Shown here one piece after another: positions 1 through 64,000 of a stretch of 64,000 nt of DNA. The position numbers and the translations under genes were made by a program. Position 1 is the first letter of the stretch, and the number at the start of each line of letters is the position of its first letter. Under the pieces are notes generated by a model that searched no databases, was not told the DNA's origin, and was given only the letters and a program-made list of their open reading frames with translations. The DNA is taken from IMG/VR virus record IMGVR_UViG_3300027899_000001, positions 248,001 through 312,000 of that record; one strand, given 5' to 3'.

Positions 1-653
1 CCGTATCCAGAAGCTGTTGCACTTTCTGATAATTTAGCTAAATGAAAAGTTCTAAATTCACTAAGATAAATTTTTAATGTAAAATATCTCATCATATCAG
101 GAAGAACCCATCTTTGATAAACATCATCCCAAGCAATTTTTTTATAAAGATTCATTAAATAACTCATTCTTCCATCTAATCCTTCAAGACATGTGATATT
201 TATTCTTTTATCATTAAGAATTCTTTGGCCTTTAGTAGGATCAACTTTTAACAATTCGTTAACACCATCAATTGATTGAAAATAATAAGGAAAATCATAT
301 TGTAAATTTTCAAATTTTAATATAAATTCTCTTAACATTTCAGCACGTGTTGGTTCATTAGCATTTTCTAAATACGAAACAGCAGAATAAGAATTTTCAG
401 GAGTAAAAGAGCTATAAACAGAATTTCCAGTAAATCCACCAATAGTTTTAAGTGTATCTGCAATAAAAAATAAAGGATGTGGCATTACATCATATAATGC
501 ACTGTTAGATGCACTATTATAATTTACATCTGATTGAGATCCGAATATTAATTTAAAAGAATAGTATGTTGGTTCATCAAAACGTTTTGATAAAGTATAT
601 TTTTCAGCTATCTTTGGAGATGCGCCTCTAAATTGATTATACATAGTTTTCAT
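1..653 (-). CDS. Putative virion structural protein, partial (3' end runs off the window start)
   Basis: Hand-translated open frame from ATG at 653 (MKTMYNQFRGASPKIAEK...WVLPDMMRYFTLKIYLSEFRTFH...) with no stop before position 1. Co-directional with the baseplate genes. Not in the ORF track. Confidence 0.55.
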   Translation of the reverse strand, partial: MKTMYNQFRGASPKIAEKYTLSKRFDEPTYYSFKLIFGSQSDVNYNSASNSALYDVMPHPLFFIADTLKTIGGFTGNSVYSSFTPENSYSAVSYLENANEPTRAEMLREFILKFENLQYDFPYYFQSIDGVNELLKVDPTKGQRILNDKRINITCLEGLDGRMSYLMNLYKKIAWDDVYQRWVLPDMMRYFTLKIYLSEFRTFHLAKLSESATASGY

Positions 654-661
654 ATCTTCTT

Positions 662-2365
662 CTAAATTTTTGTTTTATTAACTGCTTGCACGGGTAAAGG
701 TGGTGGCCATTCTCTTCTTGTTAAAATAAATTCTTGTGTAAAATTACTAAAACTAATTTCATCACTTTTGCTAGTACTACTCCATGATAAAACAAAACCT
801 TTAACAATGTACCATCCACTATAAAATCTATCTAACATATCATTAAACTCTGCGTCAGGATTTATTTTCATATTTTCAATAGAATCTACTTTAATTATAG
901 CCATAGGTAATTTATCTCCTCGTATTATATTAAAATTATTTCCATTAACTTCTACATGTACATTTAATTTATCAAGTTCTTTGTTATTAATTAAATTTTG
1001 AACTTTAGCAAGCTGATAACTCTTATGATGATTTCCTGTCCATTGTAAATTATCATTATCAGGATTACTAATAGTATATTGTACTCCTAACCAAGGATAT
1101 TTTTCATAAATATCTGTATAACTATAATTAGCACGTTTTAAATCTTTAGTATTAGTAGAAGCATCAAATTTAGCGCGGCCTCTTAATAAAATCATTTTAT
1201 TTGATTTATCTTCATCATATGTAGGTTCTACTGTTATTGCCCAATAATTTTTATTTTTTTCCGTTTTTGGATTTTCATATACATCTTTATTATGTTCAAA
1301 CATCTCACATGTCATTTTTGTTCCAATTTGAAATGTTATATTTGATGATTTATTTATTGGTCTCCAAGTTATAATATAAAAGGGCGTAGTTCTAAAACTT
1401 AAATAATTTGAAAAAACTTTTACCATTGGCCTAGTTTTTTCTTCTTCTGTATTAGCACCATAATTCCAGTTTTTATCAAAATTTGAAATTAACGCCGCAA
1501 CATCTACTTCTGATTCTGCTGACATTAATTGTTTATTAAGATTAATAAAATTTAGATTATAATACACGTCTATCCAACATGCGTAAAAAGATTTATTATC
1601 TCTCCATGCTCTTTCAATTAAATTATTAATAAAAATATCTCCTGCTATATTAGCTTTGAGCCAAATTTGTTTATCATTAGTATCATCTTCATTAGATGAA
1701 AATCCTAATTTATATCTTTTTGCAAAATCTTTAGCTGCTTCAAGTGTAGTTCCTTCAAAATGATAGTCATTTTTTTGACTTTTAAGTCCTGGAATAAATA
1801 ATTCTCCATAAAAAGACATTCTAATTAGTTCTTTTCTTTCAGTTGAAGTTGGTAATACATGTACTCCAGTAATAACATAATCATTGCGAATAATTTTTAA
1901 TGTATCTGTTTTATTACGTATAGCAACTGAAATTATATCTCCATCTTTTGGCATTTCTTTTGCTAAAAATAATTGACTTATAAATGCACAATCTAATGAA
2001 ATTTTGGGTAAAAATTCTGTACAATCAATTGAAAAATTTAATATCTCTTCTCTATTGAAAATATAATCATTAATTTTTATAAGAGGAAATTCCATAGATA
2101 TAACATCCTCTACTTTTTGTGTTTTTATATTTTTTTCTCCGGGCAATGATAATTCATCTAATTCAATTGTTTTAGGAAATACTGTTATAATTCTATTTAA
2201 CACTGTTGTTTGTTGTTCTTGAAGTTGCGTAGTTGTAGTAGATGTATTATTAACAGGCGGTATTATTACTCGTTGTACAGGAATATCCTTTGACGCGTTT
2301 GATTTAGTTACTGAATTAACAGCACTTGTAGGAACAGATGGTATACTCTGTATTATTTCAGCCAT
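662..2365 (-). CDS. Putative baseplate hub / tail structural protein
   Basis: 567 aa. The C-terminal 'RGDKLP...FYSGWYIVKG...QEFILTRREW' resembles hub (gp27/late-control D-like) ends. Adjacent to a gp53-like gene. Confidence 0.4.
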   Translation of the reverse strand: MAEIIQSIPSVPTSAVNSVTKSNASKDIPVQRVIIPPVNNTSTTTTQLQEQQTTVLNRIITVFPKTIELDELSLPGEKNIKTQKVEDVISMEFPLIKINDYIFNREEILNFSIDCTEFLPKISLDCAFISQLFLAKEMPKDGDIISVAIRNKTDTLKIIRNDYVITGVHVLPTSTERKELIRMSFYGELFIPGLKSQKNDYHFEGTTLEAAKDFAKRYKLGFSSNEDDTNDKQIWLKANIAGDIFINNLIERAWRDNKSFYACWIDVYYNLNFINLNKQLMSAESEVDVAALISNFDKNWNYGANTEEEKTRPMVKVFSNYLSFRTTPFYIITWRPINKSSNITFQIGTKMTCEMFEHNKDVYENPKTEKNKNYWAITVEPTYDEDKSNKMILLRGRAKFDASTNTKDLKRANYSYTDIYEKYPWLGVQYTISNPDNDNLQWTGNHHKSYQLAKVQNLINNKELDKLNVHVEVNGNNFNIIRGDKLPMAIIKVDSIENMKINPDAEFNDMLDRFYSGWYIVKGFVLSWSSTSKSDEISFSNFTQEFILTRREWPPPLPVQAVNKTKI

Positions 2366-2946
2366 TACGTATTTTTACTTTTTATTGCATTAATTAAAAA
2401 TTCACTAGTTGTCATTCCATTTTGTAAACATGTATCTGTGCCTGCTCCAAAATGTACTCTACCGTTTCTATATGTTATTTGAGTTTCTCCTTCTTCTGCA
2501 ATATTTGGTGGCAATGCGCCCTCAGGAGCACCACTTACAATTTGTCTATCTTGAAAATCATTATTTTGTTTTGGTATTTTTGTAGGATCTATATATTTAT
2601 AACTATCTCTTATAAGTTTAGCTCCATCAACTCCGGTACCTTGTTGAGAAGATATCATAGTCTTTACAGAATCTAAATTAGGAATTAAAATTAAATCATT
2701 TTCTGCTATAGAAAAAGGGTTTGAAATTCCGTTATATTTTAAAATAACTTCTGCATATAAAGTATTATTATAAACTGCTGCTGAAATTAAATCTGGTCTC
2801 ATTGCAAATTGTTTTGGAACTTTATAAATATTATACGCTACATAATTTTGAGATTTAAGATCAAACATAGATGCAGTTAAATCTTTAATTTCTATTCCAT
2901 CGGGTCTAGTAAATTTCGGTTTTGTGTCAAGACTATTTAAAAACAT
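2365..2946 (-). CDS. Baseplate wedge protein, T4 gp53-like / LysM-like
   Basis: 'RPDLISAAVYNNTLYAEVILKYNGISNPFSI...LILIP' matches the gp53/LysM-type wedge pattern. Confidence 0.65.
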   Translation of the reverse strand: MFLNSLDTKPKFTRPDGIEIKDLTASMFDLKSQNYVAYNIYKVPKQFAMRPDLISAAVYNNTLYAEVILKYNGISNPFSIAENDLILIPNLDSVKTMISSQQGTGVDGAKLIRDSYKYIDPTKIPKQNNDFQDRQIVSGAPEGALPPNIAEEGETQITYRNGRVHFGAGTDTCLQNGMTTSEFLINAIKSKNT

Positions 2947-2963
2947 AATTATATTTTATTATT

Positions 2964-5324
2964 TTATGAATGAGCTTTCTTAGCAATCCATTTAGAAGTT
3001 CGATAAGAACTTTTAAATAATTCATTTTGACTAAGAGTAGCATTAGAATTTTCTGATATACCTATTCTAAAAGCTTCTCTATTCCATACACTTACACTTC
3101 CTGCTAATACATTTGGGCGTGCTTCTAATTGACTTTTAGGAATATTACGGCTATCCATTCCTTGTTGATATAAAACACCCATTCTTCCTTTTGGCATACT
3201 TCCTATGTATCGTAATTCTCCTTTATCCTTTCCTGTAGCTGCATCAACTACTGTTTCATAATCAGAAGAACCTAATGAATCAGGAAGATTATATATTCTA
3301 CCCATACCACGATTAAACATAGATTCAATAGCATCTTTATCTCTAGCCATAGCATGTTTTAGACTAACTATTATTTTAATTTCTGTTGGAAAATCATCTG
3401 GCCCAAGTTCATCATTGAATTCAACTGTAACACCGTCACAAACTAAATTTCCTATCATTGCTATAGGATTTAAAGGATTACCAATAGTAATGTGCCATTC
3501 TCCTACAGGCTCTCCTGTTAAAATTGCTTTAAGACCACTTAAATAAGGAACTTGACCAGCAGTTCTATGTGCAAATGCATTTTTTATTAAATTTTCTCCA
3601 GCACCGGTAAATAATGAAGTAAATGCGCCGAATCCACTTCCTTTTTCTCCACTAAACAATTGACTAAAAACCATTTTAGCAGTTTTCCAAATACTATCAA
3701 ATGCTGCATTAGCTGTACCACTACCTCCATCTCCTGTAAATTTTTGAATAACACTTTTTGAGTATCCTAAAACATCACCTTTATAAAGCATATTTGATGA
3801 TCCTATTAATGGGTGAGCTGCGGGAGCTGCCATAAATCTATGAGCTCCCCCAAAGAATACAGCACTTGCAGATCCTATTACTAAGAAATTGGATAAAATA
3901 TCAAGCAAAACAGCTTTAGGATTAATTCCACCTACAGGTCTTGCAACGTATTCAAACGTAAGATTTAAAGTATCCATTTCAAATTTCATACCAGGTTTAC
4001 GTTTTGTTACTGCATCAATTCTATTTATAGGACCTTGTATTCTATTTTCAAATGGGCCATCTTTATATGGATCTGGCGGTAATTGTCCATCATTTTGTGC
4101 TACTGTTGGATCAAAATTTCCAGTAGCTACATCTAATAATTTAGCCATATTAGCCATTGCTGGAAAAATTTTACCCAATCCATCTGTACTACTAGGTACA
4201 GAATCAGCAGTAACTTCCCATATAGCTGCTTGAACAGGTTCCCATAAAACTCCCGTTGTAAATTTTAATAAATTATTTAAACTGTTTCCTGTATCGCCTC
4301 CTAAATAAGTTATTGCAGAAGCCATTGGTGCAAATTCTGTAGTTTCATCTGATGAAGTTCCTCTGTCTTCATTTATATCTGAACTAGTAGATCCATAATT
4401 TGCGCCGCCTTTCATTCCTGGAAATTTTAAATTATCTAATATCGGCGCAGGATATCTTCTAAGAGTAATTAATCTATTATTTGCAATTTTATTCCAATAT
4501 TTTGCAAAAACAAAATCTGTAAAATGATAAGGAGTTCTCCCATAAGGATCTCCATTTCCCCAATCTATTAATGCTGATGTAGTTGGTGTACTTGCATAAT
4601 TATATGCTTGTTGAGGAGAAGTATCAACTTCATACCATCTTCTTTCATTTTTTTGATTTATTAATTTTGATCCAGCGTTAGATCCATATAATCTTATAAG
4701 CGCATAAGTGTTTTGTAAAGCTGGAACACCGTAATAAAAATCATCTGCTTTAAGCTTATTATATAATGTGTCTCTTACTGTTAATAATTTATTTTTTGTA
4801 GCTTCATCAGGAAGAGTACGAATAGTTTCATTGCTCATAAGATATCCTGAACTTGTAACTTCTTTAAATTCTGAAGAAAATGGAGTATATAATTTAGCAT
4901 GTAATCCATCATTAGCCATTTGTTCTTCTATTCTATCTAATCTTCTATCAAAAGGACTAGGACCTACGTTATTTGTATAATTTATATCTGTATCATGAGA
5001 AGTTTCGATATTATCTAATCCTGGTTTAGCCGCTTCAATTCCTGCGCATCTCATTAATATTTGAGTATGTAAGCCTTCTACCCATACATAATTAGCAGCA
5101 TCATACATATGAGCATTTTCTGTTTTCTGAAAATTTTTATATACATATTGCCCGTGAATATTAAGATCTCCTGCTTTATCTAATGCAGTTTTATCTGCTA
5201 CATAAGTAGCTGCCACCGCATCTCTTATGCATGCATTATTTTGTGCTAAATCTAACCATCCCATCCATGCTTCGGCTTTTGCTCTCCATCTTTCGAATAT
5301 TTCTGCTGCAGTTTCCTTTGCCAT
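2964..5324 (-). CDS. Large virion structural protein, probably baseplate/tail-tube associated
   Basis: 786 aa. The C-terminal block 'WHITIGNPLNPIAMIGNLVC...FPTEIKIIVSLKHAMARD' looks like a tube-fold domain. Preceded by the late-promoter-like motif. Confidence 0.4.
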   Translation of the reverse strand: MAKETAAEIFERWRAKAEAWMGWLDLAQNNACIRDAVAATYVADKTALDKAGDLNIHGQYVYKNFQKTENAHMYDAANYVWVEGLHTQILMRCAGIEAAKPGLDNIETSHDTDINYTNNVGPSPFDRRLDRIEEQMANDGLHAKLYTPFSSEFKEVTSSGYLMSNETIRTLPDEATKNKLLTVRDTLYNKLKADDFYYGVPALQNTYALIRLYGSNAGSKLINQKNERRWYEVDTSPQQAYNYASTPTTSALIDWGNGDPYGRTPYHFTDFVFAKYWNKIANNRLITLRRYPAPILDNLKFPGMKGGANYGSTSSDINEDRGTSSDETTEFAPMASAITYLGGDTGNSLNNLLKFTTGVLWEPVQAAIWEVTADSVPSSTDGLGKIFPAMANMAKLLDVATGNFDPTVAQNDGQLPPDPYKDGPFENRIQGPINRIDAVTKRKPGMKFEMDTLNLTFEYVARPVGGINPKAVLLDILSNFLVIGSASAVFFGGAHRFMAAPAAHPLIGSSNMLYKGDVLGYSKSVIQKFTGDGGSGTANAAFDSIWKTAKMVFSQLFSGEKGSGFGAFTSLFTGAGENLIKNAFAHRTAGQVPYLSGLKAILTGEPVGEWHITIGNPLNPIAMIGNLVCDGVTVEFNDELGPDDFPTEIKIIVSLKHAMARDKDAIESMFNRGMGRIYNLPDSLGSSDYETVVDAATGKDKGELRYIGSMPKGRMGVLYQQGMDSRNIPKSQLEARPNVLAGSVSVWNREAFRIGISENSNATLSQNELFKSSYRTSKWIAKKAHS

Positions 5325-5339
5325 ATTAATTCTTTTTAA

Positions 5340-5350
5340 TTTATATATTC
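5340..5350 (-). promoter_or_regulatory. Putative late promoter motif GAATATATAAA
   Basis: Exact 11-mer 16 nt upstream of the ATG at 5324; recurs before other late-type genes. Confidence 0.55.
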
Positions 5351-5351
5351 A

Positions 5352-5382
5352 AACAAAAAACCTGATCGCATTGATCAGGTTT
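5352..5382 (-). terminator. Rho-independent terminator
   Basis: 10-bp stem AAACCTGATC/GATCAGGTTT, 5-nt loop, U-tract on the minus strand. Confidence 0.7.
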
Positions 5383-5407
5383 AAGATATAAAATTAAAAA
5401 CAAATTA

Positions 5408-5857
5408 TTATGTTTTAATTTCTTTATTTATTTTTTCTATAGTATTTATTATAGATCTACACTCAATGAGTCTAATTTTTTTAATTGATGGGAAAAATAC
5501 AATTTCATCAAAAACTGGATACAAATATTCTAATTTAGGAATATTATAATCATCTAATAAAACAACTTCATTTATAGTATCTATTTCTGCAATAGTTTCA
5601 AATAAATTATTTATAATATTTTCGTTTATTTCCGGATTTGAATATATTATGCCTCTTATTCGTTTAGATTTAGCATGCATTCGTATCAAATTAGTTATAT
5701 GATTACTTATAATAAACGACCCATAATTATCAATCATAGAATATGTATATCCAAATTGTTCTAATACTTCAGGAATATAAATTACTGAAAACAATTTTAA
5801 ATTAAGGAATGATCGTTTAAGTTTTGTAGTTCCTTCTATAGTTACGTAAAATTTCAA
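5408..5857 (-). CDS. Hypothetical protein
   Basis: 149 aa ORF, co-directional with neighbours. Confidence 0.6.
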   Translation of the reverse strand: MKFYVTIEGTTKLKRSFLNLKLFSVIYIPEVLEQFGYTYSMIDNYGSFIISNHITNLIRMHAKSKRIRGIIYSNPEINENIINNLFETIAEIDTINEVVLLDDYNIPKLEYLYPVFDEIVFFPSIKKIRLIECRSIINTIEKINKEIKT

Positions 5858-5874
5858 TCTTTTTTAATTTAAGT

Positions 5875-6159
5875 TTAACTTTGAAGATATTCTTTTCTTG
5901 CTTCTTCTAATGCATCCATTATTGGAATTTTTTTTCTTTTTGCAATATCTTCTGCTAATGAATGAATAATACTAGATTCTTTTTCTTCTAAAAATGCATT
6001 AGTTTGTTTTCTAATTTCTTCAGCAACTTCTTTTTCACGTTGTTTGCCTTGTATTATATTTTCTCGTATTAAATCAAATTTCTTTTCTCTTGGAAGTTTT
6101 TGTTGATATTGAATAATACCTAAATTGTGTGACATTTGACGTCTTTCTCTTCTATTCAT
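5875..6159 (-). CDS. Hypothetical charged/helical protein
   Basis: 94 aa ORF. Confidence 0.6.
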   Translation of the reverse strand: MNRRERRQMSHNLGIIQYQQKLPREKKFDLIRENIIQGKQREKEVAEEIRKQTNAFLEEKESSIIHSLAEDIAKRKKIPIMDALEEARKEYLQS

Positions 6160-6180
6160 AATTTTAATTTTTAATAAATA

Positions 6181-6738
6181 TTATTTTGAATATGTTTTAT
6201 TTTCCAAACTATTAATATAGAAATAATTAAATAATCTTAAGTAACCTGCAAGTAACAATGTATCATCAGATGTTATAACGTAACTAGAATCAATCATTTT
6301 AAATTGCGCCTTATTTTTTGTAGTTTCTATTTCTTCTGTTTCTTTTATACCTTTTGCAGTTAAATCTACACAATATAAATCTATAGGAGAATCTGAAGTT
6401 AAATTATTATAAAGACTGCCTAAATACATCCAATCATCTGCATTTGTAAGATTCATTCCTATAACTTCAAATAATACTCTATTTGCTGCAACTAAATTAG
6501 TGCCATCATCTTGAGAAATATATCCATTTATAAGAGTATAATCATAGTCTTCAAAAATATAATTATAATCTTTAACTACTCCTACTTTATCAAGTAAACC
6601 TTTAGAATCAATAGTATAAGGTAATACTGCAGCACGATGTTTCTTTGAGATTAAAAAGAAGTGTTCGTCTATAGAGACTACATCTTCAAATTTACCCTCA
6701 AGTACAGTTTTACGTTCTATTTTTTTGTTTTCCATCAT
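6181..6738 (-). CDS. Nudix-fold protein with a degenerate Nudix box
   Basis: 'GYISQDDGTNLVAANRVLFEVIG' has the spacing of Gx5Ex7REUxEExGU but lacks key Glu residues. Flanking 'AAVLPY' and 'WMYLG' are Nudix-like. Confidence 0.5.
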   Translation of the reverse strand: MMENKKIERKTVLEGKFEDVVSIDEHFFLISKKHRAAVLPYTIDSKGLLDKVGVVKDYNYIFEDYDYTLINGYISQDDGTNLVAANRVLFEVIGMNLTNADDWMYLGSLYNNLTSDSPIDLYCVDLTAKGIKETEEIETTKNKAQFKMIDSSYVITSDDTLLLAGYLRLFNYFYINSLENKTYSK

Positions 6739-6750
6739 AACTAATTATTT

Positions 6751-7449
6751 TTATACTTGTAGTATATTGCCATTTATACTATTAGATTGAGTTTCATACA
6801 TATCTGTTATAGCTGTTTTTAATGCATCTTTTATTTCTTTAACAGTTATATTTTGTATTATATATTCCACAAATTTTTTGTCGCCATCATCAAAGGATTC
6901 TTTAGCAATATTGTATAAATTTTTAGGTGGTAATGAAATAGTCAAATTCATAAAAATTTCGCTATCAACTTTTTTACTTTTTGACATTAAAATGTATATT
7001 GGATCTGAAGTATCTGCTGAGCTAGAGTTTTCAATTGTACGAAATTCAGGAGGAATAGGCGGAGGCGATATTGGATTTGATATATTTCCAAAATTAGAAG
7101 CTCGTGGTGCAGATTTTTTAGGAGGAGTTAATCTTATAATTTTTTTACCTGGAACAAATGGTTGAACACAAACTTTTTCTCCATCGGCATTAGTTTCCCA
7201 TACTTCTTCTTCTCTTCCAACCCATTCTTCTTTAAACTGCCAACAGTTATTAGGATGATCTATTTCTGCCATTAATTTTCCAGTAAGATCAGTTTTGTTT
7301 AATTCTGCAACAAAAGATTCATTTATTCTTGAGCTATCCTTAAAAACTATATACACATTTTCTTCATCTTGTTCAACTCTATCAAATATTTGTATTTGAC
7401 CTTTTTGATCTCCTGCAATCCATTGAAAATAACGTTTATCGTTGTTCAT
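6751..7449 (-). CDS. Hypothetical protein
   Basis: 232 aa ORF with a Pro-rich linker. Confidence 0.6.
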   Translation of the reverse strand: MNNDKRYFQWIAGDQKGQIQIFDRVEQDEENVYIVFKDSSRINESFVAELNKTDLTGKLMAEIDHPNNCWQFKEEWVGREEEVWETNADGEKVCVQPFVPGKKIIRLTPPKKSAPRASNFGNISNPISPPPIPPEFRTIENSSSADTSDPIYILMSKSKKVDSEIFMNLTISLPPKNLYNIAKESFDDGDKKFVEYIIQNITVKEIKDALKTAITDMYETQSNSINGNILQV

Positions 7450-7496
7450 TTTCTTTATTTTTAATTGTTACATTTTTTATGCGTTTTATTTGCATA

Positions 7497-7835
7497 TCAT
7501 ACAATGATGAATCTTGAGTATTGTTCTTGATATTCTCTAGACCAATCAGTAATGAATCCTTCGTCTTTCCACGAAATATAATCTTCCCGAAAATTTTCCA
7601 ACACATATTCAAAAAATTTTTTATAGTCACCTGAACTTAAATAATCTATTCTAGATACGGGAATTGTGAATGTATGTAAAGTTCCTCTAACTCTCCAATA
7701 ATAATGTAATATATCAGTTAAAGGATTTTTATCAAATATTCCATATTCTACATACAGCGGAGTTACCCATCCTTCGGGATTAATTTCAATAGTTTTTATG
7801 TTTATAAGTTCTGAAAAATCAAAATTATGTGGCAT
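7497..7835 (-). CDS. Hypothetical protein
   Basis: 112 aa ORF. Confidence 0.55.
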   Translation of the reverse strand: MPHNFDFSELINIKTIEINPEGWVTPLYVEYGIFDKNPLTDILHYYWRVRGTLHTFTIPVSRIDYLSSGDYKKFFEYVLENFREDYISWKDEGFITDWSREYQEQYSRFIIV

Positions 7836-7840
7836 AAATA

Positions 7841-8224
7841 TTATCCTTTAGGTTTTTCATCTGGTTTTTCATTTGGTTTTTTTGAACCTACTATAACAAC
7901 ATCTGTGCTATTATCATCTGGTTGAGGTTCTGGATCTACTACAACACTATCTTTAGAACCCACAAATTTTCTTAATCCTAATAAAGCACTTGCAAGAGAT
8001 AAAAGTATTATTATTTTACCCATTACCTCTATAACATCTGGTTTTTCTATGAACCATCCTACCATTGCTGCAATAAATGATGCTGCACCCACCAATACAA
8101 GTATTATTCCAGCAAATCCACTTCCTGAAGTTTTTCCAGTAGTATTATTAAATGTTTCTGAAAAAACAAATTTAGATTTATTATAACTTCCCATTCCCAT
8201 TATAAATAATTTTAAATTAAACAA
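7841..8224 (-). CDS. Membrane protein with two predicted TM helices
   Basis: Hydrophobic stretches 'FAGIILVLVGAASFIAAMVGWF' and 'IIILLSLASALLGL'. The true start may be a downstream Met. Confidence 0.55.
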   Translation of the reverse strand: MFNLKLFIMGMGSYNKSKFVFSETFNNTTGKTSGSGFAGIILVLVGAASFIAAMVGWFIEKPDVIEVMGKIIILLSLASALLGLRKFVGSKDSVVVDPEPQPDDNSTDVVIVGSKKPNEKPDEKPKG

Positions 8225-8304
8225 TAAAATTGTTTTATTTTATTTTATATATTATTGAGAATTTAAGAGTTTCACGGTAAGGATAATATCAAAAAATCAT
8301 AACG

Positions 8305-8342
8305 ATAACATCACTTATGTTATTATTAATAAGTGATGTTAT
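8305..8342. repeat. Perfect 14-bp inverted repeat with a 10-nt spacer
   Basis: ATAACATCACTTAT (8305-8318) / ATAAGTGATGTTAT (8329-8342), intergenic. Confidence 0.85.
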
Positions 8343-8357
8343 TTTATTCATGGTTAA

Positions 8358-8555
8358 TTACTTAATTATATCTGCAATATTTGTAGTATTAATTCCTACA
8401 ATTTCATAATCTTCAACTCCTAAATGTTTAGCAATTTTTGCTTCAACATCAGTAGGAGACATTGCAAATACAATATAAGAATCTTTCCTATATTTCAAGT
8501 TTCCTTTTTTGTCTTCAAAAGACATTTTTACTGTTGCTTTGTAATATTGGTTCAT
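8358..8555 (-). CDS. DUF4494-like small protein
   Basis: Pattern 'YYKATVK...G..K...SYIV.A.S.T..EAKI' resembles the Bacteroidota DUF4494 N-terminal unit as recalled. Confidence 0.5.
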   Translation of the reverse strand: MNQYYKATVKMSFEDKKGNLKYRKDSYIVFAMSPTDVEAKIAKHLGVEDYEIVGINTTNIADIIK

Positions 8556-8567
8556 GTTTTTAATTAT

Positions 8568-8903
8568 TTAAGTTATTTTTAAATTACTAGTTGGTGGCAT
8601 TCTTTTTTCATTTGGTTCTTGAAGTTTAAATTCTTCTTGTTTTTCAGCCAATACTGATTCTGGTAATACTCCTTGTGGATTTAATTCATTAGGAACTTTT
8701 CCACATTTTTGACAAATTATAACTTCTAAAGGATATAATTCTTCGTTTCCAGATGGAGCAATAAGAGCAGATACTTTTTTAAATACTATGCCCGGTTTAA
8801 ATAATTGTCCCCCACAATCACAGGTCAGAGTTTTAAAAGCTTTCATCATATCAGGCGTAAGTTTAATCTGAGCTGATGGGGGTTTTTGATTTGATGTGTC
8901 CAT
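8568..8903 (-). CDS. Zn-ribbon hypothetical protein
   Basis: CDC...CQKC cysteine pairs. Confidence 0.55.
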   Translation of the reverse strand: MDTSNQKPPSAQIKLTPDMMKAFKTLTCDCGGQLFKPGIVFKKVSALIAPSGNEELYPLEVIICQKCGKVPNELNPQGVLPESVLAEKQEEFKLQEPNEKRMPPTSNLKIT

Positions 8904-8918
8904 TTTTATAATTTAATT

Positions 8919-9290
8919 TTAATTTTCTTGAACAGGATAAGAATTTCTATTTTCCATTTCTTTAATTACTTTTACGTATGATTTTTCTTCAGTATCAGGA
9001 GTATATAATTTAACAAGTTTAACGGGTTTTGACATCGCAAATGCCATACCTAAATCGAAGTGAGATCCTTTACTATTTACATCCCAGAAAATATCAACTC
9101 TATCAGCTTGTTGCATAAATTCCATATGTTTTCTACAAATAAAATAGCCAGTTGGATCAGTTTGATCGACAGCGTATTTGGGATTATGAACAGTATGGCC
9201 TTCTCCTTTTAATAATTCAACATAAGTATCTATTTCTTGTTGTTGATCATCTGTTACACCTCTTACGGGACAAATTAAATGTATTTTCAT
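8919..9290 (-). CDS. Nucleoside 2-deoxyribosyltransferase / N-glycosidase-like protein (NDT/Rcl/MilB fold)
   Basis: 'IHLICPVRG', 'MQQADRV', 'SKGSHFDLGMAFAMSKPV' motifs. Confidence 0.6.
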   Translation of the reverse strand: MKIHLICPVRGVTDDQQQEIDTYVELLKGEGHTVHNPKYAVDQTDPTGYFICRKHMEFMQQADRVDIFWDVNSKGSHFDLGMAFAMSKPVKLVKLYTPDTEEKSYVKVIKEMENRNSYPVQEN

Positions 9291-9934
9291 AAGTTTTGTT
9301 TTTTAAGTTTCCAATATTTTTTTAATCCTTCTGTTATTTTTAATCTTGATTCTAATGATACTGTTTTATTTTTATTTCCTATACTTATTTTTTGTCTAGT
9401 TTCTATTGAAGAACTTTTCCCTTTATACCCTGAATTTTTTCCTTTTCTTTTTTTACTCATTTTTTCTTTTGTTTCAATAGATGCTATTTTACCAATATGT
9501 GATTTACTATTTTTAATTTTGTGTTCTTCTGTATGAGGTTTTTGCATTTTTTCTATTACTTCTATTCTTTTCATTGCTAATTTTGTTTTTTCGCTTATAT
9601 TTTTTCGTTGTTCTTCAGTCATGGGTATACTTTTAATTTTTTCAATAGCATATTCATAATCTTTTGCTGATATATTATATTTCAGTTTTTTACTAGATGC
9701 CATTCTAAGAAAGGCGTATGCAATTTTTCGATTTTCATTATAAATATATGTTAATAATTTATGACAAATAAAGTGTTCTTTAGCTGTTAATAAAACTTTA
9801 TTTTCTTCATTATCATTACCCCCTAAACATTTTGGTAATATATGATGATTTTCATAATATACACTTGTTTCTTTTAATCTATTTTCTGATTTTGAATTTT
9901 GAATTATAGATTTATATATTTTTTGATAATTCAT
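9287..9934 (-). mobile_element. Free-standing HNH homing endonuclease with NUMOD3-like repeats
   Basis: 'YYENHHILPKCLGG.DN.EN.V.LTAKEHF.CH.LL' followed by basic repeats. Confidence 0.8.
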
Positions 9935-10317
9935 TCTTTTTCTTTAATATTTTTATCTCTGTAAATTGATGCAAAAGTTCCAAGTTTTCCATCTATTTCT
10001 AAATAAGATACATACCATTTATTTAAATCGTGTTCAAATTTAGATACACTTCCATCATCATTTATTTTAATATAATAATTTTTAGTAATATACATATTCC
10101 AATTAACAGAAAGTATTTCTTCTCTAGTAACTTTATATGCATCTTTAAGAAAATATGATTTTAATCTTTCTTCAAAAATTACATCTTTAACAAATAACGG
10201 ATGTTCTACTGGTGTAATTGAAAATTCGCTAATAGTTATAACATATAGTCTATTTAATTTACGTATATCTGTGATTTTTATACCTGTGTGTGTCCAATCT
10301 AGATTGTCTTTTGTCAT
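9931..10317 (-). CDS. Hypothetical protein
   Basis: 128 aa ORF with an ATGA overlap to the HNH gene. Confidence 0.6.
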   Translation of the reverse strand: MTKDNLDWTHTGIKITDIRKLNRLYVITISEFSITPVEHPLFVKDVIFEERLKSYFLKDAYKVTREEILSVNWNMYITKNYYIKINDDGSVSKFEHDLNKWYVSYLEIDGKLGTFASIYRDKNIKEKE

Positions 10318-10321
10318 AATA

Positions 10322-10984
10322 TTATTGTTTTGGCGTATCTTTAATTTTATTAAGTTCTTTATCTAAATCATCTTCTGATAAAGAAAAATTATCCATTGAA
10401 GTATTACTACTAAAACCTCTTGAATTTGATGAATAATATGCAGCTGCTTTGAACATTTTTCCAGTATCTTTTACTGTATAATTTACATTATTAGATACAC
10501 CCATTCCTCCACCTGCCGCCCAAGCATCTTGATCAGCTCCCATAAATACAACATCCCATTTGTATACATCTTGTTGATGTTTCATTTTTCTTTTAACATC
10601 TTCGATTTTATATTCACGAGATGAATTTTCTTCACCATCAGTCATAATAACCATTATAACTTTTTCTGGTTTTTCTTCTTCGGGAGTAGCATCAAGTCTT
10701 TTTCCAACTGCATCAATTGTTTTTCCAACTGCGTCAAGAAGAGCAGTCATACCGCTTGGAGAATAAGTTTTTGAATTTAAAGGAGGTGTTTTTTGAATAT
10801 CAAGACCGTTATGAACTATATCATATTTAGTATCAAATTTAACAAGTGTGAGCTTTGCTTCACCTGGCATTTTTTGATGTGTTTCAAGAAAAGTATTAAA
10901 TCCTCCAATAGTATCGTTTCTAACTGATCCCATTGAACCTGATTCATCAATAACAACAATAAGTTCGCATAAATCTTTTTTCAT
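10322..10984 (-). CDS. von Willebrand factor A domain protein
   Basis: MIDAS 'DESGSM', 'GMTALLDA', 'IMTDGEEN'. Confidence 0.85.
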   Translation of the reverse strand: MKKDLCELIVVIDESGSMGSVRNDTIGGFNTFLETHQKMPGEAKLTLVKFDTKYDIVHNGLDIQKTPPLNSKTYSPSGMTALLDAVGKTIDAVGKRLDATPEEEKPEKVIMVIMTDGEENSSREYKIEDVKRKMKHQQDVYKWDVVFMGADQDAWAAGGGMGVSNNVNYTVKDTGKMFKAAAYYSSNSRGFSSNTSMDNFSLSEDDLDKELNKIKDTPKQ

Positions 10985-11010
10985 ATTCTTTTTTATTTTA
11001 TATTAGTAAT

Positions 11011-11676
11011 TTATTTATCAGTTTTAAATTTGCAATTTATAAAATGATATCTTATCATATTTGGGCCTCTACCTATTAAATTACAATATGGGCATATTAG
11101 TGTTTTAAAATTTTTAGGTTTTCCTTTTCTTTTTAAAGACATTTCATCTTTAATTTTTTTAGCTCGTTCTATTCCAAATATTTCTTCATATGTTTTACCA
11201 GTATTTTCTTTTGCACGTTTAACAATTCCATACGATTGATAATTTTTACCATACATTCCATTTTTTTCTCCTTTTATATCATTAGAATGCTTAATTTTTC
11301 TTTCTTCGGTATAATTAGATTTTAATGTTTCAGACATTTTAATTAACGTTTCATTTGAATGTTTTTTTCCAAACATGCCATTATCTTCTCCAAAAAACGC
11401 ACCGCCTACTGCATCATTTTTTAAATTATAATATAATGGATTATTTTTGGCATCTACTTCTTTTAATGTTTTATCTTCTATTTCTCTAAATTTATTTCCT
11501 ATATAAAGTATTTTTCTTTCAAAATTATCAACTCCGTATTTTTTAATAGCATTTATAAACACAGTTCCTGATCCTATATAATTATCTTGAACATCTCCAA
11601 GATGTGATCCTATATATTTTTTTCCATTTATATTATTTGTCCATTCGTAGACAAACCCACAATCATCATTAATCAT
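11011..11676 (-). mobile_element. Free-standing GIY-YIG (Seg-like) homing endonuclease
   Basis: 'GFVYEWTNNINGKKYIGSH...YIGSG...' plus NUMOD3 'GMFGKKHS' repeats. Confidence 0.8.
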
Positions 11677-11682
11677 TAGCTA

Positions 11683-12384
11683 TTATACATTATATTTTAA
11701 AAAATCTTTTCGAGTTATACAGGCATTACCAGTTTCTATATAATGTTCAAGTAAATAAAATTGTTTTTCATATAAATGTAAACTTCCACTATTCCATATA
11801 ATTGCTCTTTTATTTATATGTAAATCATCACCCAATTTGTCTAAGATATATTTATGCCATGCGTAATCATTTCTATAGCCTGCCCATGCATCATTAGATC
11901 TCATTAACACATAAGAATATAAAATATTATTTCTAATCAAAAATTGAACAGCATAAGTACACATAAAATCATTTTTATTATTTTTATTATAATCTTCCCA
12001 CATAGTAGGACGATTATAAATCATTACACCTCGTCTTGAACTTTTTTGTTGTGTTAATTCTGTTAAACAATTTTTATATTGATAACCATTTTCTTTTGAA
12101 AAAACACACCAACCATAATTAGAATTTATAAATCCGCTTGGGTCTGCGACGTTTTTCCATATTGTAGGCGTATTTTTTATATCATTAACATTCAAAGATT
12201 GAGATAAATACCAATCAAGTTCATTTTTTACATATTCTTCATTAGTTTTTCCAAATATATATGATTCATCTGCTATAAATTGTGCACATATAAGATCAAT
12301 AACTTTTCCACCAAATTTATCAGTTTCAAATTTTTGTTCTTTATATTTTTTAACGAATTGATTTCTGATATCTTTTACTTTCAT
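11683..12384 (-). CDS. gp42: dCMP hydroxymethylase (T4 gp42-like, thymidylate synthase fold)
   Basis: 'INSNYGW', catalytic 'DFMCT', 'MRSND...GYRNDYAW', 'IIWNSGSLHLY' closely parallel T4 gp42 as recalled, including the dCMP-specifying Asp in RND. Confidence 0.85.
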   Translation of the reverse strand: MKVKDIRNQFVKKYKEQKFETDKFGGKVIDLICAQFIADESYIFGKTNEEYVKNELDWYLSQSLNVNDIKNTPTIWKNVADPSGFINSNYGWCVFSKENGYQYKNCLTELTQQKSSRRGVMIYNRPTMWEDYNKNNKNDFMCTYAVQFLIRNNILYSYVLMRSNDAWAGYRNDYAWHKYILDKLGDDLHINKRAIIWNSGSLHLYEKQFYLLEHYIETGNACITRKDFLKYNV

Positions 12385-12393
12385 AGTTTTTAT

Positions 12394-12603
12394 TTATTTT
12401 TTATATCTTTTATCTTTTAATAGTTTCACTGCATATGAAGATAGTTTTTCTAATTGAGATAAATTCATCTCATAGATAAACTCTTGAAGCATTTCAATTT
12501 CAAGAGACATTAAATATTCATTATCTTCTTTATCCTTTGGTTTCATTTTCTTTGTATATTTCCCAATCAAATCCAGAAAGATATTCTTCATATGTTTCTT
12601 CAT
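12394..12603 (-). CDS. Hypothetical protein (true start possibly downstream)
   Basis: ORF track; overlaps the neighbouring Zn-ribbon ORF. Confidence 0.4.
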   Translation of the reverse strand: MKKHMKNIFLDLIGKYTKKMKPKDKEDNEYLMSLEIEMLQEFIYEMNLSQLEKLSSYAVKLLKDKRYKK

Positions 12604-12730
12604 CTAAAACATAATCCCAATAATAATATGCATTTTTGCAATTCGGGCAATCTCCTGAATCGTAATCTTCAACTTCAAATATATAATTACAAATGGGACA
12701 AGTTAATTCATTCATTTTTTTATTCATCAT
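12530..12730 (-). CDS. Small Zn-ribbon protein
   Basis: CPIC...CPNC. Confidence 0.6.
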   Translation of the reverse strand: MMNKKMNELTCPICNYIFEVEDYDSGDCPNCKNAYYYWDYVLDEETYEEYLSGFDWEIYKENETKG

Positions 12731-13010
12731 GATAAACTATCCATGCAATATCATCACTATCAATTTTAAATGATCCGTCATCTTTTTCTCCATCAACTTC
12801 TGGAACTTCAGGAAGTTCTATTGGATAATCAAAACTAACTTTAGGATGAAAAGATCCATCTCCATCAGCATAAAATGCACAAAATCTTGAAGCTCCTGCA
12901 TTTCCAAGGCGTTCCATATATTTAAACATTTTCTTTAATGCTATTGCATCAGCAGGTCTAATATTATCAATAGTGATAACTAACTTATGTTCTTTTCTTT
13001 CTAGTGCCAT
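12720..13010 (-). CDS. Hypothetical protein
   Basis: 96 aa ORF in a tightly packed operon. Confidence 0.6.
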   Translation of the reverse strand: MALERKEHKLVITIDNIRPADAIALKKMFKYMERLGNAGASRFCAFYADGDGSFHPKVSFDYPIELPEVPEVDGEKDDGSFKIDSDDIAWIVYHDE

Positions 13011-13013
13011 ATT

Positions 13014-13268
13014 TTATTTGTGTAAATATTTTTTAACATTCATTTCATGAGCTACATTTCTTTCTACATCATAATCACTATGAATTACAATTGTATATGT
13101 TAACGCCCATATAAACCAATATAAAGTATAAGTTCTTGTAAGCCACCATCCTTGAACATTTTTCATGTAATCAAATTTTGGAAGCCATTTATTCCACTCA
13201 AAAGTGGGATAATCTTTAAATCCTATTGGCGCATACCAATATCTATAAAATTTCAACTTTCTTCTCAT
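13014..13268 (-). CDS. Hypothetical Trp/Tyr-rich protein
   Basis: 84 aa ORF. Confidence 0.5.
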   Translation of the reverse strand: MRRKLKFYRYWYAPIGFKDYPTFEWNKWLPKFDYMKNVQGWWLTRTYTLYWFIWALTYTIVIHSDYDVERNVAHEMNVKKYLHK

Positions 13269-13569
13269 TTTCTAAAGTATTATTTGTTTCATCTTGTTTT
13301 ACAGATGGCGAGCAATTAAGATACTCAAAAGCAAACATTTTACGAGTAAATTTTTTACTCCATCCAAAGTGTTTTGCTAATAAATTTACAGCCCATTCAT
13401 ACCATTCATCATGTTGAGCTTGAGTTACTTCATATTTTTTATAAAATGCTCGAAAATCTTTTTCACCCACCCATTCTTTTTCTACTTGAGCTATTGTTGT
13501 GTTATGATAAGGAACTAACCAACCATCTATTAAATCATCAAGAGTTGGCTCCTTTTTTCTTGTTCTCAT
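13243..13569 (-). CDS. Hypothetical protein
   Basis: 108 aa ORF with an ATGA overlap to the kinase. Confidence 0.55.
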   Translation of the reverse strand: MRTRKKEPTLDDLIDGWLVPYHNTTIAQVEKEWVGEKDFRAFYKKYEVTQAQHDEWYEWAVNLLAKHFGWSKKFTRKMFAFEYLNCSPSVKQDETNNTLENEKKVEIL

Positions 13570-14180
13570 TTTACAAATTGTATTACTTCTTTTAATATTT
13601 GTTTTTTAGATCTAAACGCAGTTTCTTCCATAACAACTACTTCATCTACTTTTAACATAAGTTTATTTTTTATTTTTGAAAAATCATGTGCTTCTTTAAA
13701 CAATTCAAGTTCTTTAGTTTTTTGTTCTAAATTTTGTGAAAAAGAATCGCCATCTTCTTTAAGTAAAAAGAAATAAGGATCTGCTGTTAAAGTAATAAGA
13801 TATATGTCAAATTTATTGTCAACATAAGGTAATTCAGTAATTTCCCAGTTCATTAATTTATTTTTCAAAAAATTACCATCTACGTTTCTAAACATTTGAC
13901 CATATACATATTCTCCTAAGTGTGATCTATTCCATATAATTATGTCTTCATAATAATTATATCTAGAATAGCAAAAAACATTTTTAATTTTATGAACTAA
14001 TTGAATTTCATTATCAAAACATTTAAATTGATAATCTAAAGTTTCTTCAACAGTCATGCCTTTAGGAGGTTTTCCAAAATGTCTTATTGTAATATTATTA
14101 TAATCAAACTTTTTACAAATACCTTCAATAAGAGTAGATTTACCAAGTCTATCTCCCCCCTCGATCACAATGAGTTTCAT
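13566..14180 (-). CDS. Deoxynucleoside monophosphate kinase (thymidylate-kinase-like P-loop)
   Basis: 'IVIEGGDRLGKST' P-loop; 'WNRSHLGEYVYG' DR-type motif. Confidence 0.8.
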   Translation of the reverse strand: MKLIVIEGGDRLGKSTLIEGICKKFDYNNITIRHFGKPPKGMTVEETLDYQFKCFDNEIQLVHKIKNVFCYSRYNYYEDIIIWNRSHLGEYVYGQMFRNVDGNFLKNKLMNWEITELPYVDNKFDIYLITLTADPYFFLLKEDGDSFSQNLEQKTKELELFKEAHDFSKIKNKLMLKVDEVVVMEETAFRSKKQILKEVIQFVK

Positions 14181-15069
14181 ATTTAATAAATTTTTTATTA
14201 TATCTTTCTGTAAATATTAATTTTTTATCTTCTATTAAATTTTTTATTTCTTCAAAAGATACTTGTTTTACACATTCAGTTAATTTATATTTAAAATTTT
14301 GTTGTTTACAAAATACCTCAGCGGCTTCTTTTTTTCTTGCAACTGTATCGCTATTCCATAATTTTTTAGGCTTAATTTCTATTAAAAATTTATCTTCAAT
14401 TAAAAAATCTGGATAATACGTTCTTTTGTTTCCGTTATAGTCAATATATTCAATTTTATATTTCTTTTTTTCAGCTCCTTCCCATTTTAAATTAAATCTT
14501 TCAATAACATATATCATATATGATAATTCTTTTAGAGATCTAAAAAACCACCCTTTATACCAACCACTCCAACCATTACCTGAACCCTGAGGAGAAGGCT
14601 TACCATACATATTATTTTTATCGCCTTTACGAGATTCACTATAATGTTGTCGTAATCGTTTACCTGTTTCTTCACCCCAGATTTGTTCAATGGTTTTTCC
14701 ATTTTGATCTAATGAGGCCCATCCATGCGAATATTTACCACCAAAATTTGCATTATTTTTTCCACTATTTGCTGTAGAATTTTTTTCTTTAGCAATAATA
14801 GCACCATCAATTCCTAAAATTTCTTCTAATGTTTTATTTTTTAAACTTTTATTATATTGAATTAATTTATTAGAATTTCGAATGCCTTCTTTATATTGCT
14901 GTTTATTCTTACAGCTTCTGCATAAATCTTTATAATATTTCTGAAATCCTAGTTGTTGATTTAATAAAGAAGAATCCCATATATTATCACATTCATCACA
15001 TTGAATTATTATTCGTTGTTTATTAGTTATTGTAGAATTTTTTAATTTAATTACTTCACTTAAAATCAT
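14149..15069 (-). mobile_element. Homing-endonuclease-like protein (Zn finger + NUMOD3-like repeats + TnsA-like PD-(D/E)xK nuclease)
   Basis: CDEC/CRSC; 'NNMYGK'; 'YYPDFLIEDKFLIEIKP'. Confidence 0.7.
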
Positions 15070-15094
15070 GTTTTATTCTATATATTCATAATTT

Positions 15095-15136
15095 TTATTC
15101 AACTCTATCTCCATCTTCAATAATTATTAATTTCAT
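15095..15136 (-). pseudogene. Stranded 5' remnant of the dNMP kinase gene (MKLIIIEDGDRVE*)
   Basis: Hand-translated; aligns with the kinase start MKLIVIEGGDRLG; ATGA-coupled to the upstream small ORF. Confidence 0.75.
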
Positions 15137-15276
15137 TTTTTCTCTTTAAGTAATTTTTCTAATTCTTTTTGTTGAGAATAATTAAGTGTATGTTTAGACT
15201 TTAAGTATAATAACCATGAAAATCTATCTTTTAATCCAGTGTCTCTTGCAAAAGATGCAGATTTAAGTATAGCCAT
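15133..15276 (-). CDS. Small hypothetical protein (47 aa)
   Basis: Hand-translated MAILKSASFARDTGLKDRFSW...KEKK*; its stop overlaps the remnant ATG. Confidence 0.45.
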   Translation of the reverse strand: MAILKSASFARDTGLKDRFSWLLYLKSKHTLNYSQQKELEKLLKEKK

Positions 15277-15397
15277 TATAATGAATTTTTAAGTATTTCA
15301 ATTAATTCATTTTTATCAATATATGTTCTTATATCTTGGGTATTCCAATATGCTTGTCCCTTATCTATTAATTCAGTACGCATTCCATTTATTAGAT

Positions 15398-15811
15398 TTA
15401 TAACTTCATCAAGTGTAAAAGTTTTTCACTTGATATAGTTAACGGTTCATTAACTGTTTCTTCTGAATTTATTGTAGGCGGGTGAGTCATATATATTCCA
15501 TATTTATCAACTAATTTAAGAAAAGCATCTTCAATACAGTTTGAATCTAATGTTCCATTTTTTAAATTAACTAAAGTAGAATATGTACTACTATCTAAAT
15601 TAGTATATCCTTGTTGACTAAATGACGCATGAGTTCCTGGCATTCCAGGAGGACCTTGAATTCCTGTCATTCCCGGTTGACCCACAGGTCCTACACTTCC
15701 TGAAATTCCTTCAGTTAATAAACTTGCTCTTACGTAATTTTTCATCCATTGTTCTTTTTTATCATCAATTGCATTAGTTTTTAATCTCGGTTCAATACTT
15801 GTATATCCCAT
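15398..15811 (-). CDS. Hypothetical protein with a short collagen-like (G-X-Y)n tract
   Basis: GISGSVGPVGQPGMTGIQGPPGMPG. Confidence 0.6.
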   Translation of the reverse strand: MGYTSIEPRLKTNAIDDKKEQWMKNYVRASLLTEGISGSVGPVGQPGMTGIQGPPGMPGTHASFSQQGYTNLDSSTYSTLVNLKNGTLDSNCIEDAFLKLVDKYGIYMTHPPTINSEETVNEPLTISSEKLLHLMKL

Positions 15812-17022
15812 TAGAATAAAGATTTTGATTTATTATTTAATTCTTTTGTATTATCCTGCATATAAACAGATTGAGTAGATAATGTACGATTACCTTTTAT
15901 TATTTCAACTATTTCTCGAGTTACATCCTCACATGTGCAAACTGGAACATTTTGAGTTATTTTAGGATATTCCTTTATACTTTCAAGTTCATAATCATGA
16001 GGTAATCCCATCAGGTGCATATATTCTCTTATATTAATAAGTCTATCCTCTGAAGGATGAAGTGTTCTATTCATCATCTCAGATATCACCGCGTACACAT
16101 AATCTCTATCTAATCCAAGAACACGATATCCAAGTCTAAAATTTTTACCCATCTCAGTCTTTTTAATAACATGAGCAGTATTCTTTTTAACTATATTAGA
16201 CGCGTTCGGTAAAGTTTCAAGAAAATCTTTAAAATCATATAATAATCCCTGTCGTTTAAGATAATCGTATGAAGTTAAATGAGTTTTATATGTTTTATAA
16301 ATTTCATTTTTCCAATCAGTTCCATATATTTTTTTAAAGAATTTTGTTATTTCATATTCATTTACATCTGAATCTTCATTCATATATTTATCTTGATAAC
16401 TTGCTCTTTTAGGTATATCTTTTAAATATTTAGAAATATTTGGCATCGGTCTATTATATGAATGTAATATAGGAGCGTATTTACCTTTTAGAAATATTGC
16501 AAATGTACGAGGACGAAATTGGGGAATTCCGTGCTTTATCGTATTTGTTTTATAAAATGTAACTGCATAATCATTTGCTTCAGCAATTTTAATAAGATTA
16601 TTTCTTACATCTTCTCCACTGCCTGTATAAAGGCCCGGAGCATTTTCAAATGCATAAATAGTTGGACTTAAAAAATCTAAGATAAAGACTGCTGATTTAT
16701 ACATCCATTCATTTGGTTCTGCAGTTCCTCTTGAACCCTTAGGACGTTGTGCAGCTTGAGATAATCCAGAACAAGGTGGAACTGCTGTGACAAAATCAAG
16801 ATTTTTAGAAAATTCTTGTAGTTTATGAACTTCGTTATCATTCATATTATCTAATTGAATATAAGGCACATCGTGTCCTTTTTTCAAAAGATATCTTCTC
16901 AATAAATCGTCATTAGCTTTAAAAGGAGTATAGGATGTAATTGCCAGAGGAGGGCTTCCTATTATATTCATATTTCCAAGAGCAAAACCTCCAGCAAGAG
17001 GTATATGTGCTATGTAACGCAT
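15811..17022 (-). CDS. DNA cytosine-C5 methyltransferase homolog with a divergent motif I
   Basis: Motif IV 'PPCSGLS', VI 'ENAPG', VIII 'GIPQFRPRTF', IX 'RLINIREYMHLMGLP', X 'QNVP'. Motif I reads 'IPLAGG' instead of FxGxGG. Confidence 0.75.
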   Translation of the reverse strand: MRYIAHIPLAGGFALGNMNIIGSPPLAITSYTPFKANDDLLRRYLLKKGHDVPYIQLDNMNDNEVHKLQEFSKNLDFVTAVPPCSGLSQAAQRPKGSRGTAEPNEWMYKSAVFILDFLSPTIYAFENAPGLYTGSGEDVRNNLIKIAEANDYAVTFYKTNTIKHGIPQFRPRTFAIFLKGKYAPILHSYNRPMPNISKYLKDIPKRASYQDKYMNEDSDVNEYEITKFFKKIYGTDWKNEIYKTYKTHLTSYDYLKRQGLLYDFKDFLETLPNASNIVKKNTAHVIKKTEMGKNFRLGYRVLGLDRDYVYAVISEMMNRTLHPSEDRLINIREYMHLMGLPHDYELESIKEYPKITQNVPVCTCEDVTREIVEIIKGNRTLSTQSVYMQDNTKELNNKSKSLF

Positions 17023-17084
17023 GTTAAAATATTTAATATAGTTTAATTATTATACCTTTAAAGAGATTAAAAGTTTTAATTTAT

Positions 17085-17116
17085 TAAAAAAAGAGACGCC
17101 CCTCGTAAGGAGCGTC
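17085..17116 (-). terminator. Rho-independent terminator with a UACG tetraloop
   Basis: Minus strand GACGCTCCT-TACG-AGGGGCGTC followed by TCTTTTTTT. Confidence 0.75.
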
Positions 17117-17146
17117 AGGCCAAAGATTCTATCTTTGGGGATGCAA

Positions 17147-17557
17147 CTATTTTTTACTTTTTACAAATATTAAAGAATCTATTTCTTTATGTTGTTCTTT
17201 AAGAACTTCTTCAGTTTTTTCTAATTGTTTATAGTTTATTGCTCTTTGAGTTTTTCTTAATGTATCAATTTCCACGGGTTCAATTTTCTTTTGAGTTGTT
17301 ATTTTTTTAGCTTCTTGTTGTACATCTTCTGTATCTAAAGATTTATCTTCATATGTAGTTTCATCGGGTGTTGTTATTACTAACATAGTAATAGTATCTT
17401 CTGAAATATTTAATACTGGCATAGTAGAATCAACACTATATTCATCTATACTATACATTTCTTTAGGCGGATTTGATCTTGACATACAAGCTCCACATGA
17501 TACAAAAATCATGTATAATAAAAATAATAATCCTATTGTAATTAGTTTTCTTTTCAT
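17147..17557 (-). CDS. Putative lipoprotein / membrane-anchored protein
   Basis: Basic N-terminus, hydrophobic stretch, 'FVSC' lipobox-like Cys. Confidence 0.45.
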   Translation of the reverse strand: MKRKLITIGLLFLLYMIFVSCGACMSRSNPPKEMYSIDEYSVDSTMPVLNISEDTITMLVITTPDETTYEDKSLDTEDVQQEAKKITTQKKIEPVEIDTLRKTQRAINYKQLEKTEEVLKEQHKEIDSLIFVKSKK

Positions 17558-17829
17558 TTCATTTGCATATATTGTATAATCTTGCCATTCAATAATTGTT
17601 GTTCAGTTAAAACACTATTAACCTTTTCAAGTTGATCGGTATTTTCATTAACTGCTTTTGTTAAAGTTTCTACTTGAACTTGTAACTTAGTATTTTTAAC
17701 AGTTTCAGAACGTATCCAACCTATAACTGATGCTAAAAATAAAACGATATATACTACATCTTTAACATTTGATATAAGCTTGCTCCACGGGGAAAGTTTT
17801 TTTTCTATTTTTTCCGGATTTATTGGCAT
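17554..17829 (-). CDS. Single-TM coiled-coil membrane protein (spanin/holin-like)
   Basis: TM 'VVYIVLFLASVIGW' followed by a heptad-rich tail; 4-nt overlap with the lipoprotein gene. Confidence 0.4.
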   Translation of the reverse strand: MPINPEKIEKKLSPWSKLISNVKDVVYIVLFLASVIGWIRSETVKNTKLQVQVETLTKAVNENTDQLEKVNSVLTEQQLLNGKIIQYMQMK

Positions 17830-17843
17830 TTCTAAAAATAATT

Positions 17844-18251
17844 TTAACCTCCTAAATTCATACCTCCTAAATCTGGGCCTTTTTCTGCTGCAGGTTCTGC
17901 TGGTACTGCAGCAGGTTCAGGCGATTTTTTCGCAGATTTAGGTTTTTCTGGTTCTTCTTTATCAATAAAATATTTTTTATATAAATTTATAGCAGCAGGC
18001 TCTTCAAAAATACCCTTTTTCATTCCTTCACTATAATATTTTTCATTCTCAGACAAATGTTGAAGAACAATTGTTTCAACTACTGATAAATCAGAAGAGT
18101 GTTCTTTTTCAACTTCCATTCCTACAAGAAATTCTCTTGAATCAACATCTTCAACAGTTAAACCGACTTTCTTTTGTCCTTTAAATATATCTTTATCGTT
18201 TGCTACTGATGATATAAATTCATTAAGACTTTCGTATACTAATTTTTTCAT
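17844..18251 (-). CDS. DUF5661-like protein with a capsid-targeting-like leader
   Basis: 'GMEVEKEH...I...HL.E...YY'; N-terminus MKKLVYESLNEF. Confidence 0.55.
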   Translation of the reverse strand: MKKLVYESLNEFISSVANDKDIFKGQKKVGLTVEDVDSREFLVGMEVEKEHSSDLSVVETIVLQHLSENEKYYSEGMKKGIFEEPAAINLYKKYFIDKEEPEKPKSAKKSPEPAAVPAEPAAEKGPDLGGMNLGG

Positions 18252-18263
18252 ATTATAGTTTAT

Positions 18264-18274
18264 TTTATATATTC
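18264..18274 (-). promoter_or_regulatory. Putative late promoter motif GAATATATAAA
   Basis: Exact 11-mer 13 nt upstream of the ATG at 18251. Confidence 0.5.
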
Positions 18275-18278
18275 ATAA

Positions 18279-18527
18279 TTAGGTTATAGATATAACTACT
18301 CCCCTGTCAGTAAATCTTCTTAATGCTTCAGTAACGTTTTCAATAGTAGCAGCGGGGTCATTCACTGTAATTGTTGCTTCGCTTTCTCTTGGATCTGGTC
18401 TATTACGTGGATCTGATCTATCAAATGGTTTATCAACTTGTGTAACATTTTGAAATTGTCTTTCTAGGGTGTGCGTAATTACATGAATCATTCCACGAGG
18501 GCCTTTAACTTCTACTTTAATTTCCAT
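18279..18527 (-). CDS. Hypothetical protein
   Basis: 82 aa ORF. Confidence 0.55.
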   Translation of the reverse strand: MEIKVEVKGPRGMIHVITHTLERQFQNVTQVDKPFDRSDPRNRPDPRESEATITVNDPAATIENVTEALRRFTDRGVVISIT

Positions 18528-18565
18528 AATTTTAATTTATTTTAGTTTATTTTAATATATATTCA

Positions 18566-18883
18566 TTAAATTTCATCTTCTGGTAAAATCTCTAAATCTT
18601 CTCCTTCAAGAAATGAATAAACATATTCATCTATAAATTGTTTTTGATATTCCGCAGGAGTATTATCAAGAATTGTATTTACAAGGTTATTTACGCCTTC
18701 TCTATTATAAAGTTCTTGTATTAAATAAGCAAATCCTTCATAATAAGTATCAACTTCTATATTATATCTTTTTAATTTTTCTGTAAGATATCTATTTCTA
18801 TTAAAACCTATTTTCATATCTTTAATAGGATCTGAATGTTCTTCAAATTTTTCATATAAAGATTCTTTAATAAGTTTTTTCAT
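18566..18883 (-). CDS. 'ESDPI-leader' family protein
   Basis: N-terminus MKKLIKESLYEKFEEHSDPIKDMKIG. Confidence 0.65.
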   Translation of the reverse strand: MKKLIKESLYEKFEEHSDPIKDMKIGFNRNRYLTEKLKRYNIEVDTYYEGFAYLIQELYNREGVNNLVNTILDNTPAEYQKQFIDEYVYSFLEGEDLEILPEDEI

Positions 18884-18891
18884 ATTAATAT

Positions 18892-19755
18892 TTATTTTTG
18901 ATCATCACCTTCCATAGCTCTAATTTCACGTCTATATTTCTTTTCATGTTCATATTCATACTCATGATAATCTGTAAAATACGGAGGTTTAGAAAGCTGT
19001 CTTCTATAATTTGCGCGGGGTACTATGTCTTTAAATGTAGGCGTTATAGTAAATCTTACTATTCGTGGTAATGTTACATCATCTTTTTTAAAATAATGTC
19101 TAATTAATCGCGGTTTAATTAAAATGGAAGAAAATCCCAAGTTATTAATAATATCTTTAACATATTTACCTAACTTATCAATTTCATTTTTCGGTAAGTT
19201 TTTAATTTTAGGATTATTAAACCAGAAATCTATATATCCATTACGTACATATACTGTAAAAATATAATGATTCTTATCAGCGTTTCCAAATAATTTAACT
19301 AAATCTTTGTATCTTGATTTTAATCCTATGCCCATATCATATATCGCATCATCACTTTCAATAAATTTTTCATCTATATGTTTTTGGGGTTTTATACGTT
19401 TTCCTGTATCTGGGTGTCTTTTAGGATATCCTAATTTTAATAATTTATTTCTTACACCCATATAAATATATGCAAAAGGATTACCAGTATGTCTGTTTTC
19501 CATTTTAGTATAATTCTTAGCGTATTCATCTAATATATTATAATATTTCCAATTAAATGCAGTATTTTCATCTTCAGGAAAAATGATATCATCAGGGATT
19601 TTATCTGTACCTAAAATAACAGTTAAATATTTAAAAAACCAATCTGCAGCGTCATCTTCATCTTTAAATCTACGTTTCGCATAAATTCCTATTCCTAAGT
19701 CATGAATGGGATCCGACTCTTCTATAAATTTTTCGTTAATATATTGTGCTCGCAT
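18892..19755 (-). CDS. 'ESDPI-leader' family protein, two tandem units
   Basis: N-terminal INEKFIEESDPIHDLGIG and internal IDEKFIESDDAIYDMGIG. Confidence 0.7.
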   Translation of the reverse strand: MRAQYINEKFIEESDPIHDLGIGIYAKRRFKDEDDAADWFFKYLTVILGTDKIPDDIIFPEDENTAFNWKYYNILDEYAKNYTKMENRHTGNPFAYIYMGVRNKLLKLGYPKRHPDTGKRIKPQKHIDEKFIESDDAIYDMGIGLKSRYKDLVKLFGNADKNHYIFTVYVRNGYIDFWFNNPKIKNLPKNEIDKLGKYVKDIINNLGFSSILIKPRLIRHYFKKDDVTLPRIVRFTITPTFKDIVPRANYRRQLSKPPYFTDYHEYEYEHEKKYRREIRAMEGDDQK

Positions 19756-19778
19756 TAAAGAGACTTTTATTTATATAT

Positions 19779-19928
19779 TTAATCTTCATAATATATAAAT
19801 TCACGTCCTTCATAGTTTTTTAATTTTACACAATTTCCTTCACGTCCAACGTAATAATCTGGTAACATAGGTATTTTACCACCCGGAGTATCAATAATAA
19901 ACTGAGGAACAAACCTAAATTTTTTCAT
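19779..19928 (-). pseudogene. Stranded 3' end of kamA, present as its own 49-aa ORF
   Basis: Hand-translated MKKFRFVPQFIIDTPGGKIPMLPDYYVGREGNCVKLKNYEGREFIYYED*; matches the canonical KamA C-terminal pattern (VP.F.ID.PGG.KIP..P.Y...L.NYEG). Confidence 0.8.
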
Positions 19929-19939
19929 GAATATATAAA
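19929..19939 (+). promoter_or_regulatory. Putative late promoter motif GAATATATAAA
   Basis: Exact 11-mer 8 nt upstream of the endonuclease ATG at 19947. Confidence 0.5.
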
Positions 19940-19946
19940 ATAAAAA

Positions 19947-20966
19947 ATGAAAGAATTCAAAAAAGAAAAGAATTTATTTATATGTGAAGAATGCCAACGC
20001 ACATTTGTTAAAATCGATGGGTTAAGTAAACATATAAGACTTAATCACTATTCTCAAAAAACATATTATGATAAATGGCTAAAAGAAAATGATGAAAATA
20101 CTTGTAAAATTTGTAAAAAAGAAACAACATTTATAGGATTAGGAAAAGGTTATAAAAATTGTTGTTCATCTGACTGCACTAAAAAATTTAGAACACATAA
20201 AATTCAAGCAACTTTATTACTTAGATATGGTGTAAATTCTCCTACTAAAGATAAAACTATTAGAGAAAAAGTAAATAAAACGATGATAAAAAAATATGGG
20301 CATAAATGCCCTATGAAAAATGAAAAAATACAAAAAGAAATAAAACAAAATAATTTAAAAAAATTGGAAGTAGAATATCCATTTCAGTCTTTAAAAATTC
20401 AAGAAAAAATAATTATATCTAATTTAGAAAATTTCGGAGTAAAAAATACGTTTCAACGAATAGATGTAAAAAATAAAATAAAAGAAACTTGTATGCAAAG
20501 ATATGGAGTTGAAAATCCAAATAATAATAAAAAAGTTAGAGATAAAATAGAAAAAACTTGTATAGATAAATATGGAGTTAAAAATCCATCACAGAATAAA
20601 GAAGTGCATGATAAACAACAAAAAAACGCGTGTTATTCAAAAAAATATAAAAATACTATTATAAACTATAGAGCATCTTATGAATATGATTTTTTAGAAA
20701 AATTTTACCCAGTATATTCTGATATAGTTAATGGCCCAACAATAAAATATCAATATAAAAATGAATCCAGATTATATTTTCCAGATTTTTACATTCCATC
20801 TTTAAATCTTATCGTTGAAATAAAAAATTCTTATCTTTTAAAAAAAGATAAAGAAAAAATAGAAGCAAAGAAAAAATATACTATTCTTAATGGGTATAAT
20901 TATTTAATAATTACTAATAAAGATTATTCTACATTTTCTTCATATCTTAAAATTTCTCCAGTATAA
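19947..20966 (+). mobile_element. Homing-endonuclease-like protein (C2H2 finger, YGV.NP repeats, C-terminal PD-(D/E)xK nuclease)
   Basis: 'FICEECQR...HIRLNH'; repeated 'YGVxNP'; 'YFPDFYIPSLNLIVEIK'. Confidence 0.7.
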
Positions 20967-22099
20967 CTTTTAAATTCATATACATGATCTTTATGCGATA
21001 TAATGTTATCACAGACTTCAATTTTTCCTAAATGAGAATCTACAATAAATGTTGGACACGCGTAACCACTCGTCCAGCCTCTCAATGCTGAGATAATCTG
21101 AAGTCCTTTATTAATAGTAGTTCTAAAATGACTTGTACCTGCAACAAGATCGCATGCATATATATAATATGGTCTAACTCTAATTGTAAGAAGACTATTC
21201 ATAAGCTTTTTCATAATTTGTGGGTCATCGTTAACGCCTTTGAGTAATACTGTTTGAGAACCTAAAGGAATTCCTGCATTCGCAAGCTTTTCACACGCTT
21301 GTTTAACTTCTGAAGTTATTTCATCGGGATGAGAGAAATGAATACTTATGAATAAAGGATGATATTTCTTTAAGATATTAGTTAACTCTGGCGTAATTCT
21401 TTGAGGTAACACAACAGGAACTTTAGTTCCAATTCTTAAGAACTCAACGTGTTTTATTTCTTTAATTTCTTTAAGAAGATATTCTATACTATCGTCATTC
21501 ATAGTTAAAGGATCTCCTCCAGATAATAACACATCTCGTATCTCAGTATGTTCTCTAATATACTGAAGCGCCTTTTCCCACGCTTTCTTAGGAATTCGTT
21601 CTCTATTTATGAGTCTACTTCTTGTACAGTATCGACAATTTGAAGAACAAAAGTCCGTGGTTAGAAATAATACACGATCTGGATATCTATGAACTATACA
21701 TTCCACAGGACTTTGATGTTCTTCGTTCAGCGAGTCGTTTTTCTCATTTTCAGTTACGTGAAGTTCGTTATTGGTTGGAATAACGCACTTTCCGATTCCT
21801 TCTGAAAGAGAAGTGATTGTACTTGCATAATATGGAGTAATTCTTAATGGTAAATTTATATTCTTGGATAATTCATAATTTGAATCTCCAAATATACGAC
21901 TCAATTCTTCATATGTAGTTATACTGTTACGTATCTGCCAATGCCAATCATTCCAATTAGTATCAGATACATCTGAATAAAATCTATTTTTAAAAGATTG
22001 AGTTTTTTCGGAGATGATAAGAGGGGGTTCTTCAGTATCAACGATAATCTCCTGAGCTGGTTGATACTGGTTTTTAGACGAATCTATTTGTTGTTCCAT
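20924..22099 (-). CDS. kamA: KamA-family radical SAM lysine 2,3-aminomutase
   Basis: 'WNDWHWQIRN', 'VHRYPDRVLF...CSSNCRYCTR', 'LLSGGDPL', PLP-Lys 'LLKGVND', 'VRPYY'. Confidence 0.85.
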   Translation of the reverse strand: MEQQIDSSKNQYQPAQEIIVDTEEPPLIISEKTQSFKNRFYSDVSDTNWNDWHWQIRNSITTYEELSRIFGDSNYELSKNINLPLRITPYYASTITSLSEGIGKCVIPTNNELHVTENEKNDSLNEEHQSPVECIVHRYPDRVLFLTTDFCSSNCRYCTRSRLINRERIPKKAWEKALQYIREHTEIRDVLLSGGDPLTMNDDSIEYLLKEIKEIKHVEFLRIGTKVPVVLPQRITPELTNILKKYHPLFISIHFSHPDEITSEVKQACEKLANAGIPLGSQTVLLKGVNDDPQIMKKLMNSLLTIRVRPYYIYACDLVAGTSHFRTTINKGLQIISALRGWTSGYACPTFIVDSHLGKIEVCDNIISHKDHVYEFKSYTGEILRYEENVE

Positions 22100-22179
22100 T
22101 TTGTAGTAAAAAATTTTACTTTTATATTCGTATTTTTAGTTTAGTTTTGTTCTATATATCAAAATTTTTGGGATAAAAA

Positions 22180-22255
22180 GATGGCGTGAACCTGGATCCC
22201 ACCCTGTACCTACGAAGATGATTTTCGTTGTTCTGACATTAAACTACACGCCATC
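22180..22255 (-). ncRNA. tRNA-like element (degenerate T-arm, UCA at the anticodon position)
   Basis: 9-bp closing stem GATGGCGTG/CACGCCATC; D-arm TA-GTTT-AATGTCA-GAAC-A; perfect ACGAA/TTCGT stem with 7-nt loop AATCATC; no GTTCRA T-loop. Confidence 0.45.
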
Positions 22256-22291
22256 CGGATTATGGTTAAATTTAGGGCCCAGCTAACCATC

Positions 22292-22636
22292 TTATTCTGG
22301 TAAGGTCATTTTAAAAAACTCGAAAATGGGATTAACATTTTGTTTAGAATGCATCGAAATGTCATCTAAGGTCCGTAGAGATATCGCGTTCTCTAAAGTA
22401 ATAGAACCATATTCTATCCAAAGACCTATAGAATCTACTTCATCTGGTGCACTGGTTAAAAGATCATCGAAAATACTCGTGACAATTTGTTCAGTCAATG
22501 CTTCGTTTAGTATATAGTTTTCAGGAATTTCAAATTTAGCAGATATTTTTTTAAGGTATTCTGCTTTGCCTTCTTCTATATCAGTATCTCTTTTCATCAA
22601 AGAGATTGATATACTTTTAATTAAGTTTAAATCCAT
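22292..22636 (-). CDS. Hypothetical protein
   Basis: 114 aa ORF. Confidence 0.55.
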   Translation of the reverse strand: MDLNLIKSISISLMKRDTDIEEGKAEYLKKISAKFEIPENYILNEALTEQIVTSIFDDLLTSAPDEVDSIGLWIEYGSITLENAISLRTLDDISMHSKQNVNPIFEFFKMTLPE

Positions 22637-22659
22637 AAACTAATTTTTTTATTATATAT

Positions 22660-22992
22660 TTATGTTTGTCTAATTCTAAATCCTCTTCGTTGTAACATTT
22701 TTTGTAACATCTCAGAATCAAACCAGGGGTTTTCTCCTTTTATTTTACAATATTCATTAATAAACATTTGTATATCATGATGATATTTTTCATTTATATA
22801 ATAAGTATTAGATTTAATTATATCGTTAGGTATTGTAGGAGTTTTTAAAATTTGAGGTAATATTTTTATTATATATTGAAACATTCGTACATCATCAGGA
22901 AAATTTTTCTTGGTGTGAGTTATTCCAATACCCATATCATAAATGGGATCAGATTCTTCTACAAATTTTTCAAATACATATTGCGCTTTCAA
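22660..22992 (-). CDS. 'ESDPI-leader' family protein
   Basis: MKAQYVFEKFVEESDPIYDMGIG (TTG start); its payload resembles unit 1 of 18892-19755. Confidence 0.7.
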   Translation of the reverse strand: MKAQYVFEKFVEESDPIYDMGIGITHTKKNFPDDVRMFQYIIKILPQILKTPTIPNDIIKSNTYYINEKYHHDIQMFINEYCKIKGENPWFDSEMLQKMLQRRGFRIRQT

Positions 22993-23007
22993 ATTTAATT
23001 TATTTTA

Positions 23008-23018
23008 TTTATATATTC
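23008..23018 (-). promoter_or_regulatory. Putative late promoter motif GAATATATAAA
   Basis: Exact 11-mer 16 nt upstream of the start at 22992. Confidence 0.5.
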
Positions 23019-23126
23019 AAAACTCTACATTAATATATAATAAAAGAGGTGAGGCTCTGACAAGCCAATTGGTAGTTTGGATAACCAACTGTCCCCCTTT
23101 AATTATATATTAGTCTAAAATAAAGT

Positions 23127-23816
23127 TTGGAAATCATGAATCATCAAAAAGTCTATGAATCTATAATTCAGAGAGCAAAATCTGAAAATAGAATTAAACT
23201 TAATAGAAATAATGAAAATTATATTTATTATGAAAATCATCATATTTTGCCCAAATGCTTAGGTGGAAATAATGATAAAGATAATTTGGTTTTATTAACA
23301 GCAAAGGAACATTATGTCTGTCATAAATTACTTACATATATTTATAAAGAAAACGCAAAAATATACGGTGCTTTTTTCTATATGTCATTTAATAAAAAAT
23401 ATGACAAATTTTTATCAGCTCGAGATTATGCTTACGCAATAGAATTAAATACTATCGCACATATTAATAAAAAACAATCGTTAGAAACAAAAGAAAAAAG
23501 AAGAAAATCAATGTTAGGTAAAAACAAAGGAAAAAAAATGAAAAAAGAATTTGGCGAAAACATTTCTAAACGTTTAAAAGGAAACATTCCTTGGAATAAA
23601 GGAAAACCCGGGTGTTTTTCAAATGATACTATTAATAAAATGTCAATAGCTGCAATAGGAGTAAAAAATTCATTAGAATCAAATGAAAAAAATAGGCAAT
23701 CTCATATAGGAAAAACTACATGGAATAAAGGATTAACAAAAGAAATTGATGAACGGGTTTTAAAATGTTCACTTAAAATTTCTAAAACTCTTAAAAATAA
23801 AAATTTATTAAATTAA
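23127..23816 (+). mobile_element. Free-standing HNH homing endonuclease
   Basis: 'YYENHHILPKCLGGNNDKDNLVLLTAKEHYVCHKLL'; paralog of 9287-9934; 'PWNKG' repeats. Confidence 0.8.
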
Positions 23817-24517
23817 GACTGGCCCGGACCCTTTATAGCAATTCCGCTAATTGCAGGGTTGGATCTATCATTAGGTTGCGAAAATTGTTTTACCCTATTC
23901 GCATCAGTTATATCGGCAGCATTTTGCTGAAGACCTATACTCTCTTCAACTTCTCCTTTGGCTGCTACTGCTTTACCATCTGTAACTTTATTAAGTTCTT
24001 CTGGAGCCATTGTTCCAAATCCTGAACGTTCTTCCCAATAATCTTTTCCATAATCAATTGTAAGTTGTTCTCCAGCTTTTATAGTTCTTGCTGCGATAAA
24101 ATACATTTGACGATTATCTTTATTATAAGCAAATGTGATATTTGGTTGAGGTGAATGCCCATATAAACTGCCATATCCAAGCACAATACCGTATTGCATT
24201 TTATTTTTATCGATTTCAAAAATATAATCTTTTAATCTTGGAACTGCTTTTGCTTCAAGACCCACAAAAATAATAGGCGCAATTTCAACTATTTCTCCTT
24301 TAGCATATTGTGTTTTAGCTAACACAAGATATCCTCCATTCTTTTTCTTAGAATATTCTACACGATTAACATTGAACACTTCTTTACGCGCTGTCAAGAA
24401 ACCCCCTTTATCAGCAATATGTGAAGGTTTTACTACGATATCTGTTTTTTCAAACGGATTGTAAAATTCTTCATCTAGTTTAGCAAATTGATCAAATGTT
24501 TTAATTTTATATTTCAT
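23813..24517 (-). CDS. SET-domain protein methyltransferase
   Basis: 'KNGGYLVLAK...KGEIVE', 'GSLYGHSPQPN' (NHS-like), 'AARTIKAGEQLTIDYG'. Confidence 0.8.
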   Translation of the reverse strand: MKYKIKTFDQFAKLDEEFYNPFEKTDIVVKPSHIADKGGFLTARKEVFNVNRVEYSKKKNGGYLVLAKTQYAKGEIVEIAPIIFVGLEAKAVPRLKDYIFEIDKNKMQYGIVLGYGSLYGHSPQPNITFAYNKDNRQMYFIAARTIKAGEQLTIDYGKDYWEERSGFGTMAPEELNKVTDGKAVAAKGEVEESIGLQQNAADITDANRVKQFSQPNDRSNPAISGIAIKGPGQS

Positions 24518-24538
24518 GATTGAATTAATTTTTTATAT

Positions 24539-25264
24539 TTATTCATCTGATATATTTCTTTCTTTCAACTTATGATAATATTGAGCAAATTTATGAGCTA
24601 ATATTTTTTTAACTTTAGGAGTTAAAAAAGTATTCCATAGTTCATAATGTACACCGAATATCTTTTTAAATTCATTATATAGATTATTGATGTTTTTAAT
24701 ATGCCCATTTTCATCAAAAAAATCTAATTTACTAATGGTTTCTAAGAAAAAAGAATGTATTTCTTCAGTACTATTATAATAACGACGATTAAACTGATCT
24801 CCTGAAAGTCCAGGCGCTTGATACGATTTTTTTAAGGGCATATTAGAATTTTTTCCTTTACTACGATACCAATTATATGCATGACTTAATTCATGTAGTA
24901 TTCTTTCATATTTATTTCCATGAATTATTATTAAGCCCTTTGAAAATTGTAATTCATTTAAAAGTCCATATTTTTTTAATTGAGCATTAGTTCTATTAAA
25001 AGCAGTGGGCGGTAAAAAGCTACCAGAAAATTCAAAATTAGGAAAATATAATCTAATTGCTACATCTTGTATCATTTTATACGTATCACTTTTTTCTATG
25101 TCTACTAAATCTTTTATAAAATATGTTTCATTTGATTTAATTTCTTTATTTTCAGTTTTACGTAAAATTATTTGCGCTAATTTTTTTAAGTCAATATAAC
25201 TATCATATGTTTCATTTAAAACAGAATATTTTTTATATAAATCGTAAGAGATAAAATTGTTCAT
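24539..25264 (-). CDS. Putative zincin-like metallopeptidase (HExxH)
   Basis: 'ILHELSHAY' with a downstream 'YYNSTEEI' Glu; leader ends in VLNE. Confidence 0.45.
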   Translation of the reverse strand: MNNFISYDLYKKYSVLNETYDSYIDLKKLAQIILRKTENKEIKSNETYFIKDLVDIEKSDTYKMIQDVAIRLYFPNFEFSGSFLPPTAFNRTNAQLKKYGLLNELQFSKGLIIIHGNKYERILHELSHAYNWYRSKGKNSNMPLKKSYQAPGLSGDQFNRRYYNSTEEIHSFFLETISKLDFFDENGHIKNINNLYNEFKKIFGVHYELWNTFLTPKVKKILAHKFAQYYHKLKERNISDE

Positions 25265-25281
25265 ATCTATTTTTATATGAA

Positions 25282-25893
25282 TTATGGCTTATATTGTATT
25301 GGCTTTGATTTATTAGTATCATCTTTATAATCTGAAAATGATTGAAATGTTTGTGATTTATATTTTGGCATCTTTCCTTTATTTGTTACAAAGATTTTTT
25401 TGAATTCATTAAAACTCATTGTTCCTACTGCCATGCGTTTAATTTGATTTATAAATTGAGAAATATGATTAGGATGAAGCAACATTGCTGTAAACTTTTT
25501 ACTTAATTCATTTTCCGTACCTGCATATCTTTTATATTCATATTCAGGAAGAGCCATTTTTCTAATGTATGTTCTTACTCCATTCAATAAAGATTCATAG
25601 TATTTTTTTGCTAATAAGTATTTTTCAATATAATCAGCAGCTTCGTAATAAAAATCAATATTATGTTCAACTTTATCAATTTCAGACTTAGGATAATTTC
25701 CTTCTAATTCACGAATGTTAATTTTATTTAACAAACTATTTAAACGATCAATATCGTCTAATGTTCTGCTTATAATAGTATCTTTTTGAATTTCAGAAAC
25801 TTGATTTGATTCAAATTGATCAAATACATCAGAAATACTTTTATATAAATATTTTGATTGTTTATAAAATTCTACTGTACTCTTTAAACTCAT
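25282..25893 (-). CDS. Hypothetical protein
   Basis: 203 aa ORF. Confidence 0.6.
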   Translation of the reverse strand: MSLKSTVEFYKQSKYLYKSISDVFDQFESNQVSEIQKDTIISRTLDDIDRLNSLLNKINIRELEGNYPKSEIDKVEHNIDFYYEAADYIEKYLLAKKYYESLLNGVRTYIRKMALPEYEYKRYAGTENELSKKFTAMLLHPNHISQFINQIKRMAVGTMSFNEFKKIFVTNKGKMPKYKSQTFQSFSDYKDDTNKSKPIQYKP

Positions 25894-25909
25894 TATTAAA
25901 ATTATTTTA

Positions 25910-26899
25910 TTATGCTAATTTACCTGTTTGTTCACCTTCTACTTTAGTTTCATCTGTGAGAGGCCCTTCAAATGATTTAGCATATTTAATATCGCATTGA
26001 TTGTTTTCTTTTTCTCCAACTATCTTATATGTTATTAATTTATCATCAACACTAACTATTACTACTTCTTTTTCTCCTATGCCTTTAATATTAATTTTAT
26101 ATTTTTTTCCAACTTCAAGTTTAGGAGTTTGTTTTTCTGTTTGTGCTTCTTCTTGATCTTTTTGTATTTTAGCCTTTTGTTCTTCTGTTTGTGTAGTAGT
26201 TTCTTGAATTTTCTCATCGTTGTATCTATTAGCATAAGAACTTTCATCATAAAGTTTGTAGGCTTCTTCATTAGTCAATACTTTTCTTGCATCAGCTTCA
26301 ATAGTTTTTGAAATGTATGAATATGCATTCATTTGAATTTGTGTATGTAATAATTGCCAATAATTTTTTAATTTAAGAGCAGCAGCATCTTTTCCACCTT
26401 TAAAAAATGCAGCTGTTGCATCTAATATTCCTGTTATAGTTGATGATGTTTCTGCATTACTAATTTTTTTATCAAAAGCAGCATCTGCATTAGATAAAAA
26501 TTTATCTACTGCGCCATAAATAGCATCTAATTGTCTTTTTTGTAAATTCGATGTCGTTTTAATTTTATTATTTAAAATTTTCTTTAATTCTTCGCCTTTT
26601 TTATTTTCTTTAATAGCTTCTGCTAAAGCAGTAGTTACACTTCTTTCTAATTTTAATACATTAGGAAGATATTTATTTATTATTTTTTCTGTTACTTGGT
26701 CTTGAGTTCTTTTTGCAGTTTTATTTAAAGTTCTTTTAATTCTACCCCATTTTGTAAAAAGGTTTCCTTTTTCTGTTTCGACATCTTCAGGTTTTCCTGC
26801 AATTGTTTCATTGGCTTCATTTAAACCCAATTCTTTAAATAAACTATTTCCATTTATATCAACAACTTCAGAAAGTTGTAAGTATTCACTATATTTCAT
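25910..26899 (-). CDS. Hypothetical helical protein with a capsid-targeting-like leader
   Basis: MKYSEYLQLSE...GLNE; 329 aa. Confidence 0.6.
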   Translation of the reverse strand: MKYSEYLQLSEVVDINGNSLFKELGLNEANETIAGKPEDVETEKGNLFTKWGRIKRTLNKTAKRTQDQVTEKIINKYLPNVLKLERSVTTALAEAIKENKKGEELKKILNNKIKTTSNLQKRQLDAIYGAVDKFLSNADAAFDKKISNAETSSTITGILDATAAFFKGGKDAAALKLKNYWQLLHTQIQMNAYSYISKTIEADARKVLTNEEAYKLYDESSYANRYNDEKIQETTTQTEEQKAKIQKDQEEAQTEKQTPKLEVGKKYKINIKGIGEKEVVIVSVDDKLITYKIVGEKENNQCDIKYAKSFEGPLTDETKVEGEQTGKLA

Positions 26900-26946
26900 A
26901 ATCTTCTTACTTTTATTTTTATATATATTCTAGTACAAAAAGCTTT

Positions 26947-26957
26947 GAATATATAAA
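26947..26957 (+). promoter_or_regulatory. Putative late promoter motif GAATATATAAA (divergent pair with the variant at ~26918-26930)
   Basis: Exact 11-mer 17 nt upstream of the ATG at 26974. Confidence 0.5.
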
Positions 26958-26973
26958 ATAAAATATTACTACT

Positions 26974-28281
26974 ATGAAACATGTATATGAATCTTTAAAA
27001 GAATTTAATGATTATAAATTCTTCAAACTTTTAGAAGAAAAAGAAGAACCTGGTACTGATAAGCAAAATCTACAATCTAAAGAAAAAGATGGTTTAGCTA
27101 TTATAGATAAGGTCATAAAGAATTTTGATGACTTTAAAAAAGATGCTAAAGGTGAAATTCTTAAGTATAAAGAATTCTGGGAAGAAAATCAGCAAACTAA
27201 AAAGGCATTTTCTAATGGAGATGTCTATAAAATGTATGATGGTAATTACGTTGTAGGTGTTCTTGAATTACCAGTAGAAACATTATCTGATGGTAGTATA
27301 GAAGGTGGATTAGGAGCAACAGATGAACCAGTAGAAGAGATTATTGAAGGCAAAGAATTAATGGAAGCTACAAAAGAAGAAGACGATTTAGGTCTTGATC
27401 TTGGTTTAACAGATGAACCCATAACAGAACCTAATACTAGTCCTGCTCCAAATGAAGTTCCAGCAGATCCTAATACACAAGAATTAGAAGAGCCTGCTCC
27501 TGATCAATCGGGAAATTCAGGATTAACTGATCAATCTCCAGTAGAAGAACCTCCAATGGATCAAGCACCAGTTGAAGAACCTTCGCCAGATCTTACAGCG
27601 CCCCAAACATATTTAGTAGTATATGACATGTCAGGTGATGATAAAGAAGAAATTTTTAGATGTGGTTCTAATAATGTAGTTCAAGGATTTCAAGCATTCT
27701 ATAATGACACTTTTAAAGGATCAATGAAAAATGCTATATTACAATATAAGAAACAAAAAGAACAAGAAAAAGCTGAAGCTGAAAAAACAGAGAAGAAAAA
27801 AGTTCAAGCTGAAAAACAAACTAAAGTTCAAAAATTCTTAGGTGAAGCTCTTGAAGAAGATATGCCAGAAGATGATGAAATGCAGTCTTGGCTTGATGAA
27901 GTAAGAGATTATCTTATATCTGAATATGAAATTGAAGAAGATGTAGTAGATGATTTCTTAGAATTAGCTTCTGAACAATTAGCTGATTTATTTGATGGAG
28001 GATCAAGTGCATTTGATGCAGCTGGAACAGTTGCTACAGATGAAGATATTTTATCAGAACTTGATAAAGATGATGAAGACGAAGATGATATTGACATAGA
28101 AGATGAAGATGAATTAGATGATGAAGATCTTGAGGATCTTGGTGAAGAAGAAGATGAAGAAGAATATCCTGAAGATGAAGATGATGAAGAAGATGATGAC
28201 GATACACATGAAGAAGAATTAGGAAAAATAATTGGAAGAGATACAATGAGACGTCCATTACGTTTATCAGATGAAGATTAA
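26974..28281 (+). CDS. Highly acidic low-complexity protein
   Basis: 435 aa; Pro/Glu-rich middle, D/E-saturated C-terminus; leader MKHVYESLKEF. Confidence 0.7.
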   Translation: MKHVYESLKEFNDYKFFKLLEEKEEPGTDKQNLQSKEKDGLAIIDKVIKNFDDFKKDAKGEILKYKEFWEENQQTKKAFSNGDVYKMYDGNYVVGVLELPVETLSDGSIEGGLGATDEPVEEIIEGKELMEATKEEDDLGLDLGLTDEPITEPNTSPAPNEVPADPNTQELEEPAPDQSGNSGLTDQSPVEEPPMDQAPVEEPSPDLTAPQTYLVVYDMSGDDKEEIFRCGSNNVVQGFQAFYNDTFKGSMKNAILQYKKQKEQEKAEAEKTEKKKVQAEKQTKVQKFLGEALEEDMPEDDEMQSWLDEVRDYLISEYEIEEDVVDDFLELASEQLADLFDGGSSAFDAAGTVATDEDILSELDKDDEDEDDIDIEDEDELDDEDLEDLGEEEDEEEYPEDEDDEEDDDDTHEEELGKIIGRDTMRRPLRLSDED

Positions 28282-28300
28282 TAAAATATAAAATTTAAAA

Positions 28301-28324
28301 CAAAGGGAACTTCGGTTCCCTTTG
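28301..28324 (+). terminator. Rho-independent terminator with a cUUCGg loop
   Basis: CAAAGGGAAC-TTCG-GTTCCCTTTG. Confidence 0.8.
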
Positions 28325-28370
28325 TTATTTAACAAAACTTTAACAAGATATCAGCGTATAATATAAAATA

Positions 28371-28385
28371 TTTGTTTATATTTAC
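28371..28385 (+). promoter_or_regulatory. Putative early/middle promoter element TTTGTTTATATTTAC
   Basis: Identical 15-mer upstream of the phosphoesterase at 63675-63689 (-). Confidence 0.45.
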
Positions 28386-28396
28386 AATAAAATTTT

Positions 28397-29203
28397 ATGA
28401 GCAAACACTTTGACGAAATTATCATAATTGGTCTTGAGAGGTGTCAAAACAGAATTGACATGGTTGAATCTCAACTTAAAAATTTTAATCTTCCCTATCG
28501 TATCTTTCCCGCATTTGATGGACAGCAAATAGCAAATCCGTCAATGAAAACAATGACACGTGCTCCTCTTAAAGCATTTTCTAATTTTAATCCCAGTAGA
28601 CCTAAATATCTTCCGGGTATGTTATGTTGTGGGTTATCTCATATAGCAGCAATGAAACATGCTCAGATGATGAATCTTAAAGGAATACTTTTACTTGAAG
28701 ATGATGTCATATTATCTCCTGATTTTGCAGATAGATTAAAATTGATTGAAGAAGTTCCAGACGATGCAGATTTAATTTATATTGGAGCTATTGTGACAAG
28801 CGATCATTTAAGTAAGAAATATAAAATATCTGAACATGTATGGGATGCTCAGAAAATGAGTCTTTACGCAACTCATTCCTTTATAGTCACGCGTAAAGGA
28901 TATACACCAGTTATTAAAAAAATGATGGAATGCGAAGATACATGCGATTCATTATTAGTTGAAGGTGTTCAAAAACAGGAAATTAAAGCATATGCAGTAA
29001 TTCCATTTTGTACATATCAAATAGAAGGAACATCAGAAATTGATGGTAAAAAGAAATCATTAAATCATACAAAAACTTTATATTCTCCGGATGAAAATTT
29101 TAGTAACATGGGAGGCTATGATCGTAAAACTAAAATGAATGTTAATGATATAACAAGTGAATATAGCTACGAAAAAAGTGCAAAACCTAAATCTTTATTC
29201 TAA
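28397..29203 (+). CDS. Glycosyltransferase, GT25-like
   Basis: 'IIGLER...R', 'AFDG', 'LCCGLSH', 'LLLEDD'; ends KPKSLF. Confidence 0.75.
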   Translation: MSKHFDEIIIIGLERCQNRIDMVESQLKNFNLPYRIFPAFDGQQIANPSMKTMTRAPLKAFSNFNPSRPKYLPGMLCCGLSHIAAMKHAQMMNLKGILLLEDDVILSPDFADRLKLIEEVPDDADLIYIGAIVTSDHLSKKYKISEHVWDAQKMSLYATHSFIVTRKGYTPVIKKMMECEDTCDSLLVEGVQKQEIKAYAVIPFCTYQIEGTSEIDGKKKSLNHTKTLYSPDENFSNMGGYDRKTKMNVNDITSEYSYEKSAKPKSLF

Positions 29204-29337
29204 TGAACGAAAACAAATGTCCAAAACATGAATTAGTCTTCGTAAGAAATATCTACGAAGACAAAAAAAGTGAATGGAAATGTTCTAAATGTGGAAAAAC
29301 AAAATATAAAAAATATCTTAATAAAAGAGAAAAATGA
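29203..29337 (+). CDS. Small Zn-ribbon protein (44 aa)
   Basis: Hand-translated MNENKCPKH...WKCSKCGK...*; overlaps both neighbours. Confidence 0.45.
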   Translation: MNENKCPKHELVFVRNIYEDKKSEWKCSKCGKTKYKKYLNKREK

Positions 29338-29561
29338 ATGCACAAGAATATATCGATTATCTTAAAGATTTTGCTGAAAAAATAGATGATGAAACTCTTA
29401 AATCAGTAGGAATTAAATCTATTGCAATTATACAAGAAGTTCTTGCAAAAGATCCAATGAAACCAAAATTATTGGTAAAAAAATTAGATGAAACACAATA
29501 TAGTGTATATGGTAGAGATGAAATTTTAACAGAATTGAACAGAATATTTAGAGACGTATGA
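29334..29561 (+). CDS. Hypothetical protein
   Basis: 75 aa ORF. Confidence 0.55.
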   Translation: MNAQEYIDYLKDFAEKIDDETLKSVGIKSIAIIQEVLAKDPMKPKLLVKKLDETQYSVYGRDEILTELNRIFRDV

Positions 29562-30802
29562 AAATAGCTTTAGTAATGGGAAGAGGCGCAGAAGGCGCCG
29601 GAATTCAACGATATGTTATTGAATTATCGACATTTTTATCTAAAAAACAAATTGAACATATTATCTATATCATGGATGATAAAAAATGGGGACGTGGAGG
29701 ATTTCAAACATTTCCTCAAAAACCATCTATGATTACAAAAGATAACATTGATAATTTTTCAGATGTATTGAATAAATTTGATTATGTGTTTATCAATAGT
29801 GTTCCAAGTATTAAACATTCAGAATGGGCTATTGATGGATTTCTTAAAATGGTCAAGGGTATAAAAACCAAAAAGATTATATTTCAAAATGATCATAAAA
29901 TAGCTTCTATTCATAGAAATGCTAATTTTATTGAGATGTGTGGTCTTTGTGATGGTATAGTATCTCATAGTATTACATCTCCTTTCTATAATAAACTTGT
30001 AGATGTATATGGAGGCGCTGTTAGATCTAAATTTATTCAACTTCAAGTAGGATTTAATTTCTCTCAGTTAGCAAAATATCGTAAAGAAGATCATGTTAAA
30101 AAAATTACATATCTTGGTAGATATGCTACATTTAAACAACCTGACAGATTATTTGCTTTTCTTCCTTATGCTAAAGATAATGATATATTACTTGAAATGA
30201 AAGGTGTTGAAAGATCACTTGGCGCTTTGAATATCTTTTATGATGATATCGAAAATAAAATTCCCAAACATGATATCATTCAGGTTGATAAAAATTTCTT
30301 TAAAACTGGAATGTCAGCTTTAGATGCTGATAGAAGTTATGAACATGTTTATATATATGGTCCTTATGATTATGTAGATGGAATGGAAACATTAAGCAAA
30401 TCATTAGTAGGCGCAGATTTTTATCATCTTAATGCAGATGCATATGGAGATAATTTTGAATATGCTCAATGTGAAATAATTGGAGTAGGAACAGTTCCTA
30501 TGTTTGATTATCATTGGGCAGAAAATTGTTACATATATGAAAATGGTAAGAAAACTGATAAAAGATTTGTAGAACTTGATACTTATGGACTTTTTGTTAA
30601 AAAAGATTTAACAAATGTAAAGGAAATAGTAGAAAAAATTAACAATATATATTCTGATAAGAAACTTCATAAACAATATTTAGATTGTAGTTTTGAAGTT
30701 ACACGAAATCATTGTGATAGTGAATTTATATTTCAAAATCTTATAGATGGTATTTCAGGATTAGAAAAAGCAAAACAAATAAAAACTAAACCCTTATTTT
30801 AA
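29558..30802 (+). CDS. agt: DNA alpha-glucosyltransferase, T4 AGT-like
   Basis: 'MGRGAEGAGI', 'INSVP', 'NDH...S.HRN', 'SHS', 'GRYATFK', 'GVERS', 'EYAQCE...GTVP.F' parallel T4 AGT as recalled; ends KTKPLF. Confidence 0.8.
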   Translation: MKIALVMGRGAEGAGIQRYVIELSTFLSKKQIEHIIYIMDDKKWGRGGFQTFPQKPSMITKDNIDNFSDVLNKFDYVFINSVPSIKHSEWAIDGFLKMVKGIKTKKIIFQNDHKIASIHRNANFIEMCGLCDGIVSHSITSPFYNKLVDVYGGAVRSKFIQLQVGFNFSQLAKYRKEDHVKKITYLGRYATFKQPDRLFAFLPYAKDNDILLEMKGVERSLGALNIFYDDIENKIPKHDIIQVDKNFFKTGMSALDADRSYEHVYIYGPYDYVDGMETLSKSLVGADFYHLNADAYGDNFEYAQCEIIGVGTVPMFDYHWAENCYIYENGKKTDKRFVELDTYGLFVKKDLTNVKEIVEKINNIYSDKKLHKQYLDCSFEVTRNHCDSEFIFQNLIDGISGLEKAKQIKTKPLF

Positions 30803-30803
30803 A

Positions 30804-31730
30804 ATGGCACGACCTAAAAAAGTAAAAGTAGAAGAACCTGCTAAAATAGCAGTAGAAGAAAAAGAAACTCTAAATGATATTATAATTGAAAAAAGTAACA
30901 TTTATCCATTAGGAGAAATACAGATTGTAGATAATCCGGTGTTTGAAGTTCCATATTTGGAATTTAATTATAATAAAGAGTCTGACACCATTTCTCTAGA
31001 AAAACAAAAACAAACAATACAAGTTAGCACTTCTAGAGTAGGCACGCATATAACTTCAGAACAAGCTAAAGAATTTAAAGATAAATTTAATTTAGACTTA
31101 AACGAAGTTGTTAAAAAAGCATTGATAAATGAAGCTTCTCAACAATTAACAAAACATTATATATCAAAAATTGGAGAAGCTGCTACAGAAAATTATATTA
31201 AAGAATATACCCGTTGGGATAAGTTTAAAGTATGGGCATATAAACTTGTTAAAAAACAATATAGAAAAAAAATAAAAATTCAAACTTCTAAAGAGTTAAA
31301 TTATAGAATTTTAAAAGAAGCCAATAATATTGCAGCAAATAGTAGATGGGGAAGTGGAAATTTTGTTATATGTAGTTTAAAAACTGCTATGCTTTTACAG
31401 AGTTCATCTAATTTTGTATATGCTACTTTAAATAAACCTGTATCTACAAATGGCAGTATTTATCCAATTGGAACTATTGCAGGCGTGACTATTTATGTAG
31501 ATCCTTATATGTTATATCAAGATACTAATGTATACATAGGAAGAAGAAATAATACAAATCAGCCTGGCATAAAACTATTTTTTAAAGAATCTTATAGTTA
31601 TATGCAAACGGAAGGTCTTGGTGCTCCAAAGGTTATATTAGAAATGAGATACGCAATCGCAGGCGTTGGTAAAAATTATAAAGACCAATATAGAAAATTT
31701 GAATACATTGATAAAATCATAAACAAATGA
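30804..31730 (+). CDS. Truncated paralog of the major capsid protein
   Basis: 'NGSIYPIGTIAGVTIYVDPYMLYQDTNVYIGR...TEGLGAPKVILEMRYA' aligns with 'NGSLYPLGTIAGMTLYVDPNMLYSDTRVLVGR...TEGTGAPKVIIKTRYA' in 56803-58575. Confidence 0.8.
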   Translation: MARPKKVKVEEPAKIAVEEKETLNDIIIEKSNIYPLGEIQIVDNPVFEVPYLEFNYNKESDTISLEKQKQTIQVSTSRVGTHITSEQAKEFKDKFNLDLNEVVKKALINEASQQLTKHYISKIGEAATENYIKEYTRWDKFKVWAYKLVKKQYRKKIKIQTSKELNYRILKEANNIAANSRWGSGNFVICSLKTAMLLQSSSNFVYATLNKPVSTNGSIYPIGTIAGVTIYVDPYMLYQDTNVYIGRRNNTNQPGIKLFFKESYSYMQTEGLGAPKVILEMRYAIAGVGKNYKDQYRKFEYIDKIINK

Positions 31731-32026
31731 AAAAGAAATTAATAATTTTAGTATGTTATTTAAGTGTAAATGATGAATTATCTTATCAAGAAATTCAAGA
31801 ACATTTATCAGATTTTAAAAGAATTTTAGATGAATCATTTGATAATGAATTACAGGAAAATACAAATACTATAATTAAAAGTATAGTTTTACCTGTACAT
31901 TATCAGCCTACATCTATAGAATGTATTTTCCCAACAGAGCCTGATTTACCAGAAGAAGTAATTGAAAGACTTGAACAAATTGAATTAACACAGAAAAATT
32001 ATGACGAACACAGATCTAAGGATTAA
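31727..32026 (+). CDS. Hypothetical protein
   Basis: 99 aa ORF. Confidence 0.55.
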   Translation: MKKKLIILVCYLSVNDELSYQEIQEHLSDFKRILDESFDNELQENTNTIIKSIVLPVHYQPTSIECIFPTEPDLPEEVIERLEQIELTQKNYDEHRSKD

Positions 32027-32282
32027 ATATAAATTTGACACAGGATTATATCCAACTAAAATGGATTATCGTGGAAACCTAACTCAAGAATATGCTAAAT
32101 GGCTTGAAGAATATGGCGGTGATTATCCACCATTGTATTTAACTACTTGGCAACGTGAGTATTTCAAAAAAGAAACTGGAAATTACGCCACGTTTTATAA
32201 AAAAGGAAGAATACATTATAAACGAGACTATAGATTTTGGTTAGAAGATTTTGTGCGTAAAATATTATCATTAGAACAATAA
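32001..32282 (+). CDS. Hypothetical protein with an internal duplicated Y..WLE motif
   Basis: 93 aa; 'FDTGLY...YAKWLEE' and 'KETGNY...YRFWLED'. Confidence 0.55.
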   Translation: MTNTDLRIKYKFDTGLYPTKMDYRGNLTQEYAKWLEEYGGDYPPLYLTTWQREYFKKETGNYATFYKKGRIHYKRDYRFWLEDFVRKILSLEQ

Positions 32283-32298
32283 TCATAAGATATAAATT

Positions 32299-33018
32299 AT
32301 GAGTTTAATAGACGAACGATATGATAAACGAGTTTGTATTTGTCTTAAAGAAAGAGATGACAAGTATAAATATATGTTGGCACAATTTATTAAAAATAAT
32401 ATAGACGCTGAATTTTATAGGCCTGTAATTCAAGGACATGCACATCATTTTGTAAAACCTTATGCACAAATCTATAACAGAAGGGATATAAATTATGTAA
32501 GATTTAATGAAGAATTTCCTAATGAATTTGGATGTTTCTTAAGTCATTATAATGTTATTAAATCTGCTTTATTAGATGGTGCTGAAAGTATTTTTGTATT
32601 TGAAGATGATTGCGCATTTCATAAAGATTTTACTACATTACTTCCTAAATATTTAGATACTATTCCTGAAGGAACAGATGGAATTTTGCTTTATTCTTTT
32701 ATGTATCAATTTGAACCTCAAAATGTTAGATTAAAACCGAGATGGACAAAAGGATTTGCAAGTTGGTCTTTTTTAGCATATGGATTAAATAGAAGGGCAA
32801 TGGAAGGATATATTAAACTTCAAGATGAAACACCAATGATTGCAGATAGAGGATCTTGGACTATGATGACACAAATGAATTATAATTTTGTTATCGCAAG
32901 CCCTCCGTTAGTAGTTCCTTCAAAAATACTTACATCAAGTATTCGAGGAGAAAATAAAAATTATGAAAAAAACAAGAGTGTATTTTTATTAGGAATAAAT
33001 GAAACAGATTATGAGTAA
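32299..33018 (+). CDS. Glycosyltransferase, GT25-like
   Basis: 'EFGCFLSH', 'FVFEDD'. Confidence 0.7.
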   Translation: MSLIDERYDKRVCICLKERDDKYKYMLAQFIKNNIDAEFYRPVIQGHAHHFVKPYAQIYNRRDINYVRFNEEFPNEFGCFLSHYNVIKSALLDGAESIFVFEDDCAFHKDFTTLLPKYLDTIPEGTDGILLYSFMYQFEPQNVRLKPRWTKGFASWSFLAYGLNRRAMEGYIKLQDETPMIADRGSWTMMTQMNYNFVIASPPLVVPSKILTSSIRGENKNYEKNKSVFLLGINETDYE

Positions 33019-33286
33019 ATATAGAAAACTGCCAGTAATAATAGAAGCAGAATCTGTGACAGAACTTATATATAACGCAAAAAATAATTGGAGTGCACTT
33101 CCTAATTGGATAAAAGAAAATTATGAAAAAGGAAAAATTTTCTTTCTTAATAATAGTATAGAAATTATGACAGATGAAGGAAGAATGCGTGGCGAAAAAA
33201 ATGATTATATTATTAAAGGAATTCATAATGAAATTTATCCATGTAAACCTGATATATTTAATTTAACGTATGAAAAACTTGATTAA
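32999..33286 (+). CDS. Conserved phage hypothetical protein (likely start 33011)
   Basis: 'KYRKLPVIIEA...EG.M....DYIIKG...E.YPCKPDIF..TYE' is a widespread phage pattern. Confidence 0.65.
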   Translation: MKQIMSKYRKLPVIIEAESVTELIYNAKNNWSALPNWIKENYEKGKIFFLNNSIEIMTDEGRMRGEKNDYIIKGIHNEIYPCKPDIFNLTYEKLD

Positions 33287-33440
33287 AGAAGAACATAATG
33301 AAGCTAAAATTATAATTGAAGATGCTTCTGTAATATTAGAAGGCGAATTTACAGAATTCGCTGATATTGATCCTTCAGGAAGATATTGGTTATATAGATG
33401 GGATCATAATAAAAAAGAATGGATAAAAACAAAATGGTGA
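33270..33440 (+). CDS. Small hypothetical protein (56 aa)
   Basis: Hand-translated MKNLIKEEHNE...WIKTKW*; fills an operon gap. Confidence 0.4.
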   Translation: MKNLIKEEHNEAKIIIEDASVILEGEFTEFADIDPSGRYWLYRWDHNKKEWIKTKW

Positions 33441-33456
33441 ATAAATAAAATAAAAA

Positions 33457-33657
33457 ATGACAACATTACTTAAAAGAACACTAAAACCAAACAAATGGAT
33501 TGGTGGTGTTTGTGGCGGTCTCGGCAAATTTTTTGGAGTAGATCCACTTATTTGGAGACTGATTTTTATATTTGGAAGTATGTTTACAATATTTCCGTTT
33601 ATAGTAACTTATGTAGTTATGTGGATTATAGTTCCAAAAGAAACTCCAACCGTTTAA
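33457..33657 (+). CDS. pspC: PspC-domain membrane protein
   Basis: 'KWIGGVCGGLGKFFGVDP..WRL.F....Y..MWI.VP'. Confidence 0.85.
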   Translation: MTTLLKRTLKPNKWIGGVCGGLGKFFGVDPLIWRLIFIFGSMFTIFPFIVTYVVMWIIVPKETPTV

Positions 33658-33669
33658 TACCTTTACTTT

Positions 33670-34449
33670 ATGACATTTGCAACGTATGTAATGACATTCG
33701 ATCAAGAAAAATGGATCATGCGAAATCTTGAGAATGCCTATCCTCATGTAGATAATATCTATGTAATGTATAGTAAATTACCATGGGGATATAATCCACA
33801 AGCAAGAGAAACTTATACAAATTCATTTGATTTGAATATCATTAAAAATTCTCCTTATATGGACAAAATAACCATTATTGAAGGAGATTGGATGAGTGAT
33901 ACTGATCAAAGAAATGCTTGTCTTCAACGTGCTAAAAAAGATGGATATGATTTTTTAATGGTTCATGATGCAGATGAATTTTATTTTCATAATGATTTTG
34001 ATAAAATAATTGATTATGTTCATACATATGAAAATTATGATGTATTTGATATAAATCTTTATGCATTTTGGAAATCATTTAAATATGTTTTAATAGATCC
34101 ATCAAAACCGCATAGAATAGGCGGCACAAATCAAACAGTTGTTAATTTACGCAGAGTTGATAAATATGATTACATTAGAGATACTCATACAAAAAATCGT
34201 GTAACAATTCCTGATATAATATGCTATCACGGATCTTATGTATTAACAAATGAAGAAGTATATAAAAAAATAAAAACTTGGAGTCATAATAATGATTTTA
34301 ACGTAGATGATTGGTATAATAAGGTGTGGCTACCTTGGACTATAGAATCTAAAAATTTACATCCTATTTGGCCTTGGTGTTGGGATCATTGTGAAGTATT
34401 TGAAAATATGTTGCCTGAAGCAATAGAAGATTTTGATTTTGTAAACTAA
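33670..34449 (+). CDS. Glycosyltransferase, GT-A/GT2-like
   Basis: 'QRN..L......D.....DADE' pattern. Confidence 0.65.
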   Translation: MTFATYVMTFDQEKWIMRNLENAYPHVDNIYVMYSKLPWGYNPQARETYTNSFDLNIIKNSPYMDKITIIEGDWMSDTDQRNACLQRAKKDGYDFLMVHDADEFYFHNDFDKIIDYVHTYENYDVFDINLYAFWKSFKYVLIDPSKPHRIGGTNQTVVNLRRVDKYDYIRDTHTKNRVTIPDIICYHGSYVLTNEEVYKKIKTWSHNNDFNVDDWYNKVWLPWTIESKNLHPIWPWCWDHCEVFENMLPEAIEDFDFVN

Positions 34450-34462
34450 AATATAAATAATT

Positions 34463-34651
34463 ATGGCAAAAGAACCCTTTGTAGATGTAATAGAGAAGTC
34501 AACTCTATATTTATCGTTATCAGAAAATCTTTTAATTAAATTAGATCGTTTTTTATGTAATACAAATTTAACAAAAAAAGAACAAGAAAATATAATAAAA
34601 ATTATAGAAGAAATTTATAGTGAAGCATATGTTAATAGTTTAACAGATTAA
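34463..34651 (+). CDS. Hypothetical protein
   Basis: 62 aa ORF. Confidence 0.5.
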   Translation: MAKEPFVDVIEKSTLYLSLSENLLIKLDRFLCNTNLTKKEQENIIKIIEEIYSEAYVNSLTD

Positions 34652-35383
34652 GTGGAAAAGATTAAAGTTTATACATATCACGGATTTGGCGATCAGTGTA
34701 TCTGTTATGGAATTCTTAAAGAATTTGCAAAAAGATATAATGAAGTAAAAGTGTATTCTGATGTAATGAATAAAAATACATTTAATTCAATTACTCGTTT
34801 ATATTCTAGCCTGAAAAATGTAGAATTAATAGATGAAGTCTATAAAGAAGAAATTCACGCTGCTGATCATAAAATAGCTCATACTAAATACTGGTTTGAT
34901 AAAGTTCTTCCATGGTATCAAGATCCATCATTACCTCCACCAGAATGGTTTAAAGATGATTGGTGGTTTGATAGACAATGGTATTTAAATGCTAGTTTGC
35001 CATTTAATTTAAAATGGGATAATTTTTATTTTGAAAGAGATTTAAATAAAGAAAAAGAAGTTTTTTATGATATCTTGGGCTTAAAAGATAATCAAGAATT
35101 TTTATTTTTTCATGAAGATCCTGTAAGAAATTATAATATTAATAAAAAACATCTAAATGCAAATATTAAATGGATAGATTTTTTTAATTATCAAGATATT
35201 AGCATATTAGATATTTTATATACTATTGAACATGCTAAAGAAGTGCATACTTTTAATACAAGTACATTAACATTTATTGATTTAATGAATATTCAGCACC
35301 CTGCTTTATATTATCATATGTATGTAAGACCATCAATATTTGATAGTATAAATTTAAGATTACCTTGGAATTTAATAACATAA
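34652..35383 (+). CDS. Putative GT-B glycosyltransferase, paralog 1 of 3
   Basis: 'HGFGDQ...G', 'WDNFYFERD', 'YTIEHAKEVH'. Confidence 0.55.
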   Translation: MEKIKVYTYHGFGDQCICYGILKEFAKRYNEVKVYSDVMNKNTFNSITRLYSSLKNVELIDEVYKEEIHAADHKIAHTKYWFDKVLPWYQDPSLPPPEWFKDDWWFDRQWYLNASLPFNLKWDNFYFERDLNKEKEVFYDILGLKDNQEFLFFHEDPVRNYNINKKHLNANIKWIDFFNYQDISILDILYTIEHAKEVHTFNTSTLTFIDLMNIQHPALYYHMYVRPSIFDSINLRLPWNLIT

Positions 35384-35386
35384 AAT

Positions 35387-36124
35387 ATGAAAGTATATAC
35401 ACATACGCAATTTGGAGATCATGTTGTAACATTTGGAATTATTAAAGAATATTCAAAACAATATGATGAAGTAATATTAACTATTAGTGATAACGCACAA
35501 GGAACTTTAGTAAGTTCTTCTCATAATGATAATATTAAAAGATTATTTTCAAGTATTCCTAATGTAGTTTTAACAACTGAACGATTTGCAGATAATGAAT
35601 ATGATAAAATTATTAGTAGCGGTTGGTGGTATGAACAAGTTAAGCCATGGTTTGAAAATCAAGATTTACCATATACATTAGGAGATAATATGATAGGAGA
35701 TAGATTTTGGTATATTCTTGGTGGTGTTCCATTTTATTTAAAATGGGATAATTTTTACTTTGAAAGAGATCCCAAAAAAGAAAAAGAAGCATATTATGAT
35801 ATATTTGGATTAAAAGAAAATCAACAATATTTATTTTTACATGAAGATCCAAAAAGAAATAATGGAATATGTATAAATAGGAAGTATGTTAGTGATATGT
35901 ATAGAGTAATTGAATTAGCAAAATATCCTGAAGTAAGCGTGTTAGATATTTTATACACTATTGAAAAAGCTAAAGAAGTGCATATTATTAATACTGGATT
36001 AAGATCTTTTATAGATTTAATGAATATAAATCATAACAATTTAATTTATCATAAATACACAAGACCTAATCCAGTAGAACAAGCAGCAATGAGATTAAAT
36101 TGGAAAGTAATAGATAAATTTTAA
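35387..36124 (+). CDS. Putative GT-B glycosyltransferase, paralog 2 of 3
   Basis: 'QFGDH...G', 'WDNFYFERD', 'YTIEKAKEVH'. Confidence 0.55.
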   Translation: MKVYTHTQFGDHVVTFGIIKEYSKQYDEVILTISDNAQGTLVSSSHNDNIKRLFSSIPNVVLTTERFADNEYDKIISSGWWYEQVKPWFENQDLPYTLGDNMIGDRFWYILGGVPFYLKWDNFYFERDPKKEKEAYYDIFGLKENQQYLFLHEDPKRNNGICINRKYVSDMYRVIELAKYPEVSVLDILYTIEKAKEVHIINTGLRSFIDLMNINHNNLIYHKYTRPNPVEQAAMRLNWKVIDKF

Positions 36125-36126
36125 AT

Positions 36127-36768
36127 ATGGAAGGTAGCAGAACAGATATAATAAATTCTATTTTTGATAATTTTGATTTTGAATCTTATCTTGAAATAGG
36201 AGTGTATTATCCAGAAAATAATTTTAATAAAATTAATGCAAAATTAAAGCATTCAGTTGATAATCTTCTTGGAGCTTCCACTTGGTATACATATTATGTG
36301 GATAGCGATTGTTTTTTTGAAAAACATGTAGGAAATCAAAAATATGATGTTATTTTTATAGATGCATTACATGAAGAACATCAATGCTATAGAGATGTTA
36401 AAAATGCATTAAAACATCTTAATAAAAATGGATTTATTGTAATGCATGATTGTAATCCATTAGAAGAAAAAAATACAATACCATATAAAGATTTTCTTAA
36501 CGGTGTAGATTCTGGAGGAAGATGGAATGGAACAGTTTATCGTGCATATGTACGATTAAAAAATGAATTAAGAGATTATTCATGTTTTACAGTTGATGAA
36601 GATTGTGGAGGATGTGGAATTTTAACACAACAAAAATTATTACCAAATAATCCATTGCCATTTAATGTTGATAATTTTGGTTGGAAAGAATTTGATGAAA
36701 ATCGAAAAAAAACATTACAATTAATTTCTTATGATGAATATCTTCATATACTAAACACTGCGAGATGA
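36127..36768 (+). CDS. Class I SAM methyltransferase (Methyltransf_24-like)
   Basis: 'YLEIGV', 'YDVIFIDALH', 'IVMHD'. Confidence 0.75.
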   Translation: MEGSRTDIINSIFDNFDFESYLEIGVYYPENNFNKINAKLKHSVDNLLGASTWYTYYVDSDCFFEKHVGNQKYDVIFIDALHEEHQCYRDVKNALKHLNKNGFIVMHDCNPLEEKNTIPYKDFLNGVDSGGRWNGTVYRAYVRLKNELRDYSCFTVDEDCGGCGILTQQKLLPNNPLPFNVDNFGWKEFDENRKKTLQLISYDEYLHILNTAR

Positions 36769-37385
36769 ATTATTATAGCCAAACAGGAGAAGATAAAATA
36801 ATAGAAGAATATTTTGAAAAAAATTATATTGGTGGTTGTATAGAAGTTGGCGCAATGGATGGCGTAGGTAATAGCAATACTAATTATTTTGAAAAAAGTG
36901 GATGGTATAGTTTATGTGTTGAACCAAATCCTCATTATTTTAAACAATTAATTAATAATAGATTACATAGCATTAATTACGCTATATCAAATGTTAATGA
37001 TGATTTAATTTTTAATATAGTAGATATTAAAGACTCGTATATTCATCAAGATGCTATAAGTTCTTTAAAAATAGATGATAGACTATTTAATCAACACAAA
37101 GATTTAGGATATAATATGTCAATAATACCTATAATCGTTAAGGCTATAACATTAGACTATTGTATTGAACATTTTTATAAATATGATACACTAGATTTTA
37201 TAAGTATTGATACAGAAGGAACAGAATTAGATGTACTAAAAGGATTTTCTATTGAAAAATGGATTCCTAAATTATTAATAATTGAAAATAATTATAATGA
37301 CCCAGATATAGAAATTTATTTAGATATGTTTGGATATAAAAAAGATAGAAGATTAGCAGTAAATGATTTTTATATTAAAAAATGA
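36765..37385 (+). CDS. FkbM-family methyltransferase
   Basis: 'YYSQ.GED', 'IEVGA.DG...SNT', 'VEPNP', 'IDTEG.E..VL.G'. Confidence 0.85.
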   Translation: MNYYSQTGEDKIIEEYFEKNYIGGCIEVGAMDGVGNSNTNYFEKSGWYSLCVEPNPHYFKQLINNRLHSINYAISNVNDDLIFNIVDIKDSYIHQDAISSLKIDDRLFNQHKDLGYNMSIIPIIVKAITLDYCIEHFYKYDTLDFISIDTEGTELDVLKGFSIEKWIPKLLIIENNYNDPDIEIYLDMFGYKKDRRLAVNDFYIKK

Positions 37386-37828
37386 AATTTATTCAATTAT
37401 CTAACATAGAATTTTTAAAATCTTCTATAGAAAAATTTTTTATAGATAATAAATACGCGTATGCATTTTTTAGTCCGCATGAATATTCTTATGATGCATT
37501 ATTAAAAGAAATAGCTTCTAAACCAAAAGATTATTTTGTATTTTTAATGGATGATAATAATATTGCTGGATATGGTTTACTTAGAGGATGGAGCGAAGGA
37601 TATGATATTCCAAGCTTAGGAATAATGATAGATATTAATTATCAAGGAAAAAAATTATCAGAAACATTGATGAATCACCTACATCAAATTTGTGTTGATA
37701 GAAATGCTAAAAAAATAAGACTAAGAGTTTATAGAAAAAACTATAAAGCAATTTCTCTTTATAATAAATTAGGATATGTATTATCTGATTTTGATGAAAA
37801 TACATTTATAGGATTTAAAACATTATAA
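37382..37828 (+). CDS. GNAT N-acetyltransferase
   Basis: 'YQGKKLSETLM', 'N.KAI.LY.KLG'. Confidence 0.85.
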   Translation: MKFIQLSNIEFLKSSIEKFFIDNKYAYAFFSPHEYSYDALLKEIASKPKDYFVFLMDDNNIAGYGLLRGWSEGYDIPSLGIMIDINYQGKKLSETLMNHLHQICVDRNAKKIRLRVYRKNYKAISLYNKLGYVLSDFDENTFIGFKTL

Positions 37829-37829
37829 T

Positions 37830-38132
37830 ATGGCAGATACAGTAGGATCACTTATAGATAAATTAACTACAGTTGATTTAAAATTATGGAATAGTCAAGA
37901 AATTTTATATGAAATAAGAAGAATGACTTTTGAAGAATATAAAGAAAAATATTTTAAATCAGAAGAAGGTGCAAAAGAAATGTGGGAAATGCTCAAAAAA
38001 ACCACAGATCTTAATTATCAAAGAAGTTCATTGATACATGAAATTGATGAAAAATTAATTGATATGATTAATACAGGATTAAGCGGAGACGATTTTTTAA
38101 AATATACACAAAACCCTCATAAAACTTATTAA
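37830..38132 (+). CDS. Small helical protein, DUF4254-like
   Basis: 'T.GSLIDKL...LKLW...N.QRS.LI.EID'. Confidence 0.55.
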   Translation: MADTVGSLIDKLTTVDLKLWNSQEILYEIRRMTFEEYKEKYFKSEEGAKEMWEMLKKTTDLNYQRSSLIHEIDEKLIDMINTGLSGDDFLKYTQNPHKTY

Positions 38133-38133
38133 A

Positions 38134-39240
38134 ATGATACCATCATACAGACCTTATTTACCAAAGAGAGTTCTAAAATATGCGCATGAAGCTCTTGATT
38201 CAACATGGATTTCATGTTACGGAAAATACATACAAATGGTTGAAGAAAAATTAAGTGAAATTTCTCAATGTAAATATGTATTAACAACCGATCATGGCAC
38301 TTCTGCAGTACATTTGGTTGCAAAGGCTCTTGAGTTTAAATATCCTGAAATTAAAAAACTTATTGTTCCTTCAAATGTTTTTGTAGCAGCTTGGAATATG
38401 TTTATCACTAATCCTATTTATGAATTAATTCCAGTAGAAGCAGATATTAATACGTGGAATATTAATTATGAGTATTTAATAAAAGCTCATAAGGAACATC
38501 CAGATGCTGCATTTTTAGCAGTTCATAATATGGGCAATATCATAAATATTCCCTATATAAAATTTCATTGTCCTAATATGATTATTGTTGAAGATAATTG
38601 TGAAGGGTTTTTAGGTAGTTATGGAAACTATAAAGCGGGTTCACAGGCATTAGCATCTGCTATATCTTTTTTTGGAGGTAAAACTATTACAACAGGAGAA
38701 GGCGGCGCATTTTGCACAAATGATGAAGAAATTGCTAATGAAATTAAAAGAGTAAAATCACAAGGAGTTACATCAAGAAATTTTGTTTTTTCTGGCTTAG
38801 GATATAATTATAGAATGACTAACGTTGAAGCTGGTCTTTTATATGGTCAACTTGAAATATTAGATGAAATACTTGAATTAAAAAATAATGTTTTTAATTT
38901 ATATAAAGAAGAATTGGAAAATGTGGAAGAAATTGAATTTCAAGAATCATCAGAAGTTTGTAAACATTCTCATTGGATGTTTGGAATAAGAATGAAAACT
39001 TTCAATAAAGAAAAAACAGATGCACTAAAATATTTTCTTTATACAGGTAATGTAGAAACAAGACCTATGTTTCCTCCAATGAATTATCATAGTCATTTTA
39101 GTCATTTTCCTGATTTTTCAGTTTCAAAACAATTATTTGAAACTGCCTTTATTCTTCCATCCTTTCCTGATTTAACTAAAAAAGAAATAAAATACATATG
39201 TAAAACGCTTAAAGATTATTTACATAAAAATGGGAATTAA
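38134..39240 (+). CDS. DegT/DnrJ/EryC1/StrS PLP-dependent sugar aminotransferase (perosamine-synthase-like)
   Basis: 'GTSAVHL', 'VEDNCE', 'SFFGGKTITTGEGG', 'GYNYRMTN'. Confidence 0.9.
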   Translation: MIPSYRPYLPKRVLKYAHEALDSTWISCYGKYIQMVEEKLSEISQCKYVLTTDHGTSAVHLVAKALEFKYPEIKKLIVPSNVFVAAWNMFITNPIYELIPVEADINTWNINYEYLIKAHKEHPDAAFLAVHNMGNIINIPYIKFHCPNMIIVEDNCEGFLGSYGNYKAGSQALASAISFFGGKTITTGEGGAFCTNDEEIANEIKRVKSQGVTSRNFVFSGLGYNYRMTNVEAGLLYGQLEILDEILELKNNVFNLYKEELENVEEIEFQESSEVCKHSHWMFGIRMKTFNKEKTDALKYFLYTGNVETRPMFPPMNYHSHFSHFPDFSVSKQLFETAFILPSFPDLTKKEIKYICKTLKDYLHKNGN

Positions 39241-39924
39241 ATGAAAATTTTAATACTTGGTGATGGTAAATTAGCAACAGAACTAATTAAACAAACGGGA
39301 TGGGATTATATTAGTCGTAAAAAAGATGATATAGATTTTACTTATCCATTTACATATTTAGAAAAACTTAGATCATATGATGTTGTTATAAATTGTATAG
39401 GATATACAAAAACATATGAAAATGAAAGAAAAAAGAACTGGAATATTAATTATGTTGGTGTTATTCATTTAATGAATTATTGTAATAGTTTTCATAAAAA
39501 ATTGGTTCAAATTAGTACTGATTATGTTTATGCTAATTCAAATAATTCTCATTCTGAAGATGATATTCCAGTTCATTTTGAAAGTTGGTATACATATACA
39601 AAACTTTTAGCTGATGGATATATTCAAGCAGTAGGAAAGAATTATTTATTATTAAGAACTACATTTAAACCTCGCCCATTTCCATGGAAAAAAGCATGGG
39701 ATGATATAAAAACGAATTCTGATTATGTTGATGTTATTGCAAATTTAATAATAGAATTGATAAAAAAAGAAGCTACTGGAGTTTATAATGTAGGAACTAA
39801 TCCAAAAACATATTTTAAATTAGCTATTAAAACTAATCCCGGCTGTCAACTTGATAATAGTAATGAATTTAATCATCCTAAAAATGTTACTATGAATTTA
39901 GATAAATTACATAACATACTATGA
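39241..39924 (+). CDS. RmlD-like NDP-4-keto-sugar reductase (SDR)
   Basis: 'LILGDGKL', 'VINCIGYT', 'QISTDYV', 'YTYTK', 'LLLRT'. Confidence 0.8.
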   Translation: MKILILGDGKLATELIKQTGWDYISRKKDDIDFTYPFTYLEKLRSYDVVINCIGYTKTYENERKKNWNINYVGVIHLMNYCNSFHKKLVQISTDYVYANSNNSHSEDDIPVHFESWYTYTKLLADGYIQAVGKNYLLLRTTFKPRPFPWKKAWDDIKTNSDYVDVIANLIIELIKKEATGVYNVGTNPKTYFKLAIKTNPGCQLDNSNEFNHPKNVTMNLDKLHNIL

Positions 39925-41234
39925 TAACTACTCCATTTTATGAATTTAAAAATTCTTTAACAACAGAAAATAAATTTCAAAGTCTAATTTCTTTTATGAA
40001 TTCTTATCAATATATAAGAGAGAACAATTATTTTAAGGTTCATGAAATTGATTTAAAAGAAATAAAAAAATGGAATATAAATAATAAAGAAATAGTTCAT
40101 GAATCTGGAAAATTTTTCAAAATTGAGGGAATAAAAGTTCATACAAATTATGGAAATAAACATGATTGGGATCAGCCTATTATCAATCAACATGAAATAG
40201 GAATATTGGGTATAATTACTAAAGTACGTAATGGCGTGCGTTATTTTTTAATGCAACTTAAAATGGAACCAGGCAATATAAATCTTTTACAATTATCTCC
40301 AACTGTGCAGGCAACAAAAAGTAATTTTTTACAAGTTCATAAGGGAAAATCTACATTATATTTAGAGTATTTTGCCGAAAATAAAAAATCAAAAATATTA
40401 ATTGACCAATTACAATCAGAACAAGGTGGAAGATTTCTTAGAAAAAGAAATCGTAATATGATTGTAGAAATATATGATGAATTTGTAATTCCAGAAAATT
40501 TCTTTTGGTTAACATTAGGAGAAATAAAAAACCTTTTGCATTTAGAAAATTTTGTAAACATGGATGCAAGATCTGTGTTGTCTACTATTCCTCTTGATTA
40601 TGATTTTGGCATGCCATTATATGCTGATCAAGAAGTAATACGTTGGTTTATTGATCAAAAAATGAAATATGAATTACAAATAGAAAAGGTATCATTATCA
40701 CAATTAAAAGATTGGCATATAGCTAAAAATAGAATTTATAATTTTTATAGAGCTGATAAGTTTTTTACAGTAATAGGAATAAAAGTTGAAACAAAAAACA
40801 GAGAAATATTTTCTTGGTGCCAGCCTATGTTTAAAGATGAAAACGAAGGATTAATAGGACTTATAATGAAAAAATTTAAAGGCGATAATCATTATTTATT
40901 TCAAGTAAAAGTATTACCAGGTAATATAGATATTATTGATTTATCGCCAACTGTATCATATTCAAATTATAAACAATATATAGGATATGAAGATCAACTT
41001 GAATTTTTTGATAGATTCATATATCCAAAAAATTCACAAATTTTATATGATGTAAAACAGTCAGAAGAAGGGGGAAGATTTTATCATTTACAAACTAGAA
41101 ATATGCTAATTGAGATAGATGATGAAATAGATATTCCTGATAATTATATTTGGCTTAATAAAGATCAAATAAACAAATTTTTACCTTACGGAATGTTTAA
41201 TGTAGAATCAAGAAGTTTAATTTCAATAATATAA
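39921..41234 (+). CDS. NDP-hexose 2,3-dehydratase (EvaA/TylX3/OleV family)
   Basis: Duplicated domain: 'WDQPII.Q.E.GILG...EPGN...QLSPTVQAT.SN...QSEQGGRF..K.NRN' and 'QSEEGGRFY...RN'. Confidence 0.9.
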   Translation: MITTPFYEFKNSLTTENKFQSLISFMNSYQYIRENNYFKVHEIDLKEIKKWNINNKEIVHESGKFFKIEGIKVHTNYGNKHDWDQPIINQHEIGILGIITKVRNGVRYFLMQLKMEPGNINLLQLSPTVQATKSNFLQVHKGKSTLYLEYFAENKKSKILIDQLQSEQGGRFLRKRNRNMIVEIYDEFVIPENFFWLTLGEIKNLLHLENFVNMDARSVLSTIPLDYDFGMPLYADQEVIRWFIDQKMKYELQIEKVSLSQLKDWHIAKNRIYNFYRADKFFTVIGIKVETKNREIFSWCQPMFKDENEGLIGLIMKKFKGDNHYLFQVKVLPGNIDIIDLSPTVSYSNYKQYIGYEDQLEFFDRFIYPKNSQILYDVKQSEEGGRFYHLQTRNMLIEIDDEIDIPDNYIWLNKDQINKFLPYGMFNVESRSLISII

Positions 41235-41246
41235 ATAATATAAATT

Positions 41247-42185
41247 ATGAATGTAGCATTAATTGGAACAGGATATTGGGGTAAAAAATATGTACATACT
41301 TTAATGAGTATAGAAGATATAAATTTATCCTGGGTATGTGCAAAAACTGATACAGAAAAATTTGCACCAACAAATACAAAATTCACTAACAACTATAAAG
41401 ATATTCTGCATGATAAAGATGTAGAATGCATTATAATTGCAACACCACTTGAAACACACTATGAAATAGCAAAAGACTGCCTAATAGCAAGAAAGCATGT
41501 ATTATTAGAAAAACCATTTACAAGAACTTCTGAAGAAGCTTCAAAATTATTTCATATAGCAATAGAAGAAGAACTTATATTAATGCCCGGACATATTTAT
41601 TTACATCATGACGGTATAGTACAATTAAAAAAATTAATAGATAACAAAAAAATAGGTAAAGTTGAATCTTTTTTTTCAAAAAGATTAAGTACAAGTTATA
41701 AATATTTAAATGCGTTATGGGAAGCTGGCGCGCACGATATATACATATTAGATTATTTTTTTGGTGATAAGTATAGTTATGAAATGAAAAATATAATGGG
41801 GGATATTACTCATTGCGTATTTAATTTAGAATATAATAATAAAAATAAATTAAATTCACCATATATTTATAATGATCCTAATTTACATATAATAAATGTG
41901 TATATTGAAGTTTGTAATAAATATCCAAATAAAGTAAGAGAAATAATTATAAATGGGTCTAAAAAACAAGCAATATTTGATGACAAGTCAATAGTTTTAA
42001 TAGATAATATAACTAGAGAAATCGATATTGTACAGTATAATAATACTATATCACCATTAGAAAAACAATGTAGACATTTCTTTGAGTGTATAAGAAATAA
42101 TAATATTAAACCTATATCTAACGCTTTTGATGGATTTAAGAATATACAAGTACTAGAAAGAATTAATAGTTTATTAAATCTTTAA
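41247..42185 (+). CDS. Gfo/Idh/MocA oxidoreductase (probable NDP-sugar 3-ketoreductase)
   Basis: 'IGTGYWG', 'IATP..TH', 'KHVLLEKP'. Confidence 0.85.
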   Translation: MNVALIGTGYWGKKYVHTLMSIEDINLSWVCAKTDTEKFAPTNTKFTNNYKDILHDKDVECIIIATPLETHYEIAKDCLIARKHVLLEKPFTRTSEEASKLFHIAIEEELILMPGHIYLHHDGIVQLKKLIDNKKIGKVESFFSKRLSTSYKYLNALWEAGAHDIYILDYFFGDKYSYEMKNIMGDITHCVFNLEYNNKNKLNSPYIYNDPNLHIINVYIEVCNKYPNKVREIIINGSKKQAIFDDKSIVLIDNITREIDIVQYNNTISPLEKQCRHFFECIRNNNIKPISNAFDGFKNIQVLERINSLLNL

Positions 42186-42197
42186 ATATAAAATAAT

Positions 42198-43064
42198 ATG
42201 GACAAATTAAAAGTAGCCTTTTTAGATTTTTGGCCAGAAATAACAGATGAAAATATATTTTTACCGATTCTTCAAAATCATTTTGATGTAGAAATAACAA
42301 AAAATAATCCTGATGTAATTATACATTCTATATTTGGTGGTATGCGAGAAACTCCTAATTATAAGTGTAAAAAAATTCTTTATCTTGGTGAAAATTATAG
42401 ACCAACAAATTTTAAATCTGATTATTCTATATCTTTTGATCCTCAAACTGAAACAAATTATAGATTACCTTTATGGCAATTATATATGATTCTAAGTCCT
42501 GTTCAAAAAGAAGCATTATTTGGACCAAGAATTAACTATGAACATTTTGATAGAGGTGGTTCTTTTGTTGTATCAAATCCTGGTAATTTCTTTAGAAACG
42601 GATTTTATGATAGTTTTAGTTTTGTATCTTGGCTGCAATGGTTTTCATATGGAAGATATAAGACAAATAGTTATGATTTAATAAAAGCTTCACAAGGAAA
42701 ATATTGGAGACAAGCAAAATATGAATTTTTTCAACAATATAAACATAAATATGCTATAGTATTTGAAAATAATTCATATCCTTATTATTGTACTGAAAAG
42801 CTAATGGATGCATTTCTAGCAGGCAGTTTACCTTTATATTGGGGCGATCCTAAAGTAAACGAAGACTGGAATAAAGAAGCATTTATAAATGTAGGAAAAC
42901 TTGGACAACAAGCAGCGCATGAATTAGTTCATTCTATGGAAAGAGATCCTATTTTATTTCGAGATATGTATTCAAAGCCAGTATTTACAGATGAACAGCG
43001 TCAAAAACATTTAAATAATATTGATGGTTTTAAAGATTGGCTAATAAATATAATAAAAAAATAA
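42198..43064 (+). CDS. Glycosyltransferase family 10 (alpha-1,3-fucosyltransferase-like)
   Basis: 'FEN...YY.TEKL.DAF.AG..P.YWG'. Confidence 0.85.
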   Translation: MDKLKVAFLDFWPEITDENIFLPILQNHFDVEITKNNPDVIIHSIFGGMRETPNYKCKKILYLGENYRPTNFKSDYSISFDPQTETNYRLPLWQLYMILSPVQKEALFGPRINYEHFDRGGSFVVSNPGNFFRNGFYDSFSFVSWLQWFSYGRYKTNSYDLIKASQGKYWRQAKYEFFQQYKHKYAIVFENNSYPYYCTEKLMDAFLAGSLPLYWGDPKVNEDWNKEAFINVGKLGQQAAHELVHSMERDPILFRDMYSKPVFTDEQRQKHLNNIDGFKDWLINIIKK

Positions 43065-43837
43065 TATTAATGAAAAAATTAGAAATTACAACAATCGTTG
43101 GATGCAGCAATATGTGTTCGTATTGTCCGCAAGAGTTACTCATAAAAGCATATACAGACAAAAAGAAAAAAATGAGTTTTGAAGATTTTAAAAAGATAAT
43201 GGCCAATGTTCCCAAAAATGTTGGCATTGATTTTTCAGGTTTTTCAGAAGCATTTTTAAATAAAGAATCATCTTTGATGATGAAATATTCTATTGAAAAT
43301 GGATATAACACTGTTTTATATACTACTCTTACAGGTTTTACAGAAAATGATGTTGAAGTTTTAAAAGGACTATATTTTGATAGTGTAGTTTTTCATCAAT
43401 ACGATGGTAAATCATTTAATTCAGAAAAATTTAATGTAAAAAGAACATTATTTGAAAGTTCAATACGATCTAAACAAAAATTTGGATTAGCATTTATTGA
43501 ATCTCCAGATAAATCTAAAAAAGGACTTACTCTTTGGTCAAGAGGCGGCAATCTATTTGAAATGACACCAGTAAAAGGACCTGTATTTTGTTCATCTGCG
43601 CCTGAAGATTTTAATCATAATTTAGTTATGCCTAATGGCGATGTTTATATATGTTGTATGGATTATGGATTAAAACATAAATTAGGAAATTTAAACGAAA
43701 CTAATTACAATAACTTAGATAGAACTATTATAACACAGCTCTCTAATAAGAGTATGTCTGATTTGTTATGTAGAACATGTGAACTTTGTAAACAAAGATA
43801 TGAAATATTAATAGGGGGAATGCCTCATAAATTTTAA
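43037..43837 (+). CDS. Radical SAM / SPASM-type protein
   Basis: 'GCSNMCSYC'; C-terminal 'NGDV..CC.D...LGN...C..C'. Confidence 0.8.
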   Translation: MANKYNKKIILMKKLEITTIVGCSNMCSYCPQELLIKAYTDKKKKMSFEDFKKIMANVPKNVGIDFSGFSEAFLNKESSLMMKYSIENGYNTVLYTTLTGFTENDVEVLKGLYFDSVVFHQYDGKSFNSEKFNVKRTLFESSIRSKQKFGLAFIESPDKSKKGLTLWSRGGNLFEMTPVKGPVFCSSAPEDFNHNLVMPNGDVYICCMDYGLKHKLGNLNETNYNNLDRTIITQLSNKSMSDLLCRTCELCKQRYEILIGGMPHKF

Positions 43838-43840
43838 ATT

Positions 43841-44512
43841 ATGAATATAGTTGTAATCAGTCTCGAAAGAGCTGTAAATAGAAGAGAACGTATAAAAGCT
43901 CAATTAGAAGAAAGAAAGATTGATGCAATAATAATGGATGCTGTTGATGGAAAAAACCTTTCTGAACAAGAACTTAATAAAAGAATATCTTTACAGGGAG
44001 GGTATCGTTTTGGTGAAAAATTTAAGCCAGGAGAAATAGCATGTACTATGTCTCATATAAATGCACTTAAAATTGCACAAGAAAAAGATTGGCCATATTT
44101 AATTGTATTAGAAGATGATATAATCATGGCTGATGATTTTGAAAAAAGAATAAATTTTTTAATTAGAATTCTTCCTGCATTTTGGGAACACGTATATCTT
44201 TCAGGAATTCCACGTTTAGGATTTGCGCCTAAACCTTTATTAGATCTACCTAATATTGTTCTTTCTATTTTTACAGAGTGCACACATTCAATGATGATAA
44301 AAAATACAGCATATCAAAAATTAATTGATCATTTATCGCAATTTGAAACTACAACAGATGATATGTATAATAGCATTATAAGTAATAAGAAACTTGCATC
44401 TTTTACATATTATCCCTTTGTTACTTACCCATCAGATGATTATACATATATATGGGATCTTAAATTAGAAAGAGAACATAAAGCAAAACAATACTTCAGA
44501 AACACTATATAA
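43841..44512 (+). CDS. Glycosyltransferase, GT25-like
   Basis: 'ISLER..RR', 'AVDG', 'GEIAC..SH', 'LEDD'. Confidence 0.85.
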   Translation: MNIVVISLERAVNRRERIKAQLEERKIDAIIMDAVDGKNLSEQELNKRISLQGGYRFGEKFKPGEIACTMSHINALKIAQEKDWPYLIVLEDDIIMADDFEKRINFLIRILPAFWEHVYLSGIPRLGFAPKPLLDLPNIVLSIFTECTHSMMIKNTAYQKLIDHLSQFETTTDDMYNSIISNKKLASFTYYPFVTYPSDDYTYIWDLKLEREHKAKQYFRNTI

Positions 44513-44517
44513 AATAT

Positions 44518-45234
44518 ATGGAAAATTCAATATACATTTACCATCATCTTGGGTTAGGCGATCATTTTCTTTGCAATGGAATAGTAAGAACCTATGCAGA
44601 AAGATACGATAAAGTATTTTTATTTGCAAAACCACGAAATAATACTAATGTTGTACGTTTGTATAAAGATCTAACAAAATTAAAAGTGCTACCATTAGAT
44701 GATCCAGATGTAAGATTTTTTATGCAAATAAATCCTAATAATAATTATAAAATTATAGGAATAACTCCAGAATGGTTTAGAAAATTAGATGTAGAAAAGG
44801 CATTCTTATCATTTGATCACGGATTCTATGTAGCAGCTGATGTTCCATTTGAAGATAAATGGAATAAATTTTACTTTGAAAGAGATATTGAATCTGAGAA
44901 AAATGCATATTATAATAGACTTAATTTAAAAGATGAAGAAGAATATTTATTTGTTCATGACGATAGAGAAAGAGGAAGATATTTTAAACCTGAAACTATA
45001 GAAAAAGGAATTAAAATTATTAGAGCAACTGATTATAAAGATGTGGGAATATTTGATTTTATATACACAATAGAACATGCTAAAGAAGTTCATGTAATGA
45101 ATAGTTCTTTTTCCTGTTTAATAGATACTATGCAAATAAAAAATGATCATTTATTTTATCATCATTATGCAAGAACAGATATGGGAGAAAATCCTAATCA
45201 TCAATTTAAATTAAATTGGACAATTTTAAAATAA
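44518..45234 (+). CDS. Putative GT-B glycosyltransferase, paralog 3 of 3
   Basis: 'HLGLGDH..CNG', 'WNKFYFERD', 'YTIEHAKEVH'. Confidence 0.55.
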   Translation: MENSIYIYHHLGLGDHFLCNGIVRTYAERYDKVFLFAKPRNNTNVVRLYKDLTKLKVLPLDDPDVRFFMQINPNNNYKIIGITPEWFRKLDVEKAFLSFDHGFYVAADVPFEDKWNKFYFERDIESEKNAYYNRLNLKDEEEYLFVHDDRERGRYFKPETIEKGIKIIRATDYKDVGIFDFIYTIEHAKEVHVMNSSFSCLIDTMQIKNDHLFYHHYARTDMGENPNHQFKLNWTILK

Positions 45235-45250
45235 TTTAATAATCTATAAA

Positions 45251-45634
45251 ATGGAAATACTTGTACCTGTATCATTAGGAGAATTATATGATAAAATATC
45301 GATTTTGCTTATTAAAAAAGAAAATGTTAAAGATACAATTAAATTAGAAAATATTCAAAAAGAATTAGATATTCTTCAAGATATTGCTGAAAATTTTGAT
45401 ATTGATGGAATATATCATACAGAATTATACAATATAAACAGTCACATATGGAATATAGAAGATAAAATACGAATAAAAGAAAAAAATAAAGATTTCCATA
45501 ATGATGAATTTATTGAATTGGCTCGATCAGTTTATTTTTGGAATGATAAACGATCAGAAGTAAAAAGACAAATCAATCTTCAATATAACTCAAGTATAAT
45601 AGAAGAAAAACAATATGAAAAATACAAATTGTAG
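45251..45634 (+). CDS. Small helical protein, DUF6165-like
   Basis: 'PVSLGEL.DKI.IL.IK...L..IN..IW.IED.IR...ARSVY..ND.R...K..IN'. Confidence 0.7.
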   Translation: MEILVPVSLGELYDKISILLIKKENVKDTIKLENIQKELDILQDIAENFDIDGIYHTELYNINSHIWNIEDKIRIKEKNKDFHNDEFIELARSVYFWNDKRSEVKRQINLQYNSSIIEEKQYEKYKL

Positions 45635-46910
45635 AATAACAAATTCTCCCCTTATAGAATTATTTTCGTTAGGAGATCTTTATATATCAGATTTTATTAA
45701 AACAGAAGGAGACTATAGAGGAACAAAAAAATGGGATTTAACATTGATGTTATCTCCAGATACTCAGTGCCTTCAGTTAAAAGAAAATGCAGATAAAGAT
45801 TTTATGTATGGCAAATATTGGTATCGTTCGGGTACTAATACTACTATGAAAATGGAACTTTTTGATATTGCTAATTCTTGTATGAATTTATCTAAAATAA
45901 AGGCAAAAAATGATGTAGATGATCCTTATGATAAATTAGTATTTTTAGACATAGCATCAAATGATGGAACATTATTATCATTTGTCAATAATAAGAAATA
46001 TGAACGGATAGGAATAGATCCAGCAGAAGGAAGTTTTCAAATTGAAGCAAAAAATAATTGTGATATTGCAGTTAAAGATTTTTTCTCAAAAGATGTTTAT
46101 GAAAAATGGGAACCAATAATATCTGGAGAATTAACTAAAGCTTCTATTGTTACATGTATTGCTATGTTTTATGATCTTGAAGATCCTCTTTTATTTCTTA
46201 AAGATGTTTACGATATTATGGAAGATGATGGTTTATTTGTTATTCAACAAAGTTATATGCCATTAATGATTAAACAACTTGCATTTGATAATATTTGTCA
46301 TGAACATGTATTTTATCATTCTTTATATTCAATGGAATATATGTTAAGGCAGATTGGATTTAAAGTAGTCGATGTTATATTAAATGATGTTAATGGCGGA
46401 AGCTTTAGAACATATATTCAAAAACAAAAAGCAAAGCCAGAATCTTTTGGATCTTCACCATATAGAGATGTAGCTCAAATGCGTCTACAATCACTCAGGG
46501 AATATGAGAAGACATTAAATCTTAAAGATAAGGAATCCTATATAAACTTTTGGAATGATATTCAAGAGTTAAAAAAACAGACTTGCGAATTTGTTATGAA
46601 AGCACATGAATCAGGAAAAAGTATATGGGTTTATGGCGCATCAACTAAAGGTAATACACTTCTTCAGTGGTTTGGATTAGATAATTTGTGGATAGATGGC
46701 GCTGCAGAAAGAAGCCCTTATAAATTTGGACTAAAAACAATAGGTACAAATATACCTATTCATTCTGAAGAAACCATGAGAAATATTCATCCAGATTATT
46801 TACTCGTTTTACCTTGGCATTTTATAGATGAATTTAAAGAAAGAGAAAAATCATATTTAGAAAAGGGTGGGCATTTTATTATACCATGTCCTAAATTTGA
46901 AATAATATAA
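45615..46910 (+). CDS. NDP-hexose C-methyltransferase (EryBIII/TylCIII/NovU-like)
   Basis: N-terminal Zn-binding 'CR...LG', 'DIASNDG.LL', 'HEH..Y.S', C-terminal 'GASTKGNTLL...PDY.L.LPW'. Confidence 0.85.
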   Translation: MKNTNCRITNSPLIELFSLGDLYISDFIKTEGDYRGTKKWDLTLMLSPDTQCLQLKENADKDFMYGKYWYRSGTNTTMKMELFDIANSCMNLSKIKAKNDVDDPYDKLVFLDIASNDGTLLSFVNNKKYERIGIDPAEGSFQIEAKNNCDIAVKDFFSKDVYEKWEPIISGELTKASIVTCIAMFYDLEDPLLFLKDVYDIMEDDGLFVIQQSYMPLMIKQLAFDNICHEHVFYHSLYSMEYMLRQIGFKVVDVILNDVNGGSFRTYIQKQKAKPESFGSSPYRDVAQMRLQSLREYEKTLNLKDKESYINFWNDIQELKKQTCEFVMKAHESGKSIWVYGASTKGNTLLQWFGLDNLWIDGAAERSPYKFGLKTIGTNIPIHSEETMRNIHPDYLLVLPWHFIDEFKEREKSYLEKGGHFIIPCPKFEII

Positions 46911-46916
46911 TTAAAA

Positions 46917-47696
46917 ATGAAAATATATGTAGATAAAGATGTAAATATATTTGAAGGAGAAGCTGCTGAAAAATTATTAAAAGAACATAATGACAAACAA
47001 TATTTTATAAAAAATGTAGGTGTTCCTAAAGTAGATATTGAACGTTGGAATGAAGCGCAATCATATGAACGAAAAACTTGGTGTGATTCTGCAGCTAAAA
47101 ACATGGAAACTGATCATAATGAAGAGCATGAAAAACACTTTGGTGGATATGAAGAATTAAATTTTATGCTTCCTAACACATATCTTAATATAATTGAATT
47201 AGGATGTGGGCCATTTACTAATTTACGATTAATAGTTCCAAAAATATATCATCTGCCTATTAAAAATATTGATTTATTAGATCCGCTTATAAACGAATAT
47301 ATCAATCATTCTCCATCCTGTGCATATAAAAACGGTTATTTAAATATGTTAAAAGTTAATTTATATAATTGTGCTATAGAAAATTATATAACAACAAAAG
47401 AATATCAATTAGTTGTAATGATAAATGTAATAGAACATTGTTTTGATGTTGATGAAATATTTAAAAAAATATCTAATATATTATGTGATAATGGTATTTT
47501 TATTTTTCATGATAAATTTATTAAAGAAAAAAATATTGATGAATTTTATGAAAGAATTTATGATTCTGGACATCCTTTAAAATTAACGTATAAATATATT
47601 GAAGATATAATAGAAACAAATTTTAAAACTTTATATACAAAATCATATATAGATCAATATGATAATGAATGTATATATAAAATACTTAAAAAATAA
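46917..47696 (+). CDS. Class I SAM methyltransferase
   Basis: 'IELGCGP', 'NVIEH'. Confidence 0.75.
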   Translation: MKIYVDKDVNIFEGEAAEKLLKEHNDKQYFIKNVGVPKVDIERWNEAQSYERKTWCDSAAKNMETDHNEEHEKHFGGYEELNFMLPNTYLNIIELGCGPFTNLRLIVPKIYHLPIKNIDLLDPLINEYINHSPSCAYKNGYLNMLKVNLYNCAIENYITTKEYQLVVMINVIEHCFDVDEIFKKISNILCDNGIFIFHDKFIKEKNIDEFYERIYDSGHPLKLTYKYIEDIIETNFKTLYTKSYIDQYDNECIYKILKK

Positions 47697-47701
47697 TTTT
47701 A

Positions 47702-47749
47702 ATGAATAAAAAAATAGCGCTTATCACCGGGATAACTGGCCCACATTAA
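47702..47749 (+). pseudogene. Stranded 5' remnant of gmd (MNKKIALITGITGPH*)
   Basis: Hand-translated; aligns with NKKIALVTGING at the start of the intact gmd. Confidence 0.8.
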
Positions 47750-47804
47750 ATATCAATTATGTCAGTAATTAAAATAATATATACAATAAACGATTTTATA
47801 TATT

Positions 47805-48566
47805 ATGGGAAGAAAAAAACAAGAAATTATATTTGAAAAAAGACTCTGCGAAGAATGCAGTAATGAATTTATAATAAATAAAAAATCAAAAAAGAGGTTT
47901 TGTTGTTCTATTTGTGCAAAAAGAAATAATGGAAAAAGAAATAAAGGAAAAAAACATTTTGATGAAATAAACAAAAAGAAAGGATTAATTGGAGAAAAAA
48001 ATCCAATGTTTGGAAGATCATATTATGATATTTGGATAAATAAATTTGGAAAAGAGATAGCAGACGAAAAATTAAATCAAATTAAAGAAAATAAAAAAGG
48101 TAAAAAACATACTAAAGAACATAATAAAAAAATAAGTGAATCATTACGTGGTTTAAAAAATCCTTTCTTTGGAAAAAAACATAAACCCGAGTCATTAGCA
48201 AAAATAAGTGAAAACCATAGAGATTGTAAAGATAAAAATAATCCTATGTTTGGGCAGGGCGATAAAATTAGAAGAGAAAAAAATGGTTCATGGTTTGGAG
48301 GAATAAGTAATGAGCCTTATGATACACTATTTAATGAAGAACTTAAAACTAAAGTAAGAATTAGAGATAATTATAAATGTGTTATTTGTGGAAAATCTGG
48401 GTATGTTGTGCATCATATAGATTATAATAAACATAATAGTATAGAAGAAAACTTAGTAACTTTGTGTAAAAGTGATCATATGAAAACAAATTCTCATAGA
48501 GATAGTTGGATAGAATTTTTTAAATCGATAATAAATATGTTGTATGAGTATAAAATTAAGCAATAA
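47805..48566 (+). mobile_element. Free-standing HNH endonuclease with NUMOD3-like repeats
   Basis: 'NPMFG/NPFFG' repeats; C-terminal 'RDNYKC..C...VHHIDYNK.N....NL.TLC..H'. Confidence 0.8.
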
Positions 48567-49608
48567 AAAAATTGCCCTGGTGACTGGTATCAACGGGCAA
48601 GATGGTTCCTATTTGGCTGAACTACTTTTATCAAAGGGATATATTGTGCATGGCATAATAAGAAGAGCATCTTCTTTTAATACACAACGCATTGATCATA
48701 TTTTTTCAAATTCAAATTTAACATTACATTTTGGTGATGTAACTGATGCATTAGCAATTGATGATCTTATAAAAAATCTTCAGCCTACTGAAATTTATCA
48801 TTTAGCAGCGCAATCACATGTTAAAGTTTCTTTTGATCTTCCAAGATATACAGCAGAAGTAGATGCAATTGGAACATTAAATATTCTTGAATCTATAAGA
48901 AAACATTCTCCAAAAACAAAATTATATAATGCATGTACATCAGAATTATTTGGAAAAGCCTCAGAAATTCCTCAAAAAGAAACTACAAGATTTCACCCAA
49001 GAAGTCCATATGGAGTAGCAAAATTATATTCATATTGGATTCTTGAAAATTATGTAGAATCTTATGGAATATTTGCAATTAATGGCATACTTTTTAATCA
49101 TGAAAGTGAAAGACGAGGCGAAACATTTGTTACAAGAAAAATAACAATCGGATTATCTAAATTCTCAAATAGTTATCAGGTTGTTCAAAATTATAAACAA
49201 ATTGTTCCGCCATTGTCTATGGGAAATCTTTATTCTAAAAGAGATTGGGGATATGCACCAGATTATGTTGAGGCTATGTGGATGATGCTTCAACAAGAAA
49301 ATCCAGAAACCTTTGTTATTGCAACAGGAGAAACTCACACGATAAAAGAATTTATTGATGAAGCTATTAAATATACTCCATTTAGTGGAAAAGTTAAATG
49401 GATAGGAGAAGGCGTAGATGAAAAACTTATGTATAATAATATAATACTTATAGAAATTGATCCTAAATATTATAGGCCTGCTGAAGTAGAACATCTTGTA
49501 GGAGATTATTATAAAGCAAAAACTAAACTTAAGTGGAAACCAACAACAACATTTCATGAATTAGTTAGAAAAATGATGATTTGCGATTTAGAACAATTTA
49601 GTAAATAA
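48544..49608 (+). CDS. gmd: GDP-mannose 4,6-dehydratase
   Basis: 'TGINGQDGSYLAE.LL.KGY.VHG..RR', 'LAAQSHV', 'PRSPYGVAK', 'FNHES.RRG.TFVTRKI', 'RDWG'. Confidence 0.95.
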   Translation: MSIKLSNKKIALVTGINGQDGSYLAELLLSKGYIVHGIIRRASSFNTQRIDHIFSNSNLTLHFGDVTDALAIDDLIKNLQPTEIYHLAAQSHVKVSFDLPRYTAEVDAIGTLNILESIRKHSPKTKLYNACTSELFGKASEIPQKETTRFHPRSPYGVAKLYSYWILENYVESYGIFAINGILFNHESERRGETFVTRKITIGLSKFSNSYQVVQNYKQIVPPLSMGNLYSKRDWGYAPDYVEAMWMMLQQENPETFVIATGETHTIKEFIDEAIKYTPFSGKVKWIGEGVDEKLMYNNIILIEIDPKYYRPAEVEHLVGDYYKAKTKLKWKPTTTFHELVRKMMICDLEQFSK

Positions 49609-49614
49609 AAAAAT

Positions 49615-50316
49615 ATGCTAACTATTCTTTATAGAGCCTGTGATAAAGAATTAATATATCCTTTAACACGTAAAGAAAGGCCATCTTGGTTTAATAAAAT
49701 AAATTGTTTTAATTCATTATATAAAAGTATTTTGAGTAGTAAATATAAAAACGATATAAATGTTATTGTTTTTATGGATGGTGATAAATGTATTTTATCA
49801 GATTTTATAGAAGAATGTGGATATACTATTATTTATAATAAATTAAATTCAGGACCTAATTCATTAAAATATCAACTTGATTTTTCTGATGATATAGATA
49901 CTGACATATATTTTGTCGAAGATGATTATTTGCATATTACAGAAGCGATTGATCATTTATATATGGGTGTAAAAAAATTTGGTTTAATAACAGGATATGA
50001 TTGTATAGACAGATATGTTAGAACTGACGACATTACTAAAGACAAAGAATCTATTTATTTTTATAATGGAAGACATTGGAGAACTGCTGAAAGTACTACT
50101 TTAACGTGGGCTGTATCAAAAGAATTAAAATCTATTATAATATCAAATTTTAAAACTTATGGATGGCGTGATAGAGTATTTTTTAGAAACATGTTTGAAA
50201 AAGGAATAAGATTATATCAACCAATACCTGGCGTATCTACTCATGTACATGAACCATTTTTATCTCCCGGTATTAATTGGGAAGAAATAAATAATATGAA
50301 TTCTAAAAAAATATAA
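49615..50316 (+). CDS. Putative GT-A glycosyltransferase
   Basis: 'IYFVEDDYLH'. Confidence 0.6.
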   Translation: MLTILYRACDKELIYPLTRKERPSWFNKINCFNSLYKSILSSKYKNDINVIVFMDGDKCILSDFIEECGYTIIYNKLNSGPNSLKYQLDFSDDIDTDIYFVEDDYLHITEAIDHLYMGVKKFGLITGYDCIDRYVRTDDITKDKESIYFYNGRHWRTAESTTLTWAVSKELKSIIISNFKTYGWRDRVFFRNMFEKGIRLYQPIPGVSTHVHEPFLSPGINWEEINNMNSKKI

Positions 50317-50317
50317 A

Positions 50318-51022
50318 ATGAAACTTTTAATTTTAATATTAGGGGCAAATGACCAAACCAGCACAAATTTAATAGAAAATGGTATACTACCCACGTGGGG
50401 GCAAGATGTTTCTAATGATATTCAAATAATGTATTATTATGGAGATAAACCTAAAAATGAAATTGTAGGAAATAATATATTTTTAACCACATCTGATGCA
50501 TATGGAATTCCGATGTTTAAAAAAACTTGTGATGCATTTCAACTAGTTTTTGATAATATTGATTTTGATATAATGTTTAGAACTAATGTTAGTACATATG
50601 TAAGAACAAAATATCTTCATAAAATTTTATCTGAGCAAAAACCCATCGATTTATTTGGATCTGCTATTCCTAGTAATGTAGTTCCAGGAACATTTACAGG
50701 AATAACTGCGGTTTTTTCAAAAGATGTTATTGGAAAAATATTAGAAAATAGAAATGCGACAAACCCCGTTAAAGAACCCGAAGATATGGCAATAGAATAT
50801 CTTTTAAAAAATAAAATTTTTAAAGATTCATATACATATCTTTTTAAAAATTTTAAAAGATTTGATATCTTAGAAAATTCTATTCTACGATTACAAGATC
50901 CGTTATTTTTTTTAAAACATAATGATGAATATACATTTAGATGTAAAACTGTTAATGGAAATAGAAACATGGATGTTGAAAAAATGAAACAATTATATAA
51001 AATATTTAATAGTAATATATAA
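50318..51022 (+). CDS. Putative glycosyltransferase, GT31/fringe-like
   Basis: 'TWG', 'K...AF......FD...RTN..TYV', 'EDMAI'. Confidence 0.55.
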   Translation: MKLLILILGANDQTSTNLIENGILPTWGQDVSNDIQIMYYYGDKPKNEIVGNNIFLTTSDAYGIPMFKKTCDAFQLVFDNIDFDIMFRTNVSTYVRTKYLHKILSEQKPIDLFGSAIPSNVVPGTFTGITAVFSKDVIGKILENRNATNPVKEPEDMAIEYLLKNKIFKDSYTYLFKNFKRFDILENSILRLQDPLFFLKHNDEYTFRCKTVNGNRNMDVEKMKQLYKIFNSNI

Positions 51023-51031
51023 ATAAAACTT

Positions 51032-51592
51032 ATGTATTGGGAAAAAATTTATGGTTGGTTTACATTTCAAACATTATATGATGAAATGGTTAAAAAATAT
51101 GATAATGCTATCTTTGTTGAAATTGGCACATTTAAAGGGAAGTCTATTGTATACTTAGCTGAAGAAGTAAAAAAAGCAAATAAAAATATTAAAATCTATG
51201 GAATTGATTTATTTATCGTTGATGGGCAAATGATATTTAATAGCCCTGATCTTAAAACTCCAAAGGGATATAATTTTTATGAAGAATTTATACGAAATAT
51301 TGAGCCAGTAAAAGAATACATTACTCCTATACAAATGAGTAGTTTAGATGCTTATAAAGAATTTGAAGATGAAAGCGTAGATTTTTTATTTATTGATGGA
51401 GAACATCTATATGAAATAGTCATTGAAGAATTAAATTTGTGGTATCCCAAAATTAAAAAGGGTGGTATTATCGGCGGTCATGATTATTGGTGGGGCGATG
51501 GAGGCGTAAAAAAAGCAGTAGGAGAATTTTTTCCAATGGGTGAAATTAAAATTGAATCAGATGATTCAACTTGGACAGTTTATAAATCATAA
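51032..51592 (+). CDS. Class I SAM methyltransferase (Methyltransf_24-like)
   Basis: 'VEIGTFKGKS', 'DFLFIDGEH.YE', 'K.GG.I.GHDY'. Confidence 0.85.
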   Translation: MYWEKIYGWFTFQTLYDEMVKKYDNAIFVEIGTFKGKSIVYLAEEVKKANKNIKIYGIDLFIVDGQMIFNSPDLKTPKGYNFYEEFIRNIEPVKEYITPIQMSSLDAYKEFEDESVDFLFIDGEHLYEIVIEELNLWYPKIKKGGIIGGHDYWWGDGGVKKAVGEFFPMGEIKIESDDSTWTVYKS

Positions 51593-51604
51593 AAAAATAA
51601 AAAT

Positions 51605-52207
51605 ATGGACAGACCTGGGCAATTAAATAGAGAAACGGTAATAGGAAAAAAAATATATGAATTAACAACACTTCCTGAAATTTCTACAGTAGTTGATATT
51701 GGAACATGGAATGGTAATGGAAGTACTCGATGTATTTATGAAGGAATATTAGAGAGTAGAAAAAAAGATTATAAAGTTTTATCGTTTGAAATTGATAGAA
51801 ATTTTTATAAACAAGCAAAATTTAATTTATTTCCTCCTTTAAACAATTTTGATTTAGTTTATGGATCTTTAGTATCTTATGAAGAACTAATAAAGCAACG
51901 AGAAATTTATGGCAATCATAAATGGTTAGAAGAAGATTTAGTAAATTTATCAAAGGCTCCTTATGTATTTAATATGGTGCCCGAGAAAATTAATTTATGT
52001 GTAATGGATGGAGGAGAATTTTCAGGATATATAGAATTTACTAAATTATGGAAAAGATGTGATTACATTGTATTAGATGATACTCTTACATATAAACACA
52101 CGGAAAGTAGAAAATTTATACTCGATAATTTAGATGATTTTACTGTAATTTATGATAATATTAATGAAAGAAATGGTTGTATGATAGTTAATGTTAAACA
52201 GAAATAA
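51605..52207 (+). CDS. Methyltransferase-like protein
   Basis: 'VDIGTWNG.GST', 'MDGGEF', 'LDD'. Confidence 0.55.
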   Translation: MDRPGQLNRETVIGKKIYELTTLPEISTVVDIGTWNGNGSTRCIYEGILESRKKDYKVLSFEIDRNFYKQAKFNLFPPLNNFDLVYGSLVSYEELIKQREIYGNHKWLEEDLVNLSKAPYVFNMVPEKINLCVMDGGEFSGYIEFTKLWKRCDYIVLDDTLTYKHTESRKFILDNLDDFTVIYDNINERNGCMIVNVKQK

Positions 52208-52967
52208 AATGAAAGTACTTTTAGTAACACTTGCGATAGGAGAAGCTTATTTAAAACAATATGAATTATTATTTAAACAAAGTCAAGAAAACTACGCCAA
52301 AAGATATAAATATGATTTTAAAGTAATTACAGATTTTTTAGATAAAGATAAAAATAATCAACTTAAATCTACTATTACTTTTAATAAGATATTAGTATGT
52401 AGTCAAGAATGGTCAAAAGACTATGATTTAATAATATTTGTTGATGCAGATATTTTAATTAGTGTTTGGGCTCCACCGTTGCATAATTATATGGATTATG
52501 AGAATCTTATTGGAATGGTTGATGAATTTTCTCAACCAACAAAAGCTAAAAGATTAGAACTACATAAGAGACAGAAATGGGAAGCAAATGCTGTTGAATT
52601 TTATAAATTATGTGATTTAGATATTGAAACAGATATGGTTTTTAATACAGGCGTAATGGTAATGCAACCAAAAATACATGCAGATTTTTTAGAAGGCATA
52701 TATAAAAAATATATAGAAAAATCAAAAACACATAAAAGAGGCTACATTTTTGAAGAAACTTGTATAAGTTATGAAATGCAAAAAAATAATTTATATAAAA
52801 TTTTACCTAATAAATTTAATGCTCTTTGGGCATTAATAGCTTGGGATAATATAGATAATATACTTCTAGAAGATTTTTTTAGAGATAACTATTTTACACA
52901 TTTCGCAGGACAAGCAGAACTTGCTAAAGTACCTGCATTACATAAACAATATAATACTCTTTTTTAA
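52191..52967 (+). CDS. GT-A glycosyltransferase (GT34/GT8-like; likely start 52209)
   Basis: 'FVDADIL', 'FNTGVM', 'THFAG'. Confidence 0.65.
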   Translation: MLNRNKMKVLLVTLAIGEAYLKQYELLFKQSQENYAKRYKYDFKVITDFLDKDKNNQLKSTITFNKILVCSQEWSKDYDLIIFVDADILISVWAPPLHNYMDYENLIGMVDEFSQPTKAKRLELHKRQKWEANAVEFYKLCDLDIETDMVFNTGVMVMQPKIHADFLEGIYKKYIEKSKTHKRGYIFEETCISYEMQKNNLYKILPNKFNALWALIAWDNIDNILLEDFFRDNYFTHFAGQAELAKVPALHKQYNTLF

Positions 52968-53817
52968 AATGTTTGATTTTATAAATGGAAATAAATTTTG
53001 CGATTTTGCAACGTATTCTATATTCCCTTGGGATAATTTGCATTGGACAAATGATATATTACGAAAAAATGCTATTATATATGTTAAAACAGATTTTATT
53101 CAAGATGTATTTAATCAATTAAAATTTTCATCTAATAAATATGTTTTAATAACGCATATGTCCGATTATGCGATAACAGAAAATATATTTAAAAGTCGTC
53201 CTTCTTGTATTAAAAAATGGTTTGCTCAAAATGCTGTATATGATCACCCCGATCTTATTCCAATTCCAATTGGTATAGAAAATCATAAAGGAAATCAAAA
53301 AGGAAAATCAACAGATCATCAGTGGTTATCAGAAAACTTAGAAATATTACGTGCTAATCCTAAAAATGAAAAAATACTTTATTGTAACTGGTATACTCCA
53401 AATAATCCTGTTGCTCGTACTGGAATACTACAAAAATTACGAAATAATAATGTTCAATATATCTGGGATAGACAAGGAGGAGAAGAAGATAATAAAGAAA
53501 ATGATAATAAAATAGCTAAACTTACATATTATCAATATTGTGATCACGTATCACGTTATAAATTTATGGTGTGTCCTCCAGGACATGGCGTTTCTATTCA
53601 TCAACCATTTGAAGCTATGTATTTTGGATGTGTTCCTATAGTTATACGACACAGAATTTATAATAATTGTGAAGATATGCCAATGATTCAGGTAAATGAT
53701 TGGACAGAAGTAAACTATAACTTACTTGAAGCATATAATAATAAAATAGTTAATAATGAAAAAATTTATATGCCTTATTGGGAAAACTTAATTACAACTG
53801 AATTTAATAAATTATGA
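52921..53817 (+). CDS. Exostosin-like (GT47-type) glycosyltransferase (likely start 52969)
   Basis: 'YKF..CPPG.G...H..FEA.Y.GCVPIV'. Confidence 0.65.
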   Translation: MLKYLHYINNIILFFKMFDFINGNKFCDFATYSIFPWDNLHWTNDILRKNAIIYVKTDFIQDVFNQLKFSSNKYVLITHMSDYAITENIFKSRPSCIKKWFAQNAVYDHPDLIPIPIGIENHKGNQKGKSTDHQWLSENLEILRANPKNEKILYCNWYTPNNPVARTGILQKLRNNNVQYIWDRQGGEEDNKENDNKIAKLTYYQYCDHVSRYKFMVCPPGHGVSIHQPFEAMYFGCVPIVIRHRIYNNCEDMPMIQVNDWTEVNYNLLEAYNNKIVNNEKIYMPYWENLITTEFNKL

Positions 53818-54896
53818 GAGTAATAGTCATTGGTGCAGGTATTCATGGATTAAGTACAGCAATTACATTAGCTAATAACGGATTTGATGTTACAGTATTA
53901 GAACAAAATAATGCTATAATGTCAGGCACATCTAATGCTACACATAATCGTGCTCATTTAGGATTTCATTATCCACGATCATATGAAACCGCATTAGAAT
54001 GTATGAATGGATTAGACTTATTTAAACAAAAGTATAACGATGTTCTAGTTTATCCTAAAAAAAATTATTATCTTATTTCAGATATTTCAAATGTAACATT
54101 TGAAGAATATGAGAATTTTTGTAATCATATTAATGTACCATATAAAATAGAAATGCCTACGGGATATGTTTATGAAGAACATATTACTGGTGCTATATTA
54201 GTAAATGAACCTATATTTGATATAAAAAAATTAAAAACACTACTCTTTTCTGAATTATTAAACAATGGAATTTCTATACATGTTAACGCTAAAGTAACTG
54301 GATTTTATCCATTTTCGACAAATTCAGATTATACTGTTATTACAACAAATGGTACTTTTAAAACTGATTTAATAATAAATGCAACCTATGCTTTTTCAAA
54401 TAATACTCTTAAAATTTTAGGATTAGAAGAAGATATGACAGAATATTATTTACAAGATACTGAAGTAGTAGTTGTAAAAAGTCCAGTTTCTTTACCATCA
54501 TTAACAATTATGGATGGAAAGTTTTTTTCTATAATGGAATATGCTAATGAAATTACAAATTTATATTTATTATATGATGTTGTCAATTCCATTTTATCAA
54601 AAGAAGAAGGCTATTATTACACTCCAAAAAAATATGAAACAAATTTTAAAAAGATTATAGAACACGGCTCAGAATATTTTCCATTTTTTAAAGATCTTGA
54701 ATATGTTGAATCTTGGTATGGATCACGACCAATACCAGTTAAAATTACTACTGATGCAAGAACTACAAGAATTGTTTCACATAAAAAATATAAAGGAATT
54801 TATTCAATTTTAGAAGGTAAATTTATATCAGCTCCTTTAATTGCTAATAAAGTTGTCTCATTAATACAAACAGAATTATATGAAAAAAATAATTAG
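53814..54896 (+). CDS. FAD-dependent oxidoreductase
   Basis: 'VIGAGIHG', 'GTS...HNR.HLG.HYPRS'. Confidence 0.85.
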   Translation: MRVIVIGAGIHGLSTAITLANNGFDVTVLEQNNAIMSGTSNATHNRAHLGFHYPRSYETALECMNGLDLFKQKYNDVLVYPKKNYYLISDISNVTFEEYENFCNHINVPYKIEMPTGYVYEEHITGAILVNEPIFDIKKLKTLLFSELLNNGISIHVNAKVTGFYPFSTNSDYTVITTNGTFKTDLIINATYAFSNNTLKILGLEEDMTEYYLQDTEVVVVKSPVSLPSLTIMDGKFFSIMEYANEITNLYLLYDVVNSILSKEEGYYYTPKKYETNFKKIIEHGSEYFPFFKDLEYVESWYGSRPIPVKITTDARTTRIVSHKKYKGIYSILEGKFISAPLIANKVVSLIQTELYEKNN

Positions 54897-55527
54897 TTTT
54901 TCACTTTGGGGCGATAATCCAAAATATTTGCAAGGAGCTATTGAAAATATTAAATTACAAAAACAATTATTTCCAGATTGGATTTGTAGATTTTATTATC
55001 ATGAATCAATAAATCATAGATATATTTCAGAATTATATCACGATGGTGCTGAAATAATTATAAAACATGAAAATCCTGTAATTAAACATATGGACGCTCC
55101 AGGAATGTTTTGGAGATTTGAAGTTCTTAAGGATAGTGATGTAGAAAGATTTATAGTTAGAGATTGTGATGGAAGATTATCTCAACGAGAAGTAAATTGT
55201 GTAAAAGATTGGGAATTTTCTGAAAAGGAATTTCATATTATAAGAGATCATATTCATCATAATACTAAAATTATGGGCGGTGTGTGGGGAGCAACAAAAG
55301 AATTTATAAATAGAATAGATTATGATGATCTGTTAAAACAATTTAACACATTACAATATAATAATATATATGCTTCTGATCAAGAATTTCTTGCAAGAAT
55401 GATATATCCTTTAATTAAAGAATCTGCATGTATTCATGATGATTGGGATAGATATCGTGAAAACGCAAAAAAAATACCTCACATGAGAGAAGAAAATCAT
55501 TTTATAGGAGAACCAATAGAATTATGA
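54880..55527 (+). CDS. Putative glycosyltransferase (viral 'FSLWG...RDCD...RE' family)
   Basis: 'SFSLWG..PKY..GA.EN', 'MFWRF', 'RDCD.R...RE', 'RDH..H', 'DQ.FL'. Confidence 0.55.
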   Translation: MKKIISFSLWGDNPKYLQGAIENIKLQKQLFPDWICRFYYHESINHRYISELYHDGAEIIIKHENPVIKHMDAPGMFWRFEVLKDSDVERFIVRDCDGRLSQREVNCVKDWEFSEKEFHIIRDHIHHNTKIMGGVWGATKEFINRIDYDDLLKQFNTLQYNNIYASDQEFLARMIYPLIKESACIHDDWDRYRENAKKIPHMREENHFIGEPIEL

Positions 55528-56270
55528 AAAAAGTACACATATCATTCGGAAATGAAGATTATTATAAAAGTTTAGATGTATTAGAAGAATCATCTTTAGT
55601 AGTAGGAAAAATAGATCAATTTATTAGATATACTCAAAATGAATTAAAAATTGAAGAATTTTGGAGAAAAAATTCTTTCATATTATCTCAACATAGAGGT
55701 GCAGGATTTTGGATATGGAAACCTTATCTTATCTTAAAGACATTTGAAACGCTCGAGAATGGTGATACAGTCCTCTACAGTGATGCAGGACTTAAAGTAA
55801 TAGATAACCTTAGTCCTTTATTTGATATCGCTAAAAGCAATATTAATAAGGGTAAAATTATTTTTAAAGTACCCTGGGTTGGCGCAAATCATATTGCTAA
55901 AATATGGACTAAAAGAGATTGTTTTATATTAACAGATGCTGATGAAGAAAAGTACTGGAATGCTCCTATGACTAATGGTGCAGTTTCATTATGGGTAAAA
56001 AATGAAGATAATATAAATTTCTTAAAAGAATGGTTAAGATATTTAAGAGATACAAGAATTGTAACTGATGATCCTAATATGTGCGGAAAAGCAAATTTTA
56101 TAGAATTTAAAGATCATAGACATGATCAGTCTGTTTTAACTATTTTATCTGTAAGAAATAATTTTGAGTTGTTTAGAGATCCTACTCAATGGGGAAACGA
56201 AGAAAAGGGCAAATTCTTAAATTCACCCTATTCTCAATTATTTCATCATCACCGAAATTTTAAACATTAA
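55524..56270 (+). CDS. Putative glycosyltransferase ('WKPY...D.G...HRHDQS' family)
   Basis: 'RGAGFWIWKP', 'LYSDAG', 'HRHDQS.L'. Confidence 0.55.
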   Translation: MKKVHISFGNEDYYKSLDVLEESSLVVGKIDQFIRYTQNELKIEEFWRKNSFILSQHRGAGFWIWKPYLILKTFETLENGDTVLYSDAGLKVIDNLSPLFDIAKSNINKGKIIFKVPWVGANHIAKIWTKRDCFILTDADEEKYWNAPMTNGAVSLWVKNEDNINFLKEWLRYLRDTRIVTDDPNMCGKANFIEFKDHRHDQSVLTILSVRNNFELFRDPTQWGNEEKGKFLNSPYSQLFHHHRNFKH

Positions 56271-56272
56271 TT

Positions 56273-56710
56273 TTAAACTGCTGAAACTATAAGACCATCT
56301 ACTATATTAAACACCGAAGCATCTCCAAAATTTATTGATCCAGTAAGACCCGCAGGTGCTGTCCCTTGAACGCCTTGAATACCTTGTATTCCTTGTGCAC
56401 CTTGATCACCAGTTATGCCCTGAATTGCTTGAATTCCTTGTACTCCTTGAGCACCCGTTATTCCTTGAATACCTTGAATACCTTGAGCTCCAGTTATGCC
56501 CTGAATTGCTTGAATTCCTTGTACTCCTTGAGCACCTGTTATTCCTTGAATACCTTGAATACCTTGAGCTCCTTGTGAACCTGTTATTCCTTGTAATCCC
56601 TGAGTACCTTGAATACCAGTTATTCCTTGTGCGCCTTGAGCCATTACATATCCATCTAATAGTGTGCTAACATCTCTAGTTAAATCAGCATTAGTTTTTT
56701 CACGTATCAT
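56273..56710 (-). CDS. Collagen-like (G-X-Q/T) protein, probable head/virion fibre component
   Basis: About 30 Gly-X-Y triplets; directly downstream of the MCP with its own late-promoter motif. Confidence 0.75.
56409..56570 (-). repeat. Tandem 81-bp duplication within the collagen tract
   Basis: 56409-56489 vs 56490-56570, one mismatch by eye (CCCGT/CCTGT). Confidence 0.85.
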
Positions 56711-56739
56711 GTTTTATAGTTTATTTTATTTTTTTATAT

Positions 56740-56750
56740 TTTATATATTC
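56740..56750 (-). promoter_or_regulatory. Putative late promoter motif GAATATATAAA
   Basis: Exact 11-mer 30 nt upstream of the ATG at 56710. Confidence 0.5.
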
Positions 56751-56752
56751 AT

Positions 56753-56781
56753 AAAAAAAAGAGGCAATGTGCCTCTTTTTT
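56753..56781 (-). terminator. Rho-independent terminator after the MCP
   Basis: AAAAAAGAGGCA-atg-TGCCTCTTTTTT; symmetric, possibly bidirectional. Confidence 0.8.
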
Positions 56782-56802
56782 CGTTTATCTAAAGTTTAGT
56801 TA

Positions 56803-58575
56803 TTAAATAACTGAACCACTATTAGTTTCAAACCAAAGTGTAATATATTGAGTTTCTGGGTGGAAACCTGCGTCAACTAAAGCGTATCTAGTTTTGATGA
56901 TAACTTTAGGAGCACCTGTACCTTCAGTAATAAGCTTAACGCTTTCAGCCATAAGGTATGGGCAGAATACTGTTCCTGGTTCATCAATAGCACCTTTTCT
57001 TCCTACAAGTACTCTGGTATCAGAATAAAGCATGTTAGGATCTACATAAAGAGTCATTCCAGCGATTGTTCCGAGAGGATACAATGAACCGTTAGATTGA
57101 GTAAATGTATTGGTTATAGGTGAGAATGTGTAACCAGCATTTGTTTGAAGAGCTGTAGCAATTTTAAGGTTAGTAACAATAAAGTTAGCAGGACCTCTTC
57201 TTCCTCTTTGCATGATAACGTTACCAGCTGCAAGAATATTAGCCATAACTCTTTTGATAATTGTGTCTTGGTTTTCAAATGTTGCACCAACTACTGATGT
57301 ATATTTTGCGAATCCTGGAACAGTCATTGCTCCTGTAGTAACAGAACCAGCATCATTATATGCAAATGCAGTTGAATTAAGAGAACCTGTAGATGTACAG
57401 TTCATGTTAAGGTTAATACCTTCAACAGCGTTAGCTTTGATATGGTTTTTCCAACCGTGACCGAACAATCTTGAAAGAATGTGTTTGTTAATAGCTTGGC
57501 TAATTTCGTTGATTCCAGCATTTTCTACCATTGCGATAACATCAATACCCCATTGTTTATTAAGATCTTGAATTTGTTCCTGAGTAACAGAAACTGATAC
57601 TTGGAATGTGCCTACTTGTACAAATTTAGTAAATACCTGAAGACCAAGAGCTCTTGGATATTCCATTTCACCAACGCCTCTTTCCATAGGTTCATAAAGA
57701 GTAGTGCCTGAGACGAATGTTCCTCCCCAGTCAGCATTATCTGTTTGACCTGCACCGGTAAATCCTTGTACTTGATCTTCCAATGTGGAAATAAGTGTAG
57801 GATAAGTAGTAACATTATAAAGTAATGATTGATTTAATAGAGGAGCGACGTTTCCTGTACCATTGAAAATATCAGCCAAATTATCACCTGCTGTTCCAAA
57901 TGTTCCAGTTTTAAACATTGGGAAACCATCAATTCTTGATTTTCCAATATAAGTAGCTGTTAATGTAGAAGCACCTGTAGATACGTTTGTTGCTGAGTTA
58001 AATATTAAAGATGTTCCATTAGTAATTGTTCCTGCTGTAATAAGAGCTTGAACAGATGCATCAAGTTGAATTTTGAATGCATGAGGAGCATCGTATTGAC
58101 CATAAGCAGCAGAACCTTGGAAAGTAGCAGGATTTGCTGTTGCAGGACTAACTGCTGGTTGTGCGCCAAATGGTTGTTTTCCTCCAGCGTATACATAATC
58201 TAAATAGGATACAACTCCTGTTGGACCTGGCATAGGAACCACGTTAACAAGGTCAAAACCTATTGTTCTAGCGGCTACTTGAAGAGCCATAGGAAGAAGT
58301 GCAGGCCATTTGTCACCTGAACCTTTAACAGTTGTACCTGTAAATTGAGCTCCTGTAGTAGCTGCAACTGATGCAGGAACTGCAGTACCAACACCTGGTA
58401 CGTTGTAAAGAGTTGCATAAGGAACGGATACACCACCCATAGCAGCTTCATTTAATGCATGAAAATGTGCGTATTTAGAAATCCAACTCAATCTGTTTTT
58501 ATCTTTAAGACCAGTTACAGTTTCAATCATTGGAGACCATTTTTGCACAATTTGTTGTTCGTTTAATTGTTTCAT
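56803..58575 (-). CDS. gp23: Major capsid protein, T4 gp23-like
   Basis: 'KWSPMIE', 'DLVNV.PM.GPTG', 'EQIQDL...GID', 'NEI...IN', 'GTIAG', 'TRYAL'; downstream of the protease/scaffold gene. Confidence 0.9.
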   Translation of the reverse strand: MKQLNEQQIVQKWSPMIETVTGLKDKNRLSWISKYAHFHALNEAAMGGVSVPYATLYNVPGVGTAVPASVAATTGAQFTGTTVKGSGDKWPALLPMALQVAARTIGFDLVNVVPMPGPTGVVSYLDYVYAGGKQPFGAQPAVSPATANPATFQGSAAYGQYDAPHAFKIQLDASVQALITAGTITNGTSLIFNSATNVSTGASTLTATYIGKSRIDGFPMFKTGTFGTAGDNLADIFNGTGNVAPLLNQSLLYNVTTYPTLISTLEDQVQGFTGAGQTDNADWGGTFVSGTTLYEPMERGVGEMEYPRALGLQVFTKFVQVGTFQVSVSVTQEQIQDLNKQWGIDVIAMVENAGINEISQAINKHILSRLFGHGWKNHIKANAVEGINLNMNCTSTGSLNSTAFAYNDAGSVTTGAMTVPGFAKYTSVVGATFENQDTIIKRVMANILAAGNVIMQRGRRGPANFIVTNLKIATALQTNAGYTFSPITNTFTQSNGSLYPLGTIAGMTLYVDPNMLYSDTRVLVGRKGAIDEPGTVFCPYLMAESVKLITEGTGAPKVIIKTRYALVDAGFHPETQYITLWFETNSGSVI

Positions 58576-58657
58576 TTTTATTTCGTTATTTTATTTTTTA
58601 AATTTGTTTTATTTATTTTTATATAAACTGTTGTTTTTTATACTTAGTGCACTAAAA

Positions 58658-61003
58658 TTAGTTATTATAACGATTTTTCATATAATCACCAATGGACGCA
58701 ACATAAGTATCTAATTTTTGTTCACTTTCTTCTGGAGTTTTTGCGATGACAGACTCATTAAGAGTAAGATTAGGTTTAGTAATTAATCCGCTAGTTTCCC
58801 AGAAATTTTCGATCTGATACTGTGTATTCAATGTAAAGTATTCAGCTTTTGCATTAATCGTTTCTCTAATTACTTCTGAAGAGTTATAAAGATCTTTATA
58901 AGCTTTAGGAGCTAATGCTAACCATAAAGGTTCATTAGTTTGATTTTTTGCAACTGCATTTTCCCATAATTGCATAATTACTTTAGAATCAGTTGTTGGA
59001 ACTTTTGAAATTTCGTTTGCTACTTTTTCTTTATCAGTTGCGTCTAGACCAGCAAATCTTTTTCTATCAGTTTCACTTAAAAGCTGAGTGAATGGATATT
59101 GCTCTTTTACACTTTCATCTAATCCTTTTTCTTTTTCTAAAGATTGAATAATTGCTTCAAGTTTACTATCAAGATTTGTTTTTCTAGCTTGAATATCAGA
59201 AGTTTGATTTAAGCTTTCGTTTGTTAATCCTTTTCCGCCAGGTTTAACATTTAATTTAAGATTTTGTGCACTAGTATAGTTCTTTTTAGGACCATCACCA
59301 GATACACTTTCTTTTCCTTTTCCTATAGTTTTAACAACTTTAAGATCAGTTTTAAGATCTTTTGGATCATTGCAACAACCCCCATCTTTTGGAAGTGATG
59401 CACCTGCTTTAGAAGGATTCATTTGTAATTTATCGTTTCCAACAGGCATTTTTTCTTTACCAACTTTAACGTTTCTTAATTTTGCTGTAATAATTTTACC
59501 ATCAAATTCTACGCTAGTGTTTTTCTGATGTGCGGTATCAACTTTCACATTGCCAGCTTTCTTAAGAGTATCTGCTGTAATAACTGATATTCCTTTAAGA
59601 TTTGCTTCGTTAAGTGGTTTTGCTGTAATTGAATGTGTTTTTAGCATTTCGTCGATTTTTGATTTTAGTTCTGGACTTTTCTTTGATTCTGAAACTAATT
59701 CAACGTATTCAATAAGTTTCATGGCATCTTCTTTACTTATAGCTCTGCCAAACATATCTTCTGTCCAGTTTACAGAATGATTAAGATTTTTAGCAATGGA
59801 TGAAGTCCATTCATGCATGCCGTTAATAGCTTGGGCTTTTTCTGTACCCCATTCGTTAAGTGCATTAACACCTTTTGCGATTTGAGTTGTCCACTCATTA
59901 AGACCATCAAGCATTTCTGCGTTATGATCTACAGTTTCTCCAATTGCATTTGTGACCTTTGCTACTTCTGCAGTCCAGTCTTGGGTTGCATTTAGAGTTT
60001 TAGCATTATGATCTACAGTATCTGCAATCTTCTTAGTTAGTTTATAGTGATTATTGCTCTTTTCTGCTAATGTATCAGCATAAGTAGCGAGTTCATTTAC
60101 AGCTTTAGCGATTTCGGATTGCCAATTTAATGAATCTTCTTGGATTTTACGTATTTTTTCAACATATTTTTCCAATTTTCCTGATTTATCAGGAGAGTCA
60201 TTTGAATTTTCTAGTTTTTCCTTAATGGCGCCAAGCTCTTGATTGAATAATTCGGTCCATTTCTGGATAGCTTCTTCATTCATCATTGGTTTTGTTTCTG
60301 CCATTTGATTTTCGTGATTATTTTTAATTAATTGTTTTGCTTCTTCACGTAGTGGAACTGATGGATATTTATCAGTAACATCAATAATAGAGATGTCTTC
60401 ATTTAAAATACCGAGCTTAGAATTGATACTATGATCTTTACGTGTTGAAGAGGATTCGTTAAGTTGTTTTACTAATTCATTAATATAGGCTTGTTTTGGA
60501 TTGGCACCTTCATTAACTTTGTGAAGCTGTGCAGACTCGAAACCTGGTTTGGCAACCAAGTCATATGTGTAAATCTGCTGTATAGCTACTGTTTTGTCTT
60601 CGTTAACCGTACCAGCGGCTCTTGAAGAGATTGAAAGTGGAACTCCTGCTTCTAATAATGATTTAGCAATTTGCCCCTTCGGTGTTTCGAGTACTTCAAT
60701 ACGACCTAAAACTTGACGTTTTTGTTGATCATACCACAACTCAGATATTCTATGAGATACACCACCTAATGCAACTTCAAATCTTTCAGGATGATCTAAT
60801 TCACCAAGAAGGTTACCATTAGTAATGTCTTTCTTCAAATATTCTAAGTGGGGTAAATACTCTTTTTCTTCGTAAATACGACCATTTCTATTTTCAACTC
60901 CAAACTCAGCAAAAACACCTTCTAACATAGTCTTACCGTTTTTGGTAATTTTCTGTAGGTTTTGAGATGATCTTTCAAGGATCAAAAGTGATTTTTCTGC
61001 CAT
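58658..61003 (-). CDS. gp21: Prohead protease (gp21-like) fused to a coiled-coil scaffold
   Basis: 'LEGVF....N.NGRIY', 'LGELDHP', 'VSHRI', 'TPKG.I...L..G..L.ISSRAAG', 'TYD.VA.PG' in the first ~190 aa, followed by a long helical repeat region. Confidence 0.85.
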   Translation of the reverse strand: MAEKSLLILERSSQNLQKITKNGKTMLEGVFAEFGVENRNGRIYEEKEYLPHLEYLKKDITNGNLLGELDHPERFEVALGGVSHRISELWYDQQKRQVLGRIEVLETPKGQIAKSLLEAGVPLSISSRAAGTVNEDKTVAIQQIYTYDLVAKPGFESAQLHKVNEGANPKQAYINELVKQLNESSSTRKDHSINSKLGILNEDISIIDVTDKYPSVPLREEAKQLIKNNHENQMAETKPMMNEEAIQKWTELFNQELGAIKEKLENSNDSPDKSGKLEKYVEKIRKIQEDSLNWQSEIAKAVNELATYADTLAEKSNNHYKLTKKIADTVDHNAKTLNATQDWTAEVAKVTNAIGETVDHNAEMLDGLNEWTTQIAKGVNALNEWGTEKAQAINGMHEWTSSIAKNLNHSVNWTEDMFGRAISKEDAMKLIEYVELVSESKKSPELKSKIDEMLKTHSITAKPLNEANLKGISVITADTLKKAGNVKVDTAHQKNTSVEFDGKIITAKLRNVKVGKEKMPVGNDKLQMNPSKAGASLPKDGGCCNDPKDLKTDLKVVKTIGKGKESVSGDGPKKNYTSAQNLKLNVKPGGKGLTNESLNQTSDIQARKTNLDSKLEAIIQSLEKEKGLDESVKEQYPFTQLLSETDRKRFAGLDATDKEKVANEISKVPTTDSKVIMQLWENAVAKNQTNEPLWLALAPKAYKDLYNSSEVIRETINAKAEYFTLNTQYQIENFWETSGLITKPNLTLNESVIAKTPEESEQKLDTYVASIGDYMKNRYNN

Positions 61004-61232
61004 AATTTTCTTTATTTTATGTTAGTTTGAATTTTATACAATATTCTATTTATATATACAGATCTTAAGTGATTAAAAATAAGGTTAATGCATATACTTT
61101 TAAGACATTGTTAAATTCTTAAAAATATGGAGCATTAATATATTAGAAACAAACAAATTAAAGATACGTGTGATGTTAATGATATGTTAAAAAGAACTTA
61201 AAATTTCTATATCTCAATAATTTTTATTATAT

Positions 61233-61697
61233 TTGTATATAAAATATATAAAAATGCAAACATTTCTTCCGTATGATAATTTAGAAAAATCGGTAAAAGC
61301 TTTAGATAATAAAAGACTTGGAAAACAACGCGTCGAATGTTATCAGCTTATAAGCGTGATATCAGGCAGACCGAGAAAAGATGGAAAACCTTATAAAGGT
61401 TGGACTAATCACCCTATAACAGTGATGTGGAGAAATCACCTAAATGCATTAAAATTATACTATAATCTATGTATTGATGAATGGATAAAACGAGGATTTA
61501 AAAATACTATGGAAAAAGAAAAAATAGAAGGGCCTATAGTTTATCCTGAATGGTTTGGTTATATACCTTTTCACGCATCACATCGTTCTAATTTACTTAG
61601 AAAAGATAAAAGTTATTATTCTAAACTTGGATGGAGCGATTCGGCTGATTGGGCGTATTTATGGTTTGATAACGAAAGAGGCTGGCATTCTACTTAA
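61233..61697 (+). CDS. Pyrimidine-dimer DNA glycosylase / endonuclease V family (likely start 61254)
   Basis: 'MQTFLPY', 'LD.KRLGKQRVE', 'W.NHP', 'EW..RG', 'H.SHR.NLL.K'. Confidence 0.8.
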   Translation: MYIKYIKMQTFLPYDNLEKSVKALDNKRLGKQRVECYQLISVISGRPRKDGKPYKGWTNHPITVMWRNHLNALKLYYNLCIDEWIKRGFKNTMEKEKIEGPIVYPEWFGYIPFHASHRSNLLRKDKSYYSKLGWSDSADWAYLWFDNERGWHST

Positions 61698-62515
61698 TCT
61701 GTCTGTATTTCTCCGTTTACAGCACAAACCTTTTTAACATCTCTCCTTGAAAAATTTTTATAATTACCATGACAATAAAAACTTGCGCCTACATATTTAG
61801 GAGCAAATTCAAGAGATTTTAGTCTATTATTACTACAAGAAAATAATCCTGTTACAAATACAGGACATCCTCTTAAAGAAGTGAGATGATTATTTTGTAA
61901 AGTAAACATCCCTTGTATTTTATTAAATTGTATGTAAGAAGGAAATTCTGTAAGACCTTTCCATTTTAATATTACATTTTCATTAACATCAATGGTTAAA
62001 TCATCATTTATAGTATAATGTTTAATTTCATACTCATCTAACCATTTTTTTATTTTGATTTTAAATCCTATACCCATATCATAAATAGGATCTGATTCTT
62101 CTGTAAAAGCCTCTGATATAGTATTTTTATTAAGTTCGCTTTCTTTAAAAACTTTAAAATATTTTTTCCAACGTGAAATTGACGCAGTATTTGTTGCTTG
62201 AGAATATGTTCTTTCTTTTCCATTTAATATATTCTTTCTTATATCTAAAAATATTGGATTAATAGTGTATCCATAAGGAACAAGATTTAATTGTAATTCA
62301 TTTTTTGATAAATGTTTTATGTGATATACTATGTATAAACCAGTAGCGGGAAATGGCGTCTTATCATTAAATGCAAAATATTTACTTTCTTTAAGACATC
62401 TAAGAACATCTCCTACTTCAAGATTTTCAAAACCCTTATAACCTATTCCCATATCTTTAATAGGATCAAACTCTTCAGTAAATTTTTCGTTAATATGTTC
62501 TCTAATCAATTTCAT
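61694..62515 (-). CDS. 'ESDPI-leader' family protein, two units; the second carries LRR-like repeats
   Basis: INEKFTEEFDPIKDMGIG; internal ISEAFTEESDPIYDMGIG; 'NNHLTSLRGCP..V.G.FSCSNNRLKSLEFAP'. Confidence 0.7.
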   Translation of the reverse strand: MKLIREHINEKFTEEFDPIKDMGIGYKGFENLEVGDVLRCLKESKYFAFNDKTPFPATGLYIVYHIKHLSKNELQLNLVPYGYTINPIFLDIRKNILNGKERTYSQATNTASISRWKKYFKVFKESELNKNTISEAFTEESDPIYDMGIGFKIKIKKWLDEYEIKHYTINDDLTIDVNENVILKWKGLTEFPSYIQFNKIQGMFTLQNNHLTSLRGCPVFVTGLFSCSNNRLKSLEFAPKYVGASFYCHGNYKNFSRRDVKKVCAVNGEIQTD

Positions 62516-62871
62516 TAATCTTTAATGATGTATTTTTCTGTTGGAATTATATGATATGTAAGAGTAGTTATTCCTTTTCCTTTTACATTTATTAATCCGT
62601 CTCTATTCATAATTATTTCATCGACAAGAACTTCACAATGTTTTCGTGTAGAGGAGTATTTTCCAGCTTCATATAGATCCATTATTCCAGATATTCGTTT
62701 TCCATGAAATTGATATACAAATTTTACCCATTTTTGCCATACTAGATTTTCAAAATCTTTGTATATAGAAAAATATTTATCTTCAAATACTATATATCCT
62801 ATACCTAAATCATGTATTGGATCTGACTCTTCAGTAAATTTTTCGTATAATTTCTCCTTTAATTTTTTCAC
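62515..62871 (-). CDS. 'ESDPI-leader' family protein
   Basis: LYEKFTEESDPIHDLGIG. Confidence 0.7.
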   Translation of the reverse strand: MKKLKEKLYEKFTEESDPIHDLGIGYIVFEDKYFSIYKDFENLVWQKWVKFVYQFHGKRISGIMDLYEAGKYSSTRKHCEVLVDEIIMNRDGLINVKGKGITTLTYHIIPTEKYIIKD

Positions 62872-62890
62872 TCGAGATATTATTATTTGT

Positions 62891-62901
62891 TTTATATATT
62901 C
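62891..62901 (-). promoter_or_regulatory. Putative late promoter motif GAATATATAAA
   Basis: Exact 11-mer 20 nt upstream of the ATG at 62871. Confidence 0.5.
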
Positions 62902-62913
62902 CTATATAAACGA

Positions 62914-62941
62914 CAAAAGAGAGACTGAGGGAGTCTCTCTT
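62914..62941 (-). terminator. Rho-independent terminator
   Basis: AGAGAGACT/AGTCTCTCT stem, followed by a U-tract on the minus strand. Confidence 0.7.
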
Positions 62942-62959
62942 AAATCGACAAGAGGGTTG

Positions 62960-63652
62960 TTATAAATTTATCAACATACTAGCAACTCTTTTATTTCCCC
63001 TGTCATCAATACAGGCAATAAAATCGCCGCCAAAAAAATCTAATCGAGGAGTAACCTGAGGAGTATGTCCAAACACCTGATTTATTCCGTTATAAGGATC
63101 GTCAAGAACTTCCATGTAATCTGCCCAAAGTGGACCCGGAGTTCCTCTTCCGCCTCTCATTCTTCCAACTTTCCATATTAATTCTTGTCTATCATGAATT
63201 CTATTTAATGTGTCATGAATTAATTCGCCTTCTTTCATTTCAGGTTTAATAAAAAATTCATCATAATTTGTAGTGTATCCCGCGTGAGTAGCAAGAGTAT
63301 ATTTTTTAGTTGTATCATTAGTATATCCCCAAGCCATTTGAAACAAATCTGCATTATCATCAAAAATCTTTTTATATTCCCATGCAAATTCGTATTGTTT
63401 TCCGGTTATACCATCTATGCCGTGCATATATGCATAATCATGATTTCCGATAAGAAGCGTAACTTGATCTTTATTTTTACGAGCAAAGTTACAAATATTA
63501 TTAAGATTATATAACTGTATACTACGTTTAACAAAGAAACTATCTACATAATCGCCAAGAAACACGATTTTATAGAAATTTTTCATTCCTTCTTTAGCGA
63601 GTTCTTCCCACTCTATTAATCCATGTATATCCCCTATAAATAGTACTTTCAT
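62960..63652 (-). CDS. Calcineurin-like metallophosphoesterase
   Basis: 'GDIHG', 'GDYVD', 'GNHD', 'THAG', 'GHTP'. Confidence 0.9.
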   Translation of the reverse strand: MKVLFIGDIHGLIEWEELAKEGMKNFYKIVFLGDYVDSFFVKRSIQLYNLNNICNFARKNKDQVTLLIGNHDYAYMHGIDGITGKQYEFAWEYKKIFDDNADLFQMAWGYTNDTTKKYTLATHAGYTTNYDEFFIKPEMKEGELIHDTLNRIHDRQELIWKVGRMRGGRGTPGPLWADYMEVLDDPYNGINQVFGHTPQVTPRLDFFGGDFIACIDDRGNKRVASMLINL

Positions 63653-63674
63653 TTTGTTTGTTTTTTAATTATAT

Positions 63675-63689
63675 GTAAATATAAACAAA
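63675..63689 (-). promoter_or_regulatory. Putative early/middle promoter element TTTGTTTATATTTAC
   Basis: Identical to 28371-28385. Confidence 0.45.
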
Positions 63690-63718
63690 ATACTTGACAG
63701 AAAAAAATTATTTACATA

Positions 63719-63991
63719 TTAATTTGATAATTCCATCTTTACATGTGCAACAATTTCAGATATTTCTTCTATTTTATTTTGAATTATATCCATTTCTGAT
63801 AAATATACGCTTAAATTTGTGCAAATTTCTTGAAGATATTCTTCATTAATTGGCTGTTTATCTAATTCATCTGTTAGTTCATTGAATTGATTTTGAACTT
63901 TAGTGTAATTTTCCTTAAGTACATTTAATCTATCTTTGAACTCACCAAGCAGATAAACTTTTGCGGTGTGTTCAAAACTTTGAGTTGTCAT
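63719..63991 (-). CDS. Coiled-coil hypothetical protein
   Basis: 90 aa heptad-rich ORF. Confidence 0.55.
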   Translation of the reverse strand: MTTQSFEHTAKVYLLGEFKDRLNVLKENYTKVQNQFNELTDELDKQPINEEYLQEICTNLSVYLSEMDIIQNKIEEISEIVAHVKMELSN

Positions 63992-64000
63992 TTTATGAAG

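Follow-up and report, generated by a model that had tools for sequence, protein, structure and literature searches.

Studies of phages T4 and RB69 have shown that a C-terminal hydrophobic peptide of the replicative polymerase gp43, also found on gp33 and gp55, serves as a clamp-interaction peptide, and the RB69 gp43 peptide is bound in the pocket of the sliding clamp gp45 in structure 1B8H (PMC3012046). T4 gp43 ends KASLDFLFG, RB69 carries KKASLF, and T4 gp55 ends SLDFLYEAND. A DNA-modifying enzyme has also been linked to this clamp, given that T4 alpha-glucosyltransferase (alpha-GT) binds gp45 in pull-downs (Sommer et al. 2004; confirmed in PMC13216743) and is thought to glucosylate 5-hmC at the fork by riding the clamp. 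In eukaryotes, the PIP box (Qxxhxxaa) recruits clients to PCNA, and the DNMT1-PCNA interaction couples maintenance methylation to replication by the same logic. In bacteria, the motif QL[SD]LF, often C-terminal, is shared by polymerases, ligase and repair enzymes that bind the beta clamp.

Here we examined a window of 64,000 nucleotides (positions 248,001 to 312,000 of IMGVR_UViG_3300027899_000001), which is part of a 405 kb contig of a Lak-megaphage relative; a megablast of its 15-32 kb region against the phage collection found nothing. Three candidate DNA-modifying enzymes of unrelated families end in the same short peptide. The C5-cytosine DNA methyltransferase (C5-MTase) homologue (15811-17022, minus strand, 403 aa) ends NNKSKSLF, with K-S-K-S-L-F encoded at 15814-15831 and the TAA stop at 15811-15813. 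The GT25-family glycosyltransferase (28397-29203, plus strand, 268 aa) ends SAKPKSLF, with K-P-K-S-L-F encoded at 29183-29200 and the TAA stop at 29201-29203. The T4-type DNA alpha-glucosyltransferase (AGT) homologue (29558-30802, plus strand, 414 aa) ends QIKTKPLF, with K-T-K-P-L-F at 30782-30799, also followed by TAA. Since all three stops are TAA, the TAG recoding (code 15) that this phage group can use cannot extend these proteins, and no long gene of the window needs read-through.

The assignment of the three enzymes to their families is well supported. The methyltransferase matches PF00145 at 1.6e-22 and has the PPCSG, ENAPG and QFRPRTF motifs, together with a weak match to PDB 3g7u. The GT25 enzyme matches PF01755 at 5.7e-14 (52.9 bits against a cut-off of 24) and phrog_2835. 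The AGT homologue matches PF11440 at 1.6e-11 and phrog_2888 at 3.8e-62, and aligns end to end with T4 a-gt (residues 1-400 against 1-399, 25% identity, E 5e-24). T4 a-gt ends FDIITK and has no recognisable tail, whereas in the phage enzyme a 14-residue C-terminal extension (30758-30799), beyond the T4 fold, carries an explicit polymerase-like peptide that two further enzymes share. Tails have low pLDDT in the two structural models made.

The shared ending could in principle be a coincidence in an AT-rich, Lys-rich proteome, given that Lys, Leu and Phe codons are AT-rich, or a DNA-level signal for restarting translation of the next gene, as the MTase and GT25 tails share 17 nt including a TAATG stop/start overlap. 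However, K.K[SP]LF is expected 3e-4 times in the 90 proteins of the window. In a pattern-agnostic Monte Carlo, three proteins sharing at least 4 of the last 6 positions gave P = 8e-4, and a column shuffle gave 0.005. Moreover, the tail is conserved in orthologues while the residues before it drift. It is kept in 23 of 23 IMG/VR AGT homologues at 66-76% identity, with synonymous codon changes, and 13 of 15 GT25 orthologues at 56-78% identity end K-x-L-F. Of 114 full-length MTase homologues (39-100% identity), 113 end in LF, and 87 of these in [KR].LF. This conservation, with synonymous changes and different downstream sequences, indicates selection at the protein level and effectively refutes chance or a DNA-level signal.

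The sequence-only reading of the window had proposed that K-x-K-[SP]-L-F is the clamp-binding motif of this lineage, and had predicted its presence on polymerase, ligase, RNase H, gp33 and gp55. Our results support this interpretation, although the core is broader than proposed, namely [KR]-x-L-F-COOH and minimally LF-COOH. Single-protein searches with the N-terminal part of the Lak polymerase found only close Lak relatives, but an exact 51-mer search placed the sequence encoding GNLIYARSLF and its stop on the contig of the window. This is the C-terminal gene of a split T4-type family-B DNA polymerase, which carries PF00136 and occurs in the same samples as the AGT of the window. All near-clade polymerases end A[KR]SLF and more distant ones x-L-F or x-L-W, and 110 polymerases in related loci end in LF. 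In related phages, the tail also ends a 5'-3' exonuclease (FEN/RNase H), in one case on a contig that also has a tailed AGT, an NAD ligase, the DnaB/gp41 replicative helicase, a Dam methylase, a GT1-like glycosyltransferase and DUF488-N3a. Contrary to the prediction, gp55 homologues end LYS[LF], not LF. No gp33 was found. LF is the commonest C-terminal dipeptide in the survey, in 330 of 5114 genes against 0.42% expected (about 15-fold enrichment), although this figure is biased because the loci were chosen around polymerase, AGT and gp44 genes. In the phage's own genome, LF ends 8 of 191 genes against 0.75 expected.

Taken together, these data suggest, with moderate confidence, that the [KR]-x-L-F-COOH peptide is a short docking motif copied from the tail of this lineage's replicative polymerase, which by analogy with T4/RB69 gp43 most likely inserts into the hydrophobic pocket of the phage's sliding clamp. 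Enzymes that carry it would ride behind the fork. As in T4/RB69, the peptide lies at the extreme C-terminus of a T4-type family-B polymerase. Of the T4 and RB69 sequences only the K/R-[AS]-S-L-F portion (a basic residue, a small residue, Leu and an aromatic residue) is shared, and of the known clamp clients polymerase, FEN and NAD ligase carry the peptide in relatives but gp55 homologues do not. It differs in being shorter and ending exactly at LF-COOH, with no acidic residue and a single aromatic one, and in being found also on DNA methyltransferases and glycosyltransferases. Unlike the PIP box, the tails have no conserved Gln and only one aromatic residue, and their position is strictly C-terminal. 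Binding to the clamp is inferred from the T4/RB69 polymerase tail and the T4 alpha-GT-gp45 interaction, and no clamp gene was identified. T4 gp45 and gp62 gave no hit by BLAST or phmmer in Lak-A1 or any locus, the genes next to gp44 were a TnpB-like protein, NUDIX and homing endonucleases, and hhalign of two candidates against gp45 gave a probability below 1%.

The absence of an identified clamp leaves room for other receptors. The replicative helicase and a conserved 140-200 aa protein next to it carry the tail, and neither is a classical clamp client, so that the peptide might dock on another replisome hub, such as the gp32-type SSB, the helicase/primase or helicase loader, or the polymerase itself. 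There is a precedent in T7, where the C-terminal aromatic residues of gp4 and gp2.5 bind the polymerase. We consider this unlikely, given that the polymerase itself carries the tail at the position homologous to the T4/RB69 clamp-binding peptide, that FEN and ligase are classical clamp clients, and that T4 alpha-GT binds gp45. The host beta clamp (DnaN) is a somewhat less likely receptor. KSLF and RSLF appear to resemble the C-terminal half of QL[SD]LF, but the conserved Gln and first Leu of the bacterial motif are absent and Lys/Arg is conserved instead. In addition, the lineage encodes an RFC/gp44-type clamp loader, found in Lak-A1 and relatives, which may imply its own PCNA-like clamp; this phage group typically has one (PMC7824862), although none was detected here by sequence. 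Since all carriers are probably early or middle DNA-metabolism proteins, and hydrophobic C-termini can act as degrons, the tail could also be a degradation or sorting signal (a tail-specific protease or Clp degron, or a packaging tag) that times or places these enzymes with no docking at the fork. This seems very unlikely, because the tail lies at the position of, and resembles, the structurally defined T4/RB69 peptide, basic-plus-aromatic peptides are typical clamp ligands, and the essential polymerase and helicase would not be expected to carry a degron.

The window also encodes a homologue of the T4 dCMP hydroxymethylase gp42 (11683-12384, minus strand), with 51% identity to T4 gp42 over the full length (E 7e-85), a PF00303 assignment and the RND motif with the cytosine-specifying Asp. 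This enzyme is the likely source of 5-hmC, the substrate of the AGT. DNA made with 5-hmC would then be glucosylated or otherwise modified as it is synthesised, although co-replicative modification remains an inference and a C5-MTase has no obvious substrate if cytosine is fully replaced by 5-hmC. Phage glycosyltransferases acting on 5-hmC (T4 a-gt and b-gt, and the GT-A/JGT-like and GT-B enzymes of bioRxiv 10.1101/2023.12.21.572611) similarly sit with a ThyS/gp42-like hydroxymethylase and a C5-MTase, with a GT-A-fold and a GT-B-fold enzyme side by side. That work describes post-replicative action and mentions neither GT25 nor a docking tail. GT25 has not been shown to act on DNA, and in our case the inference of DNA glycosylation rests only on the tail and on the position of the gene next to the AGT. 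It is possible, though tentative, that LF-COOH defines a whole set of clamp clients in Lak-like huge phages, including a co-replicative hypermodification line in which the C5-MTase-like, AGT and GT25 enzymes act on 5-hmC DNA. In that case GT25 would be a new family of DNA glycosyltransferases, and the tag would help to pick out DNA-directed enzymes, with GT25 enzymes, the Dam methylase, DUF488-N3a and several unknown proteins as candidates, among the many transferases of unknown target in these uncultured phages.

Two GT25 paralogues lack the tail, one at 32299-33018 (plus strand; PF01755 at 1.1e-11), which ends GINETDYE, and one at 43841-44512 (plus strand; PF01755 at 1.8e-25), which ends QYFRNTI. 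About 25 sugar-pathway genes in the window have no conserved LF tail. A 156 aa helicase-adjacent protein had no Pfam, PHROG or PDB sequence hit, and its AF2 model (pLDDT 71) had no Foldseek match. A 321/361 aa family had no Pfam or PHROG hit and an AF2 model too poor to search (pLDDT 52), with only an Atlas lead pointing to DUF6492/GT-A, and the 435 aa protein upstream of the GT25 gave nothing. The only other LF end among the 90 genes of the window, YNTLF on a GT8-like protein (52191-52967, plus strand; weak Pfam GT8 match), is probably a chance one, since the 58%-identical orthologue ends KTIEYN. The DDLF end of the RNR small subunit is the known R2-R1 tail.

The window has a GC content of 27% and lies at about 248-312 kb of the IMG/VR contig IMGVR_UViG_3300027899_000001 (405,016 bp). 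Its major capsid protein (56803-58575, minus strand) is 48% identical to that of the Prevotella Lak megaphages, and no closer relative was found in the phage collection. Lak phages recode TAG, and the ORFs of Lak-A1 carry many in-frame TAGs, but no long gene of the window needs read-through. The three shared endings noticed in the sequence-only reading were confirmed, and each of them stops at TAA. The MTase homologue (15811-17022, minus strand) ends in NNKSKSLF, the GT25 (28397-29203, plus strand) in SAKPKSLF and the AGT homologue (29558-30802, plus strand) in QIKTKPLF. Profile searches assigned the MTase to PF00145 (E-value 1.6e-22), with catalytic PC, ENA and QxRxR motifs, the GT25 to PF01755 (5.7e-14) and the AGT to PF11440 (1.6e-11), the latter also matching phrog_2888 at 3.8e-62. 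These are three different folds, a class-I methyltransferase, GT-A and GT-B. A radical-SAM enzyme of the lysine-2,3-aminomutase type (20924-22099, minus strand) and a SET-domain protein (23813-24517, minus strand), both of unknown function, lie between the MTase and the glycosyltransferases.

Among 90 non-overlapping genes of the window, the pattern K.K[SP]LF is expected 3e-4 times. A test that does not presuppose the pattern, asking how often three proteins share at least 4 of the last 6 positions, gave P = 8e-4, or 0.005 with column shuffling. As the sequence-only reading had stated, the two GT25 paralogues lack the tail. All 23 AGT homologues found in IMG/VR (66-76% identity) end in [IV]-K-x-K-x-L-F, with one G-S-K-P-L-F, while the x positions, the synonymous codons and the downstream sequence vary. 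Among the GT25 orthologues (56-78% identity), 13 of 15 end in K-x-L-F. In the case of the MTase, 113 of 114 full-length homologues, down to 39% identity, end in LF, and 87 of them in [KR]-x-L-F, while the ten residues before drift freely. The AGT aligns with T4 a-gt from residue 1 to 400, where the T4 protein ends, so that its last 14 residues are an appended extension. The YNTLF end of a GT8-like protein is not kept in its orthologue of 58% identity and is best seen as chance. The tails of the MTase (15814-15831) and the GT25 (29183-29200) share 17 identical nucleotides (AAATCTTTATTCTAATG), including a TAATG stop/start overlap with the next gene; however, orthologues show synonymous changes, so the selection acts on the protein. 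Both chance and a DNA-level signal are excluded by the conservation data.

The complete Lak-A1 genome encodes T4-like gp41, UvsX, gp44, gp46, gp47 and a split gp43. A library-wide search with the N-terminal part of the polymerase gave many split and some full-length polymerases, and the full-length ones end in x-L-F or x-L-W, for example TTKKLF, MEKLF, MPSLF, LDSLF and VPLW. Loci for the C-terminal part show that the clade nearest the window ends in NLIYA[KR]SLF without exception, while more distant clades end in RTQLF, TKKLF and NNSLF. An exact 51-nt probe from one such gene hits two IMG/VR contigs, one of which is the window's own contig. The gene (389 aa, PF00136) is also found in the same JGI and Logan samples as the window's AGT. 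The phage's own polymerase thus ends in ARSLF, and its last four residues are of the same type as the KSLF of the MTase and GT25 and the KPLF of the AGT. In this lineage the family-B polymerase is split into separate N- and C-terminal genes (locus L319, 10001-12207; Lak-A1 loci L030, 6064-7611, and L034, 34063-37301). In the window's own genome the C-terminal gene is followed by a DUF7487 homing endonuclease, and in Lak-A1 the C-terminal part also carries an intein at the DTDS motif. The window itself is dense in homing endonuclease genes (NUMOD3, DUF7487/TnsA-like and HNH; 9287-9934, 14149-15069, 19947-20966, 23127-23816 and 47805-48566).

We also surveyed 191 genes of the phage's own genome, namely those of the window plus about 75 kb reached by walking, and eight of them end in LF against 0.75 expected. 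They are the three enzymes, the polymerase, a 156 aa protein next to the helicase (KTKRLF), a 140 aa protein, an ankyrin protein and the doubtful GT8-like protein. The 140 aa protein (own-genome locus L411, 983-1405), of unknown function, ends in KCKAKALF, lies next to a gene with a faint N6-MTase hit and is a further candidate client. In relatives, the tail ends a 5'-3' exonuclease of the FEN/RNase H family, including one on a contig that also has a tailed AGT, as well as an NAD-dependent ligase, the DnaB/gp41 helicase, a D12 (Dam) methyltransferase and a GT1-like glycosyltransferase. Small DUF488-N3a proteins carry the x-L-F end in Lak-A1 (locus L029, 27954-28352) and in two other clades (loci L129, 1882-2256, and L043, 12635-13180), and this family is a candidate fork-associated enzyme. 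In some relatives, a 321/361 aa family with a TDDD motif and an Atlas lead to GT-A/DUF6492 replaces the GT25 just upstream of the AGT. A 140-200 aa protein, predicted to be all-helical, sits just after the replicative helicase (own-genome locus L319, 16928-17398) and has 99 members in related loci; in a 13-member alignment, the terminal Leu and Phe are its only invariant columns, and no Pfam, PHROG, PDB or fold match was found. Across 5114 genes in 273 loci, LF is the commonest C-terminal dipeptide, ending 330 genes (6.5%) against 0.42% expected. Although this figure is biased, given that the loci were chosen around polymerase, AGT and gp44 genes, it is still about 4% without the polymerase and AGT families. 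An RNR small subunit ending in DDLF was a false positive, since this is the known R2-R1 tail.

In T4 and RB69, the extreme C-terminus of gp43 is the clamp-binding peptide. T4 gp43 ends in KASLDFLFG and gp55 in SLDFLYEAND, and the RB69 peptide is seen in the gp45 pocket in structure 1B8H (PMC3012046). Moreover, T4 alpha-GT co-purifies with gp45, whereas beta-GT does not (Sommer 2004; PMC13216743). The lineage has a gp44-type clamp loader, and phages of this group are described as having a PCNA-type clamp (PMC7824862). The most economical reading is therefore that [KR]-x-L-F-COOH, a core broader than the K-x-K-[SP]-L-F of the sequence-only reading, is the clamp-interaction peptide of this lineage, and that the three enzymes borrow it to act at the fork. 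This is inferred without binding or co-folding data, and no clamp gene was found in our searches. The gp55 homologues, which the sequence-only reading expected to carry the tail, end in LYS[LF] and not in LF. A tailed helicase is not a classical clamp client, and the peptide may instead dock on another replisome hub. It may also bind the host beta clamp, whose motif QL[SD]LF ends alike but whose Gln is missing here, or act as a degron.

The window also encodes a full-length homologue of the T4 gp42 dCMP hydroxymethylase (11683-12384, minus strand; 51% identity), in which the cytosine-specifying Asp is kept. The DNA is therefore probably made with 5-hmC, the substrate of the AGT, although it is then unclear what the neighbouring C5-MTase homologue methylates. 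C-terminal clamp peptides and the contact between T4 alpha-GT and gp45 are already known. Recent work on phage DNA glycosyltransferases does not mention GT25 or a docking tail, and no description of this motif was found in our literature searches. What is new is the consensus, the large phage lineage in which it occurs, and the proposed clients, which are methyltransferases, glycosyltransferases and DUF488.

A sugar-biosynthesis and glycosyltransferase cluster of about 25 genes (32000-56300, plus strand) lies between a Gp23-like paralogue (30804-31730) and the major capsid gene. It includes an NDP-hexose 2,3-dehydratase, a DegT aminotransferase, a GDP-mannose 4,6-dehydratase, C- and O-methyltransferases, and GT25, GT2-, GT8- and GT47-like enzymes, is interrupted by one of the homing endonuclease genes, and may glycosylate the virion or the host surface. 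None of its genes has a conserved LF tail, which fits the idea that the tag separates DNA-directed enzymes from the rest. Further along, a prohead protease domain is fused to a long C-terminal region (58658-61003, minus strand; 781 aa), and a DenV-type pyrimidine-dimer glycosylase (61233-61697, plus strand) is found next to the capsid genes.

What the first reader, a model, noticed from the sequence alone, without database searches (positions are those of the whole stretch)
17844..28281. Cluster of proteins with capsid-targeting-like leaders ending in (L/I)xE
Seen: MKKLVYESLNE (17844), MKKLIKESLYE (18566), MRAQYINE, MKYKIKTFDQFAKLDE (SET), MNNFISYDLYKKYSVLNE (HExxH), MKYSEYLQLSE (25910), MKHVYESLKE (26974); the MCP itself has MKQLNE and HALNE. 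Established: T4 internal proteins carry a ~10-aa capsid-targeting sequence removed by gp21 after Glu. Inference: this 10-kb block encodes the head-packaged, injected cargo.
Basis: partly seen in the sequence, partly recalled or inferred. Interest (0 to 1): 0.6.

Follow-up and report, generated by a model that had tools for sequence, protein, structure and literature searches.

The report
Conserved leader tag on 61 phage genes
A 405-kb freshwater phage puts the same short, floppy peptide, which looks like phage T4's "pack me into the head and cut here" signal, in front of 88 small protein-binding modules, so it may load and inject an unusually large set of proteins, though this remains unproven.

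Summary
The generic "(L/I)xE within 20 residues" is common, found in 24% of other ORFs, and the 10-kb block is not special.

The real signal is a ~25-residue tag: MK(L/I)V(R/K)E(H/Y)-(I/L/V)NE-KFxEESDPIxD(M/L)GIG. It occurs 88 times in 61 genes, about 10% of the proteome of this 405-kb, T4-headed, Lak-related phage. It also appears in 1,673 metagenomic protein clusters, and no Pfam model matched the tag in any protein scanned.

The tag is conserved at protein level and predicted disordered. It precedes unrelated domains (ankyrin, LRR-like, a small new fold) and recurs inside multi-module proteins.

Four points favour a T4-type capsid-targeting and cleavage signal:
- The first ten residues match the T4 signal at positions 4, 6, 8 and 10.
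- (L/I)NE is rare overall but enriched in the protease-scaffold fusion and the capsid protein.
- A small capsid-arm mimic carries the leader exactly where the capsid protein has its predicted cut site.
- The genes use the same late promoter as the portal and a tail-fibre gene.

Three points count against it:
- The best-conserved half lies after the predicted cut.
- Two near relatives lack the tag.
- There is no proteomic evidence.

Verdict: interpretation partly supported (about 0.45). This is a new variant of a known kind.

The parts
17844..18251 (-). DUF5661 protein (135 aa) with the short leader MKKLVYESLNE, lacking the SDPI...GIG half of the tag. A late-type promoter motif lies 21 nt upstream (window 18259-18272).
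   Evidence: PF18905, 33.1 bits against a cut-off of 27; the family is seen only in viruses.
18566..18883 (-). Tag-family gene (105 aa) with a divergent tag: MKKLIKESLYEKFEEHSDPIKDMKIG.
   Evidence: G000 266764-266880, E = 4e-14.
18892..19755 (-). Tag-family gene (287 aa) with two modules. One tag is at the N-terminus and one starts near residue 120. Module 1 is of the small 'IPDDII' type. A late-type promoter lies 23 nt upstream.
22660..22992 (-). Tag-family gene (110 aa, TTG start) of the 'IPDDII' type. The model is confident (pLDDT above 90) except for tag residues 6-21 (below 50). A late-type promoter lies 24 nt upstream.
   Evidence: no fold match in the PDB.
23813..24517 (-). SET-domain protein with a ~16-residue leader ending in LDE. 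Orthologues in two related contigs have VNE and INE at the same place.
24539..25264 (-). HExxH protein (241 aa) with VLNE at residues 15-18. The VLNE-TY junction is kept in the one orthologue seen.
25910..26899 (-). 329-aa protein of unknown function with LSE at residues 9-11 and LNE at 25-27. It is the first gene of the operon that ends with SET, and its promoter differs from the late motif at one position.
26974..28281 (+). 435-aa, very acidic protein with the short leader MKHVYESLKE. A late promoter lies at 26949-26962. An orthologue with the same leader type exists in the tag-less relative G001.
56803..58575 (-). Major capsid protein (590 aa, T4 gp23 family). LNE at residues 4-6 and 41-43. 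The predicted maturation cut is after Glu43 (HALNE | AAMGG).
   Evidence: (3 [LI]NE against 0.14 expected, p = 4.5e-4).
58658..61003 (-). Prohead protease (S77/gp21 family, residues ~1-170) fused to a long scaffold-like region (781 aa in all). Seven [LI]NE sites. ILE at residues 8-10 is conserved in all relatives examined.
   Evidence: 7 against 0.92 expected, p = 1.5e-4.
61694..62515 (-). Tag-family gene (273 aa) with two modules. Module 2 (61697-62140) is an LRR-like solenoid (pLDDT 90) whose tag is predicted disordered. The same module is a stand-alone gene in related phages.
62515..62871 (-). Tag-family gene (118 aa). A late-type promoter, one mismatch from the motif, lies upstream.

Best explanation
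The block samples a genome-wide system. This phage has a T4-type head, with a gp23-like capsid protein and a gp21-like prohead protease fused to its scaffold.

About 10% of its proteome consists of small modules that each begin with one conserved, disordered peptide. The modules are ankyrin repeats, LRR-like solenoids, a small new fold and many unclassified domains.

Proposed mechanism (inferred, not shown):
1. The genes are transcribed late, together with the virion genes.
2. The N-terminal part of the tag, MK(L/I)V(R/K)E(H/Y)(I/L)NE, acts like the T4 capsid-targeting sequence and brings the protein into the scaffold core of the prohead.
3. The prohead protease cuts after the Glu of (I/L/V)NE, the same motif it is predicted to use in the capsid protein and in its own scaffold.
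4. Tags inside multi-module proteins are cut in the same way, so these proteins behave as polyproteins.
5. The freed modules stay in the head and enter the host with the DNA, as a large and fast-changing set of protein binders, probably directed at host defences in the way T4 IPI* is.

The second half of the tag, KFxEESDPIxD(M/L)GIG, is unexplained. It may be the real docking determinant, or it may be removed by a further cut.

The genes at 17844 and 26974 carry only the older, short form of the leader. The SET and HExxH genes carry looser versions of it.
For: Shown by tools:
- The tag occurs 88 times in the phage's own genome. It is found in 122 places in IMG/VR contigs and in 1,673 cluster representatives, with up to 10 copies in one protein. 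None was found in 185,579 prokaryote genomes.
- Conservation is at protein level. 35% of identical-residue codon pairs differ synonymously, and codon use roughly follows the genome, with departures at a few positions.
- The tag is predicted disordered (pLDDT below 50) next to confidently folded domains in two different folds. The downstream domains are unrelated to one another.
- In 28 of the 53 N-terminal copies the start Met lies exactly 9 residues before the invariant Glu. This gives V4, E6, H/Y7, I/L8, E10. The T4 signal is MKTYQEFIAE (PMC8442874), in which residues 4 and 7 target and residues 8 and 10 direct processing (PMC9026906). T4 gp24 begins MAKINELLRE.
- [LI]NE is rare, at 0.0011 per residue. 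It is most enriched in the protease-scaffold protein (7 against 0.92 expected, p = 1.5e-4) and enriched in the capsid protein (3 against 0.14, p = 4.5e-4). L-x-E at capsid residue 41-43 is kept in Lak phages, LR756500 and G001.
- A small protein copies capsid residues 60-90 (22 of 31 identical, E = 6e-11). It starts with the leader MKAKSINE or MKARTVSE directly in front of that copy. In the alignment the leader's Glu falls on the Glu of the capsid protein's HALNE site.
- 39 of the 61 family genes lie in operons headed by the motif ATATATAAAWWAAA and 7 by a variant of it; none is headed by an early promoter. The same motif precedes the portal and a tail-fibre gene. Early, Bacteroidota-like promoters precede the ligase and topoisomerase genes.
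- Modules that are internal in this phage are stand-alone genes starting at the tag in relatives.

From the literature: T-even internal proteins are a diverse set of anti-defence proteins that share only the targeting sequence (PMC3012670).
Against: - The invariant and best-conserved residues (F+2, D+7, P+8, G+15) lie after the presumed cut and have no counterpart in the T4 signal.
- The 29 internal copies show that the tag does not need a free N-terminus.
- Two large relatives whose protease domain is 75-78% identical have no tag. One of them, G001, has no trace of the SDPI/GIG motif and almost no homologues of the cargo domains.
- No tag gene lies near the protease gene in any relative, so the adjacency seen in this window is not conserved.
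- The family is not basic like the T4 internal proteins: median pI 7.7 against 6.8 for other proteins.
- 88 packaged modules would be without precedent.
- The capsid cut site is predicted from the motif, not mapped. A MAFFT alignment puts the T4 gp23 site about 17 residues further downstream.
- No virion proteome, no RNA data and no cultured host exist for this phage.
Confidence: 0.45

Rival explanations
1. The tag is a docking peptide for a common partner that has nothing to do with the capsid, either a phage hub protein or a host machine such as a protease or chaperone. The ankyrin and LRR modules would then be interchangeable substrate receptors working inside the infected cell, much as poxvirus ankyrin proteins use one shared motif to reach a host ligase. 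Nothing would be packaged.
For: - The motif is conserved and disordered and sits on many unrelated binding domains.
- Internal copies are as conserved as N-terminal ones.
- The most conserved part is not the cleavage-like part.
- Relatives with a very similar protease lack the tag.
Against: - Late-type promoters are shared with the portal and tail-fibre genes.
- N-terminal copies have a fixed Met-to-Glu spacing of 9 or 7 residues and an extra conserved leader that internal copies lack.
- (L/I)NE is enriched in head proteins.
- The capsid-arm mimic carries the leader at the cut-site position.
- No candidate partner was identified.
Confidence: 0.25
2. The tag anchors the modules to the outside of the virion, on the capsid surface, head fibres or tail appendages. 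The particle would then display many LRR and ankyrin binders for adhesion, and there would be no proteolysis.
For: - Expression is late-type.
- LRR-like folds are common in adhesins.
- One family protein copies a capsid N-arm segment.
Against: - Ankyrin repeats are typically intracellular binders.
- No known decoration-protein fold or anchor domain is present.
- The 25-residue acidic peptide resembles the propeptide logic of T4.
- Multi-module chains of up to 10 units are hard to fit on a lattice.
Confidence: 0.12
3. The tag has no targeting role. It is the inherited N-terminal or linker segment of one much-duplicated gene family, kept for folding, solubility or translation reasons.
For: - The family grew by tandem duplication, giving gene arrays and multi-module ORFs.
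- MK-rich N-termini are common in this AT-rich genome.
Against: - The downstream domains are not homologous to one another, yet the tag is nearly invariant.
- The tag is modelled as disordered, not as part of any fold.
- Synonymous sites vary freely while the residues are fixed.
- Conservation holds across 1,673 clusters at 50% identity.
Confidence: 0.08
4. One reading: window 17844-28281 is a dedicated cassette of head-packaged cargo, recognisable by any (L/I)xE leader.
For: - The block is syntenic in a related contig.
- Most of its operons have late-type promoters.
- The SET and HExxH leaders keep a hydrophobic-N/D-E motif in orthologues.
Against: - The background rate of the motif is 24%.
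- The block also holds two homing endonucleases, a radical SAM enzyme and untagged ORFs.
- 56 of the 61 tagged genes lie outside it.
Confidence: 0.05

Closest known systems
Capsid-targeting sequence (CTS) of phage T4 internal proteins IPI-III, Alt and gp24, cut by prohead protease gp21
   Same: - A short N-terminal peptide is shared by otherwise unrelated proteins.
- The phage has a gp21-family protease and a gp23-family capsid protein.
- The leader is 10 residues long, with a hydrophobic residue at 4, Glu at 6, I/L at 8 and Glu at 10.
- The L/I-x-E motif is also enriched in the scaffold.
- The cargo is diverse and turns over fast.
   Different: - The tag is 25 residues long, and its best-conserved 15 residues follow the presumed cut.
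- It also occurs inside proteins, between modules.
- There are 88 copies in 61 genes, against a handful in T4.
- The cargo is ankyrin, LRR-like and other binding domains rather than small basic proteins.
- Cleavage and packaging have not been shown.
Processed head and ejection proteins of giant phages phiKZ, 201phi2-1 and SPN3US
   Same: - These are large phages with many head-internal proteins, including paralogous families.
- Paralogues share identical N-termini that carry cleavage motifs ending in Glu (PMC5694885).
   Different: - Their propeptides are mostly over 100 residues long and their motif is (S/A/G)-x-E.
- No single short tag is shared by dozens of genes.
- This phage is not related to that group; its capsid protein is closest to the Lak megaphages.
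Viral multigene families of ankyrin proteins that share one short adaptor motif (for example poxvirus ANK/PRANC)
   Same: Variable ankyrin binding domains are joined to one conserved short element, and the families are expanded and fast-evolving.
   Different: - The poxvirus motif is C-terminal, folded and F-box-like, and it binds a host ligase.
- Here the motif is N-terminal or between modules, disordered and acidic, and it sits in a bacteriophage.
- No sequence similarity was tested or seen.

Membership tests
T4-type capsid-targeting sequence / internal proteins | The phage encodes a gp21-family (peptidase S77) prohead protease and a gp23-family capsid protein. | tested here: met
   Pfam Peptidase_S77 E = 2.4e-15 and Gp23 E = 1.2e-38. 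PHROG head maturation protease E = 6e-40.
T4-type capsid-targeting sequence / internal proteins | An N-terminal propeptide of about 10 residues ending in Glu, with L/I two residues before it. | tested here: met
   28 of 53 N-terminal tags have Met at -9, so the Glu is residue 10. 17 have Met at -7. Position -2 is I, L or V in all 53.
T4-type capsid-targeting sequence / internal proteins | Only the leader is shared; the mature parts are unrelated to one another. | tested here: met
   Beyond the tag, BLAST clustering gives one 34-module group and otherwise mostly singletons. At least three domain types follow the tag.
T4-type capsid-targeting sequence / internal proteins | The signal acts at the N-terminus only. 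| tested here: not met
   29 of the 82 copies are internal and equally conserved from -2 to +15. Metagenomic proteins carry up to 10 copies.
T4-type capsid-targeting sequence / internal proteins | The leader is removed by the prohead protease after Glu. | not testable with these tools
   Only indirect support: [LI]NE enrichment in the scaffold and capsid proteins and the capsid-arm mimic. The complex prediction gave no verdict.
T4-type capsid-targeting sequence / internal proteins | The proteins are present in the mature head and injected with the DNA. | not testable with these tools
   The phage is uncultivated. Only its source DNA run holds it, and no RNA run does.
T4-type capsid-targeting sequence / internal proteins | The genes are expressed together with the head genes. 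| tested here: inconclusive
   Inferred from promoters only. 46 of 61 genes lie behind the motif, or its variant, that also precedes the portal and tail-fibre genes. No transcript data exist.
Ankyrin repeat proteins (Pfam Ank clan) | A match to Pfam Ank models above the gathering score. | tested here: met
   8 of the 61 own-genome family proteins and 40 of 79 large metagenomic members. This applies to a subset of the family only.
Leucine-rich repeat proteins | An LRR solenoid fold or a match to an LRR profile. | tested here: inconclusive
   No Pfam LRR hit. The AF2 model has pLDDT 90, and its Foldseek hits are nearly all LRR proteins but weak (best E = 0.046, TM about 0.4).
SET-domain methyltransferases (gene 23813-24517) | A match to Pfam SET above the gathering score. 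| tested here: met
   45.6 bits against a cut-off of 22.4.
DUF5661 (gene 17844-18251) | A match to Pfam PF18905 above the gathering score. | tested here: met
   33.1 bits against a cut-off of 27. The nearest Atlas clusters are viral DUF5661.

The most novel reading that the evidence does not exclude
The phage loads its head with a repertoire of more than 80 tagged ankyrin, LRR-like and other binder modules. Many are made as polyproteins that the prohead protease cuts at each tag. The conserved KFxEESDPIxDMGIG stub stays on every mature module and serves a shared function after injection, such as docking to one host or phage factor. That would be a two-part address label and by far the largest injected protein set known for any phage.
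Probability: 0.15. Interest if true: 0.9.

Novelty: new variant of a known kind. Interest (0 to 1): 0.7.

Why it matters
- If the tag is a packaging and processing signal, huge phages can carry dozens of ready-made protein binders into the cell with their DNA. That would move the known T4 trick of injected anti-defence proteins to a different scale and add a polyprotein logic not described for phage cargo.
- The tag would also be a simple sequence handle for finding injected proteins in uncultivated phages. It already marks 1,673 protein clusters, and Pfam matched nothing in the tag region of the proteins scanned.
- It could serve as a candidate address label for loading foreign proteins into large capsids.
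- If the tag instead docks to another partner, it defines a new adaptor system in phages.
- Either way, a tenth of this phage's coding capacity is explained by one 25-residue motif.

Tried and rejected
- **Alternative genetic code.** Code 11 already gives 93% coding, and reassigning a stop adds nothing, so no other code was used.
- **Nucleotide-level repeat or regulatory RNA as the cause of the conserved gene starts.** Rejected, because synonymous codons vary much as in the rest of the genome.
- **Homologue searches.** The word-based search with the 110-aa protein found only the protein itself. tblastn against GenBank phages found nothing.
- **Tag profile in other genomes.** No hit in Lak-A2, LR756500 or Tenacibaculum phage PTm1. 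No hit in five large contigs with 53-78% identical protease. No hit in the GTDB genome contigs.
- **Complex prediction of the protease domain (215 aa) with a 45-aa tag.** Score 0.01 against a mark of 0.32. The tool's verdict is no support and no evidence against, so it is not used either way.
- **Conserved position of tag genes next to the protease gene, like T4 genes 67 and 68.** Rejected, because no tag lies within 6 kb of the protease in any of the relatives' protease loci searched.
- **Basic charge as in the T4 internal proteins.** Not seen.
- **Fold of the 'IPDDII' module.** No PDB match.
- **Literature.** A search for the motif string and for ankyrin families in huge phages found nothing relevant.
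- **Expression data.** The only run holding the stretch is the probable source DNA sample and no RNA run does.
- **Identity with the gut 'Jug' phages (PMC12880540).** Considered and left open: genome size and GC are similar, but no sequence link was made.

Full report
**What the window is.**
The window is bases 248001-312000 of a single 405,016-bp virus contig with direct terminal repeats, rated 100% complete. GC content is about 27%. The standard code gives 93% coding, and no stop reassignment improves this.

The head genes are of the T4 type.
- A 590-aa capsid protein of the gp23 family lies at 56803-58575(-).
- A 781-aa protein at 58658-61003(-) starts with a gp21/S77 prohead protease domain and continues as a long scaffold-like region.
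- The nearest named relatives of the capsid protein are the Prevotella Lak megaphages (48% identity) and huge phage LR756500.

The only public run that holds the block is a freshwater metagenome, probably the source sample, and no RNA run holds it. The early promoters look like Bacteroidota promoters, with TTTG followed by TAnnTTTG (the host inference rests on my knowledge of that consensus).

**Checking the observation.**
The criterion itself is loose.
- Among 395 ORFs outside the family, 24% have [LI]xE with its Glu at residues 5-20.
- In the block, 6 of 11 such ORFs have it (p = 0.03), and one of the six is a zinc-finger homing endonuclease.
- [LIV]NE in the first 20 residues of non-family ORFs is seen 16 times against 8.9 expected (p = 0.02).

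**What is really there.**
Listing all N-termini of the genome showed dozens of ORFs starting with nearly the same 25 residues.
- A regex finds 61 ORFs with 82 copies. A 45-position profile finds 88 copies.
- The family makes up 10.6% of all encoded residues, and 56 of the 61 genes are on the minus strand.
- The consensus, numbered from the invariant Glu as 0, is (I/L/V)-N-E-K-F-x-E-E-S-D-P-I-x-D-(M/L)-G-I-G. E0, F+2, D+7 and G+15 are invariant.
- The 53 N-terminal copies add M-K-(L/I)-V-(R/K)-E-(H/Y) or M-(K/R)-A-x-x in front. The start Met lies 9 residues (28 cases) or 7 residues (17 cases) before E0.
- The 29 internal copies are just as conserved from -2 to +15 but not further upstream.
- Block members are 18566, 18892 (two tags) and 22660. 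Two more lie at 61694-62871.

**Nature of the tag.**
Conservation is at protein level. Codon use at the tag's conserved positions roughly follows genome usage, with departures at a few positions, and 35% of identical-residue codon pairs differ at the DNA level.

Downstream of the tag, at least three unrelated kinds of domain follow:
- ankyrin repeats, hit by Pfam in 8 of the 61 own proteins and in 40 of 79 large metagenomic members;
- an LRR-like solenoid, with an AF2 pLDDT of 90 and Foldseek hits that are nearly all LRR proteins but weak;
- a ~90-residue alpha/beta domain with an 'IPDDII' motif and no PDB match.

Many modules remain unclassified. In both AF2 models the tag itself has pLDDT below 50 while the rest exceeds 90. 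The tag is therefore a conserved, disordered linear motif that marks the start of each module.

**Distribution.**
- The profile finds 1,673 cluster representatives at 50% identity among 1.84 billion proteins. Many carry 3-10 tags.
- 122 places were confirmed in IMG/VR contigs.
- None was found in the GTDB prokaryote genomes, in Lak-A2, LR756500 or PTm1.
- Contigs that hold both the tag and the protease have protease domains at least 85% identical to this one.
- G006, with a 79% identical protease, has an ankyrin polyprotein of more than 1,282 aa. It carries a diverged tag...KVVKESLFEKFSEESDDLTKDLGIG..., about every 250 residues.
- G001 and G002 (75-78% identical protease, about 80% complete) have none. 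G001 has no SDPI/GIG motif at all and almost no homologues of the cargo domains.
- G001 does carry the short leader M-K-x-V-K-E-S-L-x-E on about ten ORFs, including the orthologue of window gene 26974.

The short leader therefore looks ancestral, and the full tag looks like a later elaboration that then expanded.

**Evidence bearing on a T4-like targeting and cleavage role.**
1. Literature. gp21 cuts after Glu in L/I-x-E. The T4 signal is the first 10 residues, MKTYQEFIAE, in which residues 4 and 7 matter for targeting and residues 8 and 10 for processing. T-even internal proteins are diverse anti-defence proteins that share only this signal (PMC8442874, PMC9026906, PMC3012670). The main N-terminal form here, MK(L/I)V(R/K)E(H/Y)(I/L)NE, has the same length and the same pattern at positions 1, 2, 4, 6, 8 and 10. 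T4 gp24 begins MAKINELLRE.
2. [LI]NE is rare, with 122 occurrences outside the family. Among all non-family proteins it is most enriched in the protease-scaffold protein (7 sites). Composition-preserving shuffles give 7 against 0.92 expected (p = 1.5e-4) for that protein. They give 3 against 0.14 (p = 4.5e-4) for the capsid protein and 4 against 0.31 for a 181-aa late protein at genome 157439. This is what one expects of a protease's own scaffold substrates.
3. The capsid protein has L-N-E at residues 41-43, at the end of its N-terminal helical leader. L-x-E is kept there in G001, Lak and LR756500. The protease itself keeps I-L-E at residues 8-10 in all relatives, as T4 gp21 keeps LIE-9.
4. 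A family protein at genome 145622-146779 ends with a segment identical at 22 of 31 residues to capsid residues 60-90 (E = 6e-11). That part begins MKARTVSE. In a related contig it is a separate 131-aa gene that begins MKAKSINE, followed at once by the capsid-like segment and a Lys-rich tail. The alignment places the leader's Glu on the Glu of HALNE. The similarity to the capsid protein starts exactly at the predicted cut.
5. Promoters. The motif ATATATAAAWWAAA, which resembles the T4 late TATAAATA, lies 14-38 nt before 48 start codons. These include the portal gene, a tail-fibre gene, 12 family operon heads, and genes 17844 and 26974. Near-matches precede the capsid, the protease and the 25910-to-SET operon. 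39 family genes lie in operons headed by this motif, 7 by a variant and none by an early promoter. The early class precedes the ligase, topoisomerase and phosphatase genes.
6. Modules that are internal in this phage are stand-alone, tag-first genes in relatives. Such fusion and fission is neutral if every tag is cut.

**Evidence against, and gaps.**
- The most conserved half of the tag lies after the presumed cut and has no T4 counterpart. It may be the true docking element. It may also be removed by a second cut, since F-x-E and I-x-D motifs are present, but T4 gp21 does not process Asp at the cleavage position. Or it may serve another function altogether.
- Near relatives lack the tag.
- The adjacency of the two tag genes to the protease gene in this window is not conserved.
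- The family is not basic.
- The capsid cut site is predicted, not mapped, and the T4 site aligns about 17 residues downstream.
- The one complex prediction allowed gave no verdict.
- There is no proteome and no transcript evidence.

**The rest of the block.**
- Genes 17844 (DUF5661, a virus-only family) and 26974 carry the short leader and late promoters. Gene 26974 encodes a 435-aa protein with a very acidic tail like that of T4 core protein gp67.
- The SET protein's leader ends in LDE here, and in VNE and INE in two orthologues.
- The HExxH protein keeps VLNE-TY in its one orthologue.
- These four are reasonable but weaker candidates for the same route.
- The block also contains a DUF7487/TnsA-like endonuclease, an HNH-type endonuclease and a lysine-2,3-aminomutase-like radical SAM gene. 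It is not a cargo cassette. It is syntenic in a related contig.

**Verdict.**
- The best explanation (about 0.45) is a much-expanded, two-part variant of the T4 capsid-targeting and processing signal. It marks a very large, late-expressed family of binder modules and polyproteins.
- The main rival (about 0.25) is a docking motif for some other common partner.
- No Pfam model matched the tag in the proteins scanned, and I did not find it in the literature searched.

Noticed in passing
window 33670-56270 (+): A run of some 25 genes for nucleotide-sugar synthesis and transfer lies between a truncated second gp23-like gene and the capsid gene. It includes an NDP-hexose 2,3-dehydratase (39921-41234), a DegT-type aminotransferase (38134-39240), a C-methyltransferase (45615-46910) and a GDP-mannose 4,6-dehydratase (48544-49608). 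It may serve DNA or virion glycosylation.
   Followed up: partly
window 28397-30802 (+) and 15811-17022 (-): A family-25 glycosyltransferase, a homologue of the T4 DNA alpha-glucosyltransferase (Pfam AGT, E = 1.6e-11) and a C5 cytosine DNA methylase. Together they suggest modified DNA, which would fit a need for injected inhibitors of modification-dependent nucleases.
   Followed up: partly
window 30804-31730 (+): A second, short (308 aa) gp23-family protein covering only the C-terminal two thirds of the fold (Pfam Gp23, E = 1.5e-21). It may be a vertex or accessory shell protein.
   Followed up: no
G000 145622-146779 (L004:10625-11779, -) and L037:3318-3710: A small protein copies residues 60-90 of the capsid protein's N-terminal arm, directly behind a short leader, and is followed by a Lys-rich tail. 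In this phage it is fused to two tag modules. In a relative it is a stand-alone gene.
   Followed up: yes
whole genome; in the window e.g. 26949-26962 (+), 18259-18272 (-), 23003-23016 (-): There are two clear promoter classes. ATATATAAAWWAAA lies 14-38 nt before 48 starts (virion genes, tag family, many homing endonucleases). A Bacteroidota-like TTTG...TAnnTTTG precedes DNA-metabolism genes.
   Followed up: yes
window 19947-20966 (+), 23127-23816 (+), 14149-15069 (-), and about 20 more across the genome: Two large families of homing-endonuclease-like genes: one with N-termini like MNHQK-YE-II, the other zinc-finger DUF7487/TnsA-like. Many have their own late-type promoter and interrupt operons.
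   Followed up: partly
window 20924-22099 (-): A lysine-2,3-aminomutase-like radical SAM enzyme (Pfam Radical_SAM plus LAM_C) lies inside the block and is conserved next to tag genes in a related contig (L202).
   Followed up: no
G006 125500-129697 (L204:349-4197, -): An ankyrin-repeat open frame of more than 1,282 aa, running off the contig end, is built of ~250-residue units. Each unit is separated by a diverged form of the tag (SDDLTKDLGIG).
   Followed up: partly
G000 157439-157984 (L005:5442-5984, -): A 181-aa late-promoter protein has four [LI]NE sites (0.31 expected) and sits inside a cluster of tag genes. It is a candidate small prohead-core protein. It matched no PHROG family and was not scanned against Pfam.
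   Followed up: partly
G000 113534-115267 (L195:14037-15767, -): A topoisomerase/gyrase-B-like gene ends in an intein splicing-domain fragment and is followed by endonuclease-like genes. This suggests split or intein-bearing replication genes.
   Followed up: no
G000 45465-47117 (L001:16468-18117, -): An AAA-type ATPase (phrog_1297, E = 1.5e-52) has the short leader MKKLVPESIEE and a late-type promoter. It is an enzyme that may share the leader-dependent route.
   Followed up: no

What the first reader, a model, noticed from the sequence alone, without database searches (positions are those of the whole stretch)
18566..62871. Seven-copy 'E-K-F-x-E-E-S-D-P-I-x-D-[ML]-G-I-G' module on variable payloads, twice as internal polyprotein junctions
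Seen in five ORFs at three loci (18566, 18892 x2, 22660, 61694 x2, 62515). Codons vary synonymously (gaa/gag, tca/tct/tcg, cct/ccc/cca, ggt/gga/ggc), so conservation is at the peptide level and not a DNA repeat. The motif directly follows an (I/L/V)xE site. What comes after it differs: an LRR-like domain, unknown domains, and one payload shared by 18892 unit 1 and 22660. In two ORFs it recurs mid-protein behind 'HIDE' and 'TISE'. Inference: a modular effector-delivery system in which the prohead protease cuts at Glu, also splits the polyproteins, and exposes a constant ~15-aa peptide (capsid-wall, portal or ejection tag) on a rapidly diversifying set of injected proteins. I do not recognise it as a named family.
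Basis: partly seen in the sequence, partly recalled or inferred. Interest (0 to 1): 0.82.

Follow-up and report, generated by a model that had tools for sequence, protein, structure and literature searches.

The report
Conserved cargo tag of huge phages
A freshwater huge phage related to the Lak megaphages attaches one unstructured 25-residue tag, unknown to protein-family databases, to dozens of small, very different proteins, and the tag looks like a capsid-loading and protease-cutting signal, though no experiment has tested this.

Summary
All seven copies sit where stated (7 observed, 0 in 200 shuffles). Codon usage shows the selection acts on the peptide.

**Scale.** The window belongs to a 405-kb freshwater phage whose capsid protein is 48% identical to that of Lak megaphages. 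The 158 kb of that contig held here carry at least 51 modules, plus two more in the window. A profile finds 1,658 protein clusters in metagenomes, with up to 10 modules per protein. Cellular genomes essentially lack it. Pfam, PHROGs, NCBIfam, the PDB and 50,697 deposited phage records do not contain it.

**Module.** The consensus is MKLVREHINE-KFTEDSDPIxD[ML]GIG. AlphaFold2 predicts it disordered next to confidently folded payloads: two novel folds, an LRR-like solenoid and ankyrin repeats.

**Capsid-cargo reading (about 0.45).**
- The first ten residues resemble the T4 capsid-targeting sequence.
- The [ILV]-[N/Y]-E tripeptide matches the conserved capsid-protein maturation site.
- That tripeptide is eight-fold enriched in the gp21-like protease-scaffold protein.
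- Payloads are small and basic, like T4 internal proteins.

**Against.**
- The best-conserved part lies after the predicted cut.
- Proximity to the protease gene is not conserved in relatives.
- No virion or cleavage data exist.

The parts
62797..62871 (-). N-terminal module of ORF 62515-62871 (MKKLKEKLYE|KFTEESDPIHDLGIG)
62515..62796 (-). Payload of ORF 62515-62871 (93 aa); small family with few relatives
62441..62515 (-). N-terminal module of ORF 61694-62515 (MKLIREHINE|KFTEEFDPIKDMGIG)
62141..62440 (-). Payload unit 1 of ORF 61694-62515 (100 aa); orphan with no relative among 250 payload units
62066..62140 (-). Internal module of ORF 61694-62515 (..NTISE|AFTEESDPIYDMGIG); predicted disordered (pLDDT 44-65)
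61694..62065 (-). Payload unit 2 of ORF 61694-62515: LRR-like beta-solenoid (pLDDT 96-99), one of the three largest payload families
22924..22992 (-). N-terminal module of ORF 22660-22992 (M/L-KAQYVFE|KFVEESDPIYDMGIG; TTG start); predicted coil, block-mean pLDDT 51-74
22660..22923 (-). Payload family A (about 90 aa alpha/beta domain, pLDDT above 90, no PDB fold match)
19687..19755 (-). N-terminal module of ORF 18892-19755 (MRAQYINE|KFIEESDPIHDLGIG)
19399..19686 (-). Payload unit 1 of ORF 18892-19755; family A, homologous to the payload of 22660
19324..19398 (-). Internal module of ORF 18892-19755 (..KHIDE|KFIESDDAIYDMGIG)
18892..19323 (-). Payload unit 2 of ORF 18892-19755 (143 aa); family of 8, which elsewhere occurs as stand-alone single-module genes and as the last unit of a 7-module protein
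18806..18883 (-). N-terminal module of ORF 18566-18883 (MKKLIKESLYE|KFEEHSDPIKDMKIG)
18566..18805 (-). Payload of ORF 18566-18883 (79 aa); orphan
58658..61003 (-). Prohead protease (Peptidase_S77, T4 gp21 family; aa 19-137) fused to a roughly 600-aa scaffold-like extension. It carries 10 [ILV]NE tripeptides (1.23 expected). Candidate processing enzyme and docking partner.
56803..58575 (-). Major capsid protein (Gp23 family; 48% identical to Lak megaphage MCP). Candidate docking partner.
58441..58452 (-). Putative MCP maturation site ALNE|AAMGG (aa 42-45), conserved in 11 of 11 homologues as AL[N/Y]E and positioned like the LTE|AEIGG site of T4 gp23
17844..18251 (-). Leader-only protein (MKKLVYESLNE|F...) with the propeptide-like leader but no DPIxDMGIG tag; conserved in L070
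26974..28281 (+). Leader-only protein (MKHVYESLKE|F...), 435 aa; conserved in L070 and L010 with the same leader

Best explanation
The module is a disordered, two-part tag that marks proteins as capsid cargo. This mechanism is inferred, not shown.

Part 1 is M-K-L-V-[KR]-E-H-[ILV]-[N/Y]-E at N-termini and [ILV]-K-E-S-[ILV]-N-E inside proteins. It is a T4-type propeptide that ends in the cleavage site of the phage's gp21-family prohead protease.

Part 2 is K-F-T-E-[DE]-S-D-P-I-x-D-[ML]-G-I-G. It would stay on the payload and act as the docking peptide that holds each unit inside the prohead, on the scaffold or on the inner capsid wall. Its hydrophobic-Gly-hydrophobic-Gly core is the same kind of motif that encapsulin cargo peptides use to bind an HK97-fold shell.

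Single-unit genes and concatenated polyproteins of 2 to 10 units would be loaded into the prohead and cut after each Glu into units of about 120 aa. These mostly basic units would travel with the DNA into the next host, where the variable domains (ankyrin, LRR-like, novel folds) would bind host targets.

Shown here: the module's anatomy, its disorder, peptide-level selection, restriction to phages, payload diversity, and the protease-site statistics. Inferred: cleavage, packaging, docking partner and delivery.
For: 1. The module is separate from the payload folds. It has low pLDDT and is coil in two AF2 models whose payloads score 90-99. It is attached to unrelated folds, including Pfam ankyrin repeats and DUF6267.
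2. It resembles the T4 capsid-targeting sequence. The T4 sequence is MKTYQEFIAE, is removed by gp21 after L/I-x-E, and has its processing determinants at residues 8 and 10 (PMC8442874; PMC9026906). The N-terminal consensus here is MKLVREHINE, sharing M1, K2, E6, I8 and E10. Position 8 is aliphatic in 93% and position 10 is Glu in 94% of 240 N-terminal copies.
3. An S77/gp21-family protease is encoded in the window.
4. [ILV]-[N/Y]-E looks like this clade's cleavage site. The capsid protein has HAL[N/Y]E|A in 11 of 11 homologues at the position of the T4 gp23 site. The protease-scaffold protein has 10 [ILV]NE tripeptides against 1.23 expected (P = 7e-7), and homologues carry 9-13, many positionally conserved.
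5. Internal modules are as conserved as N-terminal ones (385 copies, Glu in 96%). The same payload families occur both as stand-alone genes and as internal units. Unit spacing is tight, with a median of 122 aa.
6. Payloads are small and basic: median pI 8.8, with 65% above pI 8 against 27% of other ORFs. T4 internal proteins are likewise small and basic.
7. Leader-only proteins show that the propeptide part also exists on its own.
8. The module is phage-specific. Only 2 true copies were found among 185,579 species genomes, both on short contigs of metagenome-assembled genomes.
9. Encapsulin targeting peptides bind the shell through two hydrophobic residues separated by Gly (native DLGI, consensus SLGIGSL; PMC7925596). 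The module core is D[ML]GIG.
Against: - There are no proteomic, biochemical or structural data for any member.
- The most conserved residues (F, S, DPI, D, [ML]GIG) lie after the predicted cut, whereas in T4 the conserved targeting part lies before it.
- The position of locus 3 next to the protease gene is not conserved in 13 related phages.
- A 10-module gene sits among replication and nucleotide-metabolism genes.
- About 5% of canonical modules lack the Glu, as do 2 of 4 divergent modules in L130.
- At least 53 modules per genome is far more cargo diversity than in T4.
- Some payloads (ankyrin arrays, the 376-aa DUF6267) are large for passage through a tail.
- [ILV]xE is a short motif in a proteome rich in Ile, Asn and Glu.
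- The match to encapsulin peptides covers only 4-5 residues.
Confidence: 0.45

Rival explanations
1. The module is a docking peptide for a common partner unrelated to the capsid. It would recruit a host or phage hub protein (protease, chaperone, polymerase or similar), and the variable ankyrin, LRR-like or novel domains would bring different targets to that hub. This is an adaptor family, comparable to F-box proteins of eukaryotes and their viruses.
For: The module is a disordered, invariant linear motif on interchangeable protein-binding scaffolds, including ankyrin and LRR-like domains. The strongest conservation lies outside the putative cleavage site. The genes are scattered through the genome among non-structural genes. 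Two divergent modules lack the Glu site but keep DPxxx[ML]GIG.
Against: Seven to ten copies of a docking peptide in one chain are hard to explain for an adaptor. The [ILV]-[N/Y]-E tripeptide is conserved in 94-96% of copies and matches the clade's capsid-protein and scaffold sites. The N-terminal decapeptide resembles the T4 capsid-targeting sequence. No candidate partner has been identified.
Confidence: 0.25
2. The proteins are external capsid decoration or cement proteins. The conserved peptide would anchor variable domains, or strings of them, to periodic sites on the outside of the capsid lattice, as Hoc does in T4.
For: A short capsid-binding peptide carrying variable display domains is a known design. 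Regular unit spacing in multi-module chains could match lattice periodicity.
Against: Payloads are mostly basic. Dozens of different genes per genome would compete for the same site. The Glu-site statistics and the T4-leader likeness are left unexplained. No Ig-like or other typical decoration folds were seen.
Confidence: 0.08
3. It is an ordinary repeated domain: the motif is simply the best-conserved N-terminal strand or helix of one divergent domain family of about 120 aa, with no separate function.
For: Unit length is regular, about 100-140 aa. Single-linkage clustering chains 135 of 250 payloads together.
Against: With stricter thresholds the payloads split into three main families plus many singletons. 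They include ankyrin repeats, an LRR-like solenoid and an unrelated alpha/beta fold. AF2 gives the module low confidence with no packing, despite a deep alignment.
Confidence: 0.05
4. It is a leader for secretion or peptide maturation (double-glycine or RiPP-type leader, or another export signal), or a DNA-level recombination cassette.
For: A conserved leader followed by a hypervariable remainder, present in many copies per genome, superficially resembles RiPP precursor families. A radical-SAM (KamA-like) gene lies between loci 1 and 2.
Against: Payloads are folded domains of 85-145 aa or more, not short core peptides. The module has no hydrophobic signal segment and no GG, GA or GS cleavage pair. 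The hydrophobic spacing of double-glycine leaders, checked by eye against a consensus recalled from memory, does not fit. Codon usage excludes DNA-level conservation. The KamA gene is conserved in L070 independently of the neighbouring motif genes.
Confidence: 0.04

Closest known systems
T4 capsid-targeting sequence and internal proteins (IPI, IPII, IPIII, Alt)
   Same: A short N-terminal leader of about 10 residues ends in hydrophobic-x-Glu. A gp21-family protease is encoded by the same genome. Payloads are small, basic, highly diverse and non-homologous, sharing only the leader. The genes lie in variable genome regions (PMC3012670, PMC9026906, PMC8442874).
   Different: An extra invariant 15-residue peptide follows the predicted cut. 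The module also recurs inside proteins, up to 10 times. There are at least 53 modules per genome against four cargo proteins in T4. Payloads include ankyrin and LRR-like domains. Packaging and cleavage are unproven here.
Encapsulin cargo-loading (targeting) peptides
   Same: Both are disordered terminal peptides on otherwise unrelated cargo. The core consists of two hydrophobic residues separated by Gly (native DLGI, consensus SLGIGSL) and binds a pocket on the inside of an HK97-fold shell (PMC7925596). The module core is D[ML]GIG.
   Different: Encapsulin peptides are usually C-terminal, belong to cellular compartments and are not linked to a protease site. The resemblance covers only 4-5 residues.
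Proteolytically processed head and ejection proteins of giant phages (phiKZ, 201phi2-1, SPN3US)
   Same: Large phages with many head-internal proteins that are cut after Glu by a diverged gp21 homologue. Propeptides carry redundant cleavage sites (PMC9026906; PMC5694885 and PMC7411985 abstracts).
   Different: Those proteins share no common conserved tag, and their motif is S/A-x-E. This phage has a T4/Lak-type capsid protein, not a phiKZ-type one.
Viral polyproteins with repeated protease junctions
   Same: Tandem units are separated by a conserved sequence containing a candidate cleavage site. The same units also occur as separate genes.
   Different: No tailed-phage example came up in the papers read here. 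The conserved junction spans about 22 residues, much longer than a typical cleavage site.

Membership tests
T4-type capsid-targeting sequence / internal-protein system | N-terminal propeptide of about 10-19 residues ending in L/I-x-E | tested here: met
   In the commonest of the 240 N-terminal copies (16 residues before DPI) residue 8 is aliphatic in 93% and residue 10 is Glu in 94%. The consensus MKLVREHINE compares with T4 MKTYQEFIAE.
T4-type capsid-targeting sequence / internal-protein system | gp21-family (Peptidase S77) prohead protease encoded in the same genome | tested here: met
   ORF 58658-61003 matches PF03420 at E 2.4e-15 and phrog_207 at E 6e-40.
T4-type capsid-targeting sequence / internal-protein system | Conservation confined to the removed propeptide, with the mature parts unrelated | tested here: not met
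   The payloads are unrelated, but the most conserved 15 residues (KF..DPIxD[ML]GIG) lie after the predicted cut.
T4-type capsid-targeting sequence / internal-protein system | [quoted passage not shown] | not testable with these tools
   This needs virion proteomics or biochemistry. No cultured relative exists and no RNA run was listed.
T4-type capsid-targeting sequence / internal-protein system | Small, basic mature proteins | tested here: met
   Unit size is about 100-140 aa. Median payload pI is 8.8, with 65% above 8 against 27% of other ORFs.
Encapsulin cargo-loading peptide | Terminal disordered peptide with a hydrophobic-Gly-hydrophobic core | tested here: met
   The D[ML]GIG core is invariant by the search pattern. 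AF2 predicts the module mostly as coil at low pLDDT, with one short helical turn at DPIY in the second model.
Encapsulin cargo-loading peptide | Binds a pocket on the interior face of the HK97-fold shell protein | not testable with these tools
Encapsulin cargo-loading peptide | Cargo gene in an operon with the shell gene | tested here: not met
   Module genes are scattered from 60 to 387 kb of the 405-kb contig. Adjacency to the protease and capsid genes is not conserved in 13 relatives.
Any curated protein family or solved structure (Pfam, PHROGs, NCBIfam, PDB sequences) | Significant profile or sequence match covering the module | tested here: not met
   There was no hit above noise in Pfam or PHROGs at E <= 1 or in NCBIfam at E <= 0.1. 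The module profile had no PDB match at E <= 10.
Leucine-rich repeat proteins (payload of 61694 unit 2 only) | Solenoid of short Leu-rich repeats recognised by LRR profiles or by fold | tested here: inconclusive
   AF2 gives a periodic beta-solenoid with pLDDT 96-99. The top Foldseek PDB hits are LRR domains, but with E 0.4-0.6. No Pfam LRR family matched.
Double-glycine / RiPP leader peptides | Leader ending in GG, GA or GS before a short core peptide, with a dedicated peptidase or modifying enzyme | tested here: not met
   The module ends in G-I-G and is followed by folded domains of 85 aa or more. The hydrophobic spacing of such leaders, compared by eye with a consensus recalled from memory, does not fit.

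The most novel reading that the evidence does not exclude
A true tailed phage uses an encapsulin-style cargo-loading peptide. After the prohead protease cuts at [ILV]-N-E, each unit keeps the KF..DPIxD[ML]GIG peptide, which docks it onto the inner face of a capsid-protein subunit. The thousands of subunits of a huge capsid could then carry an arsenal of 50 or more different polyprotein-derived effectors (ankyrin, LRR-like, novel folds) for delivery into the host.
Probability: 0.2. Interest if true: 0.85.

Novelty: new variant of a known kind. Interest (0 to 1): 0.7.

Why it matters
Huge phages are uncultured, and most of their genes are unexplained. This single tag accounts for dozens of genes per genome and 1,658 protein clusters worldwide.

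If the tag is a capsid-loading and processing signal, three things follow:
- It would identify, from sequence alone, the set of proteins these phages inject, which are likely anti-defence and host-takeover factors.
- It would extend the T4 capsid-targeting principle to polyprotein cargo, and possibly link phage capsids to encapsulin cargo loading.
- It would give a short portable peptide for loading foreign proteins into large capsids.

If the tag instead docks onto a host hub protein, it would reveal a phage adaptor family of unusual size.

Tried and rejected
- **Family and sequence searches.** Pfam, PHROGs and NCBIfam scans of all five proteins found only noise. tblastn of a whole motif protein and of a 30-aa module against 50,697 deposited phage records, including the Lak genomes, found no match even at E <= 10. 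The module profile found nothing in PDB sequences. ESM Atlas hits scored below 0.8 and were all 'hypothetical protein'. Full-text searches for the motif strings and for DUF6267 returned nothing relevant.
- **Fold searches.** Foldseek of payload A against the PDB, and of the two-unit model against the PDB and BFVD, gave nothing significant.
- **ORF 26974-28281.** I tested whether it is a gp24-like vertex protein carrying a cleavable leader. It is not capsid-protein-like. The capsid-protein paralogue is ORF 30804-31730 and has no such leader.
- **Gene neighbourhood.** Adjacency of motif genes to the protease gene was rejected as evidence because the slot is variable in 13 relatives.
- **Shared promoter.** The GAATATATAAA box precedes motif genes and the protease gene but not the capsid gene, and it also precedes unrelated genes. 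It gives no timing information.
- **Expression data.** No RNA run was listed. The one DNA run only confirmed the assembly.
- **First homologue search.** A single-sequence search found only the query itself. The alignment query worked.


Full report
**1. Observation**

ORF listing and a six-frame regular-expression scan find the motif seven times, all on the minus strand. The five ORFs are 18566-18883, 18892-19755 (N-terminal and internal copy), 22660-22992, 61694-62515 (N-terminal and internal copy) and 62515-62871.

The 9-residue core alone occurs 7 times, against 0 in 200 shuffles of the window. Every copy is preceded by an [ILV]-x-Glu tripeptide. The 61694-62515 and 62515-62871 proteins recur letter for letter in separately deposited assemblies, and locus 1/2, with the two-module ORF 18892-19755, lies in one Logan contig with no differences. 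These records may come from the same sample.

Across 52 distinct module DNAs from this one genome, codons at conserved residues follow genome-wide usage (same-codon fraction 0.644 against 0.635 expected).

**2. What the genome is**

The window has 27.6% G+C. It encodes a Gp23-family major capsid protein (56803-58575). Directly upstream on the same strand it encodes a Peptidase_S77 (T4 gp21 family) prohead protease fused to a scaffold-like extension of about 600 aa (58658-61003).

The capsid protein is 48% identical to that of the Prevotella Lak megaphages. The window is part of a 405-kb IMG/VR contig and a 378-kb ENA contig. A freshwater metagenome run holds it. This is a Lak-related huge phage from fresh water.

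**3. How big the family is**

- A DNA pattern for DPIxDMGIG hits 106 stretches of IMG/VR, concentrated on a few dozen contigs.
- In the 158 kb of the 405-kb contig held here there are 51 modules, plus two more in the window. They are scattered from 60 to 387 kb. Variants with DPV or other substitutions add further copies.
- A 32-column profile of 92 modules finds 1,658 proteins at E <= 1e-3 among 1.84 billion cluster representatives. Of these, 699 score E <= 1e-10, and one protein has up to 10 modules.
- All hits are metagenomic 'hypothetical proteins'.
- Among 185,579 bacterial and archaeal species genomes, only two true modules exist. Both are on short, low-GC contigs of metagenome-assembled genomes and are probably mis-binned phage DNA.
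- Nothing matched in Pfam, PHROGs, NCBIfam, PDB sequences, 50,697 deposited phage records (which include the Lak genomes) or the literature.

**4. Anatomy**

The conserved unit is about 25 residues:
- At N-termini (240 copies): M-K-L-V-[KR]-E-H-I-N-E-K-F-T-E-[DE]-S-D-P-I-x-D-[ML]-G-I-G, with a shorter MRAKF-I-N-E variant.
- Inside proteins (385 copies): [ILV]-K-E-S-[ILV]-N-E-K-F-T-E-D-S-D-P-I-x-D-[ML]-G-I-G.

The Glu before K-F is present in 94-96% of copies. The residue two before it is aliphatic in over 90%, and the residue between them is Asn (57-69%) or Tyr.

Of 180 complete ORFs in the fetched loci, 137 have one module at the extreme N-terminus and 43 have 2 to 7. Module spacing is tight (median 122 aa, mostly 100-140).

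Payloads fall into three large families plus many small families and orphans. The same payload family occurs as a stand-alone gene and as an internal unit of multi-module proteins. Longer members carry ankyrin repeats or DUF6267.

AlphaFold2 was run with deep alignments on two proteins:
- For 22660-22992, residues 1-25 are coil (10-residue block means 60, 51 and 74) and the payload scores above 90.
- For 61694-62515, the internal module scores 44-65 and the adjacent LRR-like solenoid 96-99.

The module is therefore a disordered linear motif, not part of a folded domain.

**5. Link to the prohead protease**

According to the literature:
- T4 internal proteins share only a roughly 10-residue capsid-targeting sequence, MKTYQEFIAE. 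It directs them into the prohead core and is then removed.
- T4 gp21 cuts after L/I-x-E.
- The processing determinants of the targeting sequence are residues 8 and 10.
- The internal proteins are small, basic and diverse anti-restriction factors.

These points come from PMC8442874, PMC9026906 and PMC3012670.

The comparison with this phage gives four results:
- The N-terminal decapeptide consensus, MKLVREHINE, shares M1, K2, E6, I8 and E10 with the T4 sequence.
- The capsid protein carries HAL-N-E|A-A-M-G-G at residues 42-45. It sits in a propeptide whose start aligns by eye with that of T4 gp23, upstream of the block that BLAST aligns (T4 residue 93 to window residue 91). From memory, T4 gp23 is cut after E65, in LTE|AEIGG, a sequence read here from the T4 record. 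The site is AL[N/Y]E in all 11 capsid-protein homologues.
- The tripeptide [ILV]NE occurs 39 times in the 19,214 residues of window ORFs. Ten of these are in the protease-scaffold protein (1.23 expected, Poisson P = 7e-7). Homologues have 9-13 each, many positionally conserved although only 37% of alignment columns are invariant.
- Payloads are basic (median pI 8.8), while the module is acidic (net charge about -2.8).

Two conserved proteins (17844-18251 and 26974-28281) and several in related loci carry only the leader, MK.[LV].ESL.E[FY]. The propeptide-like part therefore exists independently of the DPIxD[ML]GIG part.

**6. What speaks against the capsid-cargo reading, or limits it**

- The best-conserved residues lie after the predicted cut, unlike in T4.
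- In 13 related phages the order metallophosphatase, variable slot, protease, capsid protein is conserved, but the slot holds no motif genes. The adjacency of locus 3 to the protease gene is therefore not evidence.
- One relative (L130) has four divergent modules downstream of its capsid gene, and two of them lack the Glu.
- A 10-module gene lies among replication genes.
- The promoter-like box shared by motif genes and the protease gene also precedes unrelated genes and is absent from the capsid gene.
- No RNA run was listed.
- No virion or cleavage data exist for any member.

**7. Mechanism proposed**

The tag has two parts: a propeptide with a protease site, and a retained docking peptide. 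Single units or polyproteins would enter the prohead, be cut after each [ILV]-[N/Y]-Glu, and leave with the DNA.

The retained peptide's core, D[ML]GIG, has the same hydrophobic-Gly-hydrophobic pattern through which encapsulin targeting peptides bind the inner face of an HK97-fold shell (native DLGI, consensus SLGIGSL; PMC7925596). With one site per capsid subunit, a huge capsid could hold dozens of cargo species. This step is a lead from a short resemblance, not a result.

I put the overall capsid-cargo reading at about 0.45. Rivals:
- A docking motif for a non-capsid partner (adaptor family): 0.25.
- External decoration proteins: 0.08.
- One divergent domain family: 0.05.
- A secretion or RiPP leader, or a DNA cassette: 0.04.

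**8. Diversification**

Between the conserved SET-domain gene and the homologue of 22292-22636, gene content differs by phage:
- The window has one motif gene plus an HNH endonuclease gene.
- L070 has two motif genes with different payloads.
- L010, where only the SET-gene flank is held before the locus ends, has a leader-only gene plus a motif gene.

Between the KamA-like gene and the homologue of 17844-18251, the window has three more genes, two of them motif genes, that L070 lacks. Homing-endonuclease genes are frequent neighbours. The family turns over quickly in variable genome regions, as the T-even internal-protein loci do.

**9. Verdict**

The feature is real and is a large, previously unnamed family. 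The modular, peptide-level, non-domain nature of the motif is shown. Cleavage and delivery remain inferred, with new statistical support and some counter-evidence.

By its likely working it is a new variant of the T4 capsid-targeting principle. It fails one defining feature of that system, because conservation is not confined to the removed propeptide, so it should not simply be filed as a T4-type targeting sequence.

Noticed in passing
window 5340-5350(-), 18264-18274(-), 19929-19939(+), 23008-23018(-), 26947-26957(+), 56740-56750(-), 62891-62901(-): There is a promoter-like box, GAATATATAAA(A/T)AAA, 10-30 nt upstream of start codons. All seven exact copies precede a gene on that gene's strand. 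With one mismatch allowed there are 29 matches against 15.7 expected (0 of 100 shuffles reach 29). It precedes three motif genes, both leader-only genes and the protease gene, but not the capsid gene. Several copies contain a TATAAATA core like the T4 late promoter (that consensus is recalled from memory).
   Followed up: partly
window 30804-31730 (+): A 308-aa paralogue of the C-terminal half of the major capsid protein (30% identity over 269 aa). It lies next to a DNA alpha-glucosyltransferase-like gene, far from the head genes, and is conserved in L010 and L056. It may be a vertex protein or a capsid-derived protein with another role.
   Followed up: partly
window about 59753-60139 (-), aa 289-417 of ORF 58658-61003: The scaffold-like extension of the prohead protease contains four or five repeats of a W-[TSQ]-x-[EQS]-[IV]-A-K-x-[VL]-N motif, each near an [ILV]NE or MHE site. 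These could be periodic docking or cleavage units.
   Followed up: no
window 19947-20966 (+), 23127-23816 (+), 9287-9934 (-): Homing-endonuclease-like genes (an HNH gene and a zinc-finger-plus-nuclease type) sit beside motif genes. Their homologues recur in 17-19 other motif-bearing loci, which marks these as highly variable regions.
   Followed up: partly
window 29558-56270 (+): A long plus-strand block of sugar-modification genes: DNA alpha-glucosyltransferase-like, NDP-hexose 2,3-dehydratase, C-methyltransferase and glycosyltransferases. A cytosine-5 DNA methylase lies at 15811-17022. Together they suggest heavily modified DNA or glycan synthesis.
   Followed up: no
window 23813-24517 (-) and 20924-22099 (-): A SET-domain protein (PF00856, E 1e-11). 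A lysine-2,3-aminomutase-like radical-SAM protein, assigned by reading its sequence only and not scanned against Pfam. Both are conserved at 67-73% identity in related phages (L070, L010). Both are unusual phage genes.
   Followed up: no
L130:11057-12964 (+): Four tandem genes just downstream of the capsid gene of a related phage carry a divergent module (for example MRAKFIRGQDPKDQMGIG). Two of them lack the Glu site. This suggests that DPxxx[ML]GIG is the oldest core of the tag.
   Followed up: partly
L108:10001-13612 (+): A 1,203-aa protein with 10 modules, the record holder of the profile search, lies among DnaB, helicase, SMC-like and nucleotide-metabolism genes on a 140-kb contig.
   Followed up: partly
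window 56273-56710 (-): A small gene directly downstream of the capsid gene. Small genes in the same position in relatives share an N-terminal ..EKTN..L..DV.. motif (seen by eye; BLAST matched only L127, over 18 aa). It could be a decoration or head-accessory protein.
   Followed up: no
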